This document shows positions 1 through 64,000 of a DNA stretch of 64,000 bases, piece after piece (positions within the stretch are counted from its first letter, which is position 1; the number at the start of each line of letters is the position of its first letter). Origin of the DNA: a virus. The translations under genes were made by a program, and so were the position numbers. The DNA is taken from the IMG/VR virus record IMGVR_UViG_3300034060_000074; one strand, given 5' to 3'. The notes under the pieces are model-generated. The model was not told where the DNA came from. It saw only the letters and a list, made by a program, of their open reading frames with translations, and made no database searches.

Positions 1-340
1 ATTTTAACTTAGGAGCCATCTCACCACTACGTTTTTCTATTAATTCAGACTCACGCTTTAAAGCAGCCTTTCTAAAACCTGCAGGGTTGATTTCTTTATG
101 AGCAGGTGTCTTCTTATCAAGACCATAAGACTTCTCAGAACGTCCCATTTTACCACCATCTTTCATACTAGTGGCACCAAGTTCTTTATCTTTCTTTAAT
201 TTAGGAGTCATTCTAGCATTTGCTAAAGTGTTTTCTTGAACTTTAGTCCAAGCACCCTGAGGGTCAATAGGACCTACACGCTTATCAGAAGCTTTCAATC
301 CTGACATGCTACCCATGCCAGCTTTTTTTACCTTTGCCAT
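1..340 (-). CDS. Lys-rich hypothetical protein, C-terminus runs off the window; carries an MKDGGK motif like the cargo proteins
   Basis: Not in the ORF track; translated by hand from ATG at 340: MAKVKKAGMGSMSGLKASDKRVGPIDPQGAWTKVQENTLANARMTPKLKKDKELGATSMKDGGKMGR..., open to the window edge. TAATG overlap with the upstream ORF. Confidence 0.75.
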   Translation of the reverse strand, partial: MAKVKKAGMGSMSGLKASDKRVGPIDPQGAWTKVQENTLANARMTPKLKKDKELGATSMKDGGKMGRSEKSYGLDKKTPAHKEINPAGFRKAALKRESELIEKRSGEMAPKLK

Positions 341-489
341 TATTTTTTAGTTTTAGCTTTTATTTTCTTTTCTTGTTTCAGCATAGCTGGAGTTGGTTTC
401 TTCCCAGATCCTTTAGCAGCACGAATGTTATCCCACAATCCACGTTGAGATGTAGAACCATCAGCACGTTTGATCATTTCTTTTGCCAT
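340..489 (-). CDS. Small basic protein (49 aa)
   Basis: Hand translation MAKEMIKRADGSTSQRGLWDNIRAAKGSGKKPTPAMLKQEKKIKAKTKK. Coupled by TAATG stop/start overlaps on both sides. Confidence 0.8.
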   Translation of the reverse strand: MAKEMIKRADGSTSQRGLWDNIRAAKGSGKKPTPAMLKQEKKIKAKTKK

Positions 490-764
490 TATAATGTACT
501 TTTAGGGGTTTCTTCAACTTCTTTAACAATACCTGCTTCTACACCTCTAGCTAGAACAGACTCAATAGCACCTGTTGCTCTATCTGCTAAGAAGATGGCA
601 TGTGCTTCTGGTGTATTTGTAATAGCACGTAAAGCGTTTAATATAACACCAAACTCTCCTCCAGAGATGGTAAAGTTATGTTCTGTTGACCATGTATATT
701 TCTTACTAGGGTCATAACTTGGGGCTTCATTAGCCACGTCTACTTGGTTGATTTCTTCTGACAT
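489..764 (-). CDS. Hypothetical protein (91 aa)
   Basis: ORF track; directly downstream of a Bacteroidota-type promoter; stop overlaps the next start. Confidence 0.75.
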   Translation of the reverse strand: MSEEINQVDVANEAPSYDPSKKYTWSTEHNFTISGGEFGVILNALRAITNTPEAHAIFLADRATGAIESVLARGVEAGIVKEVEETPKSTL

Positions 765-786
765 AGTTATAATTTTTGTTTAACTA

Positions 787-818
787 CAAAGTTATGTATA
801 ATTTAATTACTATCCAAA
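787..818 (-). promoter_or_regulatory. Bacteroidota RpoD-type promoter
   Basis: Minus strand TTTG (815-818), 20 nt, TAACTTTG (787-794); 23 nt before the ATG at 764. Confidence 0.7.
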
Positions 819-1093
819 TTTATTTCAAACGTGATGGTAGCAGAGCTTTTGATGCTCTTGCTTAGATCCAGTTTGATATGAAATAGATTGTGGAATTTTA
901 ATAGTTCTTCTAACAGCATATTATTATACTTGGGCACAGATGCAGCCAATCTAAAATGATAAGAATGAGGATTTTTAACTATTTCTAGTGTAGAAAGCTC
1001 ATCCACTGATGCAATAATTCCTTCAAGGTGAGCAAAATAAGCAAGTTCGTTATCTTGCATCACCTCAGGAAAGAATTTCTTGTTAATCTGCAT
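803..1093 (-). CDS. Hypothetical protein (96 aa)
   Basis: ORF track; start overlaps the stop of the ferritin-like gene. Confidence 0.75.
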   Translation of the reverse strand: MQINKKFFPEVMQDNELAYFAHLEGIIASVDELSTLEIVKNPHSYHFRLAASVPKYNNMLLEELLKFHNLFHIKLDLSKSIKSSATITFEINLDSN

Positions 1094-1497
1094 TAAGACA
1101 AGGTTAATAAATATTTAGTTTTTGCTGCTTCGCCACTCAATGCATCTGCTAAGTTAGCAATATCATGATAGCTATTTACTTCACCATATTTTTTCAAGTT
1201 ACTAGCAAAGTCCATAAGAGCTGTTACAACTGATGTAGCATCTACAGCACTAAGTGCTTCTATCTTATATACTCCAGGACGTTTACCACAATAACCCATT
1301 ATTTTTTCTATCACACCATCTTTGAAATCATGTACATAATCATACAATCCCCCTAAAGCTTGGTGTTCTGCATAACTCTTTGTTTGCCAATGCAATAGAT
1401 GCAATTGCTCATGGAAATACGTAAGCTTCCCAGCTATTGTTTCCAAGTTTAATTCTCCTGATTTCATCATCTCATCAGGGAATAATGATTTTGCCAT
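1093..1497 (-). CDS. Ferritin/Dps-like four-helix protein (DUF5856-like)
   Basis: LHLLHWQTKSYAEHQALGGLYD...E motif resembles the Dps HW...H..L...Y ferroxidase segment and phage DUF5856 proteins. Confidence 0.7.
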   Translation of the reverse strand: MAKSLFPDEMMKSGELNLETIAGKLTYFHEQLHLLHWQTKSYAEHQALGGLYDYVHDFKDGVIEKIMGYCGKRPGVYKIEALSAVDATSVVTALMDFASNLKKYGEVNSYHDIANLADALSGEAAKTKYLLTLS

Positions 1498-1508
1498 TGT
1501 TAGTTGGT

Positions 1509-2009
1509 TTAACGAGGTTCTGTAGTTGTTGTACTGGTGGTACTAGTAGACGTACTAGTAGACGTACTAGTAGAAGTAGTTGTTGTTGTAGGTGTTGCTG
1601 TAGTAGTGGTAGTAGTAGTTGTATTACTAAAACTTACTTCAGGATCAAAACTAGAACATGTACAACCAGCTCCTGCTGTAATAACTGTTGTAGTTCCTGC
1701 TGCATCTGCTGCAGATATAGAACCAGTTACAGCACATATAGTGGCTACTAATAAATTGCTACCAACTAAGTTTACAGTTTGTGTGCTGTTGTCAACACCA
1801 GATCTGTAAGTGATAACTGTTGATACAGCACCTTCAGCAGTTGCTATAATTTGATAAGAGGTACCACCACTGTTACACTCGTACCCTTGTACTTGCTGCC
1901 AGTTACCCACTTTTGGTTTTGTTCGTCTAAGGATTAAGCTCCCTGCAACTACTCTGCCACTACCATCGTAGCGGACATAAGCTTTAAGATCACGATTGTT
2001 ACTTCCCAT
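1509..2009 (-). CDS. Putative virion-associated protein with a C-terminal poly-Thr/Ser tail
   Basis: N-terminal KAYVRYDGSGRVVAGSLILR domain; last ~36 aa are almost all T/S. Confidence 0.75.
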   Translation of the reverse strand: MGSNNRDLKAYVRYDGSGRVVAGSLILRRTKPKVGNWQQVQGYECNSGGTSYQIIATAEGAVSTVITYRSGVDNSTQTVNLVGSNLLVATICAVTGSISAADAAGTTTVITAGAGCTCSSFDPEVSFSNTTTTTTTTATPTTTTTSTSTSTSTSTSTTSTTTTEPR

Positions 2010-2025
2010 TGTTTAAATTTTATGG

Positions 2026-3042
2026 TTAATAGTTAAGGTTATATTTTTGTTTCAATTCTAATAATTGTTGTACGTAATAATGATTAGCGTGTTTTTTAGA
2101 ACCTTCATCATTTAATACTACGTCTAAGTGTGTATCTTTAAAAGGATCTTTACCAGCGTGATATGCTCCTTTATAGAAGGCAGGATATCCCATACTGTTT
2201 TGTCCTGTAATTCCTGCATTGTGTAGAAGTGTTGTTCTATCCAGTTTCTCAATTGGATCTGAAGACCAACAAAATTCTAATTCAGGAATGTTCTTAGTCT
2301 CTTGTTCTCTAAGCCAAATGTTCCATAGCACAGCCCACATATCTGCACACCAGCTTTGAAACCCTTTGTTCTCATCTTTAAAGAACTGTTTGTTTATGTT
2401 CTGAAGATATGTACGAATAAGTACAGAATCATTCATCACCTTCTTCCAGAAGTCAGAATCTATGTTCTTAAGGAAGTATTGAGCTCCTCCTGAATGTTCA
2501 TTGTTAGCTTCAGCTATTTCTCTATTGATGCCCACCAAGCTTGTAATTTCAGCTAGAACATCTCTAGTTTTGTATTCTTCAAGCTTCTCTGGAAGCACAT
2601 CTCTCACTTTACTATCAAAATATGAAGCATTGATATAACTGTTTGTATCAGATAGATAGTTTATATCATCATCTTTAAACTCATCAATGTTAAATTTATC
2701 TGTAAATATGACATCACAATCACAGTAAAACACTGCTTTGGTGATCATATCAGGATTGTCCTGAAAATACCTCATTAAGCAATAGGGACGTAGAATAGGA
2801 ATATACACTCCTAAATACTGACTAACGTCTCCTGTATCCTTGTAGAAAGCAAACTGTGCTTCTGGATACAGCTCCATTATCTTCTCCCATTTACCATTGT
2901 ATTCTCTAAAACTAGGTGTGTACACTAAAACAATTGCCTTGTCTGAGTGCCCAAGCTTCTTCAAGCTTTCTAACCATAGATGTACCTGCCATGTGTAGTA
3001 GACATCATCTGGCTGGGCACAGATAAATTTAAGATCCTTCAT
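2026..3042 (-). CDS. GT-A fold glycosyltransferase resembling plant peptidyl-Ser galactosyl / Hyp-arabinosyl transferases (GT96/GT95-like)
   Basis: YYTWQ near the N-terminus, DxD (FYCDCDVIF), WCADMWAVLWN and a late LLHNAG. This order recalls the Y..WQ / DxD / W..EMY / H pattern of SGT/HPAT enzymes (from memory). Confidence 0.55.
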   Translation of the reverse strand: MKDLKFICAQPDDVYYTWQVHLWLESLKKLGHSDKAIVLVYTPSFREYNGKWEKIMELYPEAQFAFYKDTGDVSQYLGVYIPILRPYCLMRYFQDNPDMITKAVFYCDCDVIFTDKFNIDEFKDDDINYLSDTNSYINASYFDSKVRDVLPEKLEEYKTRDVLAEITSLVGINREIAEANNEHSGGAQYFLKNIDSDFWKKVMNDSVLIRTYLQNINKQFFKDENKGFQSWCADMWAVLWNIWLREQETKNIPELEFCWSSDPIEKLDRTTLLHNAGITGQNSMGYPAFYKGAYHAGKDPFKDTHLDVVLNDEGSKKHANHYYVQQLLELKQKYNLNY

Positions 3043-3068
3043 ATGTAGTTTTTGTTGGTTTCTCTTTA

Positions 3069-3218
3069 TTAAGGAGTAGCTGTTGTTGTTGTACTAGTTG
3101 TACTAGTTGTGGTAGTATTAGCAGCAGTCACTCTAATCAATTGTTCTAATTGCTTAGATATTTGCCAAAGCAAATTATCTGTAGTACTCCAACCTATTTG
3201 TCTTGATGGTATTGCCAT
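3069..3218 (-). CDS. Small protein (49 aa) with a poly-Thr tail
   Basis: Not in the ORF track; hand translation MAIPSRQIGWSTTDNLLWQISKQLEQLIRVTAANTTTTSTTSTTTTATP; fills the gap between two genes. Confidence 0.8.
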   Translation of the reverse strand: MAIPSRQIGWSTTDNLLWQISKQLEQLIRVTAANTTTTSTTSTTTTATP

Positions 3219-3235
3219 TATATTAATATTTTATA

Positions 3236-4324
3236 TTATCCTACTTGATTTACTGTTACAATTAATCCAGGAATAGCAGGAATATCTCCTGAAGCTACAG
3301 CTGATGTAATTGCTATTGCATTATCTGCATTACTGTTTATTTCCCACTTAAGCTGTACATATTCATTAGCCACTGTTGTCTTAAAGAAAAAGTTCCATGC
3401 TGGTACAACATATATAGAGTTGGAAGGAAATCCTATTTGTGAAGCACTAATAGGTACACTTACACCATTTTGTGCTAACCAAATATGAATATGTGTAGCA
3501 GTGTTACCACTATTTTTTACCATCTGAGCACTAAACGCTATATTATATACACCAGGATTAGCTATTGTTATTTGAGAACCAGAAACAAGTGAAACTCCAT
3601 TGTTCCATGGATCTGAATTATTAAGACCCATTGTAAGAACAGCTCCTGCAACACCTGTTTGAGTAGTAGTGTCATAGAAAGATCCTAAATAACCAAATCC
3701 TCCAGCAGCCCCACTTGTTCCTGATGTACCTGATGTGCCTTTTGTTCCTGAAGACCCTGATGTTCCGCTTACTCCTGATGTACCAGAAGAACCTGTCGTA
3801 CCACTTGTTCCGCTAGTACCAGCGGTTCCACTTGTTCCATTAACACCACTTGTTCCAGAAGAACCAGTTAGTCCTGATGTACCTGACGTACCATTAGAAC
3901 CATTACCACCAGCAGCACCATTAAGGTTTACACCCCATGAGGTGTAAGTTCCTGATCCTACCACTTCAGAAGGAGCATCAAACACCAAAACCCCTGTAGC
4001 AGGGTTGTAGGATATAATCATTGAAACCTGATGGTTACTAATGTTATAAGCTATCAATATATCTTGAGCAACTGTGTATGCCAGTCCTGTACCTACAGTG
4101 ATGGTTCCACCAGTTCCTAATGTAAATGATGTAGAAGATGTAGTTTGATATCTGTCTCCAGATGCACCAGTTAACCCAGATGTACCAGATGTGCCTGAAG
4201 ATCCATTTGTACCTGATGTGCCAGCTACGTTTTTGATCAGGGTATCTAAATTAAGCCACCCCTTGTAACCATTACAAGGTTCGCATCTCTGATCCCAAAA
4301 ACCAGCTTTAATAAACGTAGGCAT
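3236..4324 (-). CDS. Collagen-like (Gly-Thr-Ser) fibre with a C-terminal C1q/BclA-C-like beta domain
   Basis: Two G-X-Y runs made of G/T/S flank an ~85-aa globular insert; C-terminal YLGSFYD...SQITIANPGVYNIAFSAQ resembles a TNF/C1q-like jelly-roll head. Confidence 0.65.
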   Translation of the reverse strand: MPTFIKAGFWDQRCEPCNGYKGWLNLDTLIKNVAGTSGTNGSSGTSGTSGLTGASGDRYQTTSSTSFTLGTGGTITVGTGLAYTVAQDILIAYNISNHQVSMIISYNPATGVLVFDAPSEVVGSGTYTSWGVNLNGAAGGNGSNGTSGTSGLTGSSGTSGVNGTSGTAGTSGTSGTTGSSGTSGVSGTSGSSGTKGTSGTSGTSGAAGGFGYLGSFYDTTTQTGVAGAVLTMGLNNSDPWNNGVSLVSGSQITIANPGVYNIAFSAQMVKNSGNTATHIHIWLAQNGVSVPISASQIGFPSNSIYVVPAWNFFFKTTVANEYVQLKWEINSNADNAIAITSAVASGDIPAIPGLIVTVNQVG

Positions 4325-4346
4325 ACTAGTGCAATTAAATAATTTT

Positions 4347-4377
4347 CAAAGATATGTTACTTTTTACTATTAACAAT
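4347..4377 (-). promoter_or_regulatory. Bacteroidota-type promoter for the small collagen-like fibre
   Basis: TATCTTTG at 4347-4354 (minus strand); imperfect -33 (ATTG) at 19-nt spacing; AT-rich intergenic region. Confidence 0.55.
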
Positions 4378-4469
4378 GAGTATCAATAATTTACAATAAC
4401 AAATTTAGTTATAAGTGTTTTAACTTTTTTAGTTAGAGGTTTAGAAATATCTACATATTGGTAGTAATA

Positions 4470-4598
4470 CTACTTACCTTGACCTTTATATTTCTTTACT
4501 GGTTTGTCTTTTGGACCTTTTGATTTAGCAGCTTTACCACCTTTGCGTTTTCCAAATGTAAGTTTTGTAGAGGCCACTCCTCCTTTTGCTTTTGCCAT
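4470..4598 (-). CDS. Very basic small protein (42 aa)
   Basis: Not in the ORF track; hand translation MAKAKGGVASTKLTFGKRKGGKAAKSKGPKDKPVKKYKGQGK, TAG stop at 4470-4472. Confidence 0.75.
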   Translation of the reverse strand: MAKAKGGVASTKLTFGKRKGGKAAKSKGPKDKPVKKYKGQGK

Positions 4599-4608
4599 GT
4601 TGATTGTT

Positions 4609-4995
4609 TTATCTTTTTATAGTGAAGAATTGTAATACTATAACACCAACTAATACCAGTTTTTGAGCAAACTCCCATCCACTATTATCTTTAGCAACAG
4701 GAATACGCATATTTAACCTTTCATCATATCTCACTCTATACTGATTTGTAACTGTATACAAGCTATCATATGTTGTTTTTTTCTTATTTATAATGCTGTC
4801 TTTTATATAAACATATGTCTTCAACGAATCAATTGTATTTTGATTAGATTGAAAATTATCATTTATAGTGGTTGCCTGCTTTAAGGTCATTATCACTACA
4901 GAATCATTTCCTATCTTCTTAACGATTGGATACTGGCAATAGGTTAAATTTGACACCAGTGTCAGCAAGATTGCTATCAAGTTTACTTTTAGCAT
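4609..4995 (-). CDS. Exported/membrane protein of the lysis region (spanin candidate)
   Basis: Hydrophobic N-terminus, coiled-coil-like middle, hydrophobic C-terminus (LVLVGVIVLQFF); overlaps the upstream gene by 77 nt. Confidence 0.55.
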   Translation of the reverse strand: MLKVNLIAILLTLVSNLTYCQYPIVKKIGNDSVVIMTLKQATTINDNFQSNQNTIDSLKTYVYIKDSIINKKKTTYDSLYTVTNQYRVRYDERLNMRIPVAKDNSGWEFAQKLVLVGVIVLQFFTIKR

Positions 4996-5248
4996 TAATT
5001 AATTCAGATTTTAATGAGCTAACCTCTGCCTTTAATGATACAATTTGGTTAACTGCTTGGTTTACTATTTTTGTTTGTGCTTTGGTAGCACCTTCTTGTA
5101 CAGCTGCACTATTTTTATTATTTTCTGAAACTTTGCTAAGTAGAGATTCAAACTCTTTATCTTCTTTAACTGTTTCATCAATGTGCTGAGCTGTGGTATA
5201 TTGACATCCATATAGACTTATTAATATTAAAAATGTTAATGTTCTCAT
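4919..5248 (-). CDS. Putative lipoprotein with coiled coil (spanin candidate)
   Basis: MRTLTFLILISLYGC lipobox-like signal; heptad-rich body. Confidence 0.55.
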   Translation of the reverse strand: MRTLTFLILISLYGCQYTTAQHIDETVKEDKEFESLLSKVSENNKNSAAVQEGATKAQTKIVNQAVNQIVSLKAEVSSLKSELINAKSKLDSNLADTGVKFNLLPVSNR

Positions 5249-5550
5249 TAGTGTAACTTTTTTATGGCCCCTAATTGTTGTAATGTTTGTAACTGAGTGG
5301 TAGTCACAGCTTTAGTGCTATCACTAACTCTTAATGCTTCCTGTACCTTATCTAATCTACCTTCCACCTTTTCAATACGTACATTCTGAGAAGTTGCCTG
5401 CTCTTTAAATGTTGTACGAACATCTACGTATAGATATGAAATTGCAATGAGCACCAGAAAAAGGGTGCCCACTATTGGGTTTTTAGCAAACTCCTTAAAC
5501 GATATAGGTAAAGGGTTTGCTGATATGTTTGTTTCTTTTTTCGCTGCCAT
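5248..5550 (-). CDS. Single-TM membrane protein (holin/antiholin candidate)
   Basis: TM segment IVGTLFLVLIAISYLYV followed by coiled coil; within the lysis cassette. Confidence 0.55.
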   Translation of the reverse strand: MAAKKETNISANPLPISFKEFAKNPIVGTLFLVLIAISYLYVDVRTTFKEQATSQNVRIEKVEGRLDKVQEALRVSDSTKAVTTTQLQTLQQLGAIKKLH

Positions 5551-5942
5551 TATCTTAATTTGTTTTTGTATTCTAATACAGCTAAACGCTGTTTGATCTC
5601 TGCTCTTTCAGTTGCTGCAGCTTCTTTGATATCAGTCATTTTTTGTACGATTTCCATCTTCATATCAGCTCTGCTTTGTGCTGCTGCCGCTCTAATAGCC
5701 TCCATCTCAATAGTAGTTCCCTGTGGAGGAATAGCTTTATTTTCAGTAGTTACTACCACTGCTATCTTATTATTTAAAACAGTTATCTGGTTGTTTAAGG
5801 TACTCACTTGAGTCAATAACCATCCAATAGCTGATACACAAATAGGTAAAAGTGTGAAAACTAACTTCTCTACCAACCCTGACTTACTTTTATCAGCTGC
5901 CAGTTGCTCAGATATCTTTTCATTCCTTTCTTCTTGTGTCAT
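5550..5942 (-). CDS. Single-TM coiled-coil protein
   Basis: LVFTLLPICVSAIGWLLT TM segment; translationally coupled to the endolysin. Confidence 0.6.
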   Translation of the reverse strand: MTQEERNEKISEQLAADKSKSGLVEKLVFTLLPICVSAIGWLLTQVSTLNNQITVLNNKIAVVVTTENKAIPPQGTTIEMEAIRAAAAQSRADMKMEIVQKMTDIKEAAATERAEIKQRLAVLEYKNKLR

Positions 5943-6547
5943 TATATACTACCATTTAAAAGGTTATTGTATTCATTAAAATGTTTTATACGATCTGGTA
6001 GACCAATTGTTCCACCATTAACACGCTTAGTCACTTTGGTTACCACTGCATCTGTAGCCCCCTCGTCAGCAATCTTATGTAATCCATTCTTATGGAAGAA
6101 CCAAGCTGCAGATAAAAGTGGGTACTTTGTAGCTACAAGATCAGGGTTAGCTAGGATATCCTCCTCTACAGTCTTGTCAAAAGCAGCGTAGTTATCCTTA
6201 CCTGTTAATTGTATATAACCACGACCTCTAAACTTATAACCTTCACCAGAAGCCTGAGGACCGTTACCCATACGATTAGCATAGACAACGTTAGCAATCT
6301 TTTCAGGCTTACGTTCGTACTCTTTAGCACTTATAGCTGTAAAGTATTTCTTAAAGATGCTCTGTAAACCAGCAGCACCATAGTTTAAGTTCTCTGTAAC
6401 AGCTTTGAATCCACCTGATTCATGTCCTGTTTGTGCTAGAAAATGAGCTAAACGTAAAGGAGTATTAATCTCAAACTTCTCTACTACACCAGGGATTTGT
6501 GCAATCACTGTGTCAGGAATATTTCCTTTTAACTTTTCTATGTTCAT
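5942..6547 (-). CDS. Endolysin, glycoside hydrolase family 19
   Basis: RLAHFLAQTGHESGGF...ENLNY and FRGRGYIQLTGKDNY signatures; TKRVNGGTIGLPDR C-terminus. Confidence 0.92.
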   Translation of the reverse strand: MNIEKLKGNIPDTVIAQIPGVVEKFEINTPLRLAHFLAQTGHESGGFKAVTENLNYGAAGLQSIFKKYFTAISAKEYERKPEKIANVVYANRMGNGPQASGEGYKFRGRGYIQLTGKDNYAAFDKTVEEDILANPDLVATKYPLLSAAWFFHKNGLHKIADEGATDAVVTKVTKRVNGGTIGLPDRIKHFNEYNNLLNGSI

Positions 6548-6549
6548 AG

Positions 6550-7152
6550 TTATTTAATTTTCCAATAGCTACTCAACCCATATATAACTTGACTATTGTT
6601 GTTTAATCCAATATGTAAACCAAATATCTTATCTCTCTTACTCTTGTAAAGCACTCCCCCCTGTATAGTTTGAAGTTCTATTTGTTTATTACCAGTGACA
6701 CCCCCACCCATAAATAAAGCTCCCTTAGAAGGAGCCTGCTTAGTAATAGTAGTGGTTGTATGGATAGTAGGTATCTTATAGTTATAGTTATAAGATCTAT
6801 TCTGTAAGTTGTTTTTATGTACTGTATCAGCTATAGCTACATATCCCAATGTGTCTAGCTTTAACGTATCAGTGTAGATGTTCTTTGCCAAGTAAGCAAT
6901 CACCAAGGAATCATATTGTGCTTTGAGCTTAGGATAGGATGTATCAGCTATGTATTCTGAAGGAGTTGAAATAGTGTCATGTATTGTCTCTTTGATCTTT
7001 AACTTCTTGATAATCAATGAGTCATGAACCTGCCAAGCAGTGTCATGTACAGTTACTATTTCAGACTTTTTGTCTATGTAAGTGCACCCATCATTTTGAA
7101 AAAATATAAATGCTAGTAAAACAAAAATTATGACACTAAGTAGTTTATTCAT
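6550..7152 (-). CDS. N-terminally anchored exported protein (inner-spanin candidate)
   Basis: MNKLLSVIIFVLLAFIFF signal anchor; immediately upstream of the endolysin; beta-rich C-terminus ending YWKIK. Confidence 0.5.
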   Translation of the reverse strand: MNKLLSVIIFVLLAFIFFQNDGCTYIDKKSEIVTVHDTAWQVHDSLIIKKLKIKETIHDTISTPSEYIADTSYPKLKAQYDSLVIAYLAKNIYTDTLKLDTLGYVAIADTVHKNNLQNRSYNYNYKIPTIHTTTTITKQAPSKGALFMGGGVTGNKQIELQTIQGGVLYKSKRDKIFGLHIGLNNNSQVIYGLSSYWKIK

Positions 7153-7396
7153 TATCTTCAGTTTGGTTTCTCTTATTAATAAATTTATCTACAGAAGCAA
7201 TACCAAAACAAGCTATAGTTAAGATTTTAAATGAGTCATATATGAATTCATTTACTAACAATGGTTTATTCATAGCCCCTGTAACAATATCTGTCAAAGC
7301 AAATACTATCATGATTAAAAAAGAAGCAAAACCAATTACAGCTTTCTCATTAATTGAGTTGCTGTCATCAAATAGATCAGAAAAGAATTTCTTCAT
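7145..7396 (-). CDS. Two-TM holin-like protein (probable start MKKFF at 7396)
   Basis: Two hydrophobic segments and a charged C-terminus; ORF track start at 7441 extends into the upstream gene. Confidence 0.55.
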   Translation of the reverse strand: MKKFFSDLFDDSNSINEKAVIGFASFLIMIVFALTDIVTGAMNKPLLVNEFIYDSFKILTIACFGIASVDKFINKRNQTEDNE

Positions 7397-7670
7397 GTTT
7401 TTCGTTTTTAGTTGTTTTTCTATTATTAGGTAGGATGGCATAGCTTGCTAATTCTAATTCTCTATTAGGAAGATCAAAAGGAATAGAAGCTGTTTTCTTA
7501 TAGATAATTCTTTCTAGATTATCTATACGTGTTTTGTCTACATTAGACTGAGCCATTAGGGCTTTGACATCTGATTTGATTTCAGTAACATCGTTCCAAA
7601 TCATCATTGCTAGTATTGATACTAAGCCAGGGAAAATCCAAACTTTGAAGGTTCCAACTTGTTCTTTCAT
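7377..7670 (-). CDS. Single-TM protein
   Basis: VWIFPGLVSILAMMIW TM segment followed by coiled coil. Confidence 0.6.
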   Translation of the reverse strand: MKEQVGTFKVWIFPGLVSILAMMIWNDVTEIKSDVKALMAQSNVDKTRIDNLERIIYKKTASIPFDLPNRELELASYAILPNNRKTTKNEKHEEILF

Positions 7671-7689
7671 CTTGTTTCAAAAATGACAA

Positions 7690-7723
7690 TAGCATGCCCT
7701 TCCCTAACAGGGAGAGTATGCTA
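7690..7723 (-). terminator. Probable intrinsic terminator or stem-loop after the DUF2061 gene
   Basis: TAGCAT...TCCCT-AAC-AGGGA...ATGCTA imperfect hairpin; T-rich tail on the minus strand. Confidence 0.5.
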
Positions 7724-7742
7724 TATAGTTTAAAAATGGGGG

Positions 7743-7949
7743 TTATTTCTTCAGACCATACTTAATCCATTTGTACCAAATACGTTCATGGATAAAGTAT
7801 TGAATAGGTTTGTATATAAGTTCAGCCACCCCAAAGGCAGCTCCTATCTTAATGGATTTGCTAATCCACCACATAAGCAAGAAGCCTATTATGGTGCTAA
7901 TAATCCTGTAACTTATAGTTTTTGCAATATGTCTCTTTAACAAGGGCAT
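7743..7949 (-). CDS. DUF2061-family small membrane protein
   Basis: RHIAKTISYRIIST...YFIHERIW signature; start set at the second Met because a promoter overlaps the first. Confidence 0.75.
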   Translation of the reverse strand: MPLLKRHIAKTISYRIISTIIGFLLMWWISKSIKIGAAFGVAELIYKPIQYFIHERIWYKWIKYGLKK

Positions 7950-7958
7950 AATTAGTGG

Positions 7959-7990
7959 CAAAGATATGTAAAATAAATGAATTGACCAAA
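7959..7990 (-). promoter_or_regulatory. Bacteroidota RpoD-type promoter
   Basis: TTTG (7987-7990), 20 nt, TATCTTTG (7959-7966). Confidence 0.7.
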
Positions 7991-7998
7991 TCTTTTTT

Positions 7999-8367
7999 TT
8001 AGTAGGGCTGATAGGATTTCTCCTCTACAAAGTCAGACCCATACTTAATATTAATTTCTTTTTTAATATATGCTCGCTTGTCATTCAATCTATAAACAGA
8101 TCTAGCTAGGTCAACAAACTCTTCTCCAAAACTACTAGATCTTTCAAAGTCTCTTAGAAGATCTTCCACCTTCCAGAGAAACTGGTTCACCTTAAGAAGT
8201 TCATCAGTCATAGGATCATGTAATATCTCAGGATCTATCACTGTGTTTAGGTAGTTTTTTTCCTTGAAAACATTAACCAATTTGTCTTTGTCCTTTATGT
8301 TCAAAGCTTTGATAGATAATATTGTCCATTTATCTACCACTTCTCCTATAGAAACTTCTATTTGCAT
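7999..8367 (-). CDS. DUF6165-family protein (probable start MQIEVSIGE at 8367)
   Basis: IEVSIGEVVDKWTILSIK...LWKVED..R...F..LARSVY..ND.RA.IK.EIN..YGS..VEEKSY pattern. Confidence 0.75.
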   Translation of the reverse strand: MQIEVSIGEVVDKWTILSIKALNIKDKDKLVNVFKEKNYLNTVIDPEILHDPMTDELLKVNQFLWKVEDLLRDFERSSSFGEEFVDLARSVYRLNDKRAYIKKEINIKYGSDFVEEKSYQPY

Positions 8368-8377
8368 ACTAAAAATG

Positions 8378-8408
8378 TTTGATATTCCACGCAAATATAC
8401 TAATTTTG
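8378..8408. promoter_or_regulatory. Back-to-back divergent Bacteroidota-type promoters
   Basis: Plus strand TTTG (8378-8381), 19 nt, TAATTTTG (8401-8408); minus strand TATATTTG (8392-8399), inside the 58-nt gap between divergent genes. Confidence 0.65.
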
Positions 8409-8425
8409 TTGTAAATACAATTAAT

Positions 8426-11400
8426 ATGCCCAACAGTTATACATATTTTAAGGAAGAAGTCAAGGAATGGTTCAAGAATAATGTTCCTGCTAGTACAAGA
8501 ATATTAGATATAGGCCCTGGACAAGGTACATATGGTAAGCTTTTAAGTGATATTGGGTATAGAGCTATAGATGCTGTTGAGGTGTGGGAACCCTACATTA
8601 GTGAGTATAAACTATGGGAGTATTATGGGATTATATACAACAATGATATACGTGAGTTTGATTGGTCTGAGTATGATTTTATCATCCTAGGTGATGTGTT
8701 AGAACATTTAACAGCTGAAGAAGGACAAAAGCTTATCAATGATATTGCCATGGCTAGGAAGCAATGTTTGGTTGCTATTCCATATATGATGGAGCAAGAT
8801 GGTGAGCAGTATGGTAATACATATGAAACCCACCTGCAGGCAGACCTTACAAAGGAAGTGATGGCAGAGCGTTACCCTACACTAGACTTGCTCTATGCAA
8901 ATGAGCATTATGGGTATTATGTAAGTAAGAAGGTGGTAGACAAAGCATTTGTACTCTATGCCACAGAAGCCTATTATGATATTGTGACAGCCTGTGTACA
9001 TTCTCTTACAACATTTAGTCAGTATCCTGTATTTGTTTACATGCTTAACTCTGACAAAAAGGTACCCAGAGCTACAACCATTAAATGGAACTGTGATATA
9101 GATCCAATAGAATACAACACCAAAGACCAGTTCTACATCAACAGGACAGATGATAGAATATATAACATCCTCATACAGCGTCCACTGATTGTTATAGACT
9201 GTCTAAAGTATGCTGACAGTGTGATGTATGTAGACAGTGACAGTGTTGCTACACCTTTTGTAGACAAAGTGTTTAATTATCCTGTCTCTGAGTATCCCCT
9301 GTTTACATCTAGTATCTATGACCAAATGTTTCTGAATGGAAAAGGAGATCTTGAGAAACATATATGTGAACTTCTAGCTATAAAGAGAGGCAGGTATATA
9401 CAAACAGGATACTTCCTAGCTAGTGTGAGCTGTCTGAAGTTCTTAAAGGAGTGGGCTAACATGTGTACTCATCCTACAATACTAAAAGACTTTAAGAAAT
9501 ACGCACCCTTCCATGAAGAAACTGTAGCCAATGCTGTACGCTGGAAGTATGAAATAGATCAGTCATTACCACTCATCTATACCAATGCTAGCTTGGATGT
9601 ACTAGAGAACATAGATAAATATGAGTTTGGTAAAGAACATTGGGAATGGTTTAAGCTACCTGATAGTAAGCATGAGTTGTTCTTTTACCATGGAGAGAAA
9701 CGACCAGATGTAATGTATAAGATGATTGATAGATTGAAAGGTAATAAAAGAGTGTTGTTCCTAGCTCCTCATCTATCTACAGGTGGTATGCCTGCGTTCC
9801 TATTAAAGAGAATACAAGAGATAAGCTACTGCACAGACATCTATGTAGTTGAGTACCAATGCCATAGCTTAGACTTTGTTGTACAGCGTAATGCAATCAA
9901 AGAGATTGTAGGATCTAACTTCACTACACTGTATGAGAACAAGATGGAACTGTTTGATATTATTGATAGCTGGAAGCCAGACATCATTCATCTGGATGAG
10001 CCTGCTGAGAGATATGACAGAGAGATGATTACTAAGTTGTATGATACAAACAGATCATACAAGATTGTAGAGACATTCCATGATGTAGCATTTAAGCCTG
10101 AAGAAAAAATCTTTCAGTCAGAAGCATATGCATTCTGTACACCATATCACCTCAATAAGTTTACCAACCTACAAGGTTATACAAAGGTGATTGAGTTTCC
10201 TATAGAGGATAAAAGGCCAGATGCTGTAGGTAAAATAATAGCTAAGAATATACTAGAGTTTGCTCCATTCAAGACCAGTGTTGTAAACATAGGACTATGG
10301 ACCCCAGGCAAGAATCAAGCAGAGGGAATAGAGATAGCTAAGAAGTACCCTCATATGGATTTCCATTTTGTAGGTAATCAAGCTGGTAACTTCAAAGACT
10401 ACTGGGAACCATTAATGAAAGACTTACCACCTAATGTAAAGATATGGGGAGAAAGAAATGATACATGGAAGTTTATGAGAGCTGCAGATATATTCATGTT
10501 CAACAGCACATGGGAATGCAACCCTCTTGTACTTAGAGAAGCAATCAGCTATGGTCTTCCTATCATAGCTAGAAACCTTCCTCAATATGAAGACATGTTT
10601 ACTAAGTATTTACAACCAATAGATACAGACTTAAACACTATACAAACTAACTATGAAGTACCTACAGAGAATACATTCAGACAAGACTACATAGACTTCT
10701 ACAACCACGTAGACTCTATTTCTTTACAGCCACAAGATGTAACCATCACACAACACTATGTTGTTAATCCATTCCTTGAGATAACAGGTGTGAGTGATAG
10801 TAATTTCAAGGTGGAATTCTATGATGAGCAGGGAGCGTGTCACTACAGTAGTGTGATCAAAACCAACCAGTGGGTAAAGCTAGATAGAAGCTATTACACT
10901 AAATGGAGAAGTAAGATATGGCAGGATGATGTTCTTATACATGACTACACATTAGACTATACAGACAAGACTGTCTTCATCTACTTTGATAGTGAGAGTC
11001 TTGGAGATACAATTGCATGGATACCATACTGTTTAGAGTTTAAGAAGAAGCACAACTGTCATGTTGTTGTTAGCACATATAAAAACTTCTTGTTTGAGAA
11101 AGCATATCCAGAGCTTGAGTTTGTTGCACCTGGAACACCTGTCAATGCTTATGGAGAATACATAATAGGTTGGAGATATAATAAAGACCAAGAGCCTGAG
11201 TTGTGTAACACTATACCTCTACAGAAAGCAGCTGCTAATATACTTGGACTACCATATAGAGAAATAAGACCTAGGTTTGCTTATACACCTGTGGAGTTTG
11301 AAGACAAGAGTAAGTATGTAACTATTGCTACAAACAGTACAACAGGATGTAAGTTTTGGACTAGAGAAGAGTGGCAGGAGTTAATTAACTATCTAGTGGA

Positions 11401-11803
11401 GAAAGGATACAAGGTGTATAATGTATCTAAAGAAAGAAATCCATTTGACAGATGTGTACAGATAGAAGATACATCAATGGATAACACCATTAATATGATT
11501 TGGAACAGTAAGTTCTTTATAGGACTATCTAGTGGATTAAGCTGGTTAGCTTGGATGATGGGTAAGCAAGTGGTGATGATATCTAACTTCACCAAAGCAG
11601 ACCATGAGTTTCAATCCAACTGTATAAGAATTACAGATGAAACTGTATGTCATGGCTGTTGGAACAATAAAAACTTCAAGTTTGATAGAGGAGACTGGAA
11701 CTGGTGCCCAATCTGGAAGGGTTATGACAGACAGTTTGAATGCCATAAAACCATCACAGCAGGTAAAGTTATAGCTTCCCTTCAGTCTTTAATTGCTCTC
11801 TAA
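8426..11803 (+). CDS. Four-domain enzyme: SAM methyltransferase + GT-A (DxD) + GT4-like + TibC/BAHT-like protein heptosyltransferase domain
   Basis: ILDIGPGQGTYG...ILGDVLEH (class I MTase); YVDSDS (DxD); FLAPHLSTGGMP...KNQ...ADIFMFNSTWECNPLVLREAISYGLPII (GT4); ESLGDTIAW...FIGLSSGLSWLAW...CHGCWN-C-C (TibC-like). Start moved to the MPNSY Met at 8426, just after the promoter. Confidence 0.8.
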   Translation: MPNSYTYFKEEVKEWFKNNVPASTRILDIGPGQGTYGKLLSDIGYRAIDAVEVWEPYISEYKLWEYYGIIYNNDIREFDWSEYDFIILGDVLEHLTAEEGQKLINDIAMARKQCLVAIPYMMEQDGEQYGNTYETHLQADLTKEVMAERYPTLDLLYANEHYGYYVSKKVVDKAFVLYATEAYYDIVTACVHSLTTFSQYPVFVYMLNSDKKVPRATTIKWNCDIDPIEYNTKDQFYINRTDDRIYNILIQRPLIVIDCLKYADSVMYVDSDSVATPFVDKVFNYPVSEYPLFTSSIYDQMFLNGKGDLEKHICELLAIKRGRYIQTGYFLASVSCLKFLKEWANMCTHPTILKDFKKYAPFHEETVANAVRWKYEIDQSLPLIYTNASLDVLENIDKYEFGKEHWEWFKLPDSKHELFFYHGEKRPDVMYKMIDRLKGNKRVLFLAPHLSTGGMPAFLLKRIQEISYCTDIYVVEYQCHSLDFVVQRNAIKEIVGSNFTTLYENKMELFDIIDSWKPDIIHLDEPAERYDREMITKLYDTNRSYKIVETFHDVAFKPEEKIFQSEAYAFCTPYHLNKFTNLQGYTKVIEFPIEDKRPDAVGKIIAKNILEFAPFKTSVVNIGLWTPGKNQAEGIEIAKKYPHMDFHFVGNQAGNFKDYWEPLMKDLPPNVKIWGERNDTWKFMRAADIFMFNSTWECNPLVLREAISYGLPIIARNLPQYEDMFTKYLQPIDTDLNTIQTNYEVPTENTFRQDYIDFYNHVDSISLQPQDVTITQHYVVNPFLEITGVSDSNFKVEFYDEQGACHYSSVIKTNQWVKLDRSYYTKWRSKIWQDDVLIHDYTLDYTDKTVFIYFDSESLGDTIAWIPYCLEFKKKHNCHVVVSTYKNFLFEKAYPELEFVAPGTPVNAYGEYIIGWRYNKDQEPELCNTIPLQKAAANILGLPYREIRPRFAYTPVEFEDKSKYVTIATNSTTGCKFWTREEWQELINYLVEKGYKVYNVSKERNPFDRCVQIEDTSMDNTINMIWNSKFFIGLSSGLSWLAWMMGKQVVMISNFTKADHEFQSNCIRITDETVCHGCWNNKNFKFDRGDWNWCPIWKGYDRQFECHKTITAGKVIASLQSLIAL

Positions 11804-12155
11804 TCTTTGTAGCAGAGATGTCACTTATTTCTTGAGGAGGAACATGTTCAACAACATCATATCCTACACCTCTACCAAAGTTAATAGACTCAATGTCAGG
11901 AATGATTATTAGTCTCACTTTGTTTTCTTCAATAAGATCTATTAGTTCTTCTGATAGATTCATCATTATTTGATATGCTGACCAAGGGTTCTTTTCATCT
12001 TGCTTAACATCTCGTACACATAGCAAGACCTTCTTTCCCTGGTTTAACTGTTGATCAATTAACCATCTGTGACCTTCGTGCCATGGTTGCCATCTTCCAA
12101 TGAACATAGCGTAGCCATCTGTCTTTCTATTTCCTTCAGCTAAAATATTCTGCAT
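11769..12155 (-). CDS. HxGH nucleotidyltransferase (cytidylyltransferase/NadM-like fold); possible minimal sulfate adenylyltransferase
   Basis: FIGRWQPWHEGH...NPWS...ISATKIRE motifs; coupled to the APS kinase gene. Confidence 0.7.
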   Translation of the reverse strand: MQNILAEGNRKTDGYAMFIGRWQPWHEGHRWLIDQQLNQGKKVLLCVRDVKQDEKNPWSAYQIMMNLSEELIDLIEENKVRLIIIPDIESINFGRGVGYDVVEHVPPQEISDISATKIREQLKTEGKL

Positions 12156-12574
12156 ATACGTTTGATTTGATCCACACTCTTCTCTATAGAAGTGTTAGAT
12201 GTATTAATAATTGAATCTATATTATCTCTATTTGGAACTTCAAAGTCTTCCACTTTAAATTGATCTCTACCTCTATCTTCTTCATATATAAGATAGATCC
12301 ACTTAACATCTCTAGTTAGACTGCTTAGATACTGTCTAGCTTCTTCATAAGGATACACTAGTGATAGAACAACATTGTGTCCTTTGTAGCTTAAATACTT
12401 TGCTATGTCACTAGCTCTGTTTAAGTTTTTAATCCTACCTTCTCTACTGTAGTCTTTGTTATTAAACATGTCTCTTAAGTCATCACCATCTATGTGGTGG
12501 AATCCCTCTGCCATAAACTTTTTAGCTAGGGTTGTCTTGCCTGATGCAGGCTGTCCAAAAATAACTATTATCAT
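12140..12574 (-). CDS. cysC: Adenylylsulfate (APS) kinase-like P-loop kinase
   Basis: GQPASGKTT P-loop, DGDDLR, DYSREGRIKNL and a late EVP motif typical of APS kinases; short (144 aa). Confidence 0.7.
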   Translation of the reverse strand: MIIVIFGQPASGKTTLAKKFMAEGFHHIDGDDLRDMFNNKDYSREGRIKNLNRASDIAKYLSYKGHNVVLSLVYPYEEARQYLSSLTRDVKWIYLIYEEDRGRDQFKVEDFEVPNRDNIDSIINTSNTSIEKSVDQIKRICRIF

Positions 12575-13389
12575 TTTGTATATCTAAATTGTTGAAAAAA
12601 CCATTGATAATTATCAAAGATCCAATTACTAACATCCTTACCTAATAAAGCTTTTGCTTTAGAGGGTACAGGTTCTAATCTAGTACGAATAGTATGGTCA
12701 CCAAAGCTTCCATACACTTCATCATCTTCTTTAGTTACTTGCTCTATGTTGTCCCAATCATGTTGGTAATATGGAATGCCTAAGTATTGATATATCCTTG
12801 TCATCTCTGTATCAGGATATAAACACAAGTCTTCAAATCTAACAAATAACATGTTCTTATCTGTACCCATTCTAAATATCTCTTGTAATCTTTCAATAGC
12901 AAGACCAACAGGTTGACTCTGTGCCCATATGTCTATACGTTTTGGAACTGTTGTTCCTTGCATCTGTGCCCAATTGAGAATAGCATTAGCCTTATCAGGA
13001 TTCTTTCTATAGTTGTTTTCCATAGAAGCAAAGATATCTCTAAGGTCCCTGACCATGCATATAATCTTTGGCTCTGGATGAATGAAGTTTAGGAAGTCAT
13101 AATGTATTCCCCATCCTCTACTCTTATCTACAACATATTTCTTATCTGTAATAGCATTGTAATAAGCAATCATTCCTTCTTTACAGAATGCTTGGAATGC
13201 AGCTTTCATCACCTGTGAGTCTTGAGCTTGAAACTCTGGACTGTCTGTGTAATTACCTCTAGCAGCAAACACCAATTCAAGAACACCACTAGTTGGTGTA
13301 GCATATACGTCTGGGTTTTGTGCTAATATGTTTTGTAACAATGTTGAACCTGCTCTTGGTAATGAGCTTTGATAGAATATATTTTCCAT
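12571..13389 (-). CDS. PAPS-dependent sulfotransferase
   Basis: SLPRAGSTLL (5'-PSB loop), RDLRDIFAS (3'-PB motif), VRFEDL. Confidence 0.88.
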   Translation of the reverse strand: MENIFYQSSLPRAGSTLLQNILAQNPDVYATPTSGVLELVFAARGNYTDSPEFQAQDSQVMKAAFQAFCKEGMIAYYNAITDKKYVVDKSRGWGIHYDFLNFIHPEPKIICMVRDLRDIFASMENNYRKNPDKANAILNWAQMQGTTVPKRIDIWAQSQPVGLAIERLQEIFRMGTDKNMLFVRFEDLCLYPDTEMTRIYQYLGIPYYQHDWDNIEQVTKEDDEVYGSFGDHTIRTRLEPVPSKAKALLGKDVSNWIFDNYQWFFQQFRYTK

Positions 13390-13390
13390 A

Positions 13391-14266
13391 TTAAGATTTT
13401 AAAGATGCAATAACTTGATCTACATTAAATATTTCTGTTTCATTGTTATATGGAAACTCTAATAGGTTTCCTGATATATCAAACTTCTGCAAGTATGCAT
13501 TACGTAACTCAGGCTTCTTGGTGAATGGATTACATACAATGTTATCATGTACATGATGTCCAAACACTTTAGGTTTGTTACACACCCAAAGGACTGTAGA
13601 AGGTTTATTCATAGCAGCAGCTGCGTGATGGCCAAAGCTATCCATAAACAATCTCTTACTACTAAGTTCTATAAGAACAGCTAGTGCTCTGAAGTTGTCT
13701 GTAACAGGAGTGGTGAAGTCATAACCAATCTGATCTTCTCTTCTTATGTGTACAATGTTATATTCATTTTTAAACTCCTCAATAACAGGACCTATAACAC
13801 ATGTAGGGATGTCTCTAGCCCATGAGTATTTCAACTCTTGTCCTGGAGCACCACCATTTGTTTGTAATAATAAAATAGGTTTGTCAGATGTAAACTTCTG
13901 ACCAAAGAATTTACGTTCTCTATCTGTAAGATAGAGCTTAGGTATGCTACTCTCAGGAGCGTCAATGCCAAACATCTTTGTCCATGTGAGACTCAAATGT
14001 TCATTCTGCATAAGATGTTCTGTCTGTATATATGGATCATGTCCAAACACTTTAAACTCTTTATCCTCTATAAAATCTTCATAGAAGTATTGTGTCATAC
14101 CAAAAGAAAATGAGCGATACACAAAGGGGTTGTTTATAAACACCTCTGGGTAACCGCTCATTACAATTAATTGACTATCAGGATATTGTGTATGAATTGC
14201 TTCACATACAGATGTGGCAAGTATACACTTACCTATACCACCATTGATTTGAAAAATGATATTCAT
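13391..14266 (-). CDS. GT9-like (heptosyltransferase-fold) glycosyltransferase
   Basis: GGIGKCILATSVCEAI N-terminus; LFMDSFGHHAAAAMNKPSTVLW matches the GT9 D(S/T)...H.A.A..KP...LW motif. Confidence 0.7.
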   Translation of the reverse strand: MNIIFQINGGIGKCILATSVCEAIHTQYPDSQLIVMSGYPEVFINNPFVYRSFSFGMTQYFYEDFIEDKEFKVFGHDPYIQTEHLMQNEHLSLTWTKMFGIDAPESSIPKLYLTDRERKFFGQKFTSDKPILLLQTNGGAPGQELKYSWARDIPTCVIGPVIEEFKNEYNIVHIRREDQIGYDFTTPVTDNFRALAVLIELSSKRLFMDSFGHHAAAAMNKPSTVLWVCNKPKVFGHHVHDNIVCNPFTKKPELRNAYLQKFDISGNLLEFPYNNETEIFNVDQVIASLKS

Positions 14267-14282
14267 AATTTAGCTTTATAAG

Positions 14283-14314
14283 CAAAGGTATACATTGCTT
14301 ATAATAAAACCAAA
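14283..14314 (-). promoter_or_regulatory. Bacteroidota RpoD-type promoter heading the GT9-sulfotransferase-kinase operon
   Basis: TTTG (14311-14314), 20 nt, TACCTTTG (14283-14290). Confidence 0.7.
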
Positions 14315-14324
14315 TTATTTAATA

Positions 14325-14702
14325 TTATTTTGCTGTAGTGGTAGTAGTGGTAGTTGTAGCAGGAGCACTAGTAGTTGTACTAGTTGTAGTTGTTGAATCT
14401 ACAAACACTGCTGCAGCTAATGCGTCTAATAAAGCTTGATCAAGATTAGCAGCTTCCACTCTAAATGATTGTGCATCTGGGCTATTAGGTAACCAGTCAC
14501 TAAACAAAGTGTTGAAGTTATTAATAGCATGATATGTCTTTGGACCTGTGTAGCCTACTGGCTTACCTGCCCATACGTTGTCTATCACTGCTTGTGCTTC
14601 TGCTTGTACATCTGCAATAGCTACCTGTACGTTTTGTGTGTCAGAAATTACCTGCACTGTACCAAAACCAAAAATGTGGATTGTATTCCATGCGTTTGCC
14701 AT
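14325..14702 (-). CDS. Hypothetical protein with a C-terminal poly-Thr tail
   Basis: Ends DSTTTTSTTTSAPATTTTTTTTAK; directly downstream of the giant fibre. Confidence 0.75.
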   Translation of the reverse strand: MANAWNTIHIFGFGTVQVISDTQNVQVAIADVQAEAQAVIDNVWAGKPVGYTGPKTYHAINNFNTLFSDWLPNSPDAQSFRVEAANLDQALLDALAAAVFVDSTTTTSTTTSAPATTTTTTTTAK

Positions 14703-14722
14703 AGTTGTTATTTTTTGTAAAG

Positions 14723-17700
14723 TTAAATTAAATTATTGTTTTTAAGTATATTTTCTATTATTTTTATTCTATCTTTTAAGCTATCATTCTCAGCTTTAAG
14801 TTCTTTGAAAGCGTTTACATAAGAAGCATATATGGCATCCTTCTCAAATTGTAGGATTGGACTACCACCTTGTTCAACTATCACCTCAAGACCATTCTCA
14901 TCCACTCTAGATAGTGGGTTTGTTTCCACTACACAAGACATTACTTGTTGTACTTCCTGTGCTATGAAACCATATTTCTTATGACATGATGTATCACCAT
15001 TCCAGCAATAGCTTACAGGCCTCAACTTAACAATATCATCTAGACCAAAGCAAGTATCTTGAATAGTATTCTTTCTTCTACAATCAGAAATACCACCACC
15101 CCATTGACACAAGTTATTTACAAATGTGTAGTTATTAGCTACACCTGGAATACAAGAACCAATAATGTGAGAGTTAGTTGTGCTATTACTACAGTTATAT
15201 GTACCACCTAAAATTGTTGACCAAGGAGAAGAAACATTTATTAAATTGCAACATCCACCCCCCATAAACGAACAATCAGCATATGTAAGATTACCATATC
15301 CGCCAACTACAACAGAGCGACAACCATTTGCTATATTATATAAACCACCACCTATTGTTGATTCATATCCTGATGCTGTGTTTCCTACACCACCCCCTAC
15401 AAAAGAAACATATCCTGATGCAGTATTTGAAGTGCCTCCTGTTATAGCACTTCTTGTATTTGAAGCAACGTTGTTTGTTCCGCCTGCAATTACTGACATA
15501 GCACCACCTATGGTATTGTTACTACCTCCTCCACCTATTGTAGAACAGTTAGCACTTGCAAAGTTAGAACTACCACCACCTACTGTTGAATTTATTCCTA
15601 ATGCACAGTTACTTGTACCTCCACCAACAAATGAACGACCACCTGTTGCTCTATTTACATAGCCACCTGAAACTGTTGAATAAGCTCCTGATGAACTATT
15701 ATTATAACCTCCTCCAACAAAAGCTCTTGGGCTTGTGGCACAGTTATCGCTACCACCTGCTGTTGTAGACCAAACACCTGATGAAATGTTTGCTTGACCA
15801 CCTCCAACAAATGAACAAGCTCCTGTAGCTGTGTTTGAAATACCACCTCCTACTGTTGAGCGATAAGCTGATGCTGTATTAGAACTACCTCCTCCAACAA
15901 CACTTGAATAACTACTTGATATATTAGAATTGCCTCCTCCAATAAAAGCAAAATAACAAGAAGCTGTATTATTACTACCGCCTACTACAGAACTTCTATA
16001 GAAATTGGCAGTATTTGTGAAACCTCCTCCTACAAATGACCAACCTCCTGATGCAATGTTATATCTTCCACTAAATGTTCCTGAACAACCTCCTGATGCA
16101 GTGTTTTGTAATGCACCACCTACAACAGAATGTCCTGATGATGCTATATTTAATTGTCCACCACTAACAGTAGCGTGTCCTGCTGATGCTATATTAGTAT
16201 TACCGCCTCCAATAGTTGAACAAGCCCCTGAAGCTGTATTTACAGCACCTCCTGCAATAGCAGATGTATCTCCTGAAGAAGTGTTTGAATTACCACTACC
16301 AATAAAACTTCTATATCCTGATGCTGTATGGTTACGACCACCAACTATTGTTGCCCAAGTAGTAGAAGCTGTATTTAAATAACCACCAACAACTATTGCA
16401 TATTCACCCCCACACGCTTTGTTACCATAACCACTACCAACAAATGAGAACGTAGTTGCAGCTAAATTACTTTGACCTCCTGCTACCACTGAAGCAACTC
16501 CTGATGATGTATTACCTTGACCTGAAGCATATGCAAACCCACCATTTGCAAGGTTGCCACACCCTCCTGATATTATGGAACAAGCTCCTGAAGCTATGTT
16601 ATATAAACCACTTCCTATAAATGAGTTACAACCACTTGCTGTACCTGAATCACCACCTGCAATTGCTGCGTATATTGCACTAGCTGTGTTACCATTACCA
16701 CTTCCAATAAATGCTCTAGCTCCAGAGGCAGTATTTACATTACCACCTGCTACTGTTGCGTGAGCTCCTGTTGCTCTATTCTGAAATCCTCCTCCAATAA
16801 AACTATACGCACCTGCTGCACTAAATGTTGGTGCCACTGTAAATGCACAAGCAGCAAGACTCCAAGTACCTCCTGATGTATTATTACCTACACCTCCACC
16901 TACTACAGCACCATAAGCTAAACAACCTGATGTTGCATTATATACATTATTGCAGTTACCACCACCAATAAATCCACCAAAAGCTGCAGCATAGTTTCTG
17001 CATCCTCCGCTAATAGCAGAACTTAAACCTAATGCTTGGTTTCCATAACCGCCGCTTACTGTAGAACCACCATTACCTGCTGCTTCATTACTTAATCCAC
17101 CTCCTATAGATGAATACGCACCTGATGCAGTATTTACTCTACCGCCTGCAATAGCAGCATTACTACAAGATGCAGTGTTGCAACAACCACCGCCTATTGC
17201 TGAATGTGCTCCTGAAGCTGTATTATTTCTTCCTCCTGCTACAGTAGAAAACCCTCCTGAAGCAGAATTATAATAACCGCCTCCAACAGAAGAGCAACCA
17301 CCACCTGCTGAAATACCATATCCACCACTAACTGTTGCATAAGCAGTTGTAGCTGAGTTTAGTCTACCACCACCAACAGTTGTCCAATATGAAGATGATG
17401 TATTACCACACCCACCACCTAAAAATGAACAAGCTCCTGAAGCTGTGTTACCTTGACCACCTGCTACTACTGATTTAGCTCCACTTGCTATATTAGAAAG
17501 TCCTGAACCAACAAATGAATTAGTTCCACTTGCTGTGTTTGTATCACCTCCTGCTATGGTACCATAACCTGCACTTACAGTGTTATTTGCACCACCACCA
17601 ATTGTTCCATGTATTACTGCTGAATTGTTTCTTCCACCTGATACTGTTGAATAAGTACCTGATGCAGTATTATTACATCCTCCTCCTGAAAATGAATAAT

Positions 17701-20700
17701 CTCCTGTAGCTTTTACAACTCTACCACCAACTACAGTGCTATGACTTCCTGTTGCACAGTTAAAAAGACCTCCTCCTACAAATGCTCTTGTATTTACTGC
17801 TTGGTTCAATTCTCCTCCTACCACTACAGTATAATTATTTGATGAAGTGTTAGAACATCCTCCTCCTACAAATGCACAATTACCATTAGCAGTGTTTGCT
17901 CTTCCTCCTGATACTGTTGAATGGGCTGCTGAAGCAAGATTGGCTTGACCTCCTCCTACTGTAGAAAAACCACCACTTGATGTATTACTAAATCCACCTG
18001 CTATTGTTGAATAGCACGCAGATACTGTATTTAAATAACCACCTGCTATTGTAGCCAAGTAACCACTAGCTGAGTTTCCTCTACCACCACCTACTGTCGA
18101 TTGTCCATTAGAAGATGTGTTACTAGCTCCCCCACCTACTACTGAACAGTTTCCTGATGCAGTATTACCAAATCCTCCTCCTATAAAACCACGATACCCT
18201 GATGCTGTATTACTAGCTCCACCTGCAACTATAGAATCTGCACCATTTGATACATTGCTTCTACCTCCTCCTATAAATGACCAAGTACCTGATGCTGTGT
18301 TAAGACAACCACCAACTATTGTAGCAAAAGTATTAGTAGCCCTATTCTGAAATCCTCCTCCTATAAAACTAAAATCACCTGCCGCACATATTGTAGGTGC
18401 AACATTAAATCTTTGACCATTCCAAGTACCACCTGTTGTATTACCACCTACACCACCTGCTATTGTTACAGCACAAACTTTTGCACCACAAATATAGTTT
18501 GAACTACCCCCACCAATAGCTGCAAACCCATTACCAAATGCAGTAGATACACTACAAATAAAATTTTGATAGCCTCCTGATATTGTAGAATAACTTGCAG
18601 AGTTAGTATTAAAATACCCACTCAATATAGATGCATAAGGTTTAGGGGCACTATTACCAAATCCACCACCAATTATCGATAAGTCACCTGATGCTATATT
18701 GCATCCGCCTCCTAAAACAACAGAACAAGCATTTGAGGCTGTGTTATTTGCACCACCTCCAACAATTGAATGTCCACCTGATGCTGTGTTTGAGTTTCCA
18801 CTGCCAACAAAAGAACGACTTCCTGAAGATATATTTCCTAAACCACCTCCTATTGTTCCTTCATATCCACTTGATGTATTTGCTCTACCACTTCCTACAA
18901 AAGAATATCCTGATGAAGCTGTATTACCACAACCTCCTGCTACTGCTGCTCTATAAGATGACGCTGTATTATTTTGACCTCCTCCTATAAATGAATGTGC
19001 ACCACTAGCATTATTGCTTTGACCTCCACCAATAGCAGCACAAGCTCCTGAAGAACTATTTAATTTACCACTACCTATAAAGGAATGACTTCCTAATGAA
19101 ACGTTATTACACCCACTAGCAATACCTGACATATCTCCTGTAGCACAGTTTTGCAATCCTGCACCAACAAAAGCTCTTGCATTTGTTGCAAGGTTTAATT
19201 CACCTCCTGCTACAACTGAATATATACCACTAGCTGTATTTGCACATCCTCCACTTACAGTAGAACAAGCCCCTGAAGATGTGTTAGCTCTACCTCCTGC
19301 TACACTTGCAAAAGCACCTGAAGCAACGTTTTGCTGTCCACCTGATACAATTGCTCTTCCTCCTGTGGCTGTATTTAAAATACCTCCTCCTACAGTTGAA
19401 AAATCTCCTCCTGCTGTATTTCCATATCCACCACTGACTGTTGTATTACAAGATGATGCATTATTACACGCACCACCACCCACTGTAGAACTTGAATATG
19501 CGTTAGCACAATTTTTATAACCACCTGATACAGTTGAATAACTTCCTGTTGCTCTATTCTGAAATCCTCCTCCTATAAAAGAGTATTGACCTGCAACACA
19601 TTTAGTTGGAGCAACTGTAAAATCACAAGCTGCTAAAGACCAAGTACCCCCTGTAGTGTTGTTTCCAATACCACCTGCTATGGTAGCACCAAGAACTAAA
19701 CAAGATGATGTAGGGCTGCAAATTATATTACATAATCCTGCTCCAACAAATGAATAAATACCACCTGCATAGTTTACACCACCACCAACTATTGTTGATT
19801 CTATGGCTGATGCTACGTTTGCATATCCTCCACCTATAAACGAATAACATCCTGATACAGTATGACCTCTACCGCCACCAAGGAATGACATACAGTTGCT
19901 CACTGTATTAGAAAATCCACCTACCGCTGAAGAATATCTTGAACTTACAGTATTTCCATATCCACTTCCTATAAATGAACTAGTTGCTGTAACTGTGTTC
20001 CTATCTCCACCTGCTATTGTTGCAAAATTTCCACAAGCTACGTTCGTACATCCACCTCCTACAGCAGCATATACTGCTGAAGCTATGTTACTTTGACCTC
20101 CTCCTACTGTAGAACAAGCTCCTGAAGCTGAGTTTAGATAACCTCCTGCAACCACAGAGTGAGAACCTGATGCAGTGTTTGCCTGACCGCCTAATATAGC
20201 TGCTCTATATCCACTTGCAGTGTTAGCCCATCCTCCTGCTACAACAGTTTGATAATAACTTGCTGTGTTAGCACATCCATTTCCAACAAATGAACCAACT
20301 CCTGAAGCTGTGTTACCTTTTCCACCAACCACTGCTGACTCTCCTGACGTTGCAGCATTAGCACATCCTCCACCTACAAAACTACAAGCCCCTGATGCAG
20401 TGTTTGATATACCACCTGCAACTGTTGAGTTTGCTCCTGAAGCACAGTTACTTGTTCCTCCTCCTATAGTGGAACGATTACCTGATGCTCTATTTATGTA
20501 ACCACCTGATATTGTAGAATATGTATTTGAAGCACTATTATTATAACCTCCACCTACAAACGCTCTTGGACTTATAGCACAGTTATCACTACCTCCTACA
20601 ACTGCAGACCAAGCACCTGTTGCAGTATTTGCTTGACCACCTCCAACTGTTGAACAGTTACCTGATGCAGTGTTACCTTGACCACCTCCAATAAATGACA

Positions 20701-23700
20701 TATTTGCTGAAGCTGAATTACCACTACCCCCTCCAATAAAAGAATTTGAATTTTGTGTTGTATTAGAAAGACCTCCTGCTATAGCAGAATATGTACCCAC
20801 TGAAGCATTAGCTGAACCACTTAAAGAACCACTATATGCTCCTGAAGAAGTATTTGTTACACCACATCTTACTGAAGAACATAATCCTGCTCCAAGCACA
20901 ATAACAGCACTAGAACCAACATTTATACCTGAGCTACCAGAGCTACCACTTGTACCTGACGTACCACTGGTGCCAGAAGTTCCACTTGTTCCTGAGCTAC
21001 CACTAGTTCCTGTTGTACCACTAGACCCACTAGAGCCTGTTGTACCAGAGGTTCCTGTTGTACCAGACGTACCACTTATAGCTGATGTACCACTAGAGCC
21101 TGAAGTACCTGTGGTACCTGACGTACCACCTGTACCATTGGTTCCACTTGTACCACTTGTACCTGTAGTTCCAGCTGTACCTGAGGTGCCATTAGATCCA
21201 TTAAGACCTGATGTTCCTGAGGTACCTGTAGAACCTGAGGTTCCTGATGTGCCATTGACACCACTACTGCCTGAGGAACCAGATGTTCCTGAAGATCCAG
21301 AAGTACCTGTGGTTCCAGAGGTTCCACTTGTACCACCTGTTCCATTAGTGCCAGACGTGCCACTAGAACCTGCTGAGCCACTAGAGCCAGAAGTTCCTGT
21401 TGTGCCACTTGTTCCACTTGTTGCAGACGTACCACTAGATCCACTTGTACCTGTAGTACCACTAGTTCCAGAAGAGCCAGTCGTACCACTAGTACCACTT
21501 GTTCCTCCTGTTCCATTAGTTCCACTTGTACCTGATGTTCCTGTGGTACCAGATGTACCATCTATTCCTGAAGACCCTGAAGATCCTGATGTTCCTGTTG
21601 TTCCTGAAGTACCTGAGGTTCCTCCAGATCCATTGGTGCCTGACGTACCACTAGTTCCTGTAGTTCCACTTGTTCCTGTTGTACCGCTACTACCACTGCT
21701 GCCAGAAGTGCCAGAAGTACCTGAAGAACCATCACCTCCTGATGCACCATCAAGATTTACTATCCATGATGTATAAGTACCACTACCTACTGTTCTAGTA
21801 GGTGCTGCGAATGATAAAGATCCTGTTGCTGGGTTATATGAAATTACCTCACACTCTTGGAAGTTGTTTGCATCATAAACCACAATGATTGATTGGGCCA
21901 CTGTATAAGCCAATCCTAATCCTACAATGATTGTCCCAGCATTGCCTAATGTAAAAGTAGAAGATGATGTTGTTGCATATCTATCTCCTTGTAATCCTGA
22001 GGTACCACTCGTACCACTTGTCCCAGTTGTTCCTGATGTACCAGCTGTACCACTAGAGCCTGCACTACCACTAGAACCACTTGTTCCTGTTGTTCCACTT
22101 GTTCCAGAAGTTCCTGTAGTTCCAGAAGTTCCTGTAGTACCACTAGATCCTGAGGTGCCTGTAGTGCCACTTGTTCCACTAGTACCTCCAGTACCATCTG
22201 TTGCAGATGTTCCTGAACTTCCTGATGTTCCAGAAGTACCACTAGTACCTGTAGTGCCTGATGTACCAGCACTACCACTTGTTCCACTAGTTCCACTTGT
22301 TCCTGTTGTACCTGAAGAGCCAGAAGACCCTGTTGTTCCTGAGGTGCCAGAAGTACCTCCTGTACCATCAGTGCCACTTGTTCCACTGGTTCCTGCAGTA
22401 CCAGATGTTCCAGATGTTCCAGAAGTTCCACTTGTTCCTCCTGTACCATCAGTACCTGAAGTTCCACTTGTACCACTTGAACCTGCTGTTCCACTAGATC
22501 CTGCTGTTCCACTAGTACCACTAGTACCAGTTGTACCAGAGGTTCCCCCTGTTCCATCTGTACCACTAGTTCCTGACGTTCCTGTTGTACCTGCTGTACC
22601 ACTTGATCCTGAGGTTCCTGAACTGCCACTAGTACCTGTAGTACCTGAAGTGCCACTGGTACCTGCTGTACCTGATGTACCTGTAGTACCAGCAGTTCCT
22701 GAAGAACCTGATGTACCAGAGCTACCTGAAGTTCCTGTGGTTCCACTTGTACCAGATGTGCCATCTGTACCTGAAGTACCTGATGTAGCACTTGTACCTG
22801 ATGAACCTGAGCTTCCAGAAGTACCTGTTGTACCACTTGTGCCAGTTGTACCACTAGTCCCTGATGTACCATCAGTACCACTTGTTGCAGAAGTACCATC
22901 TGTTCCACTTGTACCAGACGTACCAGTAGTTCCAGAAGTGCCAGAGGTTCCTGACGTACCATCAATACCTGAAGTACCAGAGGTACCACCTGTAGCTGTG
23001 AAGTTTGCAATAGTACCATCACCTCGTATATATTGAGCTGCTGATCCTGTTGCTACAACGTTTATAGTTCCTGAAGAAGTTATAGGGGGTGTTGTAATGC
23101 TGAATGCTGGAGGCATGGCAAGTTGTACACTTGTCACTGTTCCTACAGACCAACTTCTATTTGCTGATAAGTTTTGTGTTAAACCATTGATGCTCAACGT
23201 TCTAGTTGTAGGCACTGGTGTATATCCTAATGCAGATATAATATCTCCTTGTGTAACAGGAGTGGCAGACGTCACAAGACCTTTGCCATTCACAGCCACC
23301 TTTAAAAAGGTGTTGCTTCCATAGACATTAGGATTGACTGTCTGTAATGTAAGAGTTGTAGGAGAACCTGTCATACCAGTTCCTGTCACGTCACCAACAA
23401 TGATGATGACACCAGAAGGAACAGCAATATTTATAGGAGTGATGTTAGTCACTAATCCTTTTGTGTTCACTGTTACTACTGGAACCTGTGTAGTGGAACC
23501 ATATGTTCCTGGGTTAGGATTAACACTAGCCAATGTAAGGACAGCAGAGCCTGGGCCACTAGCTGTACCATCTCCTGTTAGTGCTGTGATATAAGGACCT
23601 GATGGTTGGTATGATGTATTATCTAAGCTACCATCCCCTTTGACAAAGTCAGAAGAGGTTCCACCTGTTGTTATTAATGCTGCAGACTCAATTGAATCTG

Positions 23701-23974
23701 TAATCTTGAATGTATAACCATTACTAAGAATGACTGTATTCTGGGTTAAGCTACCGCCTAGCTTCACTGGTTGACCAGGAGCTGACTGTATAATTCCATT
23801 TTGGAATATATACCCAAGACCAGCATCTCCAAACTTTGCGTCTATTTTTTGTAGAGCTGTCTGAAGATTATCATTAGTGTTGATGCCAGTGTATATTAAA
23901 TTCTCACCTTCATAGAATACGCAGGTGGCATTTAGTATGACTGGACATGGTTCTGCTGAACAAGATACATCCAT
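14723..23974 (-). CDS. Giant tail fibre/adhesin (3083 aa) with GTS collagen-like region, GGxxN beta-repeat region and C-terminal intramolecular chaperone (peptidase S74-like)
   Basis: N-terminal attachment motif; (G-T/S-T/S)n runs; ~14-aa ASGxxSxVxGGxxN repeats over ~1900 aa; ISDCRRKNTIQ...LDDIVKLRPVSYCW followed by a terminal coiled coil. Confidence 0.85.
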   Translation of the reverse strand: MDVSCSAEPCPVILNATCVFYEGENLIYTGINTNDNLQTALQKIDAKFGDAGLGYIFQNGIIQSAPGQPVKLGGSLTQNTVILSNGYTFKITDSIESAALITTGGTSSDFVKGDGSLDNTSYQPSGPYITALTGDGTASGPGSAVLTLASVNPNPGTYGSTTQVPVVTVNTKGLVTNITPINIAVPSGVIIIVGDVTGTGMTGSPTTLTLQTVNPNVYGSNTFLKVAVNGKGLVTSATPVTQGDIISALGYTPVPTTRTLSINGLTQNLSANRSWSVGTVTSVQLAMPPAFSITTPPITSSGTINVVATGSAAQYIRGDGTIANFTATGGTSGTSGIDGTSGTSGTSGTTGTSGTSGTDGTSATSGTDGTSGTSGTTGTSGTTGTSGSSGSSGTSATSGTSGTDGTSGTSGTTGTSGSSGTSGSSGTAGTTGTSGTAGTSGTSGTTGTSGSSGTSGSSGTAGTTGTSGTSGTDGTGGTSGTTGTSGTSGTAGSSGTAGSSGTSGTSGTDGTGGTSGTSGTSGTSGTAGTSGTSGTDGTGGTSGTSGTTGSSGSSGTTGTSGTSGTSGSAGTSGTTGTSGTSGTSGSSGTSATDGTGGTSGTSGTTGTSGSSGTTGTSGTTGTSGTSGTTGTSGSSGSAGSSGTAGTSGTTGTSGTSGTSGLQGDRYATTSSSTFTLGNAGTIIVGLGLAYTVAQSIIVVYDANNFQECEVISYNPATGSLSFAAPTRTVGSGTYTSWIVNLDGASGGDGSSGTSGTSGSSGSSGTTGTSGTTGTSGTSGTNGSGGTSGTSGTTGTSGSSGSSGIDGTSGTTGTSGTSGTNGTGGTSGTSGTTGSSGTSGTTGTSGSSGTSATSGTSGTTGTSGSSGSAGSSGTSGTNGTGGTSGTSGTTGTSGSSGTSGSSGSSGVNGTSGTSGSTGTSGTSGLNGSNGTSGTAGTTGTSGTSGTNGTGGTSGTTGTSGSSGTSAISGTSGTTGTSGTTGSSGSSGTTGTSGSSGTSGTSGTSGTSGTSGSSGSSGINVGSSAVIVLGAGLCSSVRCGVTNTSSGAYSGSLSGSANASVGTYSAIAGGLSNTTQNSNSFIGGGSGNSASANMSFIGGGQGNTASGNCSTVGGGQANTATGAWSAVVGGSDNCAISPRAFVGGGYNNSASNTYSTISGGYINRASGNRSTIGGGTSNCASGANSTVAGGISNTASGACSFVGGGCANAATSGESAVVGGKGNTASGVGSFVGNGCANTASYYQTVVAGGWANTASGYRAAILGGQANTASGSHSVVAGGYLNSASGACSTVGGGQSNIASAVYAAVGGGCTNVACGNFATIAGGDRNTVTATSSFIGSGYGNTVSSRYSSAVGGFSNTVSNCMSFLGGGRGHTVSGCYSFIGGGYANVASAIESTIVGGGVNYAGGIYSFVGAGLCNIICSPTSSCLVLGATIAGGIGNNTTGGTWSLAACDFTVAPTKCVAGQYSFIGGGFQNRATGSYSTVSGGYKNCANAYSSSTVGGGACNNASSCNTTVSGGYGNTAGGDFSTVGGGILNTATGGRAIVSGGQQNVASGAFASVAGGRANTSSGACSTVSGGCANTASGIYSVVAGGELNLATNARAFVGAGLQNCATGDMSGIASGCNNVSLGSHSFIGSGKLNSSSGACAAIGGGQSNNASGAHSFIGGGQNNTASSYRAAVAGGCGNTASSGYSFVGSGRANTSSGYEGTIGGGLGNISSGSRSFVGSGNSNTASGGHSIVGGGANNTASNACSVVLGGGCNIASGDLSIIGGGFGNSAPKPYASILSGYFNTNSASYSTISGGYQNFICSVSTAFGNGFAAIGGGSSNYICGAKVCAVTIAGGVGGNTTGGTWNGQRFNVAPTICAAGDFSFIGGGFQNRATNTFATIVGGCLNTASGTWSFIGGGRSNVSNGADSIVAGGASNTASGYRGFIGGGFGNTASGNCSVVGGGASNTSSNGQSTVGGGRGNSASGYLATIAGGYLNTVSACYSTIAGGFSNTSSGGFSTVGGGQANLASAAHSTVSGGRANTANGNCAFVGGGCSNTSSNNYTVVVGGELNQAVNTRAFVGGGLFNCATGSHSTVVGGRVVKATGDYSFSGGGCNNTASGTYSTVSGGRNNSAVIHGTIGGGANNTVSAGYGTIAGGDTNTASGTNSFVGSGLSNIASGAKSVVAGGQGNTASGACSFLGGGCGNTSSSYWTTVGGGRLNSATTAYATVSGGYGISAGGGCSSVGGGYYNSASGGFSTVAGGRNNTASGAHSAIGGGCCNTASCSNAAIAGGRVNTASGAYSSIGGGLSNEAAGNGGSTVSGGYGNQALGLSSAISGGCRNYAAAFGGFIGGGNCNNVYNATSGCLAYGAVVGGGVGNNTSGGTWSLAACAFTVAPTFSAAGAYSFIGGGFQNRATGAHATVAGGNVNTASGARAFIGSGNGNTASAIYAAIAGGDSGTASGCNSFIGSGLYNIASGACSIISGGCGNLANGGFAYASGQGNTSSGVASVVAGGQSNLAATTFSFVGSGYGNKACGGEYAIVVGGYLNTASTTWATIVGGRNHTASGYRSFIGSGNSNTSSGDTSAIAGGAVNTASGACSTIGGGNTNIASAGHATVSGGQLNIASSGHSVVGGALQNTASGGCSGTFSGRYNIASGGWSFVGGGFTNTANFYRSSVVGGSNNTASCYFAFIGGGNSNISSSYSSVVGGGSSNTASAYRSTVGGGISNTATGACSFVGGGQANISSGVWSTTAGGSDNCATSPRAFVGGGYNNSSSGAYSTVSGGYVNRATGGRSFVGGGTSNCALGINSTVGGGSSNFASANCSTIGGGGSNNTIGGAMSVIAGGTNNVASNTRSAITGGTSNTASGYVSFVGGGVGNTASGYESTIGGGLYNIANGCRSVVVGGYGNLTYADCSFMGGGCCNLINVSSPWSTILGGTYNCSNSTTNSHIIGSCIPGVANNYTFVNNLCQWGGGISDCRRKNTIQDTCFGLDDIVKLRPVSYCWNGDTSCHKKYGFIAQEVQQVMSCVVETNPLSRVDENGLEVIVEQGGSPILQFEKDAIYASYVNAFKELKAENDSLKDRIKIIENILKNNNLI
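15330..20850 (-). repeat. Protein-level ~14-residue GGxxN repeat array (beta-solenoid, YadA/Hep-Hag-like)
   Basis: Seen directly in translation; more than 100 units estimated from length; DNA copies are diverged. Boundaries approximate. Confidence 0.85.
20930..22995 (-). repeat. Gly-Thr-Ser triplet arrays (two blocks, ~20930-21730 and ~22000-22995)
   Basis: GTSGTSGTTGTSGSS... with Gly every third residue and almost no Pro; produces Pro/Val shadow ORFs on the plus strand. Confidence 0.9.
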
Positions 23975-24015
23975 AATATATTAATAATAAAAATGTGTAA
24001 GTAAATGATACGCAA

Positions 24016-24084
24016 ATAGGTGTACCTCTTTTTGTAAAGTACACCTATATACGCAAAAGTAGTTGAAATTAGTTTATTTTCAAT
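24016..24084 (-). promoter_or_regulatory. Promoter (-7 TACTTTTG at 24054-24061) followed by a 10-bp perfect inverted repeat upstream of the giant fibre gene
   Basis: ATAGGTGTAC (24016-24025) / GTACACCTAT (24039-24048), flanked by a direct repeat ATACGCAAA (24008-24016, 24049-24057). Confidence 0.55.
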
Positions 24085-24121
24085 GAGTTAGGATAAAGAA
24101 TGCCACATAATATAGCATTCC

Positions 24122-27100
24122 TTATCTATTTTCTTTCTGTATAGTAACGTCATATTCTTTAGCAAAGTCAGCATCTAAAATAGCTAGGTATGTAACTAGT
24201 GATTTTGTGAAAGGGAACATCTTCATAGCGTTCTTTACAGGCTGTGCTTTCTTCCTTACATCTTCTGCTGTTGTTTCTGATTTCATATCAAGCCCTGTTG
24301 TTTCCATCCACACATGATCCATGAATCTACCAAAGTCTTTAATGATACCAGTTGCTGGGAATATACCTTGATCTAATAAGGATTGATAGTTAACTGGATT
24401 ATAGAAGAACGAAAGCTCACCTACAAACTTATCTATCACTCTTGTTGTATATCTGTGGAAGTTCTTAGCTGCTTTGTCTTCGTCATCATCAGGTGCTATG
24501 AATCCTAGAGAGAACATCATTCCTATCAACGAACCTAAGATGGCTAATTCCTTAATCTGATTCTGTAAGTTGTTTCTTACCATATCAATGAACTGCTCCT
24601 TGGTCATATATAGTTCTTGACCTGTAGTTCTTTTATACTCCTGTCCATACTGTTCGTACATCTCATTAAGCTTCTTGATACCTTCATCATTCATATTCAT
24701 GATGTTGAGAAGGTTGGTTTGCTTATCTTTAAATGAAGAACCAATTACAGCAGCTAGTAGACGAATACGTCCAATGTCATATTTCTCACCAATAGGTATT
24801 CCATCTTCTCCAATCTCTACAGAGAAGTCATCACTCACTCTTCTGAACTCAGAGAAACGAGTATCTGTTAATTTTGGAATCCAGTTCTTAAACAACATCA
24901 TACTCTTGGTCCAGATAGACATAGACATCCTGTTGATGTCACCATCTGATAAGTTACCTGTTGCGTTTCTAGATATACGTCTAGTCAGTGTAGTGAGTCT
25001 TTGTATCTCTTCTCTATTGTTTAGATCCAAGCCAGGGATGACTAACTTACCATCTTCTATCTTTCTAGTATTAGCAATAGACCTTGTCTTCTTTAGCTCT
25101 TCAATCTCTGCATCTATCTTAGATTTACTTTCTGCAAACTTAGCAGCACTGTCATATCTATCTTTATACTTACTATTTACAAACTCTCTGATACTAACTA
25201 TTCTACCATTCTCCACCATCATGTTTTCAAGTAGGGTGAGGAATGTAGCTTTCTCTAATAGTTGTTCTGGTTTTCTCATAAAGACCATCAGAGTATCAGA
25301 AAGACTACCTCTAGTTAACTTACTCAAACCAGCTCTCTTAAATTCTTCATAAGAAAGATCATCTTTCAATGGCATGAATGTATTAACAAGTTCAATAAAC
25401 GTTTCCTTATCTTCCTCATTAGCAAAGCTTTGTCCTATAAGTTTAGCTTCATTCTTTGCAAACTCTCTAGCCTTGAAGTAGTTTCCTGCTTGGGTAGCAA
25501 TCTGAATATTACCACCAAACATGTTGGCAGCACCAGAAATGAATTCAAATCCAAGTGTCTTTAACTGGAATGCTCTGTTAGCAGCATCCATTGTTTTAAT
25601 CAATGATGTAGGTGTAGGATTTTCTTCAGGTGAGAAGATTTCTTTACCAGCTACTTTGTTGATACCATTCTTAATAAAGTTTGTCACCTTATCCATGTTC
25701 AATGGTAAGTCTGCATCATCTATAGTGTATTTTTGATCATACAATAAAGATCTTAAAAACTCATCATATATCTTTGTATTCTCCTCATTACCAGGAAGTT
25801 CTTGCACATTACCATCCTTTCTAACTACATCACTGTATCTAGTGGTATTAAGATGTCCCTTGAATGATTCAATAGTTCTTACTAAGTTTAACTGACCTTC
25901 CACCTCAGATAGATATTTGTATTTCTCTACTTGTTGGATGTATAGGATGAGGTTTTTAAATAAGTCTTCACTCACCTCAGAGTAGTCATTAACTCCTGTA
26001 TCAGTTTGTGTGAAGTCATATGTATAGTATTTAGGAATACCATTCTGTAATTCTCCTGTGATTTCATTGATGCTACCATAACCAGTGTCATCAGCTCTAG
26101 CTTGAAGACTGTTATAGAAGTTGTTCATAACAGATAACTTATTATCCCATATAAGCTGTTCAGCCATGCTCTTTCTAATGAATGGTAAGAAGTTCTTAGC
26201 CACCATATTGTTGATGTAACCAATATCCTTTGCCTTCTCATTATACTTAGTAATGAAATTGTACAACTCAAGTAGGTCAGAGTCTTTTTGAATCTCTAAA
26301 TATTCATCAGATAACCATTCACTCTTAGGGTGTCTTTTAACAACATAGTTATTAAAGCCATTAAAGTCTTCTCTATCTATATCCCATAAGCGTTGTGTCT
26401 CAAGTATATATTTTTCTCTTTGTTCATTTTGTTCTTCTGCTGAACCAGGATAAGAACTCTTGTTGATTCTAGCAATCTGGTTTTCTAATAAAGGAGCAGC
26501 TTCTTTTTTATAAGCTTCTACATCAATGTTATTTAATAACCATTCTTTATCTCCACCTTCACTAGCTTTTTTATCTATTTGCTCAAAGAAATCTTTATTA
26601 TATTTATAGATTAGTTTGTTTACTAATCCACCTTCTGTAGTCTTTTGATAAAGCTTTTGTATAAGTTTTCTTGTATCACCACCTCTAGCAACAAGCTTAT
26701 CTCTAAGACTCATTAAGACTTCCACTTCTTTAAATGCATCAGCTGAAGCATTGTTCTTTGCTGTAGATGTAAGCTTATATAACACTTGTAATGCACGTGA
26801 AGGTAGCTCTGATACACCTCTAAACCTAGCAGCCAATCCTTTGATTACTGCTTCAGCTTTGGTCAATCCTGCTACAAGGTTTCTTTGTCCTATGTGTTTA
26901 TCAGCAAACTCTTCAGATGCTTTAATAATTTGCTTGATAGAAAGTCTGATAGATTTAGATTCTGAATCTAAGTCTTCTAATATCTCCTTTCTAAGGTCTA
27001 TGTTTTCTTTCTCTGCTTCTGTAGTAGCTCCCTCTTCCATGTCTGTTGTATAGATTAAATAACCTATATCATCACCAATGCTTGAAAACACCTCAGAGAA

Positions 27101-29236
27101 TCTGATGTAATTATTCATGTCATCAGCAAAGTCAGACAACTCTTCATTAGTAGAGTCTGTATCTCTAGCAGGTCTATCCTTATAGATAGTGTTATAATCA
27201 TTTAAGATTCTATCACCATCTCTTCTCATCACCTGGATTACATCTACAAGAGGTTGTAAGTTTCCAGTTCCTTGTACTAAACGAATAGCTCTTCTCAGAG
27301 TGTTCATACGTTCAATCTTGAATATACGCTCTCCCTCATCACCTACTTGCTCTTTAGCATATTCACGCATTAATGCATTCAACTTACCTAATACACCATC
27401 AAGTGCTTCACTACCAGTGGTTTCTGATTCCTCAGATAGAGGAATAAGTTTCATCTCTGTCAATGGATCTATCTTAGATTTATCTACAGAGCCTATTGCT
27501 ATGCCATCTAGTTTGAATCCTTTCTTAGCATCCATCTTATCCACTCTTCCAAACTCTAAAGAGATGGGAATAGCACGTAACATACCAAATTCTTTGATAC
27601 CATAGTTTTCACGTAGGATGTTTTTGTATGTACCAATCTGAATATTGAAAGCTCCTTGCTTAAACCAAGCAACATCATTGCCTGCAATATGCATAAACTT
27701 CCAATCCAAGATGTGTGTTTTACCTTCTGGCTCTACAGCTAAGAAGTCAATTGTTCCAGCCTCTTTGTTCTTCCTATCATATATAACAACCTCAGAGAAT
27801 ATAAGTGTATCCTTTGGGAATGTTTCAATTAATTCTGTGTAATAGTTTTCTAGAGTTTCATACATAGCTCTACTCTCTAGATTATACTTAGTAGGTCTAG
27901 GCTCAGGATACTCACGTTTAGTTCCATCCTCATTGTAGTATCTACTATGTATTTCTTCTAAGTCTCTGTGTCCAGCTACTCCTAGAGTTCTTTTAAGTTC
28001 ATTGAACTTCTTCTCTTGTTCACTAAACACCTTATTGCCAAACCTTTCTTTATACCAAGCTTTGACCCTATCAGTTACCCTCTTTGTTATCTTTGTCCAA
28101 GTGCCATCATCATTCTTAATCTCATAGCCATTGTTAGCTTCTTCAGAATCCAATAACAAAGGATCAGCATTCTTCTCAGCATATTCAACCTTTCTAATAT
28201 TGTTAGGATCTTGTGTCTTAGCTATGTTTTCCTGTATTACTTTTTGTTGAGGACTAATAATTTGATAGTAAGGACCTTGCCCATTAATAATTGGAATACC
28301 TTCTATCTTACCACCAAGGATTTCACTAGCTGCTTCTCTAAATATATCTATACTAGCTTTACTGTATAGTCCATGAATAAAGTCTTTAATCATACTCCAC
28401 CACTTCTGAACTAATGATATGTTATCTTCATTAGCTAACTCAGGGAAGTATTCATTACCAGTGCCTTCGTTTACAATCACTTCAGCAATTAACTTATCTA
28501 CAGCTTCCTTCTTAATCTTGCGAATATCAGGCTTGCCATTAGGAAGTTGGTAATCTTTATTGTCCTTGTATAATTTGTATGTTTGATTATAGATGGCAAA
28601 CTTATCTATTCTAGATATCATTTGCGTAACTAGTTGAGGATTAGTCTGTTCTATCATAGCTGTAGCTATGTGAACAAGCTCTTCTGTTAATGCTACATCT
28701 TCTTGACCCTCAGCAATAGCAATAACACCTCTAGCCAAGTCAGCTACACCATTAATGTTTGTAGTGTCTAAGCCAGTGTTTTTAGCATATGTTGCTAAGT
28801 CCTCAATAGATATACCCATCTTAGTAGCAGCTTCCTTAACCTTTTCTATAATAGCAGGGGTAGCCACTGTGCTTGGGAATCCAGTTACTTGTAAGAAGTT
28901 AGTTGGTTCGTCATTAGTATAATCATTATCCTCTCCTTCTGTTGTTGGTTTGTTTTCTTCTACAGCCAACTCACTATTGTAATAATCTAAATACTTCTGA
29001 GCAAGCTCATTAGATGGACTGATGAAGTAGGTTGTTCTATCTCCATAGCTTGGAGTGAGTAACATTTCTCCAAAGGCATCATTAACCTTCTTAGCAGAAA
29101 GCTCAGCTAACGTATTATCAGTTATTCTTAATGAATCTCTTTCTCCATGAATATAGGTAAATCCACCATTATCCATAGCAAGGTCTCTTGCTGTGTCTGT
29201 AATATCAAACTTAATATCTAATATACATTTGCTCAT
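24122..29236 (-). CDS. Large putative virion cargo protein (1704 aa) with PD-(D/E)xK nuclease-like and degenerate zincin-like domains
   Basis: EAGTIDFLAVEPEGKTHILDWK; LTEELVHIAT; hydrophobic AILGSLIGMMFSLGFIA near the C-terminus; coupled to the RNAP gene. Confidence 0.65.
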   Translation of the reverse strand: MSKCILDIKFDITDTARDLAMDNGGFTYIHGERDSLRITDNTLAELSAKKVNDAFGEMLLTPSYGDRTTYFISPSNELAQKYLDYYNSELAVEENKPTTEGEDNDYTNDEPTNFLQVTGFPSTVATPAIIEKVKEAATKMGISIEDLATYAKNTGLDTTNINGVADLARGVIAIAEGQEDVALTEELVHIATAMIEQTNPQLVTQMISRIDKFAIYNQTYKLYKDNKDYQLPNGKPDIRKIKKEAVDKLIAEVIVNEGTGNEYFPELANEDNISLVQKWWSMIKDFIHGLYSKASIDIFREAASEILGGKIEGIPIINGQGPYYQIISPQQKVIQENIAKTQDPNNIRKVEYAEKNADPLLLDSEEANNGYEIKNDDGTWTKITKRVTDRVKAWYKERFGNKVFSEQEKKFNELKRTLGVAGHRDLEEIHSRYYNEDGTKREYPEPRPTKYNLESRAMYETLENYYTELIETFPKDTLIFSEVVIYDRKNKEAGTIDFLAVEPEGKTHILDWKFMHIAGNDVAWFKQGAFNIQIGTYKNILRENYGIKEFGMLRAIPISLEFGRVDKMDAKKGFKLDGIAIGSVDKSKIDPLTEMKLIPLSEESETTGSEALDGVLGKLNALMREYAKEQVGDEGERIFKIERMNTLRRAIRLVQGTGNLQPLVDVIQVMRRDGDRILNDYNTIYKDRPARDTDSTNEELSDFADDMNNYIRFSEVFSSIGDDIGYLIYTTDMEEGATTEAEKENIDLRKEILEDLDSESKSIRLSIKQIIKASEEFADKHIGQRNLVAGLTKAEAVIKGLAARFRGVSELPSRALQVLYKLTSTAKNNASADAFKEVEVLMSLRDKLVARGGDTRKLIQKLYQKTTEGGLVNKLIYKYNKDFFEQIDKKASEGGDKEWLLNNIDVEAYKKEAAPLLENQIARINKSSYPGSAEEQNEQREKYILETQRLWDIDREDFNGFNNYVVKRHPKSEWLSDEYLEIQKDSDLLELYNFITKYNEKAKDIGYINNMVAKNFLPFIRKSMAEQLIWDNKLSVMNNFYNSLQARADDTGYGSINEITGELQNGIPKYYTYDFTQTDTGVNDYSEVSEDLFKNLILYIQQVEKYKYLSEVEGQLNLVRTIESFKGHLNTTRYSDVVRKDGNVQELPGNEENTKIYDEFLRSLLYDQKYTIDDADLPLNMDKVTNFIKNGINKVAGKEIFSPEENPTPTSLIKTMDAANRAFQLKTLGFEFISGAANMFGGNIQIATQAGNYFKAREFAKNEAKLIGQSFANEEDKETFIELVNTFMPLKDDLSYEEFKRAGLSKLTRGSLSDTLMVFMRKPEQLLEKATFLTLLENMMVENGRIVSIREFVNSKYKDRYDSAAKFAESKSKIDAEIEELKKTRSIANTRKIEDGKLVIPGLDLNNREEIQRLTTLTRRISRNATGNLSDGDINRMSMSIWTKSMMLFKNWIPKLTDTRFSEFRRVSDDFSVEIGEDGIPIGEKYDIGRIRLLAAVIGSSFKDKQTNLLNIMNMNDEGIKKLNEMYEQYGQEYKRTTGQELYMTKEQFIDMVRNNLQNQIKELAILGSLIGMMFSLGFIAPDDDEDKAAKNFHRYTTRVIDKFVGELSFFYNPVNYQSLLDQGIFPATGIIKDFGRFMDHVWMETTGLDMKSETTAEDVRKKAQPVKNAMKMFPFTKSLVTYLAILDADFAKEYDVTIQKENR

Positions 29237-32200
29237 TAGCAGTTGTTTACATTGTTATTTTCTATCTCTGGAAGACCAGGAACTTTGATTTTCTTAACCT
29301 TTTTAGATACAGCCTTAGGAGCATTATCTTTCTTCACCTCAAAATACTTTCTAATATCATCATCTTCTTTCTCAATGGTTTGAATAAAGCCATTAGGAAT
29401 TACAGATTCTCTAGCATTTTCATAGAACTCATTAGCTCTATAACTATCTCCCCATGCGTTGATCATCTTGTAGATGAATGTATCAGCACCATAGAAGTTC
29501 TTGATGGCAAATGGTGTATCACCATTATATACCTTCTTGAACAATCCTTTCTTGATGTAAGAGAAGTCACCATCTTTTCTCATCTTAATCTTCTCTGACT
29601 TAGTTCCTTCTTCCCATGTATACACAATGTAGTCACTCTTAGACTCACGTGCCATGTGATGTATCTTTACTAACTGAGGAGTTTTACCTGCTTGGATATC
29701 AAGATTTAATGCTTCATTCTTCTTGAACTGTATGCCATTGCTGTAATACCAGTTACCTTGATTGTCCTGTTTGAATGTAGCTTTCTTGTAAGGAACAACA
29801 TCATCATCAGCCCAGTTGTTTCTTTGGAATACACCTAGTTTATAAAATTGATCTAAGTTAGGCATTTTGTCTAACTTGGACAAAGTTTTGTTATATATTT
29901 TTGCAAAGTCTTCGTAAGGAAGTAAGTTAGTAAATGATATAGGACTGTTAGCAATACCAGATTGTAATACAGAAAGTCTAACTAACTTATCATATATAGG
30001 GTCTTTGCCAAGATAAGACTTAAGTTCTTTAAAGCCATATATCATTTGGTTTTGATCATATGTCTTATTGTTCTTATTCTTAATCTTAATGTTATTAACT
30101 CCATCCTCTGTAGGAGCTGGTAGGTTTTCTAATAGATTAACTATAATGTTGTCAAACAACTTATGATTAGGATCTGCTTTAACTTTATTTACAAAGTCTG
30201 TAATTTCACCAGCAGCATTGTCTTCACCCAACAACATACCAGCAATTTCTTGGTTAAGCTTTTGATCCACCTGTACAGCCCAATCAAATAAATTAGTTAC
30301 AGCCTTTCTAGACACATTAACAAATTCATCATCTGACATATCTGTGTATGGTAGAAGCACATTCTCAAGAACACGTCTAGTGTTGTTTTTATCAGAGGTA
30401 AGAATCTCAGCATAAGCATTTCTGATGTTGCCAATTCTTTCAGCTAACTTACCTAAGAAGGAATTTTTTAATATATCATCTACAGAAGAGATGATTGTAT
30501 TCTGTGCTTTGAGCAACTGTTGTTGTTTCTTGAACACTAAGAATGGATCATTAAATGTAGATGTATCAAAGTTAGATCCTTGAGTGACAAGGAACATTTG
30601 ATTAGCCATCCTAGCATATTTTAAGAACTCATCCAACATAAACTGTTGTTCAGCTTTCTGATCTTGGTTCAAGTTGTTATTACCCACTAAACTAGACAAC
30701 TTAGATGCAGAAGGTATAGTTGTAATCTTACTAAAGTTATAGTTATCAGCCACCTTATACTTAGGACTTTGTTTCATTTCTTTAACAAAGTCATCAATAA
30801 ATAACCAAGAGTATCCAGAGTTTTCAATCTTACGTAAGTAATCACGTATGATTGGTTGGTTCATAAAATAGGAAACATCCTCAATAGGCACACCAAGCTT
30901 AGTTAAGAATAACCAAGTGGAAGCTGTATTAGGAGTGGCACCTAGTTCCATGATCCATGGACCCTTAGAGATATCCACGTAGCCATCAATAAACTGACCA
31001 ATGATATCAGAGATGTTATCTCCTTTAGCATTCTTAACCATAGACAATGTAGCAACAGGTTTGTTGTTTATCATTATCTTATTGTAGTCTTTGAAGTTTA
31101 TCTTAGCATCACGTATCCAAGCTCTATCAGCATCATCTAACATAGCTAGTTTGTCTGTGTCAACATATATGGGTTGTCTTTGGTTAAGAGAGTGGTTTGT
31201 TTGGTTAACAGCAGCAATACCAATTGCATACTTACCAGATACAAACGCTTGTCTTAATCTAGACATAAAGTTTCTATCTAACATATTGCCTGGAGTGTCA
31301 TAGTTAAATGATTCAAATCCAAGCTTTCTTGTAATCTTTTTAGCCAACCCTTTCATTTGGTCTGCAGAGTTAGGCTTAGTTAATGACGCAAAGTTTTCTT
31401 CTCTTGTAATTAAGTTTTCCATTGACTGGATATACTCATTCTCAAGACTCTTCTTATACATTCTATCTACAAACTTTTCCATTAGAACTGCCTGTAAATC
31501 AAGGTCATATAAGTCTTCAAGTTTTTTACCTGTCTCTTCCAACTTAGTCATCAATGCATCTTCAATCTCAATAACAGATAAACTATCTCCAAACATATTC
31601 TGAAGTATAGGAATCCATTTCTCAGCAGTCTTGCTAGAAGCTTCGCCAAGAGCAATATCACTTAACAGGTTTTGTAAGTTGCCAAGTTTTACTTTGCTTT
31701 CTTGTGTAATCTTAATCTTGTTTTCAGATATATCAGCATACAAGTCTTCAAACTTTTCTTTAGCAGCATCACCAATACCATAGTAAGGAACTAGTTTGAT
31801 GTTGCCAAGACCATCCTTATAAGTATTCTTCAAGTAGATGAATAACTTATCAATGTCAAAGTCAGAACCAGCTTTCTTAACTAGGGCAGAAGGAATCACA
31901 ACACTGTCACCAAACTCTCTAGGAAGGAATTGCTTAATCACAATTGCATCAATAGAGTTTTGTTTCTGTGTAGGGATACGATATGCCACACCTTTTAATA
32001 TCTTTTGTCCTTCTTCTGTATTGTTTAAATAATCAAGAAGTTCTGCGTCAGTCTTATTACTGTCAAACCATCTACCTATCATCACCTCAGCTACACGCTC
32101 ACCTTCTTTATTTGTATAAAACTTAAGAACGTCAGATGTATATCCTTTACCATCCTTAGACTTAATTCTATTCTCTTCTAAGAATGTAGAAGGAATCTGT

Positions 32201-35200
32201 ACCTTTTGACCACCAGACATCTTTGGTGTAATCACCTCTCTGTCTGCAATAGAATATAGGATGTTTCTGATTTGTTGGTAAGCAGGAGTTGCTTCAATAA
32301 CAACTTTGCCTTCTAAGAAACCAGCTAACGCATCAGCCACATTATCATTAACTTCTCTCTTTAATATTTCTCTACGTAATAAGTTAGCAGCTTTAGAGAA
32401 GTCTGCAATCTTAAACTTACCATTCTTTAACTCCTTGATTCCCATTTGTTTAAGAAGGCTTTGATAACCATTATCAATCATTGCTTCCAATAACTCTTGG
32501 TTATGCTTAATCTCATTATATAAGTTTTTACCATCATTATAGGTAGACTTATTCTTAAGAGCGTTCCATTTATCAAGACGTTGATTAAAGTTATCACCTG
32601 GTTCAAAGTCAACAGGTACACCAGCTTCCATGTAGTCAAGAGTGACTAACTTAGTAATCTGACTACCTCTAGTTACAACAGACTCATCTTTAGATGGAAC
32701 CTCAGATTGTATAGACATGATACCAAATGGTACATTAACAATACCTACATAAGGAGCTTCATTGAATTGATCGTTCTCATTGTAGGGTTCGTTAAGCTCT
32801 TCAGCTCCCACCTTTCTACCAGACTTAAACACTGTGTAATCAATGTTCTCAGCTTGCATTTTATTGTAAAACTTAATACTATTTGATTCTGGATTAAGTT
32901 GATGTAACACTCTGAAACTCAATGGATAAAGAGCAAACTTATCTAATACAATATCATTATAAGATCTACCATTAGCTTTGTTACCAGACACAATAGGTTT
33001 AAGAGGAGTGTATGCACTCTTTACACTTGGGTTCTTTTTATTAAACTCAGCAATCTCTTCCTTATTTGCACCAGACTTAACAAGCTTCTCATAAGCAATA
33101 TCAAATTTGTATTGTAATTCCTCATTATCATTCCACTCACCTGCACGTATTCTAAAGTTGCGATAGCCCTTCATAGTGATAATACCACTACCATCTGTTT
33201 CTTCCCAAGCCTCTTCTTCATAGCCAGGAAGATCACCAGTTGCTAAGACATCAGCATATGTTGCTGTTCTAAAATAGTCTTGAGTAAAGTCTGTACGTCC
33301 TATGTCACCTTCATCAAATCCTTCATTCCAAATATTATTCAACGCAGCATTCATGCTTGCTGAATTAGAAATAATAGATTGACGTGGAGATAGGAAACTC
33401 TTGATACGCTTTAACTCATCTTTATATTGATATGGATCTGAGTATAATAATTTATGTAACTCAATGTTGTTAATCATGAAATTGATTTGCAACATTTCAA
33501 GTTCTCTATTTAAGTTTTCTGTTGTAGTGGTGCCAGATTGAGCAAACGCTAAGTTTTCAACAAACCAAGTTTCTTTCTCTTCTCCTTTGGTAATGATACC
33601 ATAGTTGCTAAGACTTCTTTTGAATGCTGCTGTCTTTTCAACAATATACTTAGTGATGGCTTCATCTATTGCATTTACATTTGTATCCTCATCAGTGAAT
33701 GCATCATACACTTCTTGTGGTGTAAGCACTTCACCATTTTCACTCATAACTTGATCATGTAACTCTTCACCAAGGATATCCTTGAAGAAGCGTAACTCAT
33801 TAGTGTTTCTAGTGAATGGGCGAGTCTCTCTAGCTAATTCAATCTCAGAGAATAAATATCCTCTGAATGTATCTAGTACACCACCTGGTTGACTATAACC
33901 TGCTCTGATTGATTCCTTAGAAATAAAGTTGCCCATGTTTACCATGTGCTCAAGAGAAGCATCACCAGGTACAAGGTTGTAATAGTAACCAGCAAGGTTC
34001 ATATTAATCTCTTGTACTAAACGTTGTTTATATGTAAGCTTAGAAGATTGTTTCTTTTTACCATTACCTTGGTCTAATGTACCATCAGCCCAAGAAGCTT
34101 CCATTAACTTTTCTGTACCTTTTATACGATTACCTCCTTCAGCAATATTAAACATCTGTCCTAGGATAACTGAGTTCTTAGCAAAGTTATCTGTAAGTAA
34201 ATATGAATATGGAGTATCACGTAAGTCATTGATATTCTGTGCTTTAGAAAGAACATCTGATAATTTACTTAAAGCATTGACACCAATGAATGATTGTGTA
34301 GCATCTCCATTTACATTGTAGAACACACTATCAAATTCAGGGTTATCTATCTTAGCTTTGATATTAGCTAGTTTTAATAATCTACCATTGATAGATAATA
34401 CACTACCAGAGAAGGTAGCCACCTTATTTAACTCAGTAAAGCTTTTCTTAATACCCTTTACTGATTCTGAGAAGTCATCTTGATCCTCACCTGACATTTC
34501 TAATAAGTCAGCTTTGTTAAATATAATACCAAACTTCTTTAAGAAATTAAGTTGCTCATCAAGTGTATCTACAGCAAACTTAGAAATAACAGCTTTACCA
34601 TTAGCATCTACAACAGGCATATAAGCTTTCTGTAAACTACTATATTGGAAATATCCATTTTGTTTCTTTACAGAAACAACAATAGCATTTAAGAAATCTT
34701 GATTAAGTTGTCTTGCAGCAGTGGCAAAATTAGAATCACCCACTTGTACTTCTCCATTAGGTAATATATATAAGTTCTTTACAATAGGACTTTGCTTATT
34801 GAAAGTTCTCCATAGAGCTGAAACTAATTGAAGGTCATGTCTGTTCTTCAAATCAGTGAACTCAAATGTATCCATGTTATATGAACTCTTTGATATGCGT
34901 TCATATAGAGTGCGATAGTTTTCATCATCTTCAGCTAGCTTGCGAAGACCCTCAATCATTTCATCAGGGCTATTAGAATCATGTGTTTGGTTCATAATAG
35001 CCATAAACACCTGACTAGTAGGAAGTAAGGTGGCACCATTAATAGATGAATGCACAATTTTACCTTCTCTTACAATAGGTATTGTAGATAGTAATAGCTT
35101 CACAGCAGCGTTTGCTCTCTTGAAGTTATCTATCTGAGTGGCTTCACCATATGGATCTTCTTTAGCTTTATCAGTTATGTAAGCTGCTTCATTGTTGTTA

Positions 35201-38200
35201 TCAAACTCAATGTTATAAGCAGATAAGTATTCTTTATGTTTTTCAGCTAACTCCTCCCAGTTGTCTGTAATCTTTTGCCATAAAGCTCTAGACTTCTCTT
35301 TAGTAGAAGCTGCTTGCTCTTCAGTGATTACACCTTGATCTATTAAATCTTCAGCAGCCTTCATTGTTTTAAGGGCTGTCTTTTGTAAGTCTTCTTTAAG
35401 CTCTTGATATAATTCTACTTTGTTTACGCTTGGAATAGTGAAGAGACTCTTGTTATTCTTTGTAAACTTACCTAATGTTACATAGGTCATTTGTTGCATG
35501 ATGTCATGCACAGTTTGACCAGGTAGATCCTTAATACGATACTCACTATTAGCTCCACCATAAGCATCTGAAATATCTATAATGCCATTCTTAGCATATG
35601 ATAACTGAGAACCTAAAGGAGAATATTCTTTATAAAAACCACCAGTCATTCTCTTGAATAATTCTTCTGTGTTTCTTGCAGCTTGAGGACCATAGAAGAA
35701 TGACTTAATGAAGTTAACTAAGTCATTAAATAACTTAACAATAAATGGTTGTCCTTTAGCTGGTTTAGCTGGAACCTTTCCATATTGTACAAAGTCTCTG
35801 AATTCCTCAGCTAATTGTTCTTTGATTTGAAATGCAGTGGCATTAGAGTATTTAATATCTTGTCCTGTAATTCTATCTACAAAACTACCACTTCTATCTT
35901 TGAACTCATTTACAATGTTATCTCTTTCCTCAGGGCTAGAGAACATCTTCCATACAGCTTCAAACACTTCATGGTATGCTGTACCAACTTCTGCGTTGGC
36001 ATATACATACACACCACCATTCTTTAACATGCCCCAAGCTTCTAATCCATTAGTTCCTCTGATTATATTCTTAACTCTGTATAAAGGAATGTTAGGGAAG
36101 TTTGCTTTAAAGAAAGCTTCTATCTTAGGCCAGTCTTCTTTTTCAAACTTAGTGATTTGATCCTTAGTCTTAATACGAAAAGGAGCATCATCACCCATGC
36201 TATTCAATTGTCTTCTGATTAACTCTTCTGCATCAGGAGTAGTTGTAACAATCTGTGCAGCTTGTTTCTCTTCAGCTTTAGTAGTAGGTTGCTTTTCTAA
36301 AGCAGCTAGTTCTGCATTATATTTAGCATTAATAGCTTTAACTCCAGCTACTGTAATGTCTCCTGATTTATATTTATCTAACTCTTCTTTTCTTCTTTTT
36401 TCTATATCAGCTTCTTCAGCAGAAACAGGAGCAATAGATTGTGCTGCTTGTTGAGGAGCAACCTTCTGATATATAGATGCTACTAAAAGATCTGTAGCTT
36501 TCTTCTTGTCAATATTTCTACTCTTAGCTAATGCTTCAATAGCTTTGGTATTACCTAAATCATCTTGAACTAAACTAATACCTTTCTTACCACCACTAGT
36601 CTCAAGTTCTTTAGCATCAGCTACAAATGTAATCTTTCCTAATTGAGGATTGTCAATTACATTAGGTGTTTGATTATCAAGGATATATCTAGCTGTAGCT
36701 GTCTCAGCTAACTCACCTGTTCTAACAGCACCAGGAGTTAATAATATTGGTTTTTCTTTACCAACCTTCTCCACCACACCTGCATATTTATCAGCAGTGT
36801 CTGTAACTACAAAGTAGATACCTTCTCTGTTTGTATCACCCACACCTTTAGTTGGTCTGATAGGTACAGTGAGAGGAGTCTCTTGTCCAGTTCTACCTTC
36901 TGTAGATAATAAGTATGATTGATAGTTCTTCCAAGTCTTAGATTTAATTTTACCATCAGCAGTTACAGATGTAATTTGCTCATATGGTTTATTCCAATTA
37001 GACAAATCTTTAGCAACATAAGCAGATCTTATATTACCATACATCTTTTGTATTTGCTCAACTATCTTATCTTTATTTGATTCAACACCAATAGGACTAA
37101 ATGGTACGTTCATACCTTCATTAGAAATGTTTAATTTCAATCCTATCAATCCTGCTTTGTCAAACCATATACTATTAACACCAGCTTGGTTCTTTGGATT
37201 ACCCCAGTATACAACACTTCTTAACCATTCTAATAAACGAGTGGCTTCAGCAGAACTAAGATCACCATCTGTATATTTAATCTCTGATAGTCTGTAGATA
37301 GCATCATAAATTAATGTAGCTTCTTGTAAGCTATGTTGTTTGTTTTGTAAAGCAACATAACCATTAGCTCCAATTAAGAATGGTTTTCCTAACGCTTTGG
37401 TATAACGTGTTGATCCTCTTGATATTACACCATCCCCTAATGTTGGAACATAGATTACAGGCTTCTCAGCTAAGTCAGATTGTTTGATTAATCCAGCTTC
37501 TGTTACACCTGTTCTAGCATTCTCTACAAGTTTACCTTCAGTGTCTACCACTGGTTGAGGTATACCAAAAGATGCTTCTATCTTATGAGGTTCAAGTTCT
37601 TTACTTTCTAATGTATCTTCTACAAACTTTGTATACTCTTTAGTAATGGCTTTTATTACATTGTCAGGAGTTCCCTCTCTGAACATGCTCTTTCCACCAT
37701 ACTTCTCACTCCATTGGAGTTTAGGGTCAGGCATTACTTGGAACACAATCTTATCAAAGTTGCTTCCTATTATTGGTTGACCATCAACACCTACAAGTTT
37801 TACACCATTGCCTGATTGCTCAACCATTACTAATGCAATAGTTTTACCAGGCTCTACATCACTAGTTCCTTTGATGTGATTCATTAATCCACCAAGTCCT
37901 AATGCTTCTTCATTAGCTAATGTAACATATACACCACGTATCTTCTCCCTGTTAGGAAAGTTGTATAGGTTTGCACCAAATGCAACAGAGTTCTTATAAC
38001 CAGGAAGTTGCTGTGTAGCAACTGTAGCTCTAGGAACTACGTTGGTATCTTTTCTATTGTCTGTATCAGTTACATATATTGTTGGAACAGGAACATCTGT
38101 TGGAACTGATTCAGTATCTGATGTAGAAAGGACTTGAGCGTTACCTTTTTGATTCTTTATTTCAGCCTCTCTATTCTTTAAAAAGTCTGCTGATTGTTCA

Positions 38201-40956
38201 TCAAACTCTTTAACTATATCATTAACTAATTCAGGATCATTTAAAGAGTTTACATAGTCCATCTTGCTTTGTCCTTCCTCAGGCTTAGCAATGTCACTAT
38301 ACTTCTTTTTATTTAATACCTTATCAATTGCCTTATCTAATATATATCCTAACTCTTCAGCTGTCTCATCTTCGCTAATGTTGTAGTCTCTAAACTGTTG
38401 TGGAGTCATAAATGCTATATCACCTGTAGGAAGTTGAACTTCTAGTTCTCCTCCTAAGGTTTGTGATAATACACTTAGTGTTGGCTTAAATATTAATTTA
38501 CCATCTTGTACCAAGACAGGCTCTTTAAGAGAATACACTTTACCAATCTCTAACTTCTTCTCAACAATCTTAGCTTTTCCTTTCTTCTTTGCTGCTGCAA
38601 CTTTTTGTTCAACAGTAACTGGTACCTCTTCCTCCGCACCAAACTCTTCGTCCATCTCCTCATACCCCTTGGGATCTTGTTTGATAGCATCATATTCTTG
38701 AATGTATTTTCTTCTGTTTAATGAAAGGTCAACAACATCAGCTAGTGCAGTTTTAAGATCTTCTTTAACATCAGATATAACATCCATGCTATTGATTTGA
38801 TCTAATACATCCTGTGTAGCTTGTTTGTTAGGTTCATTACCTGCAATAATACTTTGTAGTATTTGACCAGTGTTAATACCTGCCTCATTTAAAATAGAAT
38901 TCACTTGTGGAATACGCACATCATAGTTACCCACCTTAGCTGTGCTATATACAAGTTTGTCTATCACCTTATCACTATACAACTTGTTACCTTCCTTATC
39001 AACAAGATTAGAATATCTTTCTCTAACCATAGAATAAGTATCTTCTACCTGCTTGGCTAAAGCTGATAAGTTGTCAAGTCTTTGAACAAATTGTTCTTTG
39101 GTTTCATTAGCATTAACTATTCCATCAGCTATCAATTCCTCAAAGCCTACGTTATCCATAGCTTGAGATTTGTAGTAGGATAGTTCTTGGTTAACTGCTT
39201 CTATTCTACCATATTTAACTCTAGGCATTAGATATGATAGAGTGAAGTCATGCTCCATATCTTTCTCAGTTACTTTATCATTAGCTACGATAGCAGCTTG
39301 TCTTGCTTTCTGAGAACCAATACCAATACCAATATAGTTAGCTAGATCTTTTAGAACAGCTGAAGATTTTGTTTTATTTAACGCTTCTATTGCTATGTCT
39401 GTATTTCTACCTCTCTCACCACCATATCCAAAGAATCCTCTTTCACCTAATTCACCAGATTTACCAAATCCAAATTTAGTTTTACCTTGCTCATCTTGAT
39501 AAGACCCTGCGTATCCAGCTTGTTGTAAACCACCAGACAATGCACCTATAAGTATGTTTGACATACCTTCCTTAGTATACAATGCTTGATCTATACCATA
39601 GCTAGTTATGTTTCCCATAACATCATTCATGTTATTTAGGAAACTAGAAACATCTTTTCTGTTTCTGTATGCTCTATTGAAATAATCATTAACACCAGTT
39701 TGAATAGCAAATTGTGAACCCTCTTCAAATCCTTCTGAAGGAGATACAATAAGACCACCAACATTTCTAATACCACTACCTATTTTACCAATTCTTGTTT
39801 TTGGTAAATACTTAGACCATTCTCCACCAACTACTGACTGTTCAATATCATTTATTAATGCAGCATCTGCTTTTCTAGAAGATCCCAATATTTTTGGAAG
39901 TTGAATATAGTTTGTTGCTGTGAGAAGCAATGAGTTCATTCCCCATGTAAAGTTACCCACTTTGTCTGTATACTCATTAATAGAATCTAAATCTTTGCCT
40001 GTAGGAGTTTCACCATATTTATTTCTATATTCTTCAATAGCGTTTTCTCTAAAGACATTCATATTATGAAGACCTTCTAATCCTGCTTCACCAAATGTAC
40101 CTGTAGCAGATGTAATAATTCTGTCTGAGTTTCTTAATACAGAAGCTGCTGGTGACTTCAAATACTTCTGTGCTACAGAGTTAAGTGCACCATCAAAAGC
40201 AGCAAACTTTTGTAGTCTAGGAACTGCAGACATAGATTCTTCTACAGCTGTCATTGCTTCTAGACCTTGACCTGCTTTGACTAACTTACTTGTTATGCCT
40301 AATGCTTTAATGGCTTTACTCCATGCAAAACCACCTCCTATTGTACCTAATGAATATCCTAAGTTTTTAAGGATACCATCAGAAAAGAAGTTAGCTGTTA
40401 ATAAATAATCAGGGGAATACCAGTTAGCATCAGTTTGCTTCTGGGTCATATAGTTAGGAAGTGCATCTTCTAATGCCTTGTATGAATCATCTAACTTCCT
40501 ATTAATCTCATTATCAAATAATGAAGCAAATCTACCATCACGTACCATAGCACCTAATCCATAAACAGTACCAGCTGTACCAGAAATAAAACTATTGGTA
40601 GCTGTACCTACAAACTTTAAAGCACCATTCTTCCATTGATCTAATGCACTTTGTTGTTGTGCATATTTTTCTTCTAGATCAGTTTCATATGGTCTACTGC
40701 TTTTATATCTATTGCCAATATATATTGAAGAAGTGGGAAGTTGAGGAACTTTACTTTTCTCTGGAGTAAGATTATTCCATATATCTTCAGCAGACATATT
40801 ACCGCCTGCAATTCCTGTCTTGCTATCAATTGAAGGAACATCAAAACTAACGTCTTGAAACTTTGCCTGACCACCTAAGTTAACAACTTTTGGTTCAGAT
40901 TCAGGTTGTGTAGCGTTAACACCTGCTCCTAAATTAATTACTTTTTCTTCTGGCAT
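29236..40956 (-). CDS. crAss-like virion-packaged DNA-dependent RNA polymerase (3906 aa)
   Basis: YRIPTQ...GSDFDIDKLF (DFDID at 31849-31863), the catalytic DxDxD variant known from crAss-like vRNAPs such as phi14:2 gp66; size and gene position agree. Confidence 0.85.
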   Translation of the reverse strand: MPEEKVINLGAGVNATQPESEPKVVNLGGQAKFQDVSFDVPSIDSKTGIAGGNMSAEDIWNNLTPEKSKVPQLPTSSIYIGNRYKSSRPYETDLEEKYAQQQSALDQWKNGALKFVGTATNSFISGTAGTVYGLGAMVRDGRFASLFDNEINRKLDDSYKALEDALPNYMTQKQTDANWYSPDYLLTANFFSDGILKNLGYSLGTIGGGFAWSKAIKALGITSKLVKAGQGLEAMTAVEESMSAVPRLQKFAAFDGALNSVAQKYLKSPAASVLRNSDRIITSATGTFGEAGLEGLHNMNVFRENAIEEYRNKYGETPTGKDLDSINEYTDKVGNFTWGMNSLLLTATNYIQLPKILGSSRKADAALINDIEQSVVGGEWSKYLPKTRIGKIGSGIRNVGGLIVSPSEGFEEGSQFAIQTGVNDYFNRAYRNRKDVSSFLNNMNDVMGNITSYGIDQALYTKEGMSNILIGALSGGLQQAGYAGSYQDEQGKTKFGFGKSGELGERGFFGYGGERGRNTDIAIEALNKTKSSAVLKDLANYIGIGIGSQKARQAAIVANDKVTEKDMEHDFTLSYLMPRVKYGRIEAVNQELSYYKSQAMDNVGFEELIADGIVNANETKEQFVQRLDNLSALAKQVEDTYSMVRERYSNLVDKEGNKLYSDKVIDKLVYSTAKVGNYDVRIPQVNSILNEAGINTGQILQSIIAGNEPNKQATQDVLDQINSMDVISDVKEDLKTALADVVDLSLNRRKYIQEYDAIKQDPKGYEEMDEEFGAEEEVPVTVEQKVAAAKKKGKAKIVEKKLEIGKVYSLKEPVLVQDGKLIFKPTLSVLSQTLGGELEVQLPTGDIAFMTPQQFRDYNISEDETAEELGYILDKAIDKVLNKKKYSDIAKPEEGQSKMDYVNSLNDPELVNDIVKEFDEQSADFLKNREAEIKNQKGNAQVLSTSDTESVPTDVPVPTIYVTDTDNRKDTNVVPRATVATQQLPGYKNSVAFGANLYNFPNREKIRGVYVTLANEEALGLGGLMNHIKGTSDVEPGKTIALVMVEQSGNGVKLVGVDGQPIIGSNFDKIVFQVMPDPKLQWSEKYGGKSMFREGTPDNVIKAITKEYTKFVEDTLESKELEPHKIEASFGIPQPVVDTEGKLVENARTGVTEAGLIKQSDLAEKPVIYVPTLGDGVISRGSTRYTKALGKPFLIGANGYVALQNKQHSLQEATLIYDAIYRLSEIKYTDGDLSSAEATRLLEWLRSVVYWGNPKNQAGVNSIWFDKAGLIGLKLNISNEGMNVPFSPIGVESNKDKIVEQIQKMYGNIRSAYVAKDLSNWNKPYEQITSVTADGKIKSKTWKNYQSYLLSTEGRTGQETPLTVPIRPTKGVGDTNREGIYFVVTDTADKYAGVVEKVGKEKPILLTPGAVRTGELAETATARYILDNQTPNVIDNPQLGKITFVADAKELETSGGKKGISLVQDDLGNTKAIEALAKSRNIDKKKATDLLVASIYQKVAPQQAAQSIAPVSAEEADIEKRRKEELDKYKSGDITVAGVKAINAKYNAELAALEKQPTTKAEEKQAAQIVTTTPDAEELIRRQLNSMGDDAPFRIKTKDQITKFEKEDWPKIEAFFKANFPNIPLYRVKNIIRGTNGLEAWGMLKNGGVYVYANAEVGTAYHEVFEAVWKMFSSPEERDNIVNEFKDRSGSFVDRITGQDIKYSNATAFQIKEQLAEEFRDFVQYGKVPAKPAKGQPFIVKLFNDLVNFIKSFFYGPQAARNTEELFKRMTGGFYKEYSPLGSQLSYAKNGIIDISDAYGGANSEYRIKDLPGQTVHDIMQQMTYVTLGKFTKNNKSLFTIPSVNKVELYQELKEDLQKTALKTMKAAEDLIDQGVITEEQAASTKEKSRALWQKITDNWEELAEKHKEYLSAYNIEFDNNNEAAYITDKAKEDPYGEATQIDNFKRANAAVKLLLSTIPIVREGKIVHSSINGATLLPTSQVFMAIMNQTHDSNSPDEMIEGLRKLAEDDENYRTLYERISKSSYNMDTFEFTDLKNRHDLQLVSALWRTFNKQSPIVKNLYILPNGEVQVGDSNFATAARQLNQDFLNAIVVSVKKQNGYFQYSSLQKAYMPVVDANGKAVISKFAVDTLDEQLNFLKKFGIIFNKADLLEMSGEDQDDFSESVKGIKKSFTELNKVATFSGSVLSINGRLLKLANIKAKIDNPEFDSVFYNVNGDATQSFIGVNALSKLSDVLSKAQNINDLRDTPYSYLLTDNFAKNSVILGQMFNIAEGGNRIKGTEKLMEASWADGTLDQGNGKKKQSSKLTYKQRLVQEINMNLAGYYYNLVPGDASLEHMVNMGNFISKESIRAGYSQPGGVLDTFRGYLFSEIELARETRPFTRNTNELRFFKDILGEELHDQVMSENGEVLTPQEVYDAFTDEDTNVNAIDEAITKYIVEKTAAFKRSLSNYGIITKGEEKETWFVENLAFAQSGTTTTENLNRELEMLQINFMINNIELHKLLYSDPYQYKDELKRIKSFLSPRQSIISNSASMNAALNNIWNEGFDEGDIGRTDFTQDYFRTATYADVLATGDLPGYEEEAWEETDGSGIITMKGYRNFRIRAGEWNDNEELQYKFDIAYEKLVKSGANKEEIAEFNKKNPSVKSAYTPLKPIVSGNKANGRSYNDIVLDKFALYPLSFRVLHQLNPESNSIKFYNKMQAENIDYTVFKSGRKVGAEELNEPYNENDQFNEAPYVGIVNVPFGIMSIQSEVPSKDESVVTRGSQITKLVTLDYMEAGVPVDFEPGDNFNQRLDKWNALKNKSTYNDGKNLYNEIKHNQELLEAMIDNGYQSLLKQMGIKELKNGKFKIADFSKAANLLRREILKREVNDNVADALAGFLEGKVVIEATPAYQQIRNILYSIADREVITPKMSGGQKVQIPSTFLEENRIKSKDGKGYTSDVLKFYTNKEGERVAEVMIGRWFDSNKTDAELLDYLNNTEEGQKILKGVAYRIPTQKQNSIDAIVIKQFLPREFGDSVVIPSALVKKAGSDFDIDKLFIYLKNTYKDGLGNIKLVPYYGIGDAAKEKFEDLYADISENKIKITQESKVKLGNLQNLLSDIALGEASSKTAEKWIPILQNMFGDSLSVIEIEDALMTKLEETGKKLEDLYDLDLQAVLMEKFVDRMYKKSLENEYIQSMENLITREENFASLTKPNSADQMKGLAKKITRKLGFESFNYDTPGNMLDRNFMSRLRQAFVSGKYAIGIAAVNQTNHSLNQRQPIYVDTDKLAMLDDADRAWIRDAKINFKDYNKIMINNKPVATLSMVKNAKGDNISDIIGQFIDGYVDISKGPWIMELGATPNTASTWLFLTKLGVPIEDVSYFMNQPIIRDYLRKIENSGYSWLFIDDFVKEMKQSPKYKVADNYNFSKITTIPSASKLSSLVGNNNLNQDQKAEQQFMLDEFLKYARMANQMFLVTQGSNFDTSTFNDPFLVFKKQQQLLKAQNTIISSVDDILKNSFLGKLAERIGNIRNAYAEILTSDKNNTRRVLENVLLPYTDMSDDEFVNVSRKAVTNLFDWAVQVDQKLNQEIAGMLLGEDNAAGEITDFVNKVKADPNHKLFDNIIVNLLENLPAPTEDGVNNIKIKNKNNKTYDQNQMIYGFKELKSYLGKDPIYDKLVRLSVLQSGIANSPISFTNLLPYEDFAKIYNKTLSKLDKMPNLDQFYKLGVFQRNNWADDDVVPYKKATFKQDNQGNWYYSNGIQFKKNEALNLDIQAGKTPQLVKIHHMARESKSDYIVYTWEEGTKSEKIKMRKDGDFSYIKKGLFKKVYNGDTPFAIKNFYGADTFIYKMINAWGDSYRANEFYENARESVIPNGFIQTIEKEDDDIRKYFEVKKDNAPKAVSKKVKKIKVPGLPEIENNNVNNC

Positions 40957-40962
40957 TCTTTA

Positions 40963-43803
40963 TTATTTTAATGCAGCTTGTGCAAATTCTGGACCTAGTG
41001 ATTTCAATTTATTTATAACAACCTCTAAATTTGGATCTCCTGGTAATGATTTTACAGTTCTCTTACCACCATCTGCTGTAGATGTATAAACATATGCATA
41101 ATATAAATCATTGGCTTTCACCACGTTAGCCTGCATGTCATAGTTATTATTACCTACCATTCTTGGGAATTCAAACTTTTCAAAGTATGAATCTGCTTTG
41201 GTATATGTAGAAACATCTCCTGGATCTAATTTAGATGTAGAACCTATTGGGCTTCTTCTTAGAGTGCGTCTTACATTAGTAACTTCATCTGATTCATATA
41301 ATCCACTTACATCAATACCAAGACCTCTTGCTTCATCATCTGCAATTACAATAGATCCAGACTTGTTAGTCTTTAAATCAGTTCCTAATATTTGTATAAC
41401 TTTCTTTCCATCAGGACCTGTCATTGTTTTTGCTTCTAATGAAATATCTGATAGATCTCCTTTAATAGCTTCTAACATTCCATCTAGTTCACCTGAGACT
41501 GCTAAATTCTTTCCAGACCTTCCATAGTCAAGTGTCCATCTTCTAATATCATTAAGAGTTTGTCTATCTGTTTCATTATCACCTGTAAGAACAGGCATCT
41601 TAACATCAGGTTTGAAGAAACTCTTACTTTGAAGAAGTTCAGCTTTTCTAGTCAATGCTTTTGCTGAAGCTTCAGTATCTATTATCTTATATACCTTTTT
41701 TAAATTGTTTTCAAAGTCACCTCTAGTATCTACGTTTACTTGCCATCCTTTAGGATTTCTTAAATACACCTCATCTGTAAATGGTAGTAGTTCTACAGCT
41801 TGTCTTGCTGTAGTTTTGAAGTCTCTTATAAGTCCTGAAGGACTAAGGTAACCAGTGGCAAACTTATCTAACACAGTAGGAATCAAAAAGGCTTTACCTC
41901 TACTACTTAATCTAGCCTCAGCAGCTTTAGCATTTTCTTTATGAATTTTATCATCTAGATAACCACCTACAGTTACATTACCTTTAGCATATAAAGCTAA
42001 GTCATAGAAATCTTGTTTGGTAACCATAACATCTTTACCTTGAAACTTCATTGGTGTATCTTTAACATCTACACCATTTATAACATTTGCTAAATCAACT
42101 CCAAGTTCTTTAGCCACTTGTTCATTAACATCTGCTGTTTCTTGTGATATGGATTGGAAAGTCTTTTGTTTCTTTTTGAATAAGTTATACGCATCACCCA
42201 AAGCAGGAGGTACTCCCCCTGGTTTTGTTTTTAATTGGTTTACCACTTTATCAGACCATCTTGTTATGAAATCTGTAAGTGGTTCTTTATTATCATCAGC
42301 AGCATTCTTTAAGAGAGTTTCAATACCTTGTTCTCTTGTTTTACCTAATGCTATTTGTTTACTTAATGCTTGTATATTTTTTGGATTGTTAGCAAAGAAA
42401 CCACTCCATACAAGTTCATTTCCTGAAGTTAACATATCAGTGGCAGCATTTGTTTTTGTTTGTTCAGCATTTACAACCACATCCATATTAGATAGATTCT
42501 CAGCAAACTCAAGTCCTCTTTCATCATCAGGACCAGTACCAGGTTTCTTTGGACCACCTGGACCTTTCATAGATGCTATTCTAAGAGCACTCTCACGATC
42601 TAATTCTTTTTGTCTAGATTGTTCTTTTAGATTAGCATATTTAAAAGCAAGTTCAGCAGCTGCTTCTTTCATATCATTAGCCTCTTGAAACTCCTTAAAG
42701 TTAGCTTGATAAAGAGGACTTTCCATAGCTTGCTTAGTTACCTTTACTGAACCATACATTCCTTGTAAGTTATCTAGAGAGTTTTCTTTATAAACAAATC
42801 CTCTTACGTAGTCTGGGTTCTTATAAGCTGCTTGTGCTATTTGGTCATATGAAGACTTAACACCATCAGCTTTGCTTTGAAGCTGATCTATTTCTCCTTG
42901 GATGGCTTTTTTAGCCTCATCAGTTTTTTCTAATGTTTTCTTTAATGTAAGCTCACCTATCTTATCATTATATATTGCTGTCTTTTCATCTCTCTGAGCA
43001 TACACCATATCTACAAGACCTCTTTCATCTATGTTTGCATAGTTGTACTCTCCTGTAATATTAAGTTGTTTAGCCACTCTAGGATCAGAAAAGATCTGAC
43101 CAAGTGTAGCTCTAACCTCTGCAGGTAGTCTACCCTCTTGTTCCATTCTCACCATGTAAGGAGAAACAACAGGAGTTTGTTTTATAATGTTACCCTTCTT
43201 ATCTTTTACAATATCAAACTTATAATTGCCTTGAGCATCTGTTTCATATAATTGATCAAATGACCACTTGCCTGGTTTAATAGCATCAAATTGTTCTTTA
43301 GCAAACTTCATGATATCAAAGTGAGGAGAGTATGAACCATTAAATGATTCTCCTGGCTTTGTAGAAGTTAACCAAGGTTGAGCTTGTTTATTGAAGTTAT
43401 ATATATTAGCTGGATTAGATTTACCCTCTTCTGTGTCTTTTTGAATTTTAGTTAATCCACTTCTATAAGAAGCTGTAGATGATATAGCATTTGTAATCAA
43501 TTTATCCTTAGATATTTGTGCTGTCATACCAGCAACAGAATTAACCAACTGTTGGTTAGAGAAATCACCAGCTGCCACTGTCTTTAAGTTATTACCTAAT
43601 TCACCTAGCTTTGACTGAAGATATTGTTTATCTACATCTCTATACACGTCTACCCCAGCTACTCTATCAATGTAGTTCTGGATTTTTTGCACACCTTGGT
43701 TGTATTGAGCCTGTTTGGCCATACCAACCTGGTACATCTCCTGAACTGGCAGTTCCTGGATGTATGGGTTAAATTGTGATAGTTTGTCAGTAAAAGATGC
43801 CAT
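40963..43803 (-). CDS. Putative virion cargo/ejection protein (946 aa)
   Basis: Helical, Q/K/D-rich; lies between cargo genes and the vRNAP, as in crAss-like gene order. Confidence 0.55.
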   Translation of the reverse strand: MASFTDKLSQFNPYIQELPVQEMYQVGMAKQAQYNQGVQKIQNYIDRVAGVDVYRDVDKQYLQSKLGELGNNLKTVAAGDFSNQQLVNSVAGMTAQISKDKLITNAISSTASYRSGLTKIQKDTEEGKSNPANIYNFNKQAQPWLTSTKPGESFNGSYSPHFDIMKFAKEQFDAIKPGKWSFDQLYETDAQGNYKFDIVKDKKGNIIKQTPVVSPYMVRMEQEGRLPAEVRATLGQIFSDPRVAKQLNITGEYNYANIDERGLVDMVYAQRDEKTAIYNDKIGELTLKKTLEKTDEAKKAIQGEIDQLQSKADGVKSSYDQIAQAAYKNPDYVRGFVYKENSLDNLQGMYGSVKVTKQAMESPLYQANFKEFQEANDMKEAAAELAFKYANLKEQSRQKELDRESALRIASMKGPGGPKKPGTGPDDERGLEFAENLSNMDVVVNAEQTKTNAATDMLTSGNELVWSGFFANNPKNIQALSKQIALGKTREQGIETLLKNAADDNKEPLTDFITRWSDKVVNQLKTKPGGVPPALGDAYNLFKKKQKTFQSISQETADVNEQVAKELGVDLANVINGVDVKDTPMKFQGKDVMVTKQDFYDLALYAKGNVTVGGYLDDKIHKENAKAAEARLSSRGKAFLIPTVLDKFATGYLSPSGLIRDFKTTARQAVELLPFTDEVYLRNPKGWQVNVDTRGDFENNLKKVYKIIDTEASAKALTRKAELLQSKSFFKPDVKMPVLTGDNETDRQTLNDIRRWTLDYGRSGKNLAVSGELDGMLEAIKGDLSDISLEAKTMTGPDGKKVIQILGTDLKTNKSGSIVIADDEARGLGIDVSGLYESDEVTNVRRTLRRSPIGSTSKLDPGDVSTYTKADSYFEKFEFPRMVGNNNYDMQANVVKANDLYYAYVYTSTADGGKRTVKSLPGDPNLEVVINKLKSLGPEFAQAALK

Positions 43804-43807
43804 AATA

Positions 43808-43839
43808 CAAAATTAATTTAAAATATTAGAATTACCAAG
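43808..43839 (-). promoter_or_regulatory. Possible promoter giving a near-leaderless transcript for the 946-aa/vRNAP operon
   Basis: TAATTTTG at 43808-43815, only 4 nt before the ATG at 43803; weak -33 (CTTG) at 20-nt spacing. Confidence 0.45.
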
Positions 43840-43879
43840 AGCTATAACAAATTTTAGTAATTCACTATAACTGAATTAG

Positions 43880-46666
43880 TTAGAGATTCTTTAGAGCCTT
43901 AACAACTGAGCTATTTCTAGCCTTTGTTTTTCCACCATTCTTCTGCATATAATTGTCTAGTTCACTTAATGATGGAGGGGTAGTACTACTGTCTTTAGTC
44001 TTTCTAGTTCCAATAATACGTCCTAATTCATCATATGTAAATGCTGTATCAGGAGCTAATCCTCCACTTCCTTTAGTTGATGTAGCAAATGGATTACCTG
44101 AAGTATTGAAAGATTGTAATGCGTTAGCATTAATTGCTCTGCCTTTAGGATCAAATCTGAAATTATACAGATTCTCCATAACAGCCAACTTTCTATTAGC
44201 AGCTCTTTGTTGTGCAGTCTTAGCAGCAATAGAACTTAAAGCAGCTTGGGTTTGTTCTTTAGTATTAGATTTAGCTCCTGCTTGTCTAACGTATTGTTGA
44301 TCAAGGATTTGTAAGTTTCTAAGTTGAGCATCATTTAATGCAGCTCTGTTCTTATCATAAACCTGCATTCTATTTGCTTGATTGATTCTAGTTTGCTCTC
44401 CTAAGATTTGATTCTTAGCCTGTAATGTCTGAGACATAATCATTGCCTGTGCAGCAGGATTAGAACCAGCAGCTCTAATAGCAGCTCTAGACTGAGAATC
44501 AACAGCAGCAAGTTGATCATTTAAAGAAATGTCTACAGGACTGTCTAACATTGGTTGGAACGTTTGGGCCTGTACAGGTTCTAACTGATTGGTAGCCAAT
44601 GCATAAAACTCAGGATACAACTGATCTGCAGGTAAGTCTTCGTCAGCGTTAGTTGGTCTTAAGAATGATTCTAAATTAGATAAAGCAGTAGGGCCATATT
44701 TTTCAATTCCTTTTCCTAAAAACTTACCTGTTGATTTCAATGCATTCATTAATCTACCACTCTTCTTTGATGTAGGATCACCTGGCATATCTTCAATGCT
44801 AGGAGGATAAAATTTAGGACTAGATGAAACTGTTACTTCTGGTAAATTACTGTTTGAATATCCTGCTTGATATGGAATTGTTATAGCATCTTGCTTTGGT
44901 CCAAACTGTGGAACTATGCTGTTTATATCAAACTTATATTTTGAACTGGTTATACCTTTTTGAGCAACCATACTTGGATTTGTTTCTCTTTCTAATTTAC
45001 CTTCAGCTAATTTGTCATTCTTAACACCTAACTCCTTGGCTGTCTGATGAATAGAGTCTTGTACAATACCTGCTTCTTTAATCTTATCAGCATTAATCTT
45101 TTGCCAAGCTTTAGCTCCTTGCATCATAACATTTCCTGTATTTAAAGACAGGTGATCAAATGCACTATTCTCATCAGCGTTTTCAATTAGCTTAAGACCT
45201 TTATTTATTCTCTTTAATTGTTTAGCATCATTCTTAGCAATATCAGCTACATATGTTTTAAACTTCATTCCTTTTGCTTTTGGATCTCCCATAAGATCTG
45301 CTACTTCTTTATTAATTTTCATGTTACCAAATACAACAAGGTTATCACTAGATCCACCATCTTGTAGTTTAACAGCTGGTTCACCACCTTCTACTTCCAC
45401 TTCATTCTCACCATACTTAGTTTGAATGCCACCATTGTCATGAGATGCACCTCTAAACATTCCTATCTCACCACCAGGTAAATTAGGATTGTATGACATT
45501 GTTTCAAAGCGACCCCCATCTCCCACTTCTAATTCACCACCCATAGCCATTTGTGTTCCATATTGAGCTCTAGGCATACCTGGTCTACCAGTGTATAATG
45601 CTTCTGCACTAGGAGGAGTATAATCAACCTGAGCAAGATGACCACCACTTCTTAACATATCTGCATCATGTGGAGGTTTTAAAAGATCTTTAATATTATA
45701 TTCTCCAAACTTAGTAATTGTTTGTGGTTGCCAATCATGACTTACCCATCCACCATTTTCCATGTATGCATTAAGAGGACCTTGTGATCTAGCTTGTTGG
45801 AAGGCTAATTGGTTTTGGCTCAAAGCAGTTTTATCTTTCTGTGCTTGTAATGCTCTAGCATCTTTAGCACCACCTAATGCATTACCTGCCACCTTACCTA
45901 AGAACTTACCTACAGCAGCTCCTGCAGGACCAAAGGCAGAACCAATAGATTCTCCTACAGCACTACCAACTTGAGCTTGACCTGAGTCTTGGAAGTACTC
46001 ACCAAACTCTGCTTTGGGCATATGACCACCATGTCTGAATTGTTTGTATGTTTCTTGTAATGGTTCAAATCCAAGATCATCATATATGTCATTTGTAGGA
46101 GCATATGTATTCTGAATCTCAGTGGGATTACCACCAATCATTCTACCATTCTGAGCTAGGTAGTTTGTACCTGAACCATAAGGATTACTTAATTGTCCTG
46201 GTTGAGTAGGATTATCTTCTGGTCTAACATAATTACGTTGAGGATCTTGCATAGTTTGATTAGCCTGTAAAGCAAGTCCTGATAACTGAGCAGTTTGATC
46301 TGCTTTCTTAATGTTTTTCTTTTGCTCAGCAATAGCACTAATTCCACCAGCAATCTTATCTAAGTTTTGAAGAGCACTCATACCAGCAGCTGCAGCTCCA
46401 CCACCAAAACTTCCTTCAGGATTTTTTGCAGTGGCACCAAATTTAGTAAATCCAAACTCAGGTGGTGTAGTAGCTCCAGTTTGAGCAATAGGAGGATTAC
46501 CAAAGTCAGTTAACTGATGTAATTGGTCATTGACCATCTTACTACCCATAGCAGCTTTCTTAAACTCTTTCTTATGAGCTTTCATAAATGCTTCTTCTGT
46601 TGGGTACTTTTTGTAAAATTCCTTTTCAGACTTAACTCCTGCAATCTTTAAGATTTGATCTTTCAT
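43880..46666 (-). CDS. Putative virion cargo protein (928 aa) with repeated short xxxGG motifs
   Basis: FRGASHDNGGI, EVEVEGGEP; repeated AQNG/FRHGG/MENGG/AMGG/MQKNGG; low-complexity Q/A helices. Confidence 0.6.
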   Translation of the reverse strand: MKDQILKIAGVKSEKEFYKKYPTEEAFMKAHKKEFKKAAMGSKMVNDQLHQLTDFGNPPIAQTGATTPPEFGFTKFGATAKNPEGSFGGGAAAAGMSALQNLDKIAGGISAIAEQKKNIKKADQTAQLSGLALQANQTMQDPQRNYVRPEDNPTQPGQLSNPYGSGTNYLAQNGRMIGGNPTEIQNTYAPTNDIYDDLGFEPLQETYKQFRHGGHMPKAEFGEYFQDSGQAQVGSAVGESIGSAFGPAGAAVGKFLGKVAGNALGGAKDARALQAQKDKTALSQNQLAFQQARSQGPLNAYMENGGWVSHDWQPQTITKFGEYNIKDLLKPPHDADMLRSGGHLAQVDYTPPSAEALYTGRPGMPRAQYGTQMAMGGELEVGDGGRFETMSYNPNLPGGEIGMFRGASHDNGGIQTKYGENEVEVEGGEPAVKLQDGGSSDNLVVFGNMKINKEVADLMGDPKAKGMKFKTYVADIAKNDAKQLKRINKGLKLIENADENSAFDHLSLNTGNVMMQGAKAWQKINADKIKEAGIVQDSIHQTAKELGVKNDKLAEGKLERETNPSMVAQKGITSSKYKFDINSIVPQFGPKQDAITIPYQAGYSNSNLPEVTVSSSPKFYPPSIEDMPGDPTSKKSGRLMNALKSTGKFLGKGIEKYGPTALSNLESFLRPTNADEDLPADQLYPEFYALATNQLEPVQAQTFQPMLDSPVDISLNDQLAAVDSQSRAAIRAAGSNPAAQAMIMSQTLQAKNQILGEQTRINQANRMQVYDKNRAALNDAQLRNLQILDQQYVRQAGAKSNTKEQTQAALSSIAAKTAQQRAANRKLAVMENLYNFRFDPKGRAINANALQSFNTSGNPFATSTKGSGGLAPDTAFTYDELGRIIGTRKTKDSSTTPPSLSELDNYMQKNGGKTKARNSSVVKALKNL

Positions 46667-46686
46667 ATCAAACGTTTATATGTGGT

Positions 46687-49119
46687 TTATTTATATTTAT
46701 TTAGCCAGCCACCTTTTGGATATTCAGTGACATAATCTCCATCAAATTTATAATTCTTTCCTGGTTTCATCAACTTTTTGTCACCAGTATTACTTACACC
46801 TAGTACATCATAGTTAACACCTTTCATAGTAATATCATTACCTGGAATAGTAGTTGTTTTTCCTGGGTGTGCCCATTGTCCCATTGAGTCTACAATCTGT
46901 CCACCATTCTTCCAGTTTTTAATTGTCTTGTATTTATTAACCATTACATCTGCATCTCCTAAAAGTGAAGGGTTGTTTTCAACAAGTCTTCTAAATTCAG
47001 GTGTATTAAATTCTTCAAATGGTAACTTTTGTCCTTGAAACTTTATATAAGGCATTTGTAAATTTGATCCTGTATATTTATTAAGAGTCTCATACGTTCT
47101 TTCAAGTTTTGGAAATTGCTCAATTGTTTCATCATACCAAGCAAGAGGACTAAATCCTTCAGCACGAGTAATCTTATTTAAAGTACCCATGTACTCATTT
47201 GGCTCAAGTTGTATTCTACCTGGTTGACCACTAGTTAATTTAGCAATACGTGTATTTAACAATGGCTGAGAGTGAACGCTTGTGCTTATTGGTGATATAC
47301 GTGCTTGTTTAGGCAAATGACTAAATACTATATTCATTTGCTTAGAGCTACTATTAGGGTCTCTATTAAAGAAACTTATATCATTTACATCAACATATGG
47401 ATCTCCTGCGTCTTGTGAAGTTTTAACTTCTACATAATTCATAGACTTATCTTTGTCTACTATTTTATATCTTCTGTCTATTGAATTATTTATAGGTGAT
47501 ATATCTATATCTTCATATATATTATGTCCTTCAGGATGTGCTGTTCTAAACTTACCTGCATCACTACCTTCACCAATGCGAAAGTTTTCAGGACTCCATT
47601 GTTTTTCAGTGGGTCCAGTTCTTGCTTCTGGAGGACGTGGCACAGAACCTGGTCCTCCTCTTAGTTGAGATAAAGATCTCATAGGACGTCCCTCACGAAG
47701 ATATTGTGCATCTTGTGCAATAATGTCATCTGAAATACCAGAAGTTCTTAATGCCTCCATTCTTCTATTTAACCTTTCATAAGTTAACGTTGGGTTATTA
47801 GGATGTACTATAGATCTTGGATTAGTAGCGTCAACAGGAAAATTAGTTTCTCTTCTTATATCATTCATTGCTGCTTGCTGTGCTGATTCTGCTTGAGAAT
47901 CAACTCTTCTAGCTGATGGATATTCCATTAATTCAGCATATGATGGACCAGGGTCTACTTGTTGTATTCTCTCAAATCTATCTAACGCAGTCATATCCTC
48001 AGGGGTTCCTGTAGACTGACGACTAACTCTAGGGGCATATCTTTCAGCCTCACGTGCATTCATCATAGCAAGTTCTTCATCTGTAGGAAACTGATAAGGA
48101 GCTCTTGTGCTTTGACTTCCTCGTGACACTGCTTCTGAAAGTCTTTGTTGACGTATGAGATCTAATTGTTGTTGAGATCTTTCTGCAGCAGTTGCTGATT
48201 CAAGACTTCTTGTAGAACTACCTAATCTTGGACCTGCAGTTTGTACATTATAACCAAGACGATCTACTGCTCCTTGAGACCAACGCTGAGCTTTCATAAC
48301 ATCTCCTAATGGATCAACTCCTAACGCACCTAATCCTGCAGTCATAGCTAATGTTGCAGCAGCACCACCAATATCTCTTCTAGCTACAGATTCTCCAAGT
48401 TGATCTGTTAAAGATCCAACTACGTAAGCTGGGTTTACATACTCATCAAACATTTCTCCCACTCCACCAACACTGCTAGGAAATAGTCTAAGTTTATCTG
48501 CTGTATGCCAGCTACCAGGAGTGCTTAGATCCCCCTTTGTATTTTTATTAGCTTGTCTTTCAGCTACTATCTTCTTATCACGTTCTTCTGTCTTTTTCTG
48601 GTTTTCTTTGTTTATCCTAGCATTTTCTTCTTGTTCTTTCTTTGTAAGAGGTCTTACAGCAGGAGCCACTCGTGTAGCATCTGAACGCATCTTCTCTGGC
48701 TCAAAGTTTATTAACAAACCATCTTGTGCAGAAGCTTTTGTCTTCTTAGCATATTTACCATTACTAGGAGCAGGACTTTGTGTACGTGCGTATGTGAATC
48801 CTACAGCACCTGGTAAAGCACCACCCATTGCAAACTGTCCTCCCCATGCAGGAGAATAGTTTCTACCTGTTATATCATAACCAAGACCTACAAAGTCAGG
48901 ACCTACAGATGCTTGGACATCATTAGGATTGGGTTTCTTACCATAGTTGTCATCAGGCTGTTGGTCTAAAACCATTCCTCCTTGCTCATACTTATTTAAC
49001 CATCCTCCATTTTTCATGGTGTTATCCTTTCCACATATGTGACACACATTCATATCTTTTCCACTAGAGCTTGCTTTACTCCAGGAATGTCCACATGTGC
49101 ATTTAATATTATTATTCAT
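46687..49119 (-). CDS. Putative virion cargo protein (810 aa) with N-terminal CxC...CxxC, GGWLNKY terminal repeats and an unassigned central region
   Basis: KCTCGH...CHICG; MKNGGWLNKY at the N-terminus and KGGWLNKYK at the C-terminus. Confidence 0.55.
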   Translation of the reverse strand: MNNNIKCTCGHSWSKASSSGKDMNVCHICGKDNTMKNGGWLNKYEQGGMVLDQQPDDNYGKKPNPNDVQASVGPDFVGLGYDITGRNYSPAWGGQFAMGGALPGAVGFTYARTQSPAPSNGKYAKKTKASAQDGLLINFEPEKMRSDATRVAPAVRPLTKKEQEENARINKENQKKTEERDKKIVAERQANKNTKGDLSTPGSWHTADKLRLFPSSVGGVGEMFDEYVNPAYVVGSLTDQLGESVARRDIGGAAATLAMTAGLGALGVDPLGDVMKAQRWSQGAVDRLGYNVQTAGPRLGSSTRSLESATAAERSQQQLDLIRQQRLSEAVSRGSQSTRAPYQFPTDEELAMMNAREAERYAPRVSRQSTGTPEDMTALDRFERIQQVDPGPSYAELMEYPSARRVDSQAESAQQAAMNDIRRETNFPVDATNPRSIVHPNNPTLTYERLNRRMEALRTSGISDDIIAQDAQYLREGRPMRSLSQLRGGPGSVPRPPEARTGPTEKQWSPENFRIGEGSDAGKFRTAHPEGHNIYEDIDISPINNSIDRRYKIVDKDKSMNYVEVKTSQDAGDPYVDVNDISFFNRDPNSSSKQMNIVFSHLPKQARISPISTSVHSQPLLNTRIAKLTSGQPGRIQLEPNEYMGTLNKITRAEGFSPLAWYDETIEQFPKLERTYETLNKYTGSNLQMPYIKFQGQKLPFEEFNTPEFRRLVENNPSLLGDADVMVNKYKTIKNWKNGGQIVDSMGQWAHPGKTTTIPGNDITMKGVNYDVLGVSNTGDKKLMKPGKNYKFDGDYVTEYPKGGWLNKYK

Positions 49120-49988
49120 TATTTATAAGAGATTTGAGCAGGTGCAACAATGAATTGAGAAACTATATGAGCTTCAGAGCTGTTATCAAGTATATGTCTC
49201 ACTTTGAGATCTTTAGCTCTCAATGGTTCTTTTTTAAATGATCTTTTTCCATAATCCATATTTGTTTGATTTACAAGCTTATCAACTGATAATGATTCAC
49301 AACTTGTAATAAACAAAGGTATGGATTTGTTTTTAACAAGACTCCAAAATGTATTGTATTGATAGAAGTTATCACTCTTTGTATACATAATGGTTTTACT
49401 ATTAGTATTGTATATAGGGTATGTTAAATATGCACTTAGGTTGTTAATAGGCTTTGGTACCAATTCTAATACACCTGTGGACTGTTGCCCATTGTATAAA
49501 ACAGCTTTGTTAAACCATTGATTATCAACTTGTATCTGAGCATTGTCATTAAATACACCATCTACAAGAGGTAGATAGTTATACACTTTACTGTAGTCTT
49601 TTATGTTTTGAAGAATCTCATCATAGCTTTGGTAGCTAAAAGGATATTCAATTATGTATGGTTCTATATTACCATAGAACTTATTATAATTTAATGTGTC
49701 TGTTAAGTGTCTCCAAATAGAGCCTGTGTTACATGTTGTATATGTCAAAGCTGCAAGTTCTTCTATAGTAGCAGTACCAATTAAAACTTCTATAAAGATA
49801 CCATTGCATTTGCCTGCAGATGTTATAATAACACTATCAATAGCATCATCAACGCTAACAGTATAACCATCAATTAAGTTTTGCTTGGTTATATTAGTGC
49901 CTAGAACATTACCTTCATTATCAGTGATATTGAAGGGTCCAGTTCTACCACCTGAGCACGTTAATCTTATTATTACTATTTTAGACAT
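49119..49988 (-). CDS. Probable C-terminal part of the muzzle/tail-stabilisation protein, with an added N-terminal small beta domain
   Basis: IWRHL...YNKFYG...PYIIEYP continues the WVSFHTYLPNFY block of the upstream gene; first ~70 aa resemble the N-domain of ORF 58668-59216. Confidence 0.55.
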   Translation of the reverse strand: MSKIVIIRLTCSGGRTGPFNITDNEGNVLGTNITKQNLIDGYTVSVDDAIDSVIITSAGKCNGIFIEVLIGTATIEELAALTYTTCNTGSIWRHLTDTLNYNKFYGNIEPYIIEYPFSYQSYDEILQNIKDYSKVYNYLPLVDGVFNDNAQIQVDNQWFNKAVLYNGQQSTGVLELVPKPINNLSAYLTYPIYNTNSKTIMYTKSDNFYQYNTFWSLVKNKSIPLFITSCESLSVDKLVNQTNMDYGKRSFKKEPLRAKDLKVRHILDNSSEAHIVSQFIVAPAQISYK

Positions 49989-49999
49989 ATATTAATCAA

Positions 50000-52900
50000 T
50001 TACGATGTTGCTGCAGCTGTACCAGCTAAATTACATTGTGGTGCTGCAGTAGTTGTTGTTGTAGTTGTACTTGTGCTTGTGCTAGTAGTAGTAGTGGTTG
50101 TAGGGGTACAAGATTCTATACTTAATATTACACCAGATGGATCAATTGTATATGGATTACCATTAATACTAGTATAGTATGTACCTGGAGGATCTCCAAA
50201 TGTAAACTCTGTAGTTAAACATTGATCATTATATAATTGTGTTCCCACAGTAATAGGTAACGAAGTTACATATAGTGGAGCAAAAAAAGTACCCTCACAA
50301 GTACCAAAAGGACCAAAAAGAGTTAAACTAATACCATTACATTCAACTTCAATACCAACGCAACCAACATTAACTGCTGTTCCTTCTAATATACATAGGT
50401 TTACTGCTGTTCCTTCTAATGCACATATATCTACTGCTGTACCAGACAAGTTACAATAGTATATTACTGTTGTTGTAGTGGTAGTGGTAGGAGAAGGAAT
50501 CTCTGTAACAGCTATTGCTGAGATATCACAACTTTCATTTAATCCAGAATAGAAGAAATTGTTTTCTCCTATGTAGAAGTTAGGCAGGTATGTATGGAAA
50601 CTCACCCAGCTTTTAGTATTGAAGTTAAATGAAGCAGTCCATGATTTATTACAGAAGTATTCTAAGTCTGTTACAGCTACAAATCTTTTTACTGATGTAT
50701 TACCAGCAGTTGGTTGATTTACATAAAACTCTTTAGCCACCTCATCATAGAATATTTCCTTACCTGGTTGAGGGATATAGTCTAACTTAGTAATAATTAC
50801 TCTATCAAACTTACTATCAAACACACCATGTAAACCAATATTCTTGAAGTTGTTATCTATATCAACATTTGGGAAGTATCTTAATATTTCAAATGATAAA
50901 TGGTCTGTAAAGAATCTGTTTAGACCAGAACCAAAGCCTGATATATCTGTTGCTTGGGTACCAGTGATTAAGAATATTTGTCCTCTCTTAGCATCTACAG
51001 TTACTTGACCTTGTGGTATTCTAAGCAACATTTTGTTTTGACATCCTACATAACCAAGATCTGTTTCAGCAAAGTCAATAGGGGGTGCATTACCAAATAA
51101 CTCACCACCTCCTAAATATGCAGATTGAGGATTGCTTGTATCTATTGTTAACAAGTTATTGTATAACAATGTCTTATTCTCAAATCTAGCTAATGTTGCT
51201 CTGTTCTGTATACCATCTAATGATACTAAGTTACCATAGTTTTGAGGGAAGTCAAAGAAGCTTGCTGGACGATATATCAACCAGCTATTTATTCTATTAT
51301 CAGAATAGCTTTCTTGTCTGTCAGAGTATATTGCTCTAAATGGAAAATATGTGTAACATAATTGTTGCACCCAATCTGTAGGCAAATGAGAGAAGAAGTT
51401 CTCTACGTTTTGCTTAGTAAATGTTGTATTGTAGTAGTACGTATTGTCAAATGCAATAGGTACTCTGTTCTCTTGGAACCATTGGTCAGGAATACCTGAA
51501 CTCACGTGTGGATAGTAATCACCTTCTAAGTTATTAAATGCTTGACGTAAGTCTACATTAATAGAAGACTCTACATAATAATAAGGAACTCCATAAGCAA
51601 ATAGATACATCTTACCATCATAAACATAATTAAATGTTCCTGGTGCAGTGGTACCAATAGGAGGAGTTGTAGATGTAGTGGTTGTACTAGTTGATGTATT
51701 ATCTACAATGTCATCATTAGGACAGTCAAGGTAATGAGCTTTCACTGATATGATGTTCTTCATTAATGTAGATCCTACATAATAGTCATACAATACAGAT
51801 CTTGCTGAGTACCAGTATTCTGGATAGGCTATATTACCTATCTCATCATAATAGATATCACTATCATCAGGAGCCTTAACTCTATTATCAATAAAGAATG
51901 GAAGCTTAGTTTTGAAACCAAACTTACTAATAAATGTGTCACCACCAAATACCACCTCAACACCACTTGCTGGTAGAGAATTAAATATTCTTTGGAATCC
52001 TGTATCAATTGTTTGATAGGAATATATCTGTCCCCACTGTCCATTGTTGATTGTCTTGATTGAACCATAATATGAAACAACCTTTATATCTTGTTGAAAT
52101 TCAGGGGTTCCACAGTTCCCTGATTCTCCAAGTGTAAATCTAGAATTATCAGAGATTTGACTCACACCTGCTACAACAAGGTTTGGTGTTTTATTAGGAT
52201 ATGGTAAAGCTGGTACAGATCCCACTCCAGTTCTTGTTTCAATACTTTTGGTATATACTGATGATTCTCTGTTCCAGTTATTAAGATCATAATCATCTCC
52301 CACAGATTGAACACCTGGGAATACATATTGAGATCTATCAAGTTGTCTTTGTTTAATACCTAGCGTACCAGTTAGAGGATTAGTAGCAGAATTCTGTATA
52401 GCTTCACTATAGTCATAGCTAGATATAGAATTAAAAGAATATGCAAAGTTTCTTCTACTAACTCCATTCACATATATCTGTAAGTAAGATTGATATGCTG
52501 TGAACATGGCAGTGGCATTGAACCCACCTAGATCAGCAATTGCTCTACTAGAATTCAAGGCATCTATCTGTGCTTGTTTAGTAAGAAGCTTGTACATTGC
52601 GTGCTCCTTCACTTGTACAAAGTGAGCTCTACCAGCTCCAAATAACACACTCTCCAACTTAAGAACATTACCTAATGTAGGTTGTCCAAAAGAAGTTTCT
52701 GGTGAATTAAATACTTGTCTGTATGGTGACTCATTATTATTAAATCCATCTAACTGAGCAGGATAACATTCAGTATTTTTATTGTTATTATTAGCAACTA
52801 TTGTGTATCCTGTGCAACCACTAACACGTACAGGAACAGTAGAAGAATTTACTGTAATTGACGTACCTTTTTGTACAGTGATATTTGTCAAAGATTGAGT

Positions 52901-55093
52901 GATAGGGTCTGTATAGCTAAATGCAGGTGGACCACCAGCACAAGCAAGTGGAACAGTAATTGTGTAAGCTGTAGCTGTAACATTTGTAAATGTAGCAGCT
53001 CCACTATTTACAACAGGAAGTGTAATAGAACATATCTGAGTTGTTGCTGTTGTAAAAGCAAAAATTGCTGTCTGTCCAGTGTTGCAATCTGTATATTGTA
53101 AATTACCATTAATAGTTGCTGTCACTTTGAATGTATCACATTGAGAATTGTATGCGTTGCTTTTCTCAAGTAAGAAAGGATCTTCGTTAAGATCATTATA
53201 AGGATAGTTTGGATAGTAGTAAGGAGTTCCTTCTCTATCATATTTACCCACGTTTCTAAGGATGCCCTTAGCAATAATAGATTTATTTGTACTTCTATTA
53301 CCTCTCACTATCTTAAATCCAACAATAGAGGCTTTCTCTGCAGCTGTTAAACTAGATGCTTGGATGAGAAATATTACTTGTTGTACATCTATCTTTACAC
53401 CAATTGGATATACAGCACTAGCTGATTGCATTGTTGGTTGTATCTGTCCACCAGAATATATAATAGGAGCACTCTCAAAGTGAGGACTTACAAGTACATC
53501 AGGAAATTTATGATGTCTAATTGGTTCATTAGCAAGGTCTCCCCATACATCCACATTACATGGATACAGATCTGTAGATTCCCAATATGCAAAGTCTCCA
53601 GATTGATATGGGTATGCATCTCCTATCTTTTCAGCATCTGTTGTAGGAACAGGATATGTAGCTGTTACACTAGCTGTATTATATATTTTCCAATAAGGAG
53701 CACTAGTTCCTTCTCCAATAAAGTCATTGTTAGTATTTGGTACAACAATTAAATCATTAGATGTTGATGCTCTACCAGGAATATGGAAACCATCTGTTTG
53801 TTTACCATTGTCTAATAAAAAGACTATCTCAAATGCATATACCTCATCTCTTAAATAACCTCTAAGATTGGCAGTGTAGAAGCCATCAGCATACGTATTG
53901 TTAGCTGGTAGCTTATATGTCTCCCATTGAAGTTGAATTTGATTAGCAATACCTTGATAGTTAATTCTATCAATAGATGTGAGGTTATCCCATACAATAA
54001 CATCCTGTACGTTTGTAACATCTTGAGCAATATCATAATAAGCAAACTTCTCAAGTATGTCATTAAGACTCAAAGGAATTTGAGTTATGTTCTGACCTGT
54101 ATAAGTGATTGTTCTAGACTTATCTTGTATATTGTAAGTTCCTACAAGTTCTACAGTTGTGCCATTATTTATTGTTTTAATGACAGCCAAGTTAAAGTAT
54201 TGGAAGTATCCTGTAATATCTATGTCACTGATACTCAACACAATAGAGTTTCCTACAGAGTATTGAAAGTCAGGTGTTGTTATCTCTGTGTTTGCAATAG
54301 ATACAGGATTAGTAATTGAGTAGTATGATGTATATGCATCTCCTGATGCATTACAATATTGAATAGCAAATTGATAAGCTCCTGCTTTTAAATCTCCACC
54401 TACAACAATATCAGTAACATCTAAGTTAGGAATTGTGAAGTTAGGTTGCACCTTTAACTTATTACAGTCTAACGTTGCTTCAATATCTGGATCACAATTT
54501 TGATCACCTGTAAATATGGTGATATATGGAATTGAATCAATATTAATATATCTTCTTGGATTAAGACCATCTGTCCAATAGACCTCAGTGGTACAGTTGG
54601 TAATCTTATGTACAGCTTTATGAATAGGATAGTTGATGTCAAAGTTCAAACATGGAGAATTTGCACAAACTGTTAATTCTGTATCAGGGATTGGAGTACA
54701 TAATAAATGATATACACAGTCATTGTTATTCATATACCCTATCTCACTTCCTCCTGTTTCAGGATTAGCTAAGAAGAAGATGTGTTTATTTTTCTCTTGA
54801 ATGAAGTGTGTACCAATAAGTTGGTAGCCTTCAGGAAAATCTAAACAAGCTTCATTTGAAGGTTCATTCTGATAGTTTACAGAATTAGAGTCAAAGTTCT
54901 CTAATGCTGCGTTTAGGGCATAAGAAAGTTTCCCCTTCTGTATTTGATTTACAGAAGAGTCCATGTCTAGTCCCACTCTACCAAGATTAAATTCTTGTCT
55001 TACACTAGAGGTGCCTTGATTATCTGTTCCATCCATGTCCATATCTTGAGCTTCTGTTTGGTAATTCATATTGTGCAAAACGTTGTAAGTCAT
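50000..55093 (-). CDS. Muzzle/tail-stabilisation-like protein, N-terminal major part (true start probably 55042 or 55036)
   Basis: Beta-propeller-like N-terminus, YLRDEVYAFEIVF...GFHIPGR, FGGDTFISKF, WVSFHTYLP; position after ring/tube genes as in crAss-like phages; three Thr-rich inserts. Confidence 0.7.
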   Translation of the reverse strand: MTYNVLHNMNYQTEAQDMDMDGTDNQGTSSVRQEFNLGRVGLDMDSSVNQIQKGKLSYALNAALENFDSNSVNYQNEPSNEACLDFPEGYQLIGTHFIQEKNKHIFFLANPETGGSEIGYMNNNDCVYHLLCTPIPDTELTVCANSPCLNFDINYPIHKAVHKITNCTTEVYWTDGLNPRRYINIDSIPYITIFTGDQNCDPDIEATLDCNKLKVQPNFTIPNLDVTDIVVGGDLKAGAYQFAIQYCNASGDAYTSYYSITNPVSIANTEITTPDFQYSVGNSIVLSISDIDITGYFQYFNLAVIKTINNGTTVELVGTYNIQDKSRTITYTGQNITQIPLSLNDILEKFAYYDIAQDVTNVQDVIVWDNLTSIDRINYQGIANQIQLQWETYKLPANNTYADGFYTANLRGYLRDEVYAFEIVFLLDNGKQTDGFHIPGRASTSNDLIVVPNTNNDFIGEGTSAPYWKIYNTASVTATYPVPTTDAEKIGDAYPYQSGDFAYWESTDLYPCNVDVWGDLANEPIRHHKFPDVLVSPHFESAPIIYSGGQIQPTMQSASAVYPIGVKIDVQQVIFLIQASSLTAAEKASIVGFKIVRGNRSTNKSIIAKGILRNVGKYDREGTPYYYPNYPYNDLNEDPFLLEKSNAYNSQCDTFKVTATINGNLQYTDCNTGQTAIFAFTTATTQICSITLPVVNSGAATFTNVTATAYTITVPLACAGGPPAFSYTDPITQSLTNITVQKGTSITVNSSTVPVRVSGCTGYTIVANNNNKNTECYPAQLDGFNNNESPYRQVFNSPETSFGQPTLGNVLKLESVLFGAGRAHFVQVKEHAMYKLLTKQAQIDALNSSRAIADLGGFNATAMFTAYQSYLQIYVNGVSRRNFAYSFNSISSYDYSEAIQNSATNPLTGTLGIKQRQLDRSQYVFPGVQSVGDDYDLNNWNRESSVYTKSIETRTGVGSVPALPYPNKTPNLVVAGVSQISDNSRFTLGESGNCGTPEFQQDIKVVSYYGSIKTINNGQWGQIYSYQTIDTGFQRIFNSLPASGVEVVFGGDTFISKFGFKTKLPFFIDNRVKAPDDSDIYYDEIGNIAYPEYWYSARSVLYDYYVGSTLMKNIISVKAHYLDCPNDDIVDNTSTSTTTTSTTPPIGTTAPGTFNYVYDGKMYLFAYGVPYYYVESSINVDLRQAFNNLEGDYYPHVSSGIPDQWFQENRVPIAFDNTYYYNTTFTKQNVENFFSHLPTDWVQQLCYTYFPFRAIYSDRQESYSDNRINSWLIYRPASFFDFPQNYGNLVSLDGIQNRATLARFENKTLLYNNLLTIDTSNPQSAYLGGGELFGNAPPIDFAETDLGYVGCQNKMLLRIPQGQVTVDAKRGQIFLITGTQATDISGFGSGLNRFFTDHLSFEILRYFPNVDIDNNFKNIGLHGVFDSKFDRVIITKLDYIPQPGKEIFYDEVAKEFYVNQPTAGNTSVKRFVAVTDLEYFCNKSWTASFNFNTKSWVSFHTYLPNFYIGENNFFYSGLNESCDISAIAVTEIPSPTTTTTTTVIYYCNLSGTAVDICALEGTAVNLCILEGTAVNVGCVGIEVECNGISLTLFGPFGTCEGTFFAPLYVTSLPITVGTQLYNDQCLTTEFTFGDPPGTYYTSINGNPYTIDPSGVILSIESCTPTTTTTTSTSTSTTTTTTTAAPQCNLAGTAAATS
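50371..50458 (-). repeat. 30-bp tandem repeat x3 encoding CxLxGTAV units
   Basis: TTACTGCTGTTCCTTCTAAT occurs twice exactly plus one variant; peptide CNLSGTAVDI-CALEGTAVNL-CILEGTAVNV. Confidence 0.8.
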
Positions 55094-56006
55094 TTCTTAC
55101 ACGTCTTTGCTTAGTCCATGCATCCTGTTTCTTAATCTCAATCATTGCCATTATAAAAGCCTCATCATGTAATGCTTTATAGTAAATTAACTTCTGTTGT
55201 ATTTGTTGGAATGTTTCATCAGTTAGCTGATTAGACAATGTTTCAAACACTTTATATTTAAGGAATGCCTCAACAAACTCTCTAATACGATAGTTGTCTG
55301 GAATCATTTGATTACCAACACAATCATACTCTGTAGCATAGAATATTAAATGCACCACTCCATTTCTGAAGTTGGTAACAAACTTATTATCTCTAATATC
55401 AAAGCTATCATAACCAGCAGATCCTGGAGTAAATTCTCTAATAGGAGGAGCAGTTTGATAAAACTCCCAAGCATTTGTATAAGTTACATCACAGTTTTGT
55501 CTTGCAGAAATGTTACCTGGTTTTAATAAGTATTCATGTGTGAAAGCTCTTGTTCCTTGTTGATTAGTTTTATATACAGCAGGAATGATTACAGGTAGAC
55601 AACTACCATCACATTGAGGATTGATACAACCATGATCATGTTGACAATCTACACAAGGAGTACCACCCACTGTTACAGGAGTTACCTGTATTGTGGTTTG
55701 TGAAACTGCTTGAGAGTAGAATGAATTGGCTGTTTGATATGGATAGCCAGCTGTTGATGTACACATCCAAGCTTCTCTTACAGCGTAAAAGTTATCTGGG
55801 AGTCTAGCTTCAAAGTCTTCTACATATAACACCTCTTCACTAATAACATAAGTTGCCCTACCTAACTTCTTAAGACATTTGTCTAAGTAGGTGGGAAACA
55901 ATAAATCATCCACTGCTCCTGTGTCAAAATAAGACTTTAACTCTTCCTTAACAGTTGAATAAACTGGATCAGGAGAGACAAAGTTATACTTGTAATAATA
56001 TGACAT
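55020..56006 (-). CDS. Putative tail tubular/ring protein
   Basis: Conserved crAss-like position between the IHF-like gene and the muzzle; FVTNFRNGVVHLIFYA...IPDNYRIREFVEAFLKYK. Confidence 0.55.
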   Translation of the reverse strand: MSYYYKYNFVSPDPVYSTVKEELKSYFDTGAVDDLLFPTYLDKCLKKLGRATYVISEEVLYVEDFEARLPDNFYAVREAWMCTSTAGYPYQTANSFYSQAVSQTTIQVTPVTVGGTPCVDCQHDHGCINPQCDGSCLPVIIPAVYKTNQQGTRAFTHEYLLKPGNISARQNCDVTYTNAWEFYQTAPPIREFTPGSAGYDSFDIRDNKFVTNFRNGVVHLIFYATEYDCVGNQMIPDNYRIREFVEAFLKYKVFETLSNQLTDETFQQIQQKLIYYKALHDEAFIMAMIEIKKQDAWTKQRRVRNDLQRFAQYELPNRSSRYGHGWNR

Positions 56007-56012
56007 GTTATT

Positions 56013-56489
56013 TTATTTTTTCCACTCACAGTAAATGTTTTGGTATTTACTGTCAGTTTTTATGTAATGGGATAGTAATCTAGATGTTGTACGAGAGGGC
56101 TTGAAATACCAGAGGTCTATGTTTCTTATTCTTGTAGATTCTTTGAACCACATCCAACCAAAGAAAAACCCTTCTGTATGATAGTTGAAATTGTATATGC
56201 GTTTACCTTTCTCCTTAGTCTTTTTCCAATCTATAGGTAAGTTAACTACTTCTTTACCATCAACAGTTTTTAGTTTTCTCCTTTTCTTTTTGTTGATGGA
56301 AAACTCTCCAAAGCCAAAAGGAAGTCTTGCTTTCTCTCCTGTTTCTAGAATGTAGTTTTTAAAATACTCATTGTATGAGTATATGATATTCTTCCACTGA
56401 TCAAATGTAATTTTTAAAGTGGGATTCTTATTGCAAAAATTATTGTAGTTTTCTTTACTAGAACTTCTCCAATCTATCTTTGTACGCAT
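56013..56489 (-). CDS. IHF/HU-like DNA-binding protein
   Basis: GEKARLPFGFGEFSINKKKRR matches the HU/IHF GxxVxLxGFGxF motif; crAss-like structural modules carry such a gene. Confidence 0.7.
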   Translation of the reverse strand: MRTKIDWRSSSKENYNNFCNKNPTLKITFDQWKNIIYSYNEYFKNYILETGEKARLPFGFGEFSINKKKRRKLKTVDGKEVVNLPIDWKKTKEKGKRIYNFNYHTEGFFFGWMWFKESTRIRNIDLWYFKPSRTTSRLLSHYIKTDSKYQNIYCEWKK

Positions 56490-57223
56490 TAGTTGCTTGG
56501 TTTTACAGCATTTGGTGCCTGCCCATCTGCACCATCGTCAGATATATCTGTTTTAAGTCTAAAGTAAGTAGATAACAACTTTTGAGAAGTGAGCTCTAAC
56601 ACTTGCTTCTCTAAATATCCAGGACATCCATATTCCTTATCTAAAGGATTCATACAGACTTCTTCTATAGGATATACTATACTACCACAGCCACACTCAG
56701 GGAACATTATTTCATTAGGTACATCTTCTTCAAAGAAAGCAGATATTCTTGTTGCCTTTAATAATGGATTGTTAATATATAAATAGCCACCATTAGCTAT
56801 CCAATAGTATTGTTCATTCTTTATAATAGGAAGTTTCAATAAGTTTAAATACCTATTGATTGTAATCTCTTTAAATCTTTTACCTTGACCACCCATAGCG
56901 TTGATAGAATATACACCCTGAATTACATATTGATAGTTTCCTTCAGATATGCGAGGAAGTTTATATCTGCTTCTTGCTACATTGCATGGATCTACAAATT
57001 CACAACATTCAGAAATAGGAACCTCTACCATCTCTAAACAAGGGATGGTAGTAAATAAAGTATCAGTGGCCCAAAGCTTTCTAAGATTTGTTTCACGCTT
57101 AACCAATAACTGTGTGTTGTTCTTAATCTCAGATGCCACCACCCTATCAGTGATAAGGTTATCTGTGGATAGCAACTTGTGCATTCCACGTACATCTGAA
57201 ACTAATTTCCTTAATGTTGCCAT
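56489..57223 (-). CDS. Putative tail ring/adaptor structural protein
   Basis: Position beside the IHF-like gene; helical termini and Cys-containing core. Confidence 0.5.
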   Translation of the reverse strand: MATLRKLVSDVRGMHKLLSTDNLITDRVVASEIKNNTQLLVKRETNLRKLWATDTLFTTIPCLEMVEVPISECCEFVDPCNVARSRYKLPRISEGNYQYVIQGVYSINAMGGQGKRFKEITINRYLNLLKLPIIKNEQYYWIANGGYLYINNPLLKATRISAFFEEDVPNEIMFPECGCGSIVYPIEEVCMNPLDKEYGCPGYLEKQVLELTSQKLLSTYFRLKTDISDDGADGQAPNAVKPSN

Positions 57224-58473
57224 TATAAATACTGTTTGAATATATTTGTCATTCCATCAGTCTCATCTATCAAGAATGCTGTCACTTCTGCTTTAGACAT
57301 TACGTGACCATTCTTATCATCCCAAAGACTCTTTGCATTTGAGAATGCTGGAATTTGGTAAAATTTAATACCATTAAAATCATGACTCACCTCGTGGTGT
57401 TTGTCTCCTGTAAATATATAGAAGTTATCATAATCAGACCAGTTGTTCTTAAACTCAATTGGAAATATACCAGCAAGCTTTACAGGCTTAATAGCATCTC
57501 CATGGTTAAACATCATTGCTGTATTACCATATCCTATGTATTTTCTATATTTAGGGCTGATGTTAAAGTCAGCTCTTTCTTCTTTTCTAAAATACGTTTG
57601 TAACCAATTAACCATATGCCATCCTACAAACTCATCATGATTACCAGCTACATACACTACGTTAACATTTTTAGCATATTGTAATAACATTGTAATTACA
57701 AATATTTCATGATTACATATCTTAAGAAATCCTTCATGATATGTACCTATGTTAGTTTGAGGAGTTCCTTTTGTAGTGTTGTTAGTATGCTCACTGTTAA
57801 ACTCATCTGAACCAATTATGTAAGTGATGTGATCTAGATTGTTAGATAGTTGAGCTTGAGTTAAAATAAGTTCTGTTTTAAACATCATTCTAGCAAACCT
57901 TTCTTCTATATCATTATTTCCATCTATGTCAAACTTATTCAAATGTGAGTCTTGTTTATTAATAACTAAACAAGCATGTTGCTTAGTTGGAACAAACTTA
58001 GGACTTATAACTGCTTGACTTACAGGCTCATATGAAGCTAAAAAGTCTACAAAACTATCTTGAAAAACTTGCTCTGTAGACTTCTTTCCTAACCATGCTT
58101 TGACTTGCCAATGAGGATTTCCACCATTCCCCCAGAAGTTCTGTACATATTTAGTTATTTCCCATTTCTCTGTATCTATCTTACACTTATTAATTAACTC
58201 ATCTAAGCTCTTTACTTCTTCGCTAAAATTAGCTACCACCTCTCCTGTACCCTTTACAAGGTCTTCTGTAAACTTAACAACCCTATCTTCTAAGTCTGTT
58301 ATATAGTTTCCAATCTCTGCATTTTCTTGAGCCACCTCTTCATTTCTTAGTTCTTTTAGTAAATCATCAACCTCTAATTCTGTAATTCCAAGCTTATCAG
58401 CGTAGAACTTCTTGCTCTTTTTCCAATGTAGAATGTCTTCTAACTGTTGTAGTAAGGGTTGGTTTTCAGGCAT
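57223..58473 (-). CDS. Calcineurin-like metallophosphoesterase with an N-terminal helical/HTH-like region
   Basis: QDSHLNK, GSDEFN, AGNHD, NHGD, GDKHH metal-binding motifs. Confidence 0.8.
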   Translation of the reverse strand: MPENQPLLQQLEDILHWKKSKKFYADKLGITELEVDDLLKELRNEEVAQENAEIGNYITDLEDRVVKFTEDLVKGTGEVVANFSEEVKSLDELINKCKIDTEKWEITKYVQNFWGNGGNPHWQVKAWLGKKSTEQVFQDSFVDFLASYEPVSQAVISPKFVPTKQHACLVINKQDSHLNKFDIDGNNDIEERFARMMFKTELILTQAQLSNNLDHITYIIGSDEFNSEHTNNTTKGTPQTNIGTYHEGFLKICNHEIFVITMLLQYAKNVNVVYVAGNHDEFVGWHMVNWLQTYFRKEERADFNISPKYRKYIGYGNTAMMFNHGDAIKPVKLAGIFPIEFKNNWSDYDNFYIFTGDKHHEVSHDFNGIKFYQIPAFSNAKSLWDDKNGHVMSKAEVTAFLIDETDGMTNIFKQYL

Positions 58474-58501
58474 ATGTAGCTAAGTTTAATTAAAATTAGC
58501 G

Positions 58502-58533
58502 TAAAGATAGGAACTATTTCTGATATACCCAAA
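58502..58533 (-). promoter_or_regulatory. Bacteroidota-type promoter variant
   Basis: TTTG (58530-58533), 20 nt, TATCTTTA (58502-58509). Confidence 0.6.
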
Positions 58534-58582
58534 AATTTACTAACTAATTTAATTATATAGAATAACTTTTTTTGTTAGAGTT

Positions 58583-58618
58583 AAAACAAAAACCCCCAGC
58601 CTAGAAAGGCCAGGGGGT
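58583..58618 (-). terminator. Intrinsic terminator
   Basis: ACCCCCAGCCT-AGAA-AGGCCAGGGGGT GC-rich stem followed on the minus strand by TTTTTGTTTT. Confidence 0.75.
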
Positions 58619-58667
58619 ACTCTGTAAACCAACAAACAGGGTTTTTGATATATTAAGTGTTAATCTA

Positions 58668-59216
58668 TTAACAGCTTACATAGTTTGTAAGTTCTCCATT
58701 AACATCTACTTCCACTGCATAATCAGTACCACTTCTGGTTAATTTTCTCCATCCCACTGAACCAACAAATGGTGTTGTCAAACTTGGACTATCATAGAAA
58801 ATCATTGTTACAATAGGAACAGTATATCCAGGTAAAGCATAAACAAGACTTGTTGTAGTTGAACCACTACAAGCACTAGCAGAACTACCTGTAGCTGAGT
58901 TATCAATTGTATATTCCACAGGTCCTGCTACAGTAGTTGTTGTAGTTGTTGTACTAGTACTAGTAGATGTGGTAGATGTAGTTGTTGTGGTGGTTCCTCC
59001 AGAAATAAGCATGTCAAGAGAGTTGGTACATGTTGCCAAAGAGGTCACTCTAATAATAGTAGCTCCATCAGGTACACCTGTTAGGGTGTATCCTGCTTGT
59101 AAGGCTGCTTTTGATATACCAGAAGCTAAGGGTGTAGTGTATCCATCTGCATCTGAATAGATGTCAAATGGGCCTGTATCTGCCCCAGCTAGGGTTAATG
59201 TTACTAAGACTGTCAT
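58668..59216 (-). CDS. Two-domain putative virion decoration protein with a poly-Thr linker
   Basis: Domain A (LTLAGADTGPFDIYSD...), a ~21-residue T/S linker, domain B (YDSPSLTTPF...VDVNGELTNYVSC). Confidence 0.7.
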   Translation of the reverse strand: MTVLVTLTLAGADTGPFDIYSDADGYTTPLASGISKAALQAGYTLTGVPDGATIIRVTSLATCTNSLDMLISGGTTTTTTSTTSTSTSTTTTTTTVAGPVEYTIDNSATGSSASACSGSTTTSLVYALPGYTVPIVTMIFYDSPSLTTPFVGSVGWRKLTRSGTDYAVEVDVNGELTNYVSC

Positions 59217-59238
59217 TTTTTAAATTGATTTTGATTGG

Positions 59239-59502
59239 TTATGGACATTGATTCAATAAATTACAAAGAGCAGTTTGTAATTGTACACTATTTCCAATAG
59301 CAGTTAAGATTGTTTGGGCTAATAGTGTTGGATCTAAATCAGCGTCTATCTTTTGGAGAGCCACTGTTAAGTTATCATTTGTTTCTATACCTGTATTAGG
59401 AAGATTAGGGCCTGTGTATTTTATATTGTTTGTACCAATACAATAGACAGGACCTGCAGTTTGTCCTTCTGGGGTATAACATGGATTATAAATATTAACC
59501 AT
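59239..59502 (-). CDS. Small protein made of the shared fibre-attachment-like motif
   Basis: CIGTNNIKYTGPNLPNTGIETNDNLTVALQKID is similar to the N-terminus of the 3083-aa fibre. Confidence 0.7.
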   Translation of the reverse strand: MVNIYNPCYTPEGQTAGPVYCIGTNNIKYTGPNLPNTGIETNDNLTVALQKIDADLDPTLLAQTILTAIGNSVQLQTALCNLLNQCP

Positions 59503-59511
59503 TTTTTTCTA

Positions 59512-60690
59512 TTAAGGGATGTACATTATATAATATGCAGCAATTACAGGTTGTATGTTTAAATGAGCTCCATCATTACCTGTAGGGTCAACTGTTATAG
59601 CCACATTATTAGGAGCATTGGAAGTCACTGTAATTCCAGTGGTAGCTGTTGTTGTTTGAACATTAAAAGGGCTTCTGTTTACAATACCAATATTACCAGC
59701 ACTATCCCAACCTTCTGGTGAATTGCCAAGATAATGACTATGACCAGGGTCGTTCAATGTAACAGTTGCTGTACCTAAAGCATTATGTGAGTGGGCTGGC
59801 AATTGTGAAGGAATAAGCACTATTGTGTTTGCTCCTGCTGTACCAGATAAAGCATAGTTAGGGTTGCCAGCAAAAACAGGATTAACAGCAGCATCAAGAC
59901 CAATTCCTACAGGAGGTACACTAGCAATAGCTCCTACAGCAACACGTCCTCTTTTATCAGGAGTGCCATTTAAGCCATTGCATAGATACACCTTATTGAA
60001 ACCATTTGCTGGAATACCAGCACCTGTTCCATCAAAGTCAGTCAATGACCCATAATATTCATATGCTACAAAAGGAACCATCTTTGAAGACTGCTGGGTA
60101 GAACCACCTGCTTGACTAGCTAAATAAGCAGCAATTAAAGCATCTAGGTCTGCAAGCTTAACATAGTTTGTATCTAAGTCTAAAGTAAGAGCAGCTAAGT
60201 TAGCTTCAACTATACAAAGCTTTGTTATAACAGCTTGTAATACAGCATGTGTATCACTAGAGTCTGTTACACCACTTAGACAGTCTACATCATAATCAGC
60301 ATTCAATATAGCAATTTCAGCTTCTACAGCATCAACTTGTACTTGTAAATCACAAGCAGCTCTTACTAAAGCAGACAACACCTCAACTAAGTTAGGTGTT
60401 CCTACTGGTAAGTATTGATCTACTAGTTCACAATAATAAGCAGGATTGATAGTTATGTCAATACCTGTTCCATCTAAGAAGGAAACAACAGTATCAATTA
60501 ATATATTCTCTACAGTGAGCAATGAGTCTCCTGTTGTAATACCCAATGCTTCAGAGCCAATACCTGTATATCTAACACATTGATCAGATACAATCTCTAC
60601 ACAGCCATTATAACAGGCATCACAAGGTCTTATTGTTGTAATGGTAGAAGTGGTACTTGTAGTAGTAGTAGTAGTGGTATCTTCTGGCAT
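59512..60690 (-). CDS. Fibre protein with a tail-collar (microcystin-dependent-like) domain and an N-terminal poly-Thr tract
   Basis: VYLCNGLNGTPDKRGRVAVGA...GANTIVLIPSQLPAHSH...HLNIQPVIAAYYIMY collar signature; central coiled coil. Confidence 0.75.
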   Translation of the reverse strand: MPEDTTTTTTTSTTSTITTIRPCDACYNGCVEIVSDQCVRYTGIGSEALGITTGDSLLTVENILIDTVVSFLDGTGIDITINPAYYCELVDQYLPVGTPNLVEVLSALVRAACDLQVQVDAVEAEIAILNADYDVDCLSGVTDSSDTHAVLQAVITKLCIVEANLAALTLDLDTNYVKLADLDALIAAYLASQAGGSTQQSSKMVPFVAYEYYGSLTDFDGTGAGIPANGFNKVYLCNGLNGTPDKRGRVAVGAIASVPPVGIGLDAAVNPVFAGNPNYALSGTAGANTIVLIPSQLPAHSHNALGTATVTLNDPGHSHYLGNSPEGWDSAGNIGIVNRSPFNVQTTTATTGITVTSNAPNNVAITVDPTGNDGAHLNIQPVIAAYYIMYIP

Positions 60691-60698
60691 TTTATAAT

Positions 60699-60965
60699 TT
60701 ATTTATGAATTAAAATTTTAACTCTACTAGCTATTCTTTGTACAGAGAAATGGTTGGCATAGTCTGGATTACAATACTTGTATGTTAGTATTCTTTTGTA
60801 ATTCAACAACTCACCAATTGGACTACACGCAAGGCTATAGTTCATAGAGAATATGATATTGTTATATTGAATCTTAGCTAACTCAGTTAGCTTATAGTCA
60901 ATATCTTGAAGCAAGACAGGGATGCTTGCACATTCTATACAGTTAGTTAATCTTGGCTGCAACAT
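60699..60965 (-). CDS. Hypothetical structural-module protein (probable start MLQPRL at 60965)
   Basis: ORF track; start trimmed because the upstream part overlaps the Cys-rich small ORF. Confidence 0.6.
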   Translation of the reverse strand: MLQPRLTNCIECASIPVLLQDIDYKLTELAKIQYNNIIFSMNYSLACSPIGELLNYKRILTYKYCNPDYANHFSVQRIASRVKILIHK

Positions 60966-61077
60966 ATTTAATAAGGTTTGTAGCTTGTTTAACAGCAGCA
61001 TTGCATGCTGAACATAAGCCATTAATCAATTGACATCCACAACCAAATTTAGCTCCACAGTTTCTACAGTTTGCCAT
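60943..61077 (-). CDS. Cys-rich small protein (44 aa), possible metal-binding
   Basis: Not in the ORF track; hand translation MANCRNCGAKFGCGCQLINGLCSACNAAVKQATNLIKYVAAKIN (CxxC, CxC, CxxC). Confidence 0.7.
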   Translation of the reverse strand: MANCRNCGAKFGCGCQLINGLCSACNAAVKQATNLIKYVAAKIN

Positions 61078-61078
61078 A

Positions 61079-61636
61079 TTAATAAAAGTTAATGATGTAA
61101 TTATTTCCAGAACAACCACAGTTGCTCCTAATAAAATTGTTTAACATATTATTTGCTTGCATATAAAGCTTATTAGCAGTATCTATAGCACAGTTGTTTG
61201 CAGCAGCTATTGAACCTGATATCATATAATAGATGCTAGTCAATGCCACTTTTGATTGTGTTTTGATAGCAAGATCACATTCCATTAAATCAAGTTTCAT
61301 AAAAGCATTATCAAACTTCTCTTGTATAAGCTCAGTACGCATGATGTTTCTTTCTACATGATACGTAATAGCAGGTGCCACTGTATACCTTAGATAGTAT
61401 ATACCATCTGGTAGAGGAATTAATGGTTCACCTACAAGACTAAGTCCTAAAGATGTAGAATTGAATATATTAAAGTCATTTGGAACAAATGGTAAAGATA
61501 CCACTCCAAAATTGGGTACTGTTATTTCTATTGTAGGGGAGCTCACAACAGGAGGATCTGTGTCATATGTTGAAGCGTCAGCAATACCTAGTGTTAAGGT
61601 ATTGTAAGTTGGTATTACCAATATATCTAAGACCAT
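61079..61636 (-). CDS. Putative structural protein (185 aa)
   Basis: Beta-rich N-domain (LPDGIYYLRYTV) plus helical Cys-containing C-domain; within the head-tail module. Confidence 0.6.
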   Translation of the reverse strand: MVLDILVIPTYNTLTLGIADASTYDTDPPVVSSPTIEITVPNFGVVSLPFVPNDFNIFNSTSLGLSLVGEPLIPLPDGIYYLRYTVAPAITYHVERNIMRTELIQEKFDNAFMKLDLMECDLAIKTQSKVALTSIYYMISGSIAAANNCAIDTANKLYMQANNMLNNFIRSNCGCSGNNYIINFY

Positions 61637-61640
61637 GTTA

Positions 61641-61692
61641 TTTAAAATAAAAATGCCAGAGGATTTGAGAATATCCTCTCACCCTCTGGCAT
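61641..61692 (-). terminator. Intrinsic terminator after the 386-aa structural gene
   Basis: Perfect 10-bp inverted repeat ATGCCAGAGG (61653-61662) / CCTCTGGCAT (61683-61692) followed by TTTTTATTTT on the minus strand. Confidence 0.8.
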
Positions 61693-61718
61693 AGGTTAAT
61701 ATGATAACTACCTTACTA

Positions 61719-62879
61719 TTAAGGAATTAAAGTAGTTGTTGTTGAAGTACTAGGCCATACAGTTGTAGTGGTAGACGTTGTTGTAATACAAGCGTTATCA
61801 CTAGCAACAGTTCCTAAAGCAGCTTCTAATATAGCTTCAATTGCAGCACTTAAGCTCTGAGGACTAGCTATAATTACAGTGCTATCTTCCATAATGTAAT
61901 CACCCCATTGATAAGCTGACTTGTCATACTCGTTAAACTTGATGTAGTAGGTATCATAGGTAGTACCATCTGTTACCCAACTTTCAAAGTTTTCATTATA
62001 ACCAGCCATTCTGTAAAGATGCTTTAAGTAACCAGCTTGGTAGCTATAGAAATTCTTTTCTAATTGTTGAATTTCTGCAGAAGTACCTAGAGGGTAGCTA
62101 GAGCGTTGAGTGATAACAGGTTCAGCAACAAAGTTACATCTGTCAGCCACAATAAAGTCAGCAGTAGTTGCAGGACCAGAATACACAAATGTGCGGAAGT
62201 AAAATCTGTCATACTCCCAAGGGAATGCAGCAACGTCACATGGTTGACCATATTGAGTTAGAGGCTTACCAGAGATAACTAATTTAGCACTTGCATCATT
62301 ACCAACTCTTTGGAATTGATAGAAAGTGTTAAAGCTAATGTTGTCTGGGTTATCACCAGGAGCTTGTTGTGTTAACTTGATGATAAATTGATCAATTAAT
62401 GCAGGAACGTCTACATCAGTGCAAGGATCACCACCACAATCACAACATGGAGCTTGTACAGTTACACTACGAGTGAAACCATTGAAGTATAATGTGTCAA
62501 CGTAAGAAGAGTGACCACGTAACGTTAATGTTACGATCTCACCACATTTTACTGTCCAATCACCAACTTCAGTTACTTGGTTAGCTACTGTAGCACATCC
62601 TGTAACTTTGTACCATTCTGTTACATTAGATTTGCAAGAAGAACCTGAAGGACATCCAGAAATTTTATCTGAACGCTTAGATCCTTGTAAATAAGTGTTT
62701 ACTCTACCTTGAGCTGCATAAAAATAGGGGGATGCTGCAATGTTACCAGCGTTAGCCACTGTATAATCACTACGAAACAATCCAAATTGACCAGCTGTTA
62801 AATCTTGTGTTGAGCCAGAGCTAGGTAAAGTATTGCCTACTGGTACAACAAAGAGCGTGGTTAGGGAAAAATCTGCCAT
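61719..62879 (-). CDS. Putative auxiliary capsid/major structural protein with a C-terminal Thr tail
   Basis: Third gene of the conserved post-capsid trio of crAss-like phages (by position); followed by a strong terminator; ends CITTTSTTTTVWPSTSTTTTLIP. Confidence 0.55.
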   Translation of the reverse strand: MADFSLTTLFVVPVGNTLPSSGSTQDLTAGQFGLFRSDYTVANAGNIAASPYFYAAQGRVNTYLQGSKRSDKISGCPSGSSCKSNVTEWYKVTGCATVANQVTEVGDWTVKCGEIVTLTLRGHSSYVDTLYFNGFTRSVTVQAPCCDCGGDPCTDVDVPALIDQFIIKLTQQAPGDNPDNISFNTFYQFQRVGNDASAKLVISGKPLTQYGQPCDVAAFPWEYDRFYFRTFVYSGPATTADFIVADRCNFVAEPVITQRSSYPLGTSAEIQQLEKNFYSYQAGYLKHLYRMAGYNENFESWVTDGTTYDTYYIKFNEYDKSAYQWGDYIMEDSTVIIASPQSLSAAIEAILEAALGTVASDNACITTTSTTTTVWPSTSTTTTLIP

Positions 62880-62905
62880 TTTGTTTTATTTTAAATTGTA
62901 AAAAA

Positions 62906-63637
62906 TTACTCGTTTGTTTGTATTCTATATATAGAGCTTTGAACAGCAGATTGATTTTCTGTGTACATTGCTAAATTTTGTACTGTAAGATCTAGTAACT
63001 CATCTTCAAGATAGGTTTCTAGTTCACAAGGAGAATCAATTGAATTTGTGCCATCAAATCTAACGTACCCAACTTTATCTATGTATTGTGGGTAACGCAT
63101 ATATGAAATGTATATATTAGTTGGTGTAAAAGTACCATCTGTAAATATAGAGATTTCATCAGAAGATAAGGAATTGAACGTTTCTTGATATTCAAAAGAT
63201 GGTCTATAGTGAGTGTTAGTTAAACAAAACTGTAGATCACCATGTTTAGCAAGATCTCTATTAATCCAAATCTTTCTATCTGTACACACTCCCTTGTCTG
63301 CCAATACATAACTATCAATATAGAACATGTATTTAGGAGTGAGTAAATGTATGTTTGCAGACCATTGATTTAATTCAGCGTTCTTAATTGTTAAGTTAAG
63401 AGGCTGATGGTTATAGGTCAACACCAGACTTTGTAGGTCTTCATAACGCTTTTTAAAAGAGTCTAGACCCATTCCTGATACAGTACTAAAACCATCAACC
63501 TTTTGCTTTATAAGTTTTATCTGAGCTTCATTCAACGCTAGAATTTTATCTTCTAGGTTGATTTGTTGATGTTCATTTGTTGATAGTTTATTTAGTTTCT
63601 GATCAATTTTGTATAATAAACTATCTACAGGGATCAT
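62906..63637 (-). CDS. Putative head-tail ring protein
   Basis: KIDQKLNKLS...LNEAQ...CELETYLEDELLDLTVQ helical adaptor-like pattern; conserved position. Confidence 0.55.
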   Translation of the reverse strand: MIPVDSLLYKIDQKLNKLSTNEHQQINLEDKILALNEAQIKLIKQKVDGFSTVSGMGLDSFKKRYEDLQSLVLTYNHQPLNLTIKNAELNQWSANIHLLTPKYMFYIDSYVLADKGVCTDRKIWINRDLAKHGDLQFCLTNTHYRPSFEYQETFNSLSSDEISIFTDGTFTPTNIYISYMRYPQYIDKVGYVRFDGTNSIDSPCELETYLEDELLDLTVQNLAMYTENQSAVQSSIYRIQTNE

Positions 63638-64000
63638 AATGCAGCTATTTTTTTACCTTTTAATTTACCTTCTAAAATCAATAATTGATCTTGATTATCA
63701 TCATCTGCTAAGAACTTAACTAAATCATCTTCATCCTTAGCTATTTCAAACTCACCTTCATAGATCTTACCATTTGGTTTAGCTCTATATACTGAGTGAG
63801 CAACTGCTTGTTTAACCAAGTCTTTAATATGGAGTAAGTTTTCCTTCATGTCTGCAAATCTGTTAAACACCTCAATTGGACTTAACCCTTGATATTTGCC
63901 ATTCTTGAATTCTGTTTGTTTTAATAGGTTATCCACCTGATTGTATACAGATTCTTCTTTTGAATCATCTGATATTGGAAGACCAAGTAGACGAGCTACC
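63634..64000 (-). CDS. 3' part of a conserved structural-module gene (start lies outside the window)
   Basis: Frame is open to the window edge (VARLLGLPISDDSKEESVYNQVDNLLKQ...); the track's 63936 start is an internal GTG. Confidence 0.7.
   Translation of the reverse strand, partial: VARLLGLPISDDSKEESVYNQVDNLLKQTEFKNGKYQGLSPIEVFNRFADMKENLLHIKDLVKQAVAHSVYRAKPNGKIYEGEFEIAKDEDDLVKFLADDDNQDQLLILEGKLKGKKIAAL

Follow-up and report, generated by a model that had tools for sequence, protein, structure and literature searches.

Does a virus whose tail and fiber proteins carry long runs of Thr and Ser, and whose genome encodes sugar-modifying enzymes beside them, decorate its own particle? This question is raised by a 64,000-nt stretch of viral DNA (IMG/VR record IMGVR_UViG_3300034060_000074; hereafter the window) that belongs to a podovirus-type crAss-like phage. 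The original prediction was a mucin-like coat on capsid, tail and fibers, produced by phage-encoded O-glycosylation, methylation and sulfation enzymes. Our analysis suggests that this uncultured phage probably sugar-coats its own tail, and perhaps sulfates it.

The tracts underlying the prediction are real. Nine poly-Thr/Ser tracts occur in the window, all in frame within long minus-strand ORFs that encode seven proteins. The carriers are as follows:

1509 to 2009, minus strand: 166-aa ORF whose C-terminal tail is 42 aa of poly-Thr/Ser (nt 1512-1637) and whose N-terminal domain (45 aa) is conserved
3069 to 3218, minus strand: 49-aa ORF with a 16-aa poly-Thr/Ser tail at its C-terminus (nt 3072-3119)
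14325 to 14702, minus strand: 125-aa protein with a poly-Thr tail of 24 aa at its C-terminus (nt 14334-14405)
50000 to 55093, minus strand: 1697-aa muzzle (Pfam crAss_MUZ, 3.6e-30) with three poly-Thr/Ser tracts (aa 1130-1146, 1536-1542 and 1660-1685; nt 51656-51706, about 50468-50488 and 50039-50116)
58668 to 59216, minus strand: 182-aa two-domain tail-module protein with a 28-aa poly-Thr/Ser linker (aa 71-98, nt 58923-59006)
59512 to 60690, minus strand: 392-aa protein resembling tail fibers (match to phrog_8469, tail fiber protein, 3.7e-16); its N-terminus carries a poly-Thr tract (aa 2-21, nt 60628-60687)
61719 to 62879, minus strand: 386-aa conserved tail-module protein with a C-terminal poly-Thr/Ser tract (nt 61731-61784)

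A poly-Thr tract was found in 7 of 34 proteins, compared to a mean of 0.45 after residue shuffling. The tracts are not DNA microsatellites, since their Thr/Ser codons are mixed (ACT, ACA, ACC, AGT and TCT). They are also conserved: in the muzzle, where they connect small C-terminal domains, nearly all orthologues have tracts at equivalent places; the position of the linker in the 182-aa protein is kept across about 80 relatives; and the tail of the 386-aa protein (ITxTTSTTTTVWPSTSTTTTLIP) is nearly invariant in an alignment of 12 orthologues. This last protein, whose gene is flanked by those for Ring 3/4 and Ring 2, has no Pfam or PDB match and its AF2 model is poor. Thr-tailed orthologues of the 125-aa protein, whose gene sits between those for the giant fiber and a GT9-like protein, are present in L002, L018, L023, L024 and L039. 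Two of the carriers flank the GT-A gene P0002 directly, the 49-aa ORF upstream and the 166-aa ORF downstream, and the N-terminal domain of the latter adjoins a P0002-type glycosyltransferase (GT) in 10 of 10 clade genomes. Throughout the clade, all tracts are found either in the tail module or next to this GT. Capsid proteins encoded in the window or close to it have no tract, and the same holds for the Crass_capsid homologue from a complete relative. The notion of a whole-virion coat that includes the capsid was thus not sustained: the tracts are carried solely by tail, muzzle and fiber proteins and by small ORFs beside the GT.

A second kind of Ser/Thr-rich sequence, the predicted (GTS)n arrays, was located in two fibers:

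3236 to 4324, minus strand: 362-aa fiber (Pfam Collagen, 1.3e-11) with two collagen-like arrays of proline-free (Gly-Thr/Ser-Ser/Thr)n and, at its C-terminus, a globular head
14723 to 23974, minus strand: 3083-aa giant tail fiber (Pfam Collagen, 2.8e-65; Peptidase_S74, 1.3e-7)

In the giant fiber, collagen-like (G-T/S-S/T)n repeats without proline make up ~600 aa (aa ~330-650 and 745-1015) and a Cys-rich solenoid of GGxxNxA/S repeats (85 motifs) another ~1900 aa; a Peptidase_S74 chaperone forms the C-terminus.

The enzyme most closely associated with poly-Thr is the following:

2026 to 3042, minus strand: P0002, a soluble GT-A glycosyltransferase whose DxD motif (D108, D110) is invariant

Its AF2 model is confident (pLDDT 97.3). 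The best nine Foldseek matches in Swiss-Prot were the plant proteins SGT1 (GT96) and HPAT, RDN and PLENTY (GT95), all peptidyl O-glycosyltransferases (E values from 4.6e-10 to 4.9e-7, TM 0.58-0.62), in agreement with the SGT/HPAT-like assignment made from the sequence; matches in the PDB were glycogenin and UGGT. P0002 has no Pfam match at all, and neither it nor 59 relatives matched any glycosyltransferase family there, HPAT included, so the reading of P0002 as a protein GT rests on fold similarity (TM about 0.6, 10-14% identity). We regard it as a candidate poly-Thr O-glycosyltransferase. P0002, for which 774 representative homologues were found, is present together with the tracts in all 10 clade genomes, in favor of the original prediction in the co-occurrence test proposed with it. 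The pairing extends to distant cultured phages: a family member lies beside poly-Thr-ending head, tail or decoration proteins in phiFL1A, bIL285, iLp84, phiCTP1, Semele and Chryseobacterium phage MA9V-3, spanning phages of Enterococcus, Lactococcus, Lactobacillus, Clostridium and Chryseobacterium. The family was found at 8 of 118 (ACN)10 loci and at 0 of 117 control loci (p=0.007), leaving 110 (ACN)10 loci without it. Reciprocally, a poly-Thr ORF occurred within 6 kb of 11 of 18 divergent family members (12 of 117 controls, p=5e-6), while the remaining 7 had no strict tract within that distance.

The collagen-like arrays follow a different enzyme, which combines four domains:

8264 to 11803, plus strand: P0001 (Pfam, NCBIfam, PDB); its true start is likely Met38, at nt 8375
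P0001, aa ~50-224: class I SAM methyltransferase domain (Pfam)
P0001, aa ~225-520: GT-A domain of GT8/Nucleotid_trans type (Atlas)
P0001, aa ~520-840: GT4 domain (Pfam)
P0001, aa ~840-1179 (nt ~10781-11800): TibC/Aah-type O-heptosyltransferase domain (NCBIfam, PDB)

Each of these domains had been predicted. The TibC-type domain scores 241.5 bits against the NCBIfam equivalog TIGR04414 (cut-off 200) and 5e-45 against TibC in the PDB (4rap). The domain keeps the catalytic Asp110, T226, K230, W305 and the four iron-finger cysteines (Cys339/342/358/370). Because the sugar-binding Arg286 of TibC aligns with Thr, the donor may not be ADP-heptose. A Ser/Thr-rich collagen fiber was present in 7/7 TibC-positive and 0/3 TibC-negative clade genomes, although the latter form one subclade and so represent only one or two independent events. 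On a broader scale, such a fiber accompanied 56 of 80 TibC-like loci and none of 235 controls; the pairing was seen in 14 of 18 clusters at 70% identity and in each of the 4 deep clusters, and the median distance was 780 nt. The TibC-like domain does not track the solenoid fiber.

The solenoid is instead associated with a third set of genes:

11769 to 12155, minus strand: 128-aa HxGH nucleotidyltransferase, NMNAT/cytidylyltransferase-like (Pfam CTP_transf_like, 5.9e-5)
12140 to 12574, minus strand: 144-aa APS-kinase-like P-loop kinase (Pfam APS_kinase, 6.8e-11, above cut-off)
12571 to 13389, minus strand: 272-aa PAPS-type sulfotransferase (Pfam Sulfotransfer_3, 2.5e-20; phrog_27463, 1.8e-42)
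13391 to 14266, minus strand: P0003, 291-aa GT9-like protein with a heptosyltransferase fold (Atlas neighbors with PF01075)

The GT9-type, sulfotransferase and APS kinase predictions were therefore upheld, the first through Atlas neighbors; P0003 has no Pfam or PDB sequence match of its own. The family nearest to the sulfotransferase among named ones is the carbohydrate sulfotransferase NoeE (4e-11, but below cut-off at 42 versus 500 bits). The kinase-like protein is short and contains GQPASGKTT and DGD motifs, with NCBIfam matches below their cut-offs. The nucleotidyltransferase, last gene of the cassette, accompanies the sulfotransferase in 5/5 clade genomes and 17/22 loci; it is NMNAT-like (NMNAT-type NCBIfam matches below cut-off), nothing indicates that it is an ATP sulfurylase, and its part in sulfation is putative. 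In all 22 sulfotransferase loci examined, the GT9-like gene lies immediately upstream. The solenoid fiber was found in 5/5 clade genomes with the cassette and 0/5 without it, a distribution that involves at least four gains or losses on a tree of three conserved proteins, and among about 17 assessable sulfotransferase loci, 14 have such a fiber immediately upstream.

Taken as a whole, the motif-based enzyme annotations are all backed by HMM or fold evidence, and none of the enzyme sequences has a signal peptide or membrane segment. Because enzymes and presumed acceptors are physically adjacent, their co-inheritance could partly reflect exchange of whole fiber cassettes and not functional need. 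The one cultured relative, Leptolyngbya phage Lbo-JY46 (muzzle 32% and capsid 26% identical), lacks the enzymes altogether, along with any poly-Thr tract or Ser/Thr-rich collagen; it is a negative control that consists of a single genome. O-glycosylation of virion proteins thus gains support from the co-occurrence of enzymes and tracts, but the single pathway initially envisaged gives way to at least three cassettes, gained and lost independently.

From these sequence features, enzyme families and patterns of co-occurrence, we infer the following acceptors, donor sugars and order of steps. Late in infection, soluble phage enzymes in the host cytoplasm would O-glycosylate the phage's own tail and fiber proteins before assembly. 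P0002 would place a sugar on hydroxyls of the poly-Thr/Ser tracts, namely the tails and linkers of the 386-aa, 392-aa and 182-aa proteins, the muzzle and the small Thr-tailed proteins beside its gene. The TibC/Aah-type domain of P0001 (8375-11803) would prime Ser/Thr of the proline-free collagen-like stalks, probably with heptose or a related sugar, after which the fused GT4 and GT-A domains may extend the glycan and the methyltransferase domain cap it. The GT9-like protein and the NoeE-like sulfotransferase would add a sulfated sugar to the GGxxNxA/S solenoid of the giant fiber, with PAPS supplied by the APS-kinase-like protein, possibly helped by the small nucleotidyltransferase. We hold glycosylation of virion proteins as such to be likely; three cassettes, each matched to one acceptor kind, is nearly as likely and the best explanation of the whole, and the sulfation step as described is tentative. 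We only infer that the glycans would be methylated, sulfated and polyanionic and would serve the roles first proposed for them.

The enzymes could also be directed at the host, acting on targets such as lipopolysaccharide, capsule or S-layer glycans, for instance in superinfection block or envelope remodeling, with the tracts and (GTS)n arrays as unmodified spacers or stalks and the proximity to fiber genes due only to a shared variable host-interaction region. GT4, GT9 and GT8 folds are characteristic of enzymes that make envelope glycans, glycolipids are substrates of NoeE-type sulfotransferases, and the genome is most variable where the enzymes are encoded. We consider this unlikely, given that the TibC-type domain scores above the cut-off of an equivalog model for protein O-heptosyltransferases and keeps the iron finger with which TibC recognizes its protein substrate, that each enzyme tracks one specific virion-protein sequence feature, and that the enzymes have no membrane anchor. 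Moreover, Gram-positive siphoviruses carry members of the P0002 family within their head-tail operons, right behind genes that end in poly-Thr, where a host-envelope enzyme would not be expected.

General O-glycosylation systems exist in many Bacteroidota and cyanobacteria, and host enzymes might glycosylate the tracts, with the phage enzymes limited to supplying donors or to extending, methylating and sulfating the glycans. Tracts persist even where a clade member has no TibC or no sulfation cassette, which would fit such a division of labor, yet every clade genome keeps P0002 together with a TibC-like or GT9-like enzyme, the pairing of GT and tail recurs in hosts of different phyla, and tracts and enzymes are absent together from Lbo-JY46. 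The known general O-glycosylation of Bacteroidota is also periplasmic, whereas virions are assembled in the cytoplasm, and we judge host-made glycans improbable. Hypermodification of phage DNA against restriction seems more improbable still: DNA-glycosylating phage GTs are described as common in PMC12619734 (citing Pyle et al. 2024) and a SAM methyltransferase domain is present, but the window showed no genes of a hydroxymethyl-pyrimidine pathway, the TibC-type and SGT/HPAT-like folds are those of protein-directed enzymes, and the enzymes co-vary with protein features and lie in the late structural region, not in the replication module.

Glycosylation of its own tail by the phage would have its closest parallel in mycobacteriophages such as Che8 and Rita, the virions of which are O-glycosylated (Freeman et al. 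2023, Cell Host Microbe); that system, as portrayed in PMC11256854 and PMC12619734, likewise involves phage-encoded GTs, glycans on the C-termini of virion subunits and a proposed shielding role. The presumed carriers here are tail, muzzle and fiber proteins and not the capsid. We found no published description of such virion glycosylation outside mycobacteriophages. The latter are siphoviruses or myoviruses of Actinobacteria and their enzyme families differ: the P0001 methyltransferase domain has relatives of 29-32% identity among them, but tblastn with P0002 or the TibC/GT4 part gave no mycobacteriophage match. Collagen-like stalks and a solenoid as putative acceptors, and a sulfation cassette, are additions seen here.

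TibC and AAH are cytoplasmic enzymes that hyperglycosylate Ser of a repetitive fibrous protein. The role proposed for P0001 is similar, and its domain shares with these enzymes (BAHT; PDB 4RAP/4RB4; PMC4358343) the catalytic Asp, all but one of the four sugar-binding residues, the four-Cys iron finger and, with AAH, Ser at the stereoselectivity position. It differs in being phage-encoded and fused to GT4, GT-A and methyltransferase domains, with no autotransporter present, and in tracking a Gly-Thr/Ser-Ser/Thr collagen-like repeat and not a beta-helix passenger. SGT1 (a peptidyl-serine alpha-galactosyltransferase) and HPAT/RDN/PLENTY (hydroxyproline O-arabinosyltransferases) share with P0002 a GT-A fold with DxD and, presumably, action on hydroxy-amino acids of extended repetitive peptides; they are Golgi membrane proteins with a Ser-Hyp4 acceptor, whereas P0002 is soluble and phage-encoded and its presumed acceptor is poly-Thr. 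BclA of the Bacillus anthracis exosporium has a collagen-like G-X-Thr stalk and a globular C-terminal head, the architecture of the phage fiber, and is O-glycosylated on Thr of the stalk. BclA is a spore protein with GPT repeats, in contrast to the proline-free GTS/GSS of the phage, and unrelated enzymes make its rhamnose-anthrose oligosaccharide. Rhizobia sulfate Nod factors with PAPS synthesized by NodP/NodQ and the sulfotransferases NodH/NoeE. The phage similarly encodes a putative dedicated PAPS supply beside a carbohydrate sulfotransferase, but it has no CysD/CysN-type sulfurylase, and its target would presumably be a glycoprotein fiber and not a lipochitooligosaccharide. For the phage, the benefit of such a coat may be stabilization of Pro-free triple helices, shielding from proteases or antibodies, or adhesion.

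The source record of this phage is linear, 67.6 kb long and estimated to be 58% complete; the window covers 64 kb of it and holds nearly all of its genes on the minus strand. Pfam searches identified a crAss-type tail comprising Ring 2, Ring 1, the muzzle and, weakly, Ring 3/4 (PF24228, PF25702 and PF25731 above cut-off, PF25710 weak), and the crAss-like virion gene set was found in its conserved order: Ring 1, Ring 2, Ring 3/4, muzzle and, from a relative, Crass-type capsid. In G006, a complete relative with direct terminal repeats, portal, SPFH and Crass_capsid (6e-28) proteins are encoded directly upstream of the region covered by the window; the SPFH/Band 7 gene (6.3e-27; L176:6569-7099, minus strand) lies between those for portal and capsid. 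Downstream of the tail module are giant proteins without family matches, a fibre of 3083 aa that bears collagen repeats and a Peptidase_S74 chaperone, and then the enzyme island, beyond which a GH19 lysin marks a lysis region, followed by another, small fibre. The principal features are as follows.

1509-2009 (-): 166-aa protein with a C-terminal poly-Thr/Ser tail
2026-3042 (-): P0002, a GT-A glycosyltransferase
7999-8433 (-): 144-aa ORF without a family match
8264-11803 (+): P0001, a four-domain enzyme
11769-12155: 128-aa nucleotidyltransferase with an HxGH motif
12140-12574: 144-aa APS-kinase-like P-loop protein
12571-13389: sulfotransferase
13391-14266 (-): P0003, a GT9-like protein
14723-23974: 3083-aa fibre, with a solenoid at 15330-20850
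24122-29236 (-): giant ORF, 1704 aa
29236-40956 (-): giant ORF, 3906 aa
49119-49988 (-): 289-aa ORF just downstream of the muzzle
50000-55093 (-): muzzle
57223-58473 (-): 416-aa Mre11/metallophosphoesterase-type ORF

Neither giant ORF matched Pfam or PHROG; their counterparts in relatives are 3655-5004 aa long, and they presumably represent a virion RNA polymerase of the crAss type or cargo proteins. The muzzle appears to be split over two ORFs, since its N-terminus and the 289-aa ORF both match phrog_15100, the latter at the C-terminal end (positions 1588-1781); small Cys-containing domains and Thr linkers occupy the junction. The 416-aa ORF (phrog_704, 7.5e-42) is located amid the tail genes, between a 182-aa protein and Ring 2, an odd site for a nuclease-like gene; its 80 best counterparts among 300 related viral contigs share 75-100% identity with it. 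It was rejected as a structural marker because proteins of this type are widespread.

Among GenBank phages, homologues of both the capsid (26% identity) and the muzzle (32% identity, ~1570 aa) were found only in Leptolyngbya phage Lbo-JY46 (PP438436.1, loci L498-L500), a cyanophage in culture with a 125-kb genome and 32% GC. At this distance, the clade formed by the window phage and nine near-complete relatives has no close cultured member. Given this sole GenBank relative, the hosts of the clade may be cyanobacteria rather than Bacteroidota.

The original prediction listed nine poly-Thr/Ser tracts, and all nine are present, in frame, in seven proteins. They form C-terminal tails on proteins of 166, 49, 125 and 386 aa, an N-terminal poly-Thr tract on a 392-aa tail-fibre-like protein, an inter-domain linker in the 182-aa protein and, towards the C-terminus of the muzzle, three further tracts. 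Poly-Thr tracts occur in 7 of 34 window proteins, compared to a mean of 0.45 in residue shuffles, and their codons are mixed (ACT, ACA, ACC, AGT, TCT), so they are preserved as protein sequence rather than as DNA microsatellites. Tract positions are equivalent among orthologues from about 80 relatives, and the tail sequence of the 386-aa protein hardly varies. Each of the 10 clade genomes contains 4-9 poly-Thr ORFs, confined to the tail module and the vicinity of P0002. The (Gly-Thr/Ser-Ser/Thr)n arrays reported in two fibres also proved genuine and are of a proline-free collagen type, extending over ~600 aa in the giant fibre.

The proposal that the capsid bears a tract, and that the whole virion of this phage is coated, was not supported: tracts occur on proteins of the tail, muzzle and fibres and on small Thr-tailed ORFs, and the capsid protein of relatives has no tract. 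The polyanionic coat proposed with it is hypothetical. The 386-aa protein was considered as the capsid and rejected, the Crass_capsid homologue being a separate 517-aa gene upstream; its AF2 model was poor (pLDDT 50, 12-sequence alignment) and it had no tblastn match among GenBank phages. Profile and sequence searches of the PDB returned nothing useful for this protein, the 392-aa protein, P0003 or a 60-sequence P0002-family profile. Beside the GT-A gene, a conserved domain of ~45 aa followed immediately by a poly-Thr tail makes up proteins of 63-97 aa, often as tandem duplicates (window 1509-2009; loci L006-L031; G001 67137-67649; G010 96461-97057). One possibility is that they serve as minor decoration proteins or as dedicated carriers of glycans.

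The enzyme assignments, made originally from motifs, were borne out by HMM, fold and family evidence. P0002 had no Pfam match, and HPAT (PF23452) was absent from it and from 59 homologues at E≤0.01, occurring on only 10% of the members of one neighbouring Atlas cluster. Its family is very large and mostly viral, with 774 representatives at 50% clustering. An AF2 model built from a 60-sequence alignment had a pLDDT of 97.3; its top nine Swiss-Prot structural matches were plant peptidyl-Ser alpha-galactosyltransferase (SGT1) and hydroxyproline O-arabinosyltransferases (HPAT1-3, RDN1/2, PLENTY and NOD3), followed by glycogenin, and the best PDB matches were glycogenin and UGGT. The DxD residues D108 and D110 are invariant across the 60 sequences. 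P0002 is therefore like the plant GT95/GT96 enzymes in its GT-A fold and DxD motif, but it lacks the sequence-family (HPAT) match. This similarity of fold suggests that P0002 is a protein glycosyltransferase.

P0002 is present in all 10 clade genomes, and tblastn found relatives in 77 GenBank phages, mostly from Gram-positive hosts (lactic acid bacteria, enterococci, staphylococci, clostridia). Six of these phages were inspected for poly-Thr carriers.

Enterococcus phiFL1A: poly-Thr ends on both the major head and the major tail protein; the glycosyltransferase follows the major tail gene
Lactococcus bIL285 (L. lactis IL1403 prophage): poly-Thr end on the major tail protein
Lacticaseibacillus iLp84: poly-Thr on three proteins, namely the major head, the major tail and one of 125 aa
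Clostridium phiCTP1: poly-Thr on the tail tube and on a protein associated with the head
Lactobacillus Semele: poly-Thr in two ORFs upstream of the glycosyltransferase
Chryseobacterium MA9V-3: poly-Thr in two ORFs upstream of the glycosyltransferase

Unlike the window phage, Gram-positive phages thus carry poly-Thr tails on head proteins. The pairing was also recovered from the opposite direction: among IMG/VR stretches, P0002-family genes were local to 8 of 118 containing (ACN)10 and to none of 117 containing (GAN)10 (p=0.007), usually directly downstream of the tract, and when 34 records were searched in full, five contained the family. When single divergent family members served as queries, a poly-Thr ORF lay within 6 kb in 11 of 18 loci versus 12 of 117 control loci (p=5e-6), and was directly adjacent in five of the 11. 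Because an opposite-strand alternative frame of (GAN)10 encodes poly-Ser, a generic six-frame count of Ser/Thr tracts is meaningless for that control; Thr-specific, collagen-specific and HMM-based counts were used instead.

Four domains are joined in P0001: a methyltransferase (class I), a GT-A of the GT8/Nucleotid_trans type, a GT4 and a TibC/Aah-type domain. Its likely start is Met38 (nt 8375, plus strand), which leaves a short divergent intergenic region; the 144-aa minus-strand ORF overlaps the TTG-started 5' end. The TibC-type domain (aa 844-1175) scored 241.5 bits against TIGR04414 (cut-off 200), spanning model positions 25-373 of 374, and matched TibC structures at 5e-45. In TibC, Asp110 is the catalytic base, and Thr226, Lys230, Arg286 and Trp305 bind the sugar (PMC4358343). 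Pairwise alignment to 4rap showed that D110, T226, K230 and W305 are conserved in P0001, while Arg286 aligns with a Thr next to an indel. The stereoselectivity position is Ser, as in AAH, and all four iron-finger cysteines (Cys339, 342, 358 and 370) are aligned, as CxxC, WC and EC.

TibC-like domains were present in at least 95 viral contigs (39-99% identity). A Ser/Thr-rich, proline-free collagen ORF occurred within 10 kb at 56 of 80 TibC loci and at none of 235 control loci, a pairing seen in 14/18 clusters at 70% identity and in 4/4 deep clusters, with a median distance of 780 nt. Within the clade, the collagen fibre was present in 7/7 TibC-positive and 0/3 TibC-negative genomes; the latter form one subclade on a tree of three conserved proteins, and one of them is complete, with terminal repeats. 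The solenoid was rejected as the feature that tracks TibC, being present in 4/7 TibC-positive and 1/3 TibC-negative genomes. Known BAHT enzymes (TibC/AAH) form a dodecameric ring and use ADP-heptose; their acceptor is a self-associating autotransporter, encoded close by, which they modify on its passenger beta-helix. In contrast, the TibC-type domain of the window co-occurs with a Ser/Thr-rich collagen-like repeat, and no autotransporter was found in the window or its relatives. Among GenBank phages, tblastn matched the TibC-like domain in LR756501, LR756503, LR756504 and PP395634, these being huge metagenomic phages (595-735 kb) and Microcystis phage Mel-JY01, whose gene carries the annotation FkbM methyltransferase.

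The sulfotransferase matched Sulfotransfer_3 at 2.5e-20 (74.1 bits, cut-off 27), with NoeE as its closest named family, and contains an N-terminal PRAGST loop for PAPS binding and an RDxxDxxxS stretch. The kinase scored 42.9 against Pfam APS_kinase (cut-off 21.1) and 51 against the NCBIfam model (cut-off 127), spanning model positions 4-103 of 152. P0003 belongs to a viral family whose Atlas neighbours carry Glyco_transf_9. The 128-aa protein matched only NMNAT/cytidylyltransferase-type models, and Pfam and NCBIfam did not identify it as an ATP sulfurylase (Sat or CysDN); its putative link to sulfation comes from co-occurrence. A GT9-like gene lies immediately upstream in 22/22 sulfotransferase loci, with the kinase in 19/22 and the nucleotidyltransferase in 17/22. 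A solenoid fibre was directly upstream in 14 of the ~17 loci with sufficient flank, compared to 0/235 control loci.

Nucleotidyltransferase, kinase and sulfotransferase occur together in 5/10 clade genomes, exactly the five with a GGxxNxA/S-rich fibre. Cassette and solenoid states are interleaved on the three-protein tree, requiring at least four gains or losses. The nucleotidyltransferase was also considered as the maker of ADP-heptose for TibC, which it apparently is not: its distribution follows the sulfotransferase, even into one TibC-negative genome, and it is missing from three TibC-positive ones. The solenoid itself (~1900 aa) consists of ~14-residue GGxxNxA/S-G-xxS repeats, is unusually Cys-rich and has only a weak Pfam match, to LbR_Ice_bind (9.3e-4).

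Lbo-JY46, which shares muzzle, capsid and phosphoesterase genes with the clade, provided a negative control. It has 0/8 of the enzyme parts, and its annotated genes contain neither a poly-Thr tract nor a Ser/Thr-rich collagen; the few Ser/Thr-rich windows are all antisense to annotated genes. Tracts in a relative lacking the enzymes would have counted against a connection between the two, and none occurred in this single genome. Tracts and enzymes had been predicted to constitute one system. Their co-occurrence is an observation, as are the enzyme families, but the enzymes do not form one pathway: they fall into at least three independently exchanged cassettes. Enzyme genes adjoin the presumed acceptor genes, so exchange of whole cassettes inflates the co-occurrence.

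We infer acceptors, donors, order of steps and benefit as follows. The enzymes, in which no signal peptide or membrane segment was seen, would be expected to work in the cytoplasm, on freshly synthesised virion proteins. P0002 would most likely O-glycosylate poly-Thr/Ser tracts, and the TibC-type domain would most likely prime Ser/Thr residues of the collagen-like stalks, after which the fused GT4 and GT-A domains of P0001 may extend the stalk glycan and the methyltransferase cap it. A sulfated sugar associated with the solenoid fibre would be the most likely product of the GT9-like protein and sulfotransferase, with the phage boosting the supply of PAPS. In its broadest form, which we consider improbable as a whole, this would be a modular glyco-code of crAss-like and many other phages: exchangeable cassettes, each reading one low-complexity acceptor grammar of the tail proteins (SGT/HPAT-like GT-A with poly-Thr, TibC fusion with proline-free Gly-Thr-Ser collagen, GT9-like protein plus sulfotransferase with the solenoid), including the first known sulfated glycoprotein fibre of a bacterial virus, with PAPS made by a minimal phage pathway that uses the 128-aa protein as an NMNAT-like ATP sulfurylase.

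Virion glycosylation has so far been demonstrated only in mycobacteriophages (PMC11256854, PMC12619734). That system and the window have in common phage glycosyltransferases and Ser/Thr-rich termini of virion subunits, but the mycobacteriophage type is defined by glycans that mass spectrometry shows on virion proteins and that are lost when the glycosyltransferase is deleted, whereas the window phage is uncultured and is known from genes and sequences. Across 50,697 phage records, tblastn with P0001 and P0002 matched mycobacteriophages in the methyltransferase domain only; the glycosyltransferases are therefore not homologous to the Che8-type mycobacteriophage enzymes. Full-text literature searches turned up no paper on virion glycosylation in crAss-like phages, none that pairs poly-Thr tails with a glycosyltransferase and none on sulfated glycans of phages. 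The presence of all three cassettes in one crAss-like phage is an unusual combination.

The central claim is directly testable, since the core GT-A enzyme is encoded by cultured phages and prophages (phiFL1A, bIL285 of L. lactis IL1403, iLp84/PLE3, MA9V-3). If the cassettes work as proposed, phages would commonly sugar-coat their tails and fibres (774 representative GT-A clusters, 77 GenBank phages), with a bearing on phage stability, host adsorption and immune recognition in phage therapy, and with relevance to engineering glycan-displaying particles. Phage sulfotransferase and APS-kinase genes, usually read as auxiliary genes for sulfur assimilation, would gain a role, and a large family of 'hypothetical' phage proteins a function, as would the abundant poly-Thr tails and proline-free collagen-like fibres. 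Virion glycosylation would then extend to crAss-like phages, through enzyme families unrelated to those of mycobacteriophages.

Follow-up and report, generated by a model that had tools for sequence, protein, structure and literature searches.

A GT-A fold phage glycosyltransferase gained and lost together with poly-Thr tails on head and tail proteins, and a probable sugar coat on the virus particle

On which acceptor does a phage glycosyltransferase act when its gene lies between two small genes whose products end in runs of threonine? This question is raised by positions 2,026 to 3,042 of the window, i.e., the whole stretch of 64,000 nucleotides of viral DNA analysed here (IMG/VR record IMGVR_UViG_3300034060_000074). 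The original prediction had read this arrangement as a priming protein O-glycosyltransferase sitting between its substrates. The gene and the motifs of its product are the following.

2026–3042, minus strand: phage glycosyltransferase gene, 338 aa, GT-A fold, phrog_4417 family, without a Pfam family; predicted poly-Thr protein O-glycosyltransferase
2986–3000, minus strand: YYTWQ, residues 15–19, in the first helix after beta strand 1; family consensus YFxWQ in two homolog alignments
2713–2724, minus strand: CDCD (C107-D108-C109-D110), predicted DxD motif for metal and nucleotide-sugar binding, where a beta strand ends
2335–2352, minus strand: WCADMW, residues 231–236, family signature preceded by the conserved Q229
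2212–2229, minus strand: LLHNAG, residues 272–277, with H274 as candidate third metal ligand

The reading frame is open from its ATG start over all 338 codons. Its product matches phrog_4417 (E 7e-54), annotated as "unknown function", a family that counts 774 clusters at 50% identity and is present in 77 deposited phage genomes. This transferase family is large and unannotated, and includes viral as well as prokaryotic members. The four motifs named in the original prediction were all located in the protein, and their conservation among homologous sequences indicates that they are more than chance. Indeed, among 69 homologs of 30–49% identity, D108, D110, H274, and K291 are invariant, and Q229, A276, and G277 are conserved to 90% or more; W231, C232, and D234 are invariant in 14 closer homologs. 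Around the DxD motif, the sequence reads FYCDCD, with Y106 at least 90% conserved in the 69 homologs and strand 103–107 lying just before it in the AlphaFold (AF2) model. Used as a search pattern, WCADMW led to 595 confirmed relatives. The role of H274 as third metal ligand is one that we presume by carrying it over from GT8-type retaining GT-A enzymes. Since D108, D110, H274, and K291 stay invariant down to 30% identity, they are conserved in the way expected of an active nucleotide-sugar site, and the protein is presumably a working enzyme. Some relatives are fused to GT2, GT6, GT32-like, PF11397 GlcNAc-transferase, O-FucT, or methyltransferase domains, and related clusters to a peptide-binding PqqD domain.

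The AF2 model of the protein (pLDDT 97.5, pTM 0.94) identifies it as a GT-A fold glycosyltransferase, in which beta strand 1 begins at residue 4 and an N-terminal hydrophobic or membrane helix is absent. Foldseek gave 181 matches in the PDB at E ≤ 1e-3; the 50 of these that were listed are GT-A enzymes without exception. Via structure comparison, the model reaches Z values of 12–14 to more than 10 GT-A families, with residues 1–337 covered. The best solved structures, i.e., glycogenin, LgtC, Skp1 AgtA, UGGT, LARGE1, and GlyE, are all retaining GT-A enzymes (Z 12.7–14.1, 221–240 residues aligned, rmsd 3.7–4.0), and a retaining mechanism may be expected here too. The Z of 14 to glycogenin and LgtC comes alongside the invariant D, D, H, and K, which may correspond to the catalytic DxD, His, and Lys of GT8.

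Among predicted models (AlphaFold-DB/Swiss-Prot), the top nine Foldseek matches are SGT1 and HPATs (TM 0.58–0.62, E 5e-10 to 4e-7); the leaders comprise Arabidopsis SGT1 (E 5e-10, TM 0.60), eight legume or Arabidopsis HPATs, and Chlamydomonas SGT1, and Gnt1, glycogenin, and other GT8 enzymes rank behind them. For SGT1 and HPAT1-3, the best of these matches, E runs from 5e-10 to 1e-7. Algal clusters with an HPAT domain give TM values of 0.54–0.71 (best 0.70–0.71), and GT8 and GT6 enzymes 0.4–0.5. The nearest named clusters by language-model features also carry PF23452 HPAT. Comparison of these predicted models places the fold closer to HPAT (GT95) and SGT1 (GT96) than to other GT-A families. 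Sequence searches gave little. The Pfam scan of the 338-aa protein returned nothing at E ≤ 1, PF23452 HPAT and PF01501 Glyco_transf_8 included; PF23452 found nothing at E ≤ 10 over the whole contig and, against the 69 relatives, brought only 2 to E 0.012, short of the cut-off. In the PDB, the single 338-aa query had no match by phmmer, and the family profile had just two weak ones (E 0.0099 and 0.36), to E_1r26 and a designed protein. Hence, the resemblance to plant SGT1 and HPAT claimed from the motifs is upheld at the level of the fold only, by the top Swiss-Prot matches, the Pfam HPAT model not scoring. The Foldseek check proposed with this claim, in which an unrelated GT8/GT-A glycan elongase as best structural match would speak against it, divides: SGT1 and HPAT lead among the predicted models, as claimed, but GT8-type enzymes lead among the solved structures, where no listed chain is named GT95 or GT96.

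The closest named folds are thus those of HPAT1-3/RDN/PLENTY (GT95, PF23452) and SGT1/SERGT1 (GT96), which have the GT-A fold and the DxD motif in common with the phage enzyme and no significant sequence match to it. HPAT is a hydroxyproline O-arabinosyltransferase and SGT1 a peptidyl-serine alpha-galactosyltransferase, both of which prime hydroxy-amino acids in repetitive, low-complexity protein stretches. In plants, both are type II membrane proteins of the Golgi, whereas the phage enzyme, judging from its model, is soluble and devoid of a membrane anchor. Being phage-encoded, it is predicted to act in the bacterial cytoplasm, and its predicted acceptors, designated by genomic association, are Thr runs, whereas the plant and algal enzymes act on Hyp or Ser of extensin/AGP-type repeats. 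The GT8-type enzymes glycogenin, LgtC, and GlyE, the best solved matches, have a pattern of DxD, His, and Lys that the phage enzyme may share. Glycogenin starts its glycan on the hydroxyl of a protein. GlyE belongs to the pathway of the pneumococcal serine-rich-repeat adhesin and acts in the cytoplasm on a Ser-rich repeat protein; like LgtC, it lengthens glycans and does not prime them. The TM values of GT8-type enzymes lie below those of the HPAT/SGT1 models, and the Pfam Glyco_transf_8 model has no match in the phage protein. A virus-encoded comparison is offered by A64R of Chlorella virus PBCV-1 (PDB 2p6w), a GT-A enzyme acting on the major capsid protein and a structural match at Z 11.2, which differs from the phage enzyme by its origin in a eukaryotic giant virus and its much smaller domain (191 aligned residues). 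The acceptor sites of A64R are not poly-Thr tags.

We then consider the proteins on which the enzyme could act. The two neighbouring genes, on the same strand as the transferase gene and separated from it by 26 nt (3069–3218) and 16 nt (1509–2009), and the other Thr-rich genes of the window are the following.

3069–3218, minus strand: 49-aa protein, predicted acceptor; conserved N-terminal 34 aa, then a Thr/Ser tail T35–T48 (nt 3075–3116), Pro last
1509–2009, minus strand: 166-aa protein, predicted acceptor; conserved 45-aa N-terminal module, variable middle, 34-residue Thr/Ser tail (residues 130–163, nt 1521–1622)
3236–4324, minus strand: 362-aa collagen-like (Gly-Thr/Ser-X) fibre protein; Pfam Collagen E 1e-11, tail-fibre PHROGs; about 200 nt upstream of the transferase gene
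14325–14702, minus strand: 125-aa protein with a poly-Thr tail at its C-terminus; its gene comes directly downstream of that for a 3083-aa fibre
50000–55093, minus strand: 1697-aa virion structural protein (phrog_37948, E 7e-99) with poly-Thr at about residue 1663, near the C-terminus
58668–59216, minus strand: 182-aa protein; internal linker of poly-Thr at about residues 74–100
59512–60690, minus strand: 392-aa tail-fibre-like protein (tail fibre PHROGs) with N-terminal poly-Thr, residues 5–20
61719–62879, minus strand: 386-aa protein whose C-terminal Thr-rich tract is weaker (7 of 12 residues)

Both neighbours do end in the Thr-rich runs claimed for them, the Thr/Ser stretches T35–T48 and 130–163. 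Over the 67.6-kb contig, six ORFs hold at least 8 Thr in a stretch of 12 residues, as against 0.32 on average and 2 at most in composition-preserving shuffles. The fold predicted for the 166-aa protein from 21 homologs is poor (mean pLDDT 46.7), only residues ~6–41 coming near 78. The predicted complex of the transferase with the 49-aa protein scored 0.02, with the mark at 0.32, and counts neither way. The collagen-like fibre gene places the cassette among virion fibre genes, and its 362-aa product is itself a possible further acceptor. The same phage also encodes a 1179-aa protein with GT4 and GT9-like domains. The PHROG scan of its four giant ORFs returned no match and did not confirm the crAss-like assignment of the phage.

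The association between the enzyme and poly-Thr extends well beyond this phage. A poly-Thr ORF stands beside the transferase gene in 77 of 80 related contigs, and the density of such ORFs in the 80 related loci is 8.68 per 10 kb near the gene and 0.20 further away. The three-gene cassette is kept in 78–80 of the 80 loci: the N-terminal module of the 49-aa protein adjoins the transferase in 78, and that of the 166-aa protein is found in all 80, often as 2–3 tandem paralogs whose C-terminal parts differ. The C-terminal part of the collagen-like fibre protein occurs in only 21 of them. Among isolate phages, 11 out of 11 examined carry poly-Thr tracts on proteins at the transferase gene, and in 8 of these the annotated major capsid or major tail protein bears them. 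Their hosts fall into seven genera (Chryseobacterium, Enterococcus, Lactobacillus/Lacticaseibacillus, Lactococcus, Clostridium, Staphylococcus, and Arcanobacterium), which we take to belong to three bacterial phyla. In bIL285 and 4995_1, the transferase gene comes right after the gene annotated as major capsid, and in phiFL1A, Semele, and PMBT8, right after the one annotated as major tail protein. In a diverse IMG/VR set of 80 loci, a poly-Thr ORF lies no more than 2.5 kb away for 15 of 18 enzyme clusters. Within this distance, 29 of the 80 loci have none, and one further contig (L196), that of a distant representative, has none in the 5 kb upstream; thus, the pairing is not always local. In another such contig (L195), poly-Thr linkers are found in the next gene.

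Strong evidence comes from orthologs of the same structural proteins with and without the enzyme. Taking two ortholog sets together, 79 loci have the enzyme and the poly-Thr tails, 16 have neither, and 0 are discordant, a tally that overstates the number of independent observations because both sets cluster phylogenetically and together may reflect two to three independent gains or losses. In the set built on the phiFL1A tail protein, orthologs accompanied by the enzyme have poly-Thr on both the capsid and the tail proteins in 9 cases out of 9, and those devoid of it in 0 out of 11, the latter proteins stopping exactly where the tails would start. An ortholog of 88% identity lacks enzyme and tail, and one of 84% identity has both. 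The capsid orthologs of Enterococcus faecium prophages form the second set: enzyme and tails are both present at 70 loci and both absent at 5, with 0 discordant. In the 38.8-kb genome of phiFL1A, gp51 is the only glycosyltransferase-like gene annotated. As far as computation on sequences reaches, this joint gain and loss, together with the lack of another annotated transferase in phiFL1A, supports the idea of a priming O-glycosyltransferase encoded between its substrates.

We consider it likely that the protein is a cytoplasmic enzyme that primes the poly-Thr tags of virion proteins with their first sugar. Because the enzyme is gained and lost together with poly-Thr tails on head and tail proteins in unrelated phages, the particle itself is probably sugar-coated. 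The process can be pictured as follows. The transferase, of GT-A fold, with HPAT (GT95) and SGT1 (GT96) as nearest folds, and presumably soluble, cytoplasmic, and DxD-dependent, would take a nucleotide-sugar from the host during late gene expression and place a first sugar on the hydroxyls of runs of ~5–12 Thr. These runs, often followed by x-Pro, would be portable acceptor tags, borne in this phage by the two small flanking proteins, which may be located on the virion, and by several fibre and structural proteins, and in phages of Gram-positive hosts by the major capsid and major tail proteins at their C-termini. The outcome would be a mucin-like glycan brush on the virion surface.

Could the virion proteins be glycosylated by an enzyme that is not the poly-Thr primer? 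It might extend a sugar placed by a transferase of the host or by another one of the phage, or find its main acceptor here in the upstream Gly-Thr/Ser-X collagen-like fibre, for which the Thr glycosylation of BclA in Bacillus is a parallel. The glycan-extending GT8 enzymes LgtC and GlyE are indeed among the best solved structural relatives, the fibre gene lies 200 nt upstream, and further transferase domains (GT4 and GT9-like, in the 1179-aa protein) exist in this phage. However, no second transferase is annotated in small phages such as phiFL1A; poly-Thr tails are present, and a collagen-like gene absent, beside the enzyme in the Gram-positive phage loci examined; the collagen-like C-terminal domain is kept in 21 of 80 clade loci as against 78–80 for the poly-Thr cassette; and the nearest folds belong to SGT1 and HPAT, which prime according to the functions given in their Swiss-Prot names. 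We regard such a non-priming role as improbable.

Still less probable, in our view, is a transferase aimed at a non-protein acceptor, either host envelope glycans (for serotype conversion or superinfection exclusion) or phage DNA, with the poly-Thr stretches serving as flexible linkers, left unmodified, that just happen to lie in the same late-gene region. Phage-encoded transferases that modify O-antigen, teichoic acid, or DNA are well known (DNA glycosylation is the subject of bioRxiv 10.1101/2023.12.21.572611), and protein glycosylation is here a prediction. Against this stand the embedding of the gene in structural modules, after the capsid gene or the major tail gene in the isolates named above, and the absence of an N-terminal membrane helix in the AF2 model. 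DNA hypermodification genes are not annotated in phiFL1A. A model of mere linkers also leaves unexplained why the enzyme and the tails, on two different structural proteins, are strictly gained and lost together. As for a catalytically inactive protein of GT fold, e.g., a chaperone or assembly factor binding the poly-Thr tails and transferring no sugar, the invariance of DxD, His, and Lys across 69 homologs down to 30% identity makes it very hard to credit.

The reading of the enzyme as a primer on poly-Thr tags has a counterpart among mycobacteriophages, the only phages for some of which, to our knowledge, glycosylation of the particle has been shown experimentally. There, the targets of phage transferases are reportedly the C-terminal tails of the capsid and tail-tube subunits, which gives the particle a glycan coat, and this glycosylation is said to affect antibody recognition. 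In both cases, the transferase gene lies in the structural module beside the tagged proteins. Virion O-glycosylation in Che8, Corndog, and Myrna (Freeman et al. 2023, Cell Host Microbe 31:1216) is cited in PMC13313380. In our two ortholog sets, acceptor tails occur on virion proteins only alongside the transferase, as systems of the mycobacteriophage type would require. The carriers differ, being here Bacteroidota-type and Bacillota phages and one Arcanobacterium phage; so does the acceptor, which is here a near-pure Thr run; and mycobacteriophage glycosylation is experimentally proven, whereas that of the present phages is predicted. Our full-text literature search found no paper on this transferase family or on poly-Thr tags of phage proteins.

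With less assurance, we lean towards a broader picture, that of a portable "tag and transferase" system, in which poly-Thr tags on the ends or linkers of any virion protein would be read by a single HPAT/SGT1-like cytoplasmic enzyme, and which would have spread across phages of hosts from three bacterial phyla to give a mucin-like O-glycan brush. In this lineage, it would include dedicated "glyco-whisker" proteins, made of a conserved anchor of 34 or 45 residues and a Thr tail and present as tandem paralogs, and in this genome, an accessory cassette (methyltransferase, GT4, GT9-like, and PAPS/sulfotransferase) that could decorate the glycan. The sulfotransferase/PAPS cassette was rejected as a core part of the system because only 2 of 26 full-flank relatives have it.

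If this reading is true, a function would be assigned to an unannotated PHROG, a plant cell-wall enzyme superfamily would be linked to viruses of bacteria, and the closest relatives of the plant enzymes that glycosylate extensins would be phage enzymes. Several carriers are cultured phages whose hosts are laboratory strains, such as prophage bIL285 of L. lactis IL1403, which makes the proposal testable. The hosts of family carriers include Enterococcus, Staphylococcus, Lactococcus, and Lactobacillus. A real coat would bear on phage therapy (through immune clearance and stability), on dairy phage biology, and on phage display, and would provide a simple tag, encoded genetically, with which proteins could be O-glycosylated in the bacterial cytoplasm.

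The enzyme gene and its two neighbours lie on the same strand, with gaps of 26 nt (49-aa ORF) and 16 nt (166-aa ORF):

3069-3218, minus strand: 49-aa protein upstream of the enzyme gene, with a Thr/Ser run (T35-T48) at its end
2026-3042, minus strand: intact enzyme ORF, 338 aa, with YYTWQ (residues 15-19), CDCD (107-110), WCADMW (231-236) and LLHNAG (272-277)
1509-2009, minus strand: 166-aa protein downstream of the enzyme gene, ending in a 34-residue Thr/Ser run

The original prediction had proposed an SGT1/HPAT-like priming protein O-glycosyltransferase placed between Thr-tailed genes. Indeed, the four motifs quoted for the enzyme are all found in its translation, and the Thr tails are seen on both neighbouring genes. 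In the 67.6-kb viral contig containing the window (estimated 58% complete), six ORFs reach at least 8 Thr per 12-residue window, against a mean of 0.32 in composition-preserving shuffles. Besides the flanking proteins, poly-Thr tracts are carried by a 125-aa protein beside the 3083-aa fibre gene, a 1697-aa virion structural protein (phrog_37948; close to the C-terminus), a 182-aa protein (internal) and a tail-fibre-like protein (N-terminal), and a weaker one ends a 386-aa protein. The structure model of the 166-aa protein is of poor quality. Its 45-residue N-terminal module ends in a Glu-Cys-Cys-Asn motif and heads tandem paralogs of 59 to >1,200 aa, whose unrelated C-terminal parts may or may not carry poly-Thr (e.g., 1509-2009 in the window and, in three related loci, L011:11020-11616, L015:11020-11532 and L084:9719-10963). 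The pattern suggests a common docking element on which virion appendages can be swapped.

For the enzyme, Pfam gives no family at E<=1, a single-sequence search matches no PDB chain, and a PDB search with the family profile gave just two weak, unrelated matches. It is a full-length match (E 7e-54) to phrog_4417, annotated in PHROG as "unknown function". Clustered at 90%, the family has >2,194 proteins, all lacking informative names, and at 50% identity it forms 774 clusters; it is carried by 77 deposited phage genomes, mainly of Lactobacillus, Enterococcus, Staphylococcus and Lactococcus, the closest isolate relative being found in Chryseobacterium phage MA9V-3 (36% identity). Y80, D108, D110, Y136, F257, H274, K291 and Y323 are invariant in an alignment of 69 homologs of 30-49% identity. 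In long relatives, the enzyme is fused to GT2, GT6, GT32-like, PF11397 GlcNAc-transferase, O-fucosyltransferase, methyltransferase or radical-SAM domains, partners that befit an enzyme building glycans. Four such relatives (P0267, P0221, P0236 and P0224) were found, and individual fusions include O-FucT, PF11397 GlcNAc-transferase and discoidin domains in a 1369-aa protein, a radical-SAM/SPASM domain in a 658-aa protein, GT6 in a 992-aa protein, and GT2 with a GT32-like domain in a 904-aa protein.

The AlphaFold2 model, built from the 69-homolog alignment, reaches a pLDDT of 97.5 and a pTM of 0.94. Each of its best solved matches is a retaining GT-A enzyme (glycogenin, LgtC, the Skp1 galactosyltransferase AgtA, UGGT, WbbM, LARGE1, GlyE and GT6 enzymes), with Z of 12-14 over the whole chain and Foldseek TM of 0.4-0.5. 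The ranking differs among predicted structures, on which all GT95/GT96 comparisons were made: the top nine Swiss-Prot models are Arabidopsis SGT1 (GT96), eight hydroxyproline arabinosyltransferases of the HPAT type (GT95) and Chlamydomonas SGT1, with TM of 0.58-0.62 for the top eight. The AFDB cluster list is filled by algal "HPAT-like domain" proteins, HPAT clusters of the ESM-Atlas reach TM of 0.70-0.71, and the nearest named clusters by language-model features carry the HPAT family PF23452. Some of these nearest clusters are bacterial and fused to the peptide-recognition domain PqqD; such PqqD fusions, seen in the Atlas, are a hint of peptide (RiPP-like) glycosylation in bacteria. The predicted resemblance to SGT1 and HPATs thus holds for the fold but not for the sequence, since the PF23452 profile gives the enzyme no score and reaches E 0.012 in just 2 of 69 relatives. 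Hence, as modelled, the enzyme belongs to a GT-A transferase family of its own within the HPAT/SGT1 structural neighbourhood.

Among 80 IMG/VR loci of its own clade (enzyme at 67-100% identity), a poly-Thr ORF adjoins the enzyme gene in 77, and the density of such ORFs is 8.68 per 10 kb in the flanks versus 0.20 further off. Most tracts (125/147) sit no more than 45 residues from the C-terminus, the usual unit being about seven Thr and then x-x-Pro. Each flanking protein keeps its N-terminal module in 78-80 of the 80 loci, and the 45-residue module heads two or three tandem paralogs that differ in their C-terminal parts. All 11 isolate phages opened, from seven host genera, have poly-Thr tracts on proteins encoded at the enzyme gene:

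phiFL1A: major head and major tail proteins
E. faecium phage 4995_1: major capsid protein
bIL285, iLp84, TPWB06: annotated major tail protein
nattely, Clostridium FA88: unannotated ~200-aa proteins of the tail region
R3.3: unannotated 305-aa protein directly upstream
Semele, PMBT8, iLp84, TPWB06: small proteins directly upstream
Chryseobacterium phage MA9V-3: products of the two upstream genes

In a diverse set of 80 environmental loci (43-81% identity to another subfamily; enzymes grouped at 60% identity into 18 clusters), a poly-Thr ORF lies within 2.5 kb of the enzyme in 15 of 18 clusters, mostly as the gene directly upstream. On an unrelated metagenomic contig (L195:1050-2324), the gene after the transferase encodes poly-Thr linkers bracketed by Cys, an arrangement seen again in many loci of this set, which may mark disulfide-pinned glycosylated linkers.

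Enzyme and tails are also gained and lost together, in counts that come from phylogenetically clustered loci. Among 20 loci with phiFL1A tail-protein orthologs, all 9 with the enzyme carry poly-Thr tails on their capsid and tail proteins alike, and the 11 without it carry none, both proteins ending exactly at the tail start point; enzyme and tail are missing at the locus of an 88%-identical ortholog and present at that of an 84%-identical one. Of 75 scorable E. faecium prophage capsid orthologs, 70 have enzyme and tail, 5 neither, and none is discordant. No other annotated transferase is present in phiFL1A (38.8 kb), an argument for the enzyme being capable of first-sugar addition.

It is unlikely that the enzyme extends rather than primes, or targets a collagen-like fibre. 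A Pro-free Gly-Thr/Ser-X collagen-like fibre is encoded directly upstream of the enzyme cassette, but this reading fits poorly with small phages that lack both a second transferase and a collagen-like gene. Transfer to host glycans or DNA is less probable still, as it leaves unexplained why tails on two structural proteins come and go strictly with the enzyme, and an inactive binding protein, contradicted by the invariant catalytic-type residues, is very improbable.

The window also contains an accessory sugar-chemistry cassette, small basic proteins and very large ORFs:

7999-14266: cassette with a DUF6165 protein, a 1179-aa methyltransferase, GT4 and GT9-like fusion (plus strand), a small cytidylyltransferase-like protein, an APS-kinase-like protein and a sulfotransferase
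2-489, with contig bases 207-3180 upstream of the window: about six small, Lys-rich proteins encoded in tandem
4470-4598: very basic 42-aa ORF
14723-23974: 3083-aa ORF
24122-29236: 1704-aa ORF
29236-40956: 3906-aa ORF
43880-49119: ORF of 928 + 810 aa

Of 26 close relatives with full flanks, just 2 have the sulfotransferase/APS-kinase part, which is thus a variable add-on; the cassette could sulfate or methylate a virion glycan. Most of the Lys-rich proteins resemble one another at the start, where they have a Met-Ala-(Lys/Thr)-(Ile/Val)-Lys-Lys motif, and these small basic proteins may be packaged DNA-binding or internal proteins. The last four ORFs have no PHROG match at E<=1e-5.

For glycosylation of the Thr tags, we propose that a soluble enzyme, expressed late, would bind a host nucleotide-sugar through its DxD, His and Lys residues and a divalent metal, and would move the sugar onto Thr hydroxyls of the unstructured tags, before or after particle assembly. 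An alpha-linked product is more likely, because all solved relatives are retaining enzymes. In mycobacteriophages, work by Freeman et al. in 2023 (cited in PMC13313380) reportedly described virion glycosylation by phage-encoded transferases; here, the enzyme family is different, the predicted acceptor tag is distinct and simple, and the host range is much wider. Our full-text search, whose coverage lay outside subscription journals, found no literature on this family, on phage poly-Thr tags or on an HPAT/SGT1-phage link. For the phage, tag glycosylation may ward off antibodies, proteases or host lectin-like defences, confer colloidal stability or help adhesion to polysaccharide matrices.

Follow-up and report, generated by a model that had tools for sequence, protein, structure and literature searches.

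A four-domain phage transferase with a TibC/AAH-family domain and its possible role in glycosylating virion proteins

What would a phage make with four transferase domains in one polypeptide, and on which molecule? The question is raised by a gene of an uncultured lake phage (IMG/VR record IMGVR_UViG_3300034060_000074), which lies in a stretch of 64,000 nucleotides, here called the window; the phages carrying it are crAss-like and aquatic. The first-pass annotation, made from the sequence alone, had recognised four motif sets in one chain of about 1125 residues. Its ORF and start proved right, and profile, PDB and Foldseek matches confirmed all four domain calls. The open frame on the + strand covers 8264-11803, and when read from the ATG at 8426 it encodes 1125 aa that open with MPNSY; as M1 and P2 are invariant in 37 homologues, we fixed the start codon at this ATG. 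From N- to C-terminus the protein carries a class I SAM methyltransferase, a GT-A domain, a GT4 domain and a TibC/AAH-family domain, laid out as follows.

8426..11803, + strand: four-domain enzyme gene, 1125 aa plus stop (ORF list, translation)
8426..8926, + strand: domain 1, class I SAM-dependent methyltransferase, residues 1-167 (motif I, Foldseek, tblastn)
8936..9739, + strand: domain 2, retaining-type GT-A fold, residues 171-438 (AF2 model, VIA-align, Foldseek)
9746..10720, + strand: domain 3, GT4-type GT-B, residues 441-765 (Pfam, PHROG, Foldseek)
10739..10990, + strand: domain 4a, TibC-type N-terminal beta-barrel, residues 772-855 (DSSP, Foldseek)
11000..11800, + strand: domain 4b, TibC/AAH-family (BAHT, GT9-like) catalytic domain, residues 859-1125 (phmmer, TIGR04414)
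11648..11743, + strand: iron-finger Cys tetrad C1075, C1078, C1094 and C1106 (alignment to TibC)

All four transferase domains are real, with matches far beyond chance. Across the 37 homologues, which are 54-92% identical, the catalytic motifs do not vary (methyltransferase motif I, D270xD272, E697x7E705, D861, T972, K976, W1040 and the four Cys), indicating that the gene is under selection as an enzyme. Two AF2 models were used, mbf9b591bd4e0 (pLDDT 86), covering the GT-A domain, and me8752708ec42 (pLDDT 87), covering the TibC-like part. In the methyltransferase domain, motif I reads D28-x-G30-x-G32-x-G34 and is accompanied by D49 and D90, equally invariant. The Pfam match of this domain to Methyltransf_23 stays below the cut-off (E 1.3e-3, 18.9 bits vs 27); tblastn against annotated phage class I methyltransferases gave E values of 1e-27 to 1e-9, and Foldseek with residues 1-167 returned the SAM/SAH-bound methyltransferases CysG(N-16), BelI, 3cc8 and ChlM at probability 1.0.

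The two central domains differ in how far sequence profiles recognise them. The third belongs to GT4, with a Pfam score above the gathering score (Glycos_transf_1, E 4.8e-10, 39.7 bits vs a cut-off of 26.4), a GT-B fold and the E-x7-E motif. It also matches Glyco_trans_1_4 and PHROG 2170 (glycosyltransferase), its H449-x-STGGMP loop and E697-x7-E705 are constant in the homologues, and its Foldseek neighbours are PimB', MshA, BshA, WaaG, PglA and the chlorovirus NY2A glycosyltransferase 3oy2. For the GT-A segment and eight homologous segments, no glycosyltransferase Pfam match was found at E up to 10, and phmmer with residues 1-480 found no GT-A chain among PDB sequences. The domain nonetheless has the fold and the DxD of a retaining GT6/GT8-like GT-A enzyme, while by sequence it falls in no described Pfam family. 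VIA-align matched model residues 169-438 at Z 15-16 with GT6 enzymes (alpha-1,3-GalT, the ABO transferases, BoGT6a), with the GT8 enzymes LgtC and glycogenin, and with WbbM, and for alpha-1,3-GalT, LgtC, glycogenin and BoGT6a it aligned 200-230 residues at an rmsd of 3.3-3.9 Å; D270-S-D272 and H422-G-x-K425 are invariant.

A TibC-like C-terminus had been proposed from its Cys cluster, and this part of the protein does match BAHT/GT-B structures. It scores 241.6 bits against NCBIfam TIGR04414 (hepto_Aah_TibC, cut-off 200), with residues 790-1121 on profile positions 25-373 of 374, finds TibC (4rap) by phmmer in the PDB at E 3.9e-45, and matches Pfam Glyco_transf_9 (24.6 bits vs a cut-off of 22). 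Foldseek aligned it with 4rap/4rb4 over about 372 columns (E 1e-25, TM relative to the target 0.80-0.83, rmsd 2.4-3.8 Å), at an identity of about 26-27% in this structure-based alignment. As about 372 of the roughly 381 TibC residues are spanned, the barrel is included; it occupies residues 1-97 in TibC (PMC4358343), and DSSP assigned it eight strands at residues 341-424 of model me8752708ec42. The C-terminal 350 residues hence share the plan of the TibC protomer, a barrel followed by a GT-B catalytic domain, and like TibC the phage enzyme is proposed to be cytoplasmic.

The Cys cluster lies where it had been placed, C1075 being encoded at 11648-11650 and C1106 at 11741-11743, and reads CHGCWN...WCP...FEC. 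Its spacing, C-x2-C-x15-C-x11-C, is identical to that of Cys-339/342/358/370 of TibC, and all four Cys are invariant in the 37 homologues; the tetrad is predicted to bind iron. In TibC the iron finger holds the protein substrate (PMC4358343). The catalytic Asp-110 of TibC is retained as the invariant D861, and the donor contacts Thr-226, Lys-230 and Trp-305 as the invariant T972, K976 and W1040. Two features set the phage domain apart as a divergent branch rather than a plain TibC. First, Arg-286, which contacts adenine N1 and is the basis of ADP specificity (PMC4358343), corresponds to T1021, invariant in the phage family and placed by a phmmer alignment that is gap-free from T1021 to the GLSSG motif; nucleotide or sugar specificity may therefore differ from that of TibC. 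Second, the beta-hairpin thumb, which builds the TibC dodecamer with its hydrophobic tip Phe-265/Val-266, is deleted. The region is about 10 residues shorter in the phmmer alignment (deletions of 6 and 4 residues), and DSSP of the model found coil with one short bridge and no hairpin at residues 1000-1017. The missing thumb argues against a dodecamer, and within the fusion protein the phage domain probably acts as a monomer or dimer.

The architecture is conserved well beyond this phage. The order GT-A, GT4, TibC-like is kept by at least 120 full-length homologues and by 423 contigs of IMG/VR, and the enzyme is known from lake, river and marine samples; the methyltransferase is missing from some relatives, whose matches start near residue 170. 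The nearest relatives of the TibC-like domain are likewise multidomain proteins, and the four contigs sampled all have a phage-like context. Fusions of TibC-like domains to GT4, GT2, GT25, FkbM or DUF6165 recur on phage-like contigs and in Mel-JY01, a cultivated Microcystis phage, and the homologue P0011 has an additional FkbM domain. We found no paper describing phage TibC-like enzymes. Such free shuffling, in variants without methyltransferase, in P0011 and in the GT2, GT25 and DUF6165 fusions, could mean that the domains are fused for co-expression and act on different substrates, for example the TibC-like domain on the fibre and the other three on other proteins or glycans. The several classes of S/T-rich sequence in this phage, together with an extra HPAT-like glycosyltransferase (a lead), would suit that arrangement. 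We judge it improbable, given the constant order of the three glycosyltransferase domains in all these homologues and contigs, and given that A064R, the only viral multi-transferase studied well, carries out its steps in sequence on a single glycan.

The gene sits in a fibre and lysis module, as the sole + strand gene within a long run of - strand genes, an inverted orientation also found in the relatives L002-L004. Its surroundings are listed here.

7999..8367, - strand: divergent DUF6165 gene, 122 aa (Pfam DUF6165, E 3e-11)
8368..8425, no strand: divergent intergenic region, 58 bp, with two back-to-back TAnnTTTG boxes at 8392-8399 (- strand) and 8401-8408 (+ strand)
11769..13389, - strand: three abutting genes converging on the 3' end of the enzyme gene (Pfam CTP_transf_like, APS_kinase and Sulfotransfer_3; NCBIfam matches)
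13391..14266, - strand: conserved 291-aa protein after the sulfotransferase (62% identical to the L003 orthologue)
14723..23974, - strand: 3083-aa fibre, candidate acceptor (translation; Pfam Collagen, E 2.8e-65, and Peptidase_S74)

The TAnnTTTG boxes are weak evidence for Bacteroidota-type promoters, the motif being modestly enriched in the window (106 matches vs 77 +/- 9 expected). The DUF6165 protein is a likely functional partner of the enzyme: its gene adjoins the orthologue in 33 of 84 loci, and P0134 fuses DUF6165 to two TibC-like domains. The three genes at the 3' end encode an HxGH nucleotidyltransferase-like protein (128 aa), an APS-kinase-like protein (144 aa) and a sulfotransferase (272 aa), and genes of these kinds adjoin the orthologue in 21-23 of the 84 loci. 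The 291-aa protein may be GT9-like, a lead that comes from an Atlas look-alike cluster with PF01075 in 15% of its members; Pfam, PDB and hhalign searches gave no support for GT9. The phage also has a separate HPAT-like glycosyltransferase, again as a lead only.

A further question is which sugar the TibC-like domain might use. The first-pass annotation had seen no sugar-nucleotide synthesis genes in the window. For heptose this holds, as this record has no PfkB kinase and five complete relatives have neither rfaE domain II nor a heptose epimerase; what had been missed are the abutting nucleotidyltransferase-like, APS kinase and sulfotransferase genes and, in relatives, the means to make the donor. 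In 5 of the 84 loci (L003, L033, L034, L036 and L039) a full ADP-heptose cassette adjoins the orthologue, with an HldD-like epimerase (E 5e-52), the kinase (3e-38) and adenylyltransferase (4e-29) domains of HldE, a small phosphatase and a cupin. The position governing heptose stereo-selectivity is S1035, Ser as in AAH where TibC has Pro, and Ser here tolerates L,D-heptose (PMC4358343), which fits the epimerase of these cassettes. Together with the BAHT equivalog model, which the domain passes, these points make heptose from ADP-heptose the most likely donor, as read from homology. Since the cassette is absent from this record and from the five complete relatives, the donor would depend on the host.

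Heptose could also end up on DNA. Phage clusters in which a cytidylyltransferase and a GT-B enzyme serve to put mono- and di-heptose on 5hmC have been reconstituted (bioRxiv 10.1101/2023.12.21.572611), so heptose glycans on hydroxymethyl-pyrimidines might protect the genome against restriction. We consider this very improbable here: the record and four complete relatives have neither a thymidylate-synthase-like hydroxymethylase nor a C5 DNA methylase, the gene belongs to the structural rather than the replication module, and the fold is that of TibC, with a protein-binding barrel and iron finger, not that of T4 beta-GT-like DNA enzymes.

The neighbouring genes offer candidate acceptors of another kind. 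In the 3083-aa fibre, a proline-free collagen-like stretch of about 650 residues, (Gly-Thr/Ser-Ser/Thr)n, and a beta-solenoid stretch of about 1900 residues built of 14/15-residue GG-x-x-N-T-A-S-G repeats are joined to a C-terminal S74 chaperone domain, and at three positions of the repeat profile S/T make up 59-79%. Six ORFs of the window, the muzzle homologue among them, contain S/T tracts, and two fibres contain Gly-X-Y arrays. An S/T-rich Gly-Thr-Ser collagen-like ORF lies downstream of the enzyme gene in 26 of the 30 loci with full flanks. Coding runs of six Thr number 6-42 in 6/6 genomes with the enzyme gene and 0 in four relatives without it, and coding runs of (G-S/T-S/T)x4 number 83 in this record and 0 in the same four, an association to be read with the gene-bearing genomes forming one phylogenetically non-independent clade and only four gene-less genomes being compared. 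As poly-Thr tracts and a collagen-like fibre accompany the gene and the four gene-less relatives have neither, virion proteins are the likeliest target, and the enzyme most likely sugar-coats the phage's own Ser/Thr-rich fibres. The poly-Thr linkers may also be mere spacers.

A different target would be the host envelope (LPS core or O-antigen, capsule, host surface proteins), remodelled by the enzyme so as to block superinfection or to free progeny from debris. LPS cores are the substrates of GT9 enzymes outside the BAHTs, and weak matches to WaaC/RfaC/RfaQ were seen; the GT-A domain resembles WbbM and the GT4 matches include WaaG, both polysaccharide/LPS enzymes; most relatives must take their donors from host envelope pathways; and in O-antigen synthesis a methyltransferase, WbdD, provides methyl capping. 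We nevertheless hold envelope remodelling to be unlikely, if less so than separate substrates for the fused domains. The best family of the TibC-like domain is the protein-modifying BAHT equivalog, at 241.6 bits vs 25 bits for heptosyltransferase I, and the iron finger, the holder of the protein substrate in TibC, is invariant. Moreover, the gene is surrounded by fibre genes, its presence goes together with that of S/T-rich virion proteins, and no membrane anchor or lipid-carrier enzyme is evident beside it.

Our preferred reading, to which we give a probability of about one half, is a phage-encoded cytoplasmic enzyme of four activities that builds a short modified glycan, most likely on the phage's own virion proteins. 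We infer its donor, its acceptor, the order of steps and a single shared glycan from homology or gene neighbourhood. By analogy, a one-chain assembly line in which a protein hydroxyl is primed, extended twice and capped with a methyl group is plausible and a reasonable inference. The TibC-like domain would transfer heptose from ADP-heptose, supplied by the host for this phage and by an own pathway in some relatives, onto Ser/Thr hydroxyls of proteins; the GT-A (GT6/GT8-like) and GT4 domains, both of retaining types, would add two further sugars; and the SAM methyltransferase would O-methylate the glycan. The acceptors would be virion proteins made in the same cytoplasm, namely the downstream 3083-aa fibre and the poly-Thr/Ser linkers found in the muzzle and in further structural proteins, and the sulfation genes and the DUF6165 partner would probably act on the same product. 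With the methyltransferase first and the TibC-like domain last, the domains run opposite to the proposed sequence of reactions. More tentatively, and with somewhat more doubt than belief, we can picture a mucin-like coat across a large clade of aquatic crAss-like phages, in which a thumbless, non-dodecameric BAHT O-heptosylates Ser/Thr in proline-free collagen-like and beta-solenoid fibres as well as in poly-Thr linkers, two retaining glycosyltransferases extend the glycan, the methyltransferase caps it and, in this phage, neighbouring enzymes sulfate it.

To our knowledge, protein O-heptosylation is limited to a handful of enterobacterial and Burkholderia adhesin systems, and glycosylated phage virions are known chiefly from mycobacteriophages. 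If the mucin-like coat is real, it would be the first case of protein heptosylation in a virus, and the first anywhere beyond bacterial autotransporters, and the GT-A domain without a Pfam family would be the founder of a new glycosyltransferase family. A conserved and widespread phage BAHT with three further transferases would extend both fields and would point to glycan-coated fibres as a common trait of environmental phages, with bearing on adsorption, on the stability of a proline-free collagen helix and on escape from proteases or recognition. For glyco-engineering it would supply a compact enzyme with four activities, and a monomeric thumbless variant would let the need of TibC for its dodecamer be probed.

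Among known systems, TibC and AAH are matched by one part of the phage protein, where the domain is the last of four transferases. No partner autotransporter lies next to the phage gene, its neighbours being collagen-like and beta-solenoid fibres; the BAHTs we know of modify Ser in autotransporter beta-helices, and we know of no collagen-like or poly-Thr targets. In O-antigen synthesis by the ABC-transporter pathway, WbdA and WbdD are multidomain enzymes with methylation as a chain-end modification, and WbbM (PDB 6u4b), which the phage GT-A domain matches at Z 15.9, likewise holds several glycosyltransferase domains in one chain. The enzymes of this pathway differ in making undecaprenyl-linked polymers at the membrane and in having no BAHT domain.

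Mycobacteriophages offer a precedent, as their virions are glycosylated (Freeman et al. 2023, cited in PMC12619734). They encode glycosyltransferases and methyltransferases near structural genes and carry glycans on capsid and tail-tube proteins. The phage methyltransferase domain is 29-32% identical (tblastn) to class I methyltransferases of the mycobacteriophages Phrappuccino, Settecandela and prophiGD91-2. In those phages, however, the enzymes are separate single-domain proteins and none has a TibC-like domain; their host is Gram-positive-like, and their glycans sit on the C-terminal tails of capsid and tail-tube subunits. A further likeness in domain plan, with no homology claimed, is A064R of PBCV-1, a GT-GT-MT protein shown to finish and methylate the capsid glycan (PMC9614988). 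It too is a single viral polypeptide; it unites two glycosyltransferase domains with a class I SAM methyltransferase domain, and it extends and then O-methylates a virion glycan with donors of the infected cell. A064R differs in having three domains, in finishing an N-glycan with rhamnose and in having no priming BAHT-type domain, and its domain order follows the reaction order, whereas that of the phage enzyme would be reversed.

The enzyme gene, a four-domain glycosyltransferase gene, is the sole + strand gene inside a long run of - strand genes, between the endolysin and fibre genes. Its frame spans 8264-11803 and the ATG at 8426 gives a product of 1125 residues. Met-1 and Pro-2 show no variation among 37 aligned homologues, the majority of which begin there, so the start proposed in the first-pass annotation is correct.

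We found that the four domains read from the sequence (methyltransferase, GT-A, GT4 and TibC-like) were all backed by profile, structure-model and invariance data, so that the observation as a whole was borne out. The interpretation attached to it, one chain that glycosylates a protein hydroxyl, extends the glycan and methylates it, is supported in part, and its acceptor and chemistry are still what we infer. The NCBIfam equivalog of Aah/TibC, TIGR04414, takes residues 790-1121 (241.6 bits, cut-off 200), and Pfam places Glycos_transf_1 at residues 620-727 (E 4.8e-10) and Glyco_transf_9 at 958-1062 (24.6 bits, cut-off 22), together with weak methyltransferase matches. Among PDB sequences, phmmer found TibC (4rap, E 3.9e-45), and for residues 1-480 nothing beyond one marginal methyltransferase match. 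Two AF2 models were built from the homologue alignment, covering residues 1-485 (mean pLDDT 86.3) and 432-1125 (87.3). Fold searches showed that residues 1-167 resemble SAM-bound methyltransferases, that residues 169-438 align to retaining GT-A enzymes with Z 15-16 (GT6 alpha-1,3-GalT, ABO transferases and BoGT6a; GT8 LgtC and glycogenin; WbbM), that residues 441-765 resemble GT4 enzymes, and that the C-terminal part superposes on TibC with TM 0.80-0.83 over about 372 columns, the N-terminal beta-barrel of TibC included. Over the 37 homologues (54-92% identity), methyltransferase motif I (D28xG30xG32xG34), the GT-A motifs D270xD272 and H422-G-x-K425 and the GT4 motif E697x7E705 are invariant. 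No glycosyltransferase Pfam match up to E 10 came from the GT-A segment or from eight segments homologous to it, and this domain is identifiable only by its fold.

We then compared the C-terminal domain with the bacterial autotransporter heptosyltransferase (BAHT) family of TibC and AAH, taking the residue roles in TibC from PMC4358343 and reading the correspondence off the phmmer alignment.

Residues of TibC and their counterparts, all invariant, in the phage enzyme
Asp-110; D861; catalytic base in TibC
Thr-226 and Lys-230; T972 and K976; beta-phosphate contacts in TibC
Trp-305; W1040; heptose O4 contact in TibC
Cys-339, 342, 358 and 370; C1075, C1078, C1094 and C1106; iron ligands in TibC, with identical x2/x15/x11 spacing

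The Cys cluster, C1075 to C1106, lies at 11648-11743, where it had first been noticed. Arg-286 of TibC touches adenine N1, which accounts for ADP specificity (PMC4358343), whereas the phage enzyme has an invariant Thr, T1021, at this position. The position that sets stereo-selectivity is Pro-300 in TibC, Ser-294 in AAH and an invariant Ser, S1035, in the phage enzyme; a Ser there, as in AAH or TibC P300S, permits L,D- besides D,D-heptose (PMC4358343). In TibC, the Phe-265/Val-266 tip of a beta-hairpin thumb assembles the dodecamer (PMC4358343), but the thumb stretch is 10 residues shorter in the phage enzyme and the AF2 model shows no hairpin. Because the BAHT residues are kept but Arg-286 and the thumb are not, alignment and model together identify the domain as a genuine, though divergent and thumbless, relative of the BAHT enzymes. 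BAHT is its closest known family, and judging from the model a TibC-type ring is probably not formed.

The first-pass annotation had reported no sugar-nucleotide genes in the window. This holds for heptose, as searches came back empty, but an adjoining nucleotidyltransferase-like gene had been missed. A PfkB kinase is absent from the phage record, and rfaE domain II and a heptose epimerase are absent from five complete relatives (113-119 kb, the closest one included). On the other hand, in L003, a relative's locus, an orthologue 57% identical to the phage enzyme is followed by an ADP-heptose cassette.

13897-16507 of L003, - strand: HldD-like epimerase (E 5e-52), HldE kinase domain (E 3e-38) and HldE adenylyltransferase domain (E 4e-29), the last two as split genes, with a small phosphatase (100 aa) and a cupin (122 aa)

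The cupin might stand in for the GmhA isomerase. Such a cassette adjoins the orthologue in 5 of 84 loci (L003, L033, L034, L036 and L039) and is the best evidence for ADP-heptose as donor of the TibC-like domain; Ser-1035 and the cassette epimerase are mutually consistent with this donor. The majority of these phages, that of the window included, must depend on the host for it.

The missed gene belongs to a group of three abutting genes which look like a minimal set for sulfate activation and sulfation, with the small nucleotidyltransferase as a possible ATP sulfurylase.

11769-13389, - strand: HxGH nucleotidyltransferase (NMNAT-like, 128 aa), APS-kinase-like protein (144 aa) and NoeE-like sulfotransferase (272 aa)

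We considered the 128-aa protein as a heptose-1-phosphate adenylyltransferase and rejected it, as its orthologue in L003 (72% identity) is a different, NMNAT-like gene, and it does not resemble the rfaE domain II gene of that locus. These three genes and a conserved 291-aa neighbour stand beside the orthologue in 19-23 of 84 loci. The 291-aa protein matched one Atlas cluster with PF01075 in 15% of members, and nothing in Pfam, PDB sequences or hhalign against the GT4 plus TibC profile; as a candidate second heptosyltransferase it is a lead only.

On the other side, the enzyme gene is preceded by a DUF6165 gene.

7999-8367, - strand: DUF6165 gene (122 aa), upstream of the enzyme gene and divergent from it
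8392-8408, one per strand: two TAnnTTTG boxes, set back to back within the 58-bp spacer between the two divergent genes

DUF6165 is divergently upstream of the orthologue in 33 of 84 loci and shares one chain with TibC-like domains in the homologous protein P0134, and this adjacency and fusion argue for a functional link with the enzyme. Complex prediction for DUF6165 and the TibC-like domain, run without controls, scored 0.00 and speaks neither for nor against the link. The boxes have the sequence of the -7 promoter motif of Bacteroidota and hint at a Bacteroidota host; in the window as a whole, enrichment of TAnnTTTG is only mild (106 matches observed, 77 expected). At its 3' end, the enzyme gene overlaps the end of a converging gene by 35 bases. 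A small DUF2061-like ORF (7752-7937, - strand) lies beyond DUF6165; it is 75% identical to an ORF that in L003 is on the other side, where it overlaps the end of the orthologue at 3'. Four identical 151-nt metatranscriptome contigs from two RNA libraries map within the enzyme gene, leaving most of it uncovered, and DNA carry-over is possible, so we do not take them to prove transcription.

With an E threshold of 1e-5, a word-indexed search with the enzyme returned 2625 proteins. The 120 matches listed are all close relatives and, with few exceptions, full length, measuring about 1110-1165 aa and sharing 54-92% identity. Their contigs reach about 120 kb and come from JGI, ENA, Logan, Tara and NCBI MAGs, and those proteins that are named bear the automatic label 'autotransporter strand-loop-strand O-heptosyltransferase'. 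In IMG/VR, 423 contigs carry a relative, part of them lacking the methyltransferase domain, and a further variant (P0011) has an additional FkbM domain. With the TibC-like domain alone and an E threshold of 1e-3, a full scan gave 1398 cluster representatives, the best-scoring ones mostly multidomain; sampled proteins were fused with GT4, GT2, GT25, FkbM and DUF6165, in phage-like genomic contexts. The enzyme gene is present nearly word for word in 17 lake-water metagenome runs. Against GenBank phages, megablast with the gene gave zero matches; those of tblastn, spread over 10 records, covered single domains, and none was a full-length relative. Microcystis phage Mel-JY01 (PP395634.1), which is in culture, encodes at 4750-8430 a 1226-aa GT4...TibC-like protein, TibC_1st barrel included, annotated merely 'methyltransferase FkbM'; this cyanophage could offer an experimental entry point.

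We also asked which molecule could be the acceptor. The evidence for virion proteins is circumstantial, and the place of the enzyme gene between an endolysin and fibre genes is part of it. The window, 64 kb out of a 67.6-kb IMG/VR virus record with an estimated completeness of 58%, contains:

14723-23974, - strand: giant fibre, 3083 aa, downstream of the enzyme gene, in three parts (collagen-like, repeats, S74 chaperone)
50000-55093, - strand: 1697-aa homologue of the crAss-type muzzle protein, with two poly-Thr tracts

The first part of the fibre, about 650 residues long, consists of Gly-Thr/Ser-Ser/Thr triplets in proline-free (Gly-Thr-Ser)n arrays; the second, of about 1900 residues, holds about 100 repeats GG-x-x-N-T-A-S-G-x-x-S-F/T-V/I with conserved Ser/Thr ladders and variable positions rich in Cys; and the third is a C-terminal S74 intramolecular chaperone domain. 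A second fibre has Gly-X-Y arrays, and poly-Thr/Ser tracts occur in six window ORFs, the muzzle homologue included. The latter is named after the csAssE-Sib annotation, and it is also similar to structural proteins of phages of Leptolyngbya, Cellulophaga and Flavobacterium. An adjoining ORF (49119-49988, - strand) matches the C-terminal end of PHROG 15100, the family that the 1697-aa ORF also matches, and the gene may be split.

Runs of six Thr codons number 16, 30, 6, 42, 13 and 38 in six genomes with the enzyme gene, against 0 in each of four relatives without it (Cellulophaga phi17:2, Flavobacterium FpV4, Leptolyngbya Lbo-JY46 and csAssE-Sib); coding runs of (G-S/T-S/T)x4 number 83 in the phage record, the only genome with the gene counted for them, against 0 in each of the same four. 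Moreover, an S/T-rich collagen-like ORF lies 4-10 kb downstream in 26 of 30 relatives' loci with full flank. Since all genomes that carry the gene belong to a single clade, the S/T association amounts to one evolutionary observation instead of ten. A 338-aa protein of PHROG 4417, of unknown function (2026-3042, - strand), is conserved in relatives and flanked by Thr-tailed genes; Pfam HPAT (hydroxyproline O-arabinosyltransferase) is found in 10-58% of members of its Atlas look-alike clusters, and it is a candidate for a second protein O-glycosyltransferase. The host envelope is a serious rival to virion proteins as the target. That the enzyme acts on phage DNA is unlikely: heptosylated 5hmC exists in other phages (bioRxiv 10.1101/2023.12.21.572611), but hydroxymethylase-type and C5 methylase genes are absent from the phage record and four complete relatives. 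A Tet/JBP search gave no signal in control genomes and carries no weight on this point.

Literature searches found no description of a phage TibC-like enzyme, while virion glycosylation is documented in mycobacteriophages, as cited in PMC12619734. The closest working analogue is A064R of chloroviruses, a GT-GT-MT protein that completes and methylates the capsid glycan (PMC9614988). In conclusion, the enzyme is a variant, in a phage, of the known BAHT family, with a putative acceptor and chemistry.
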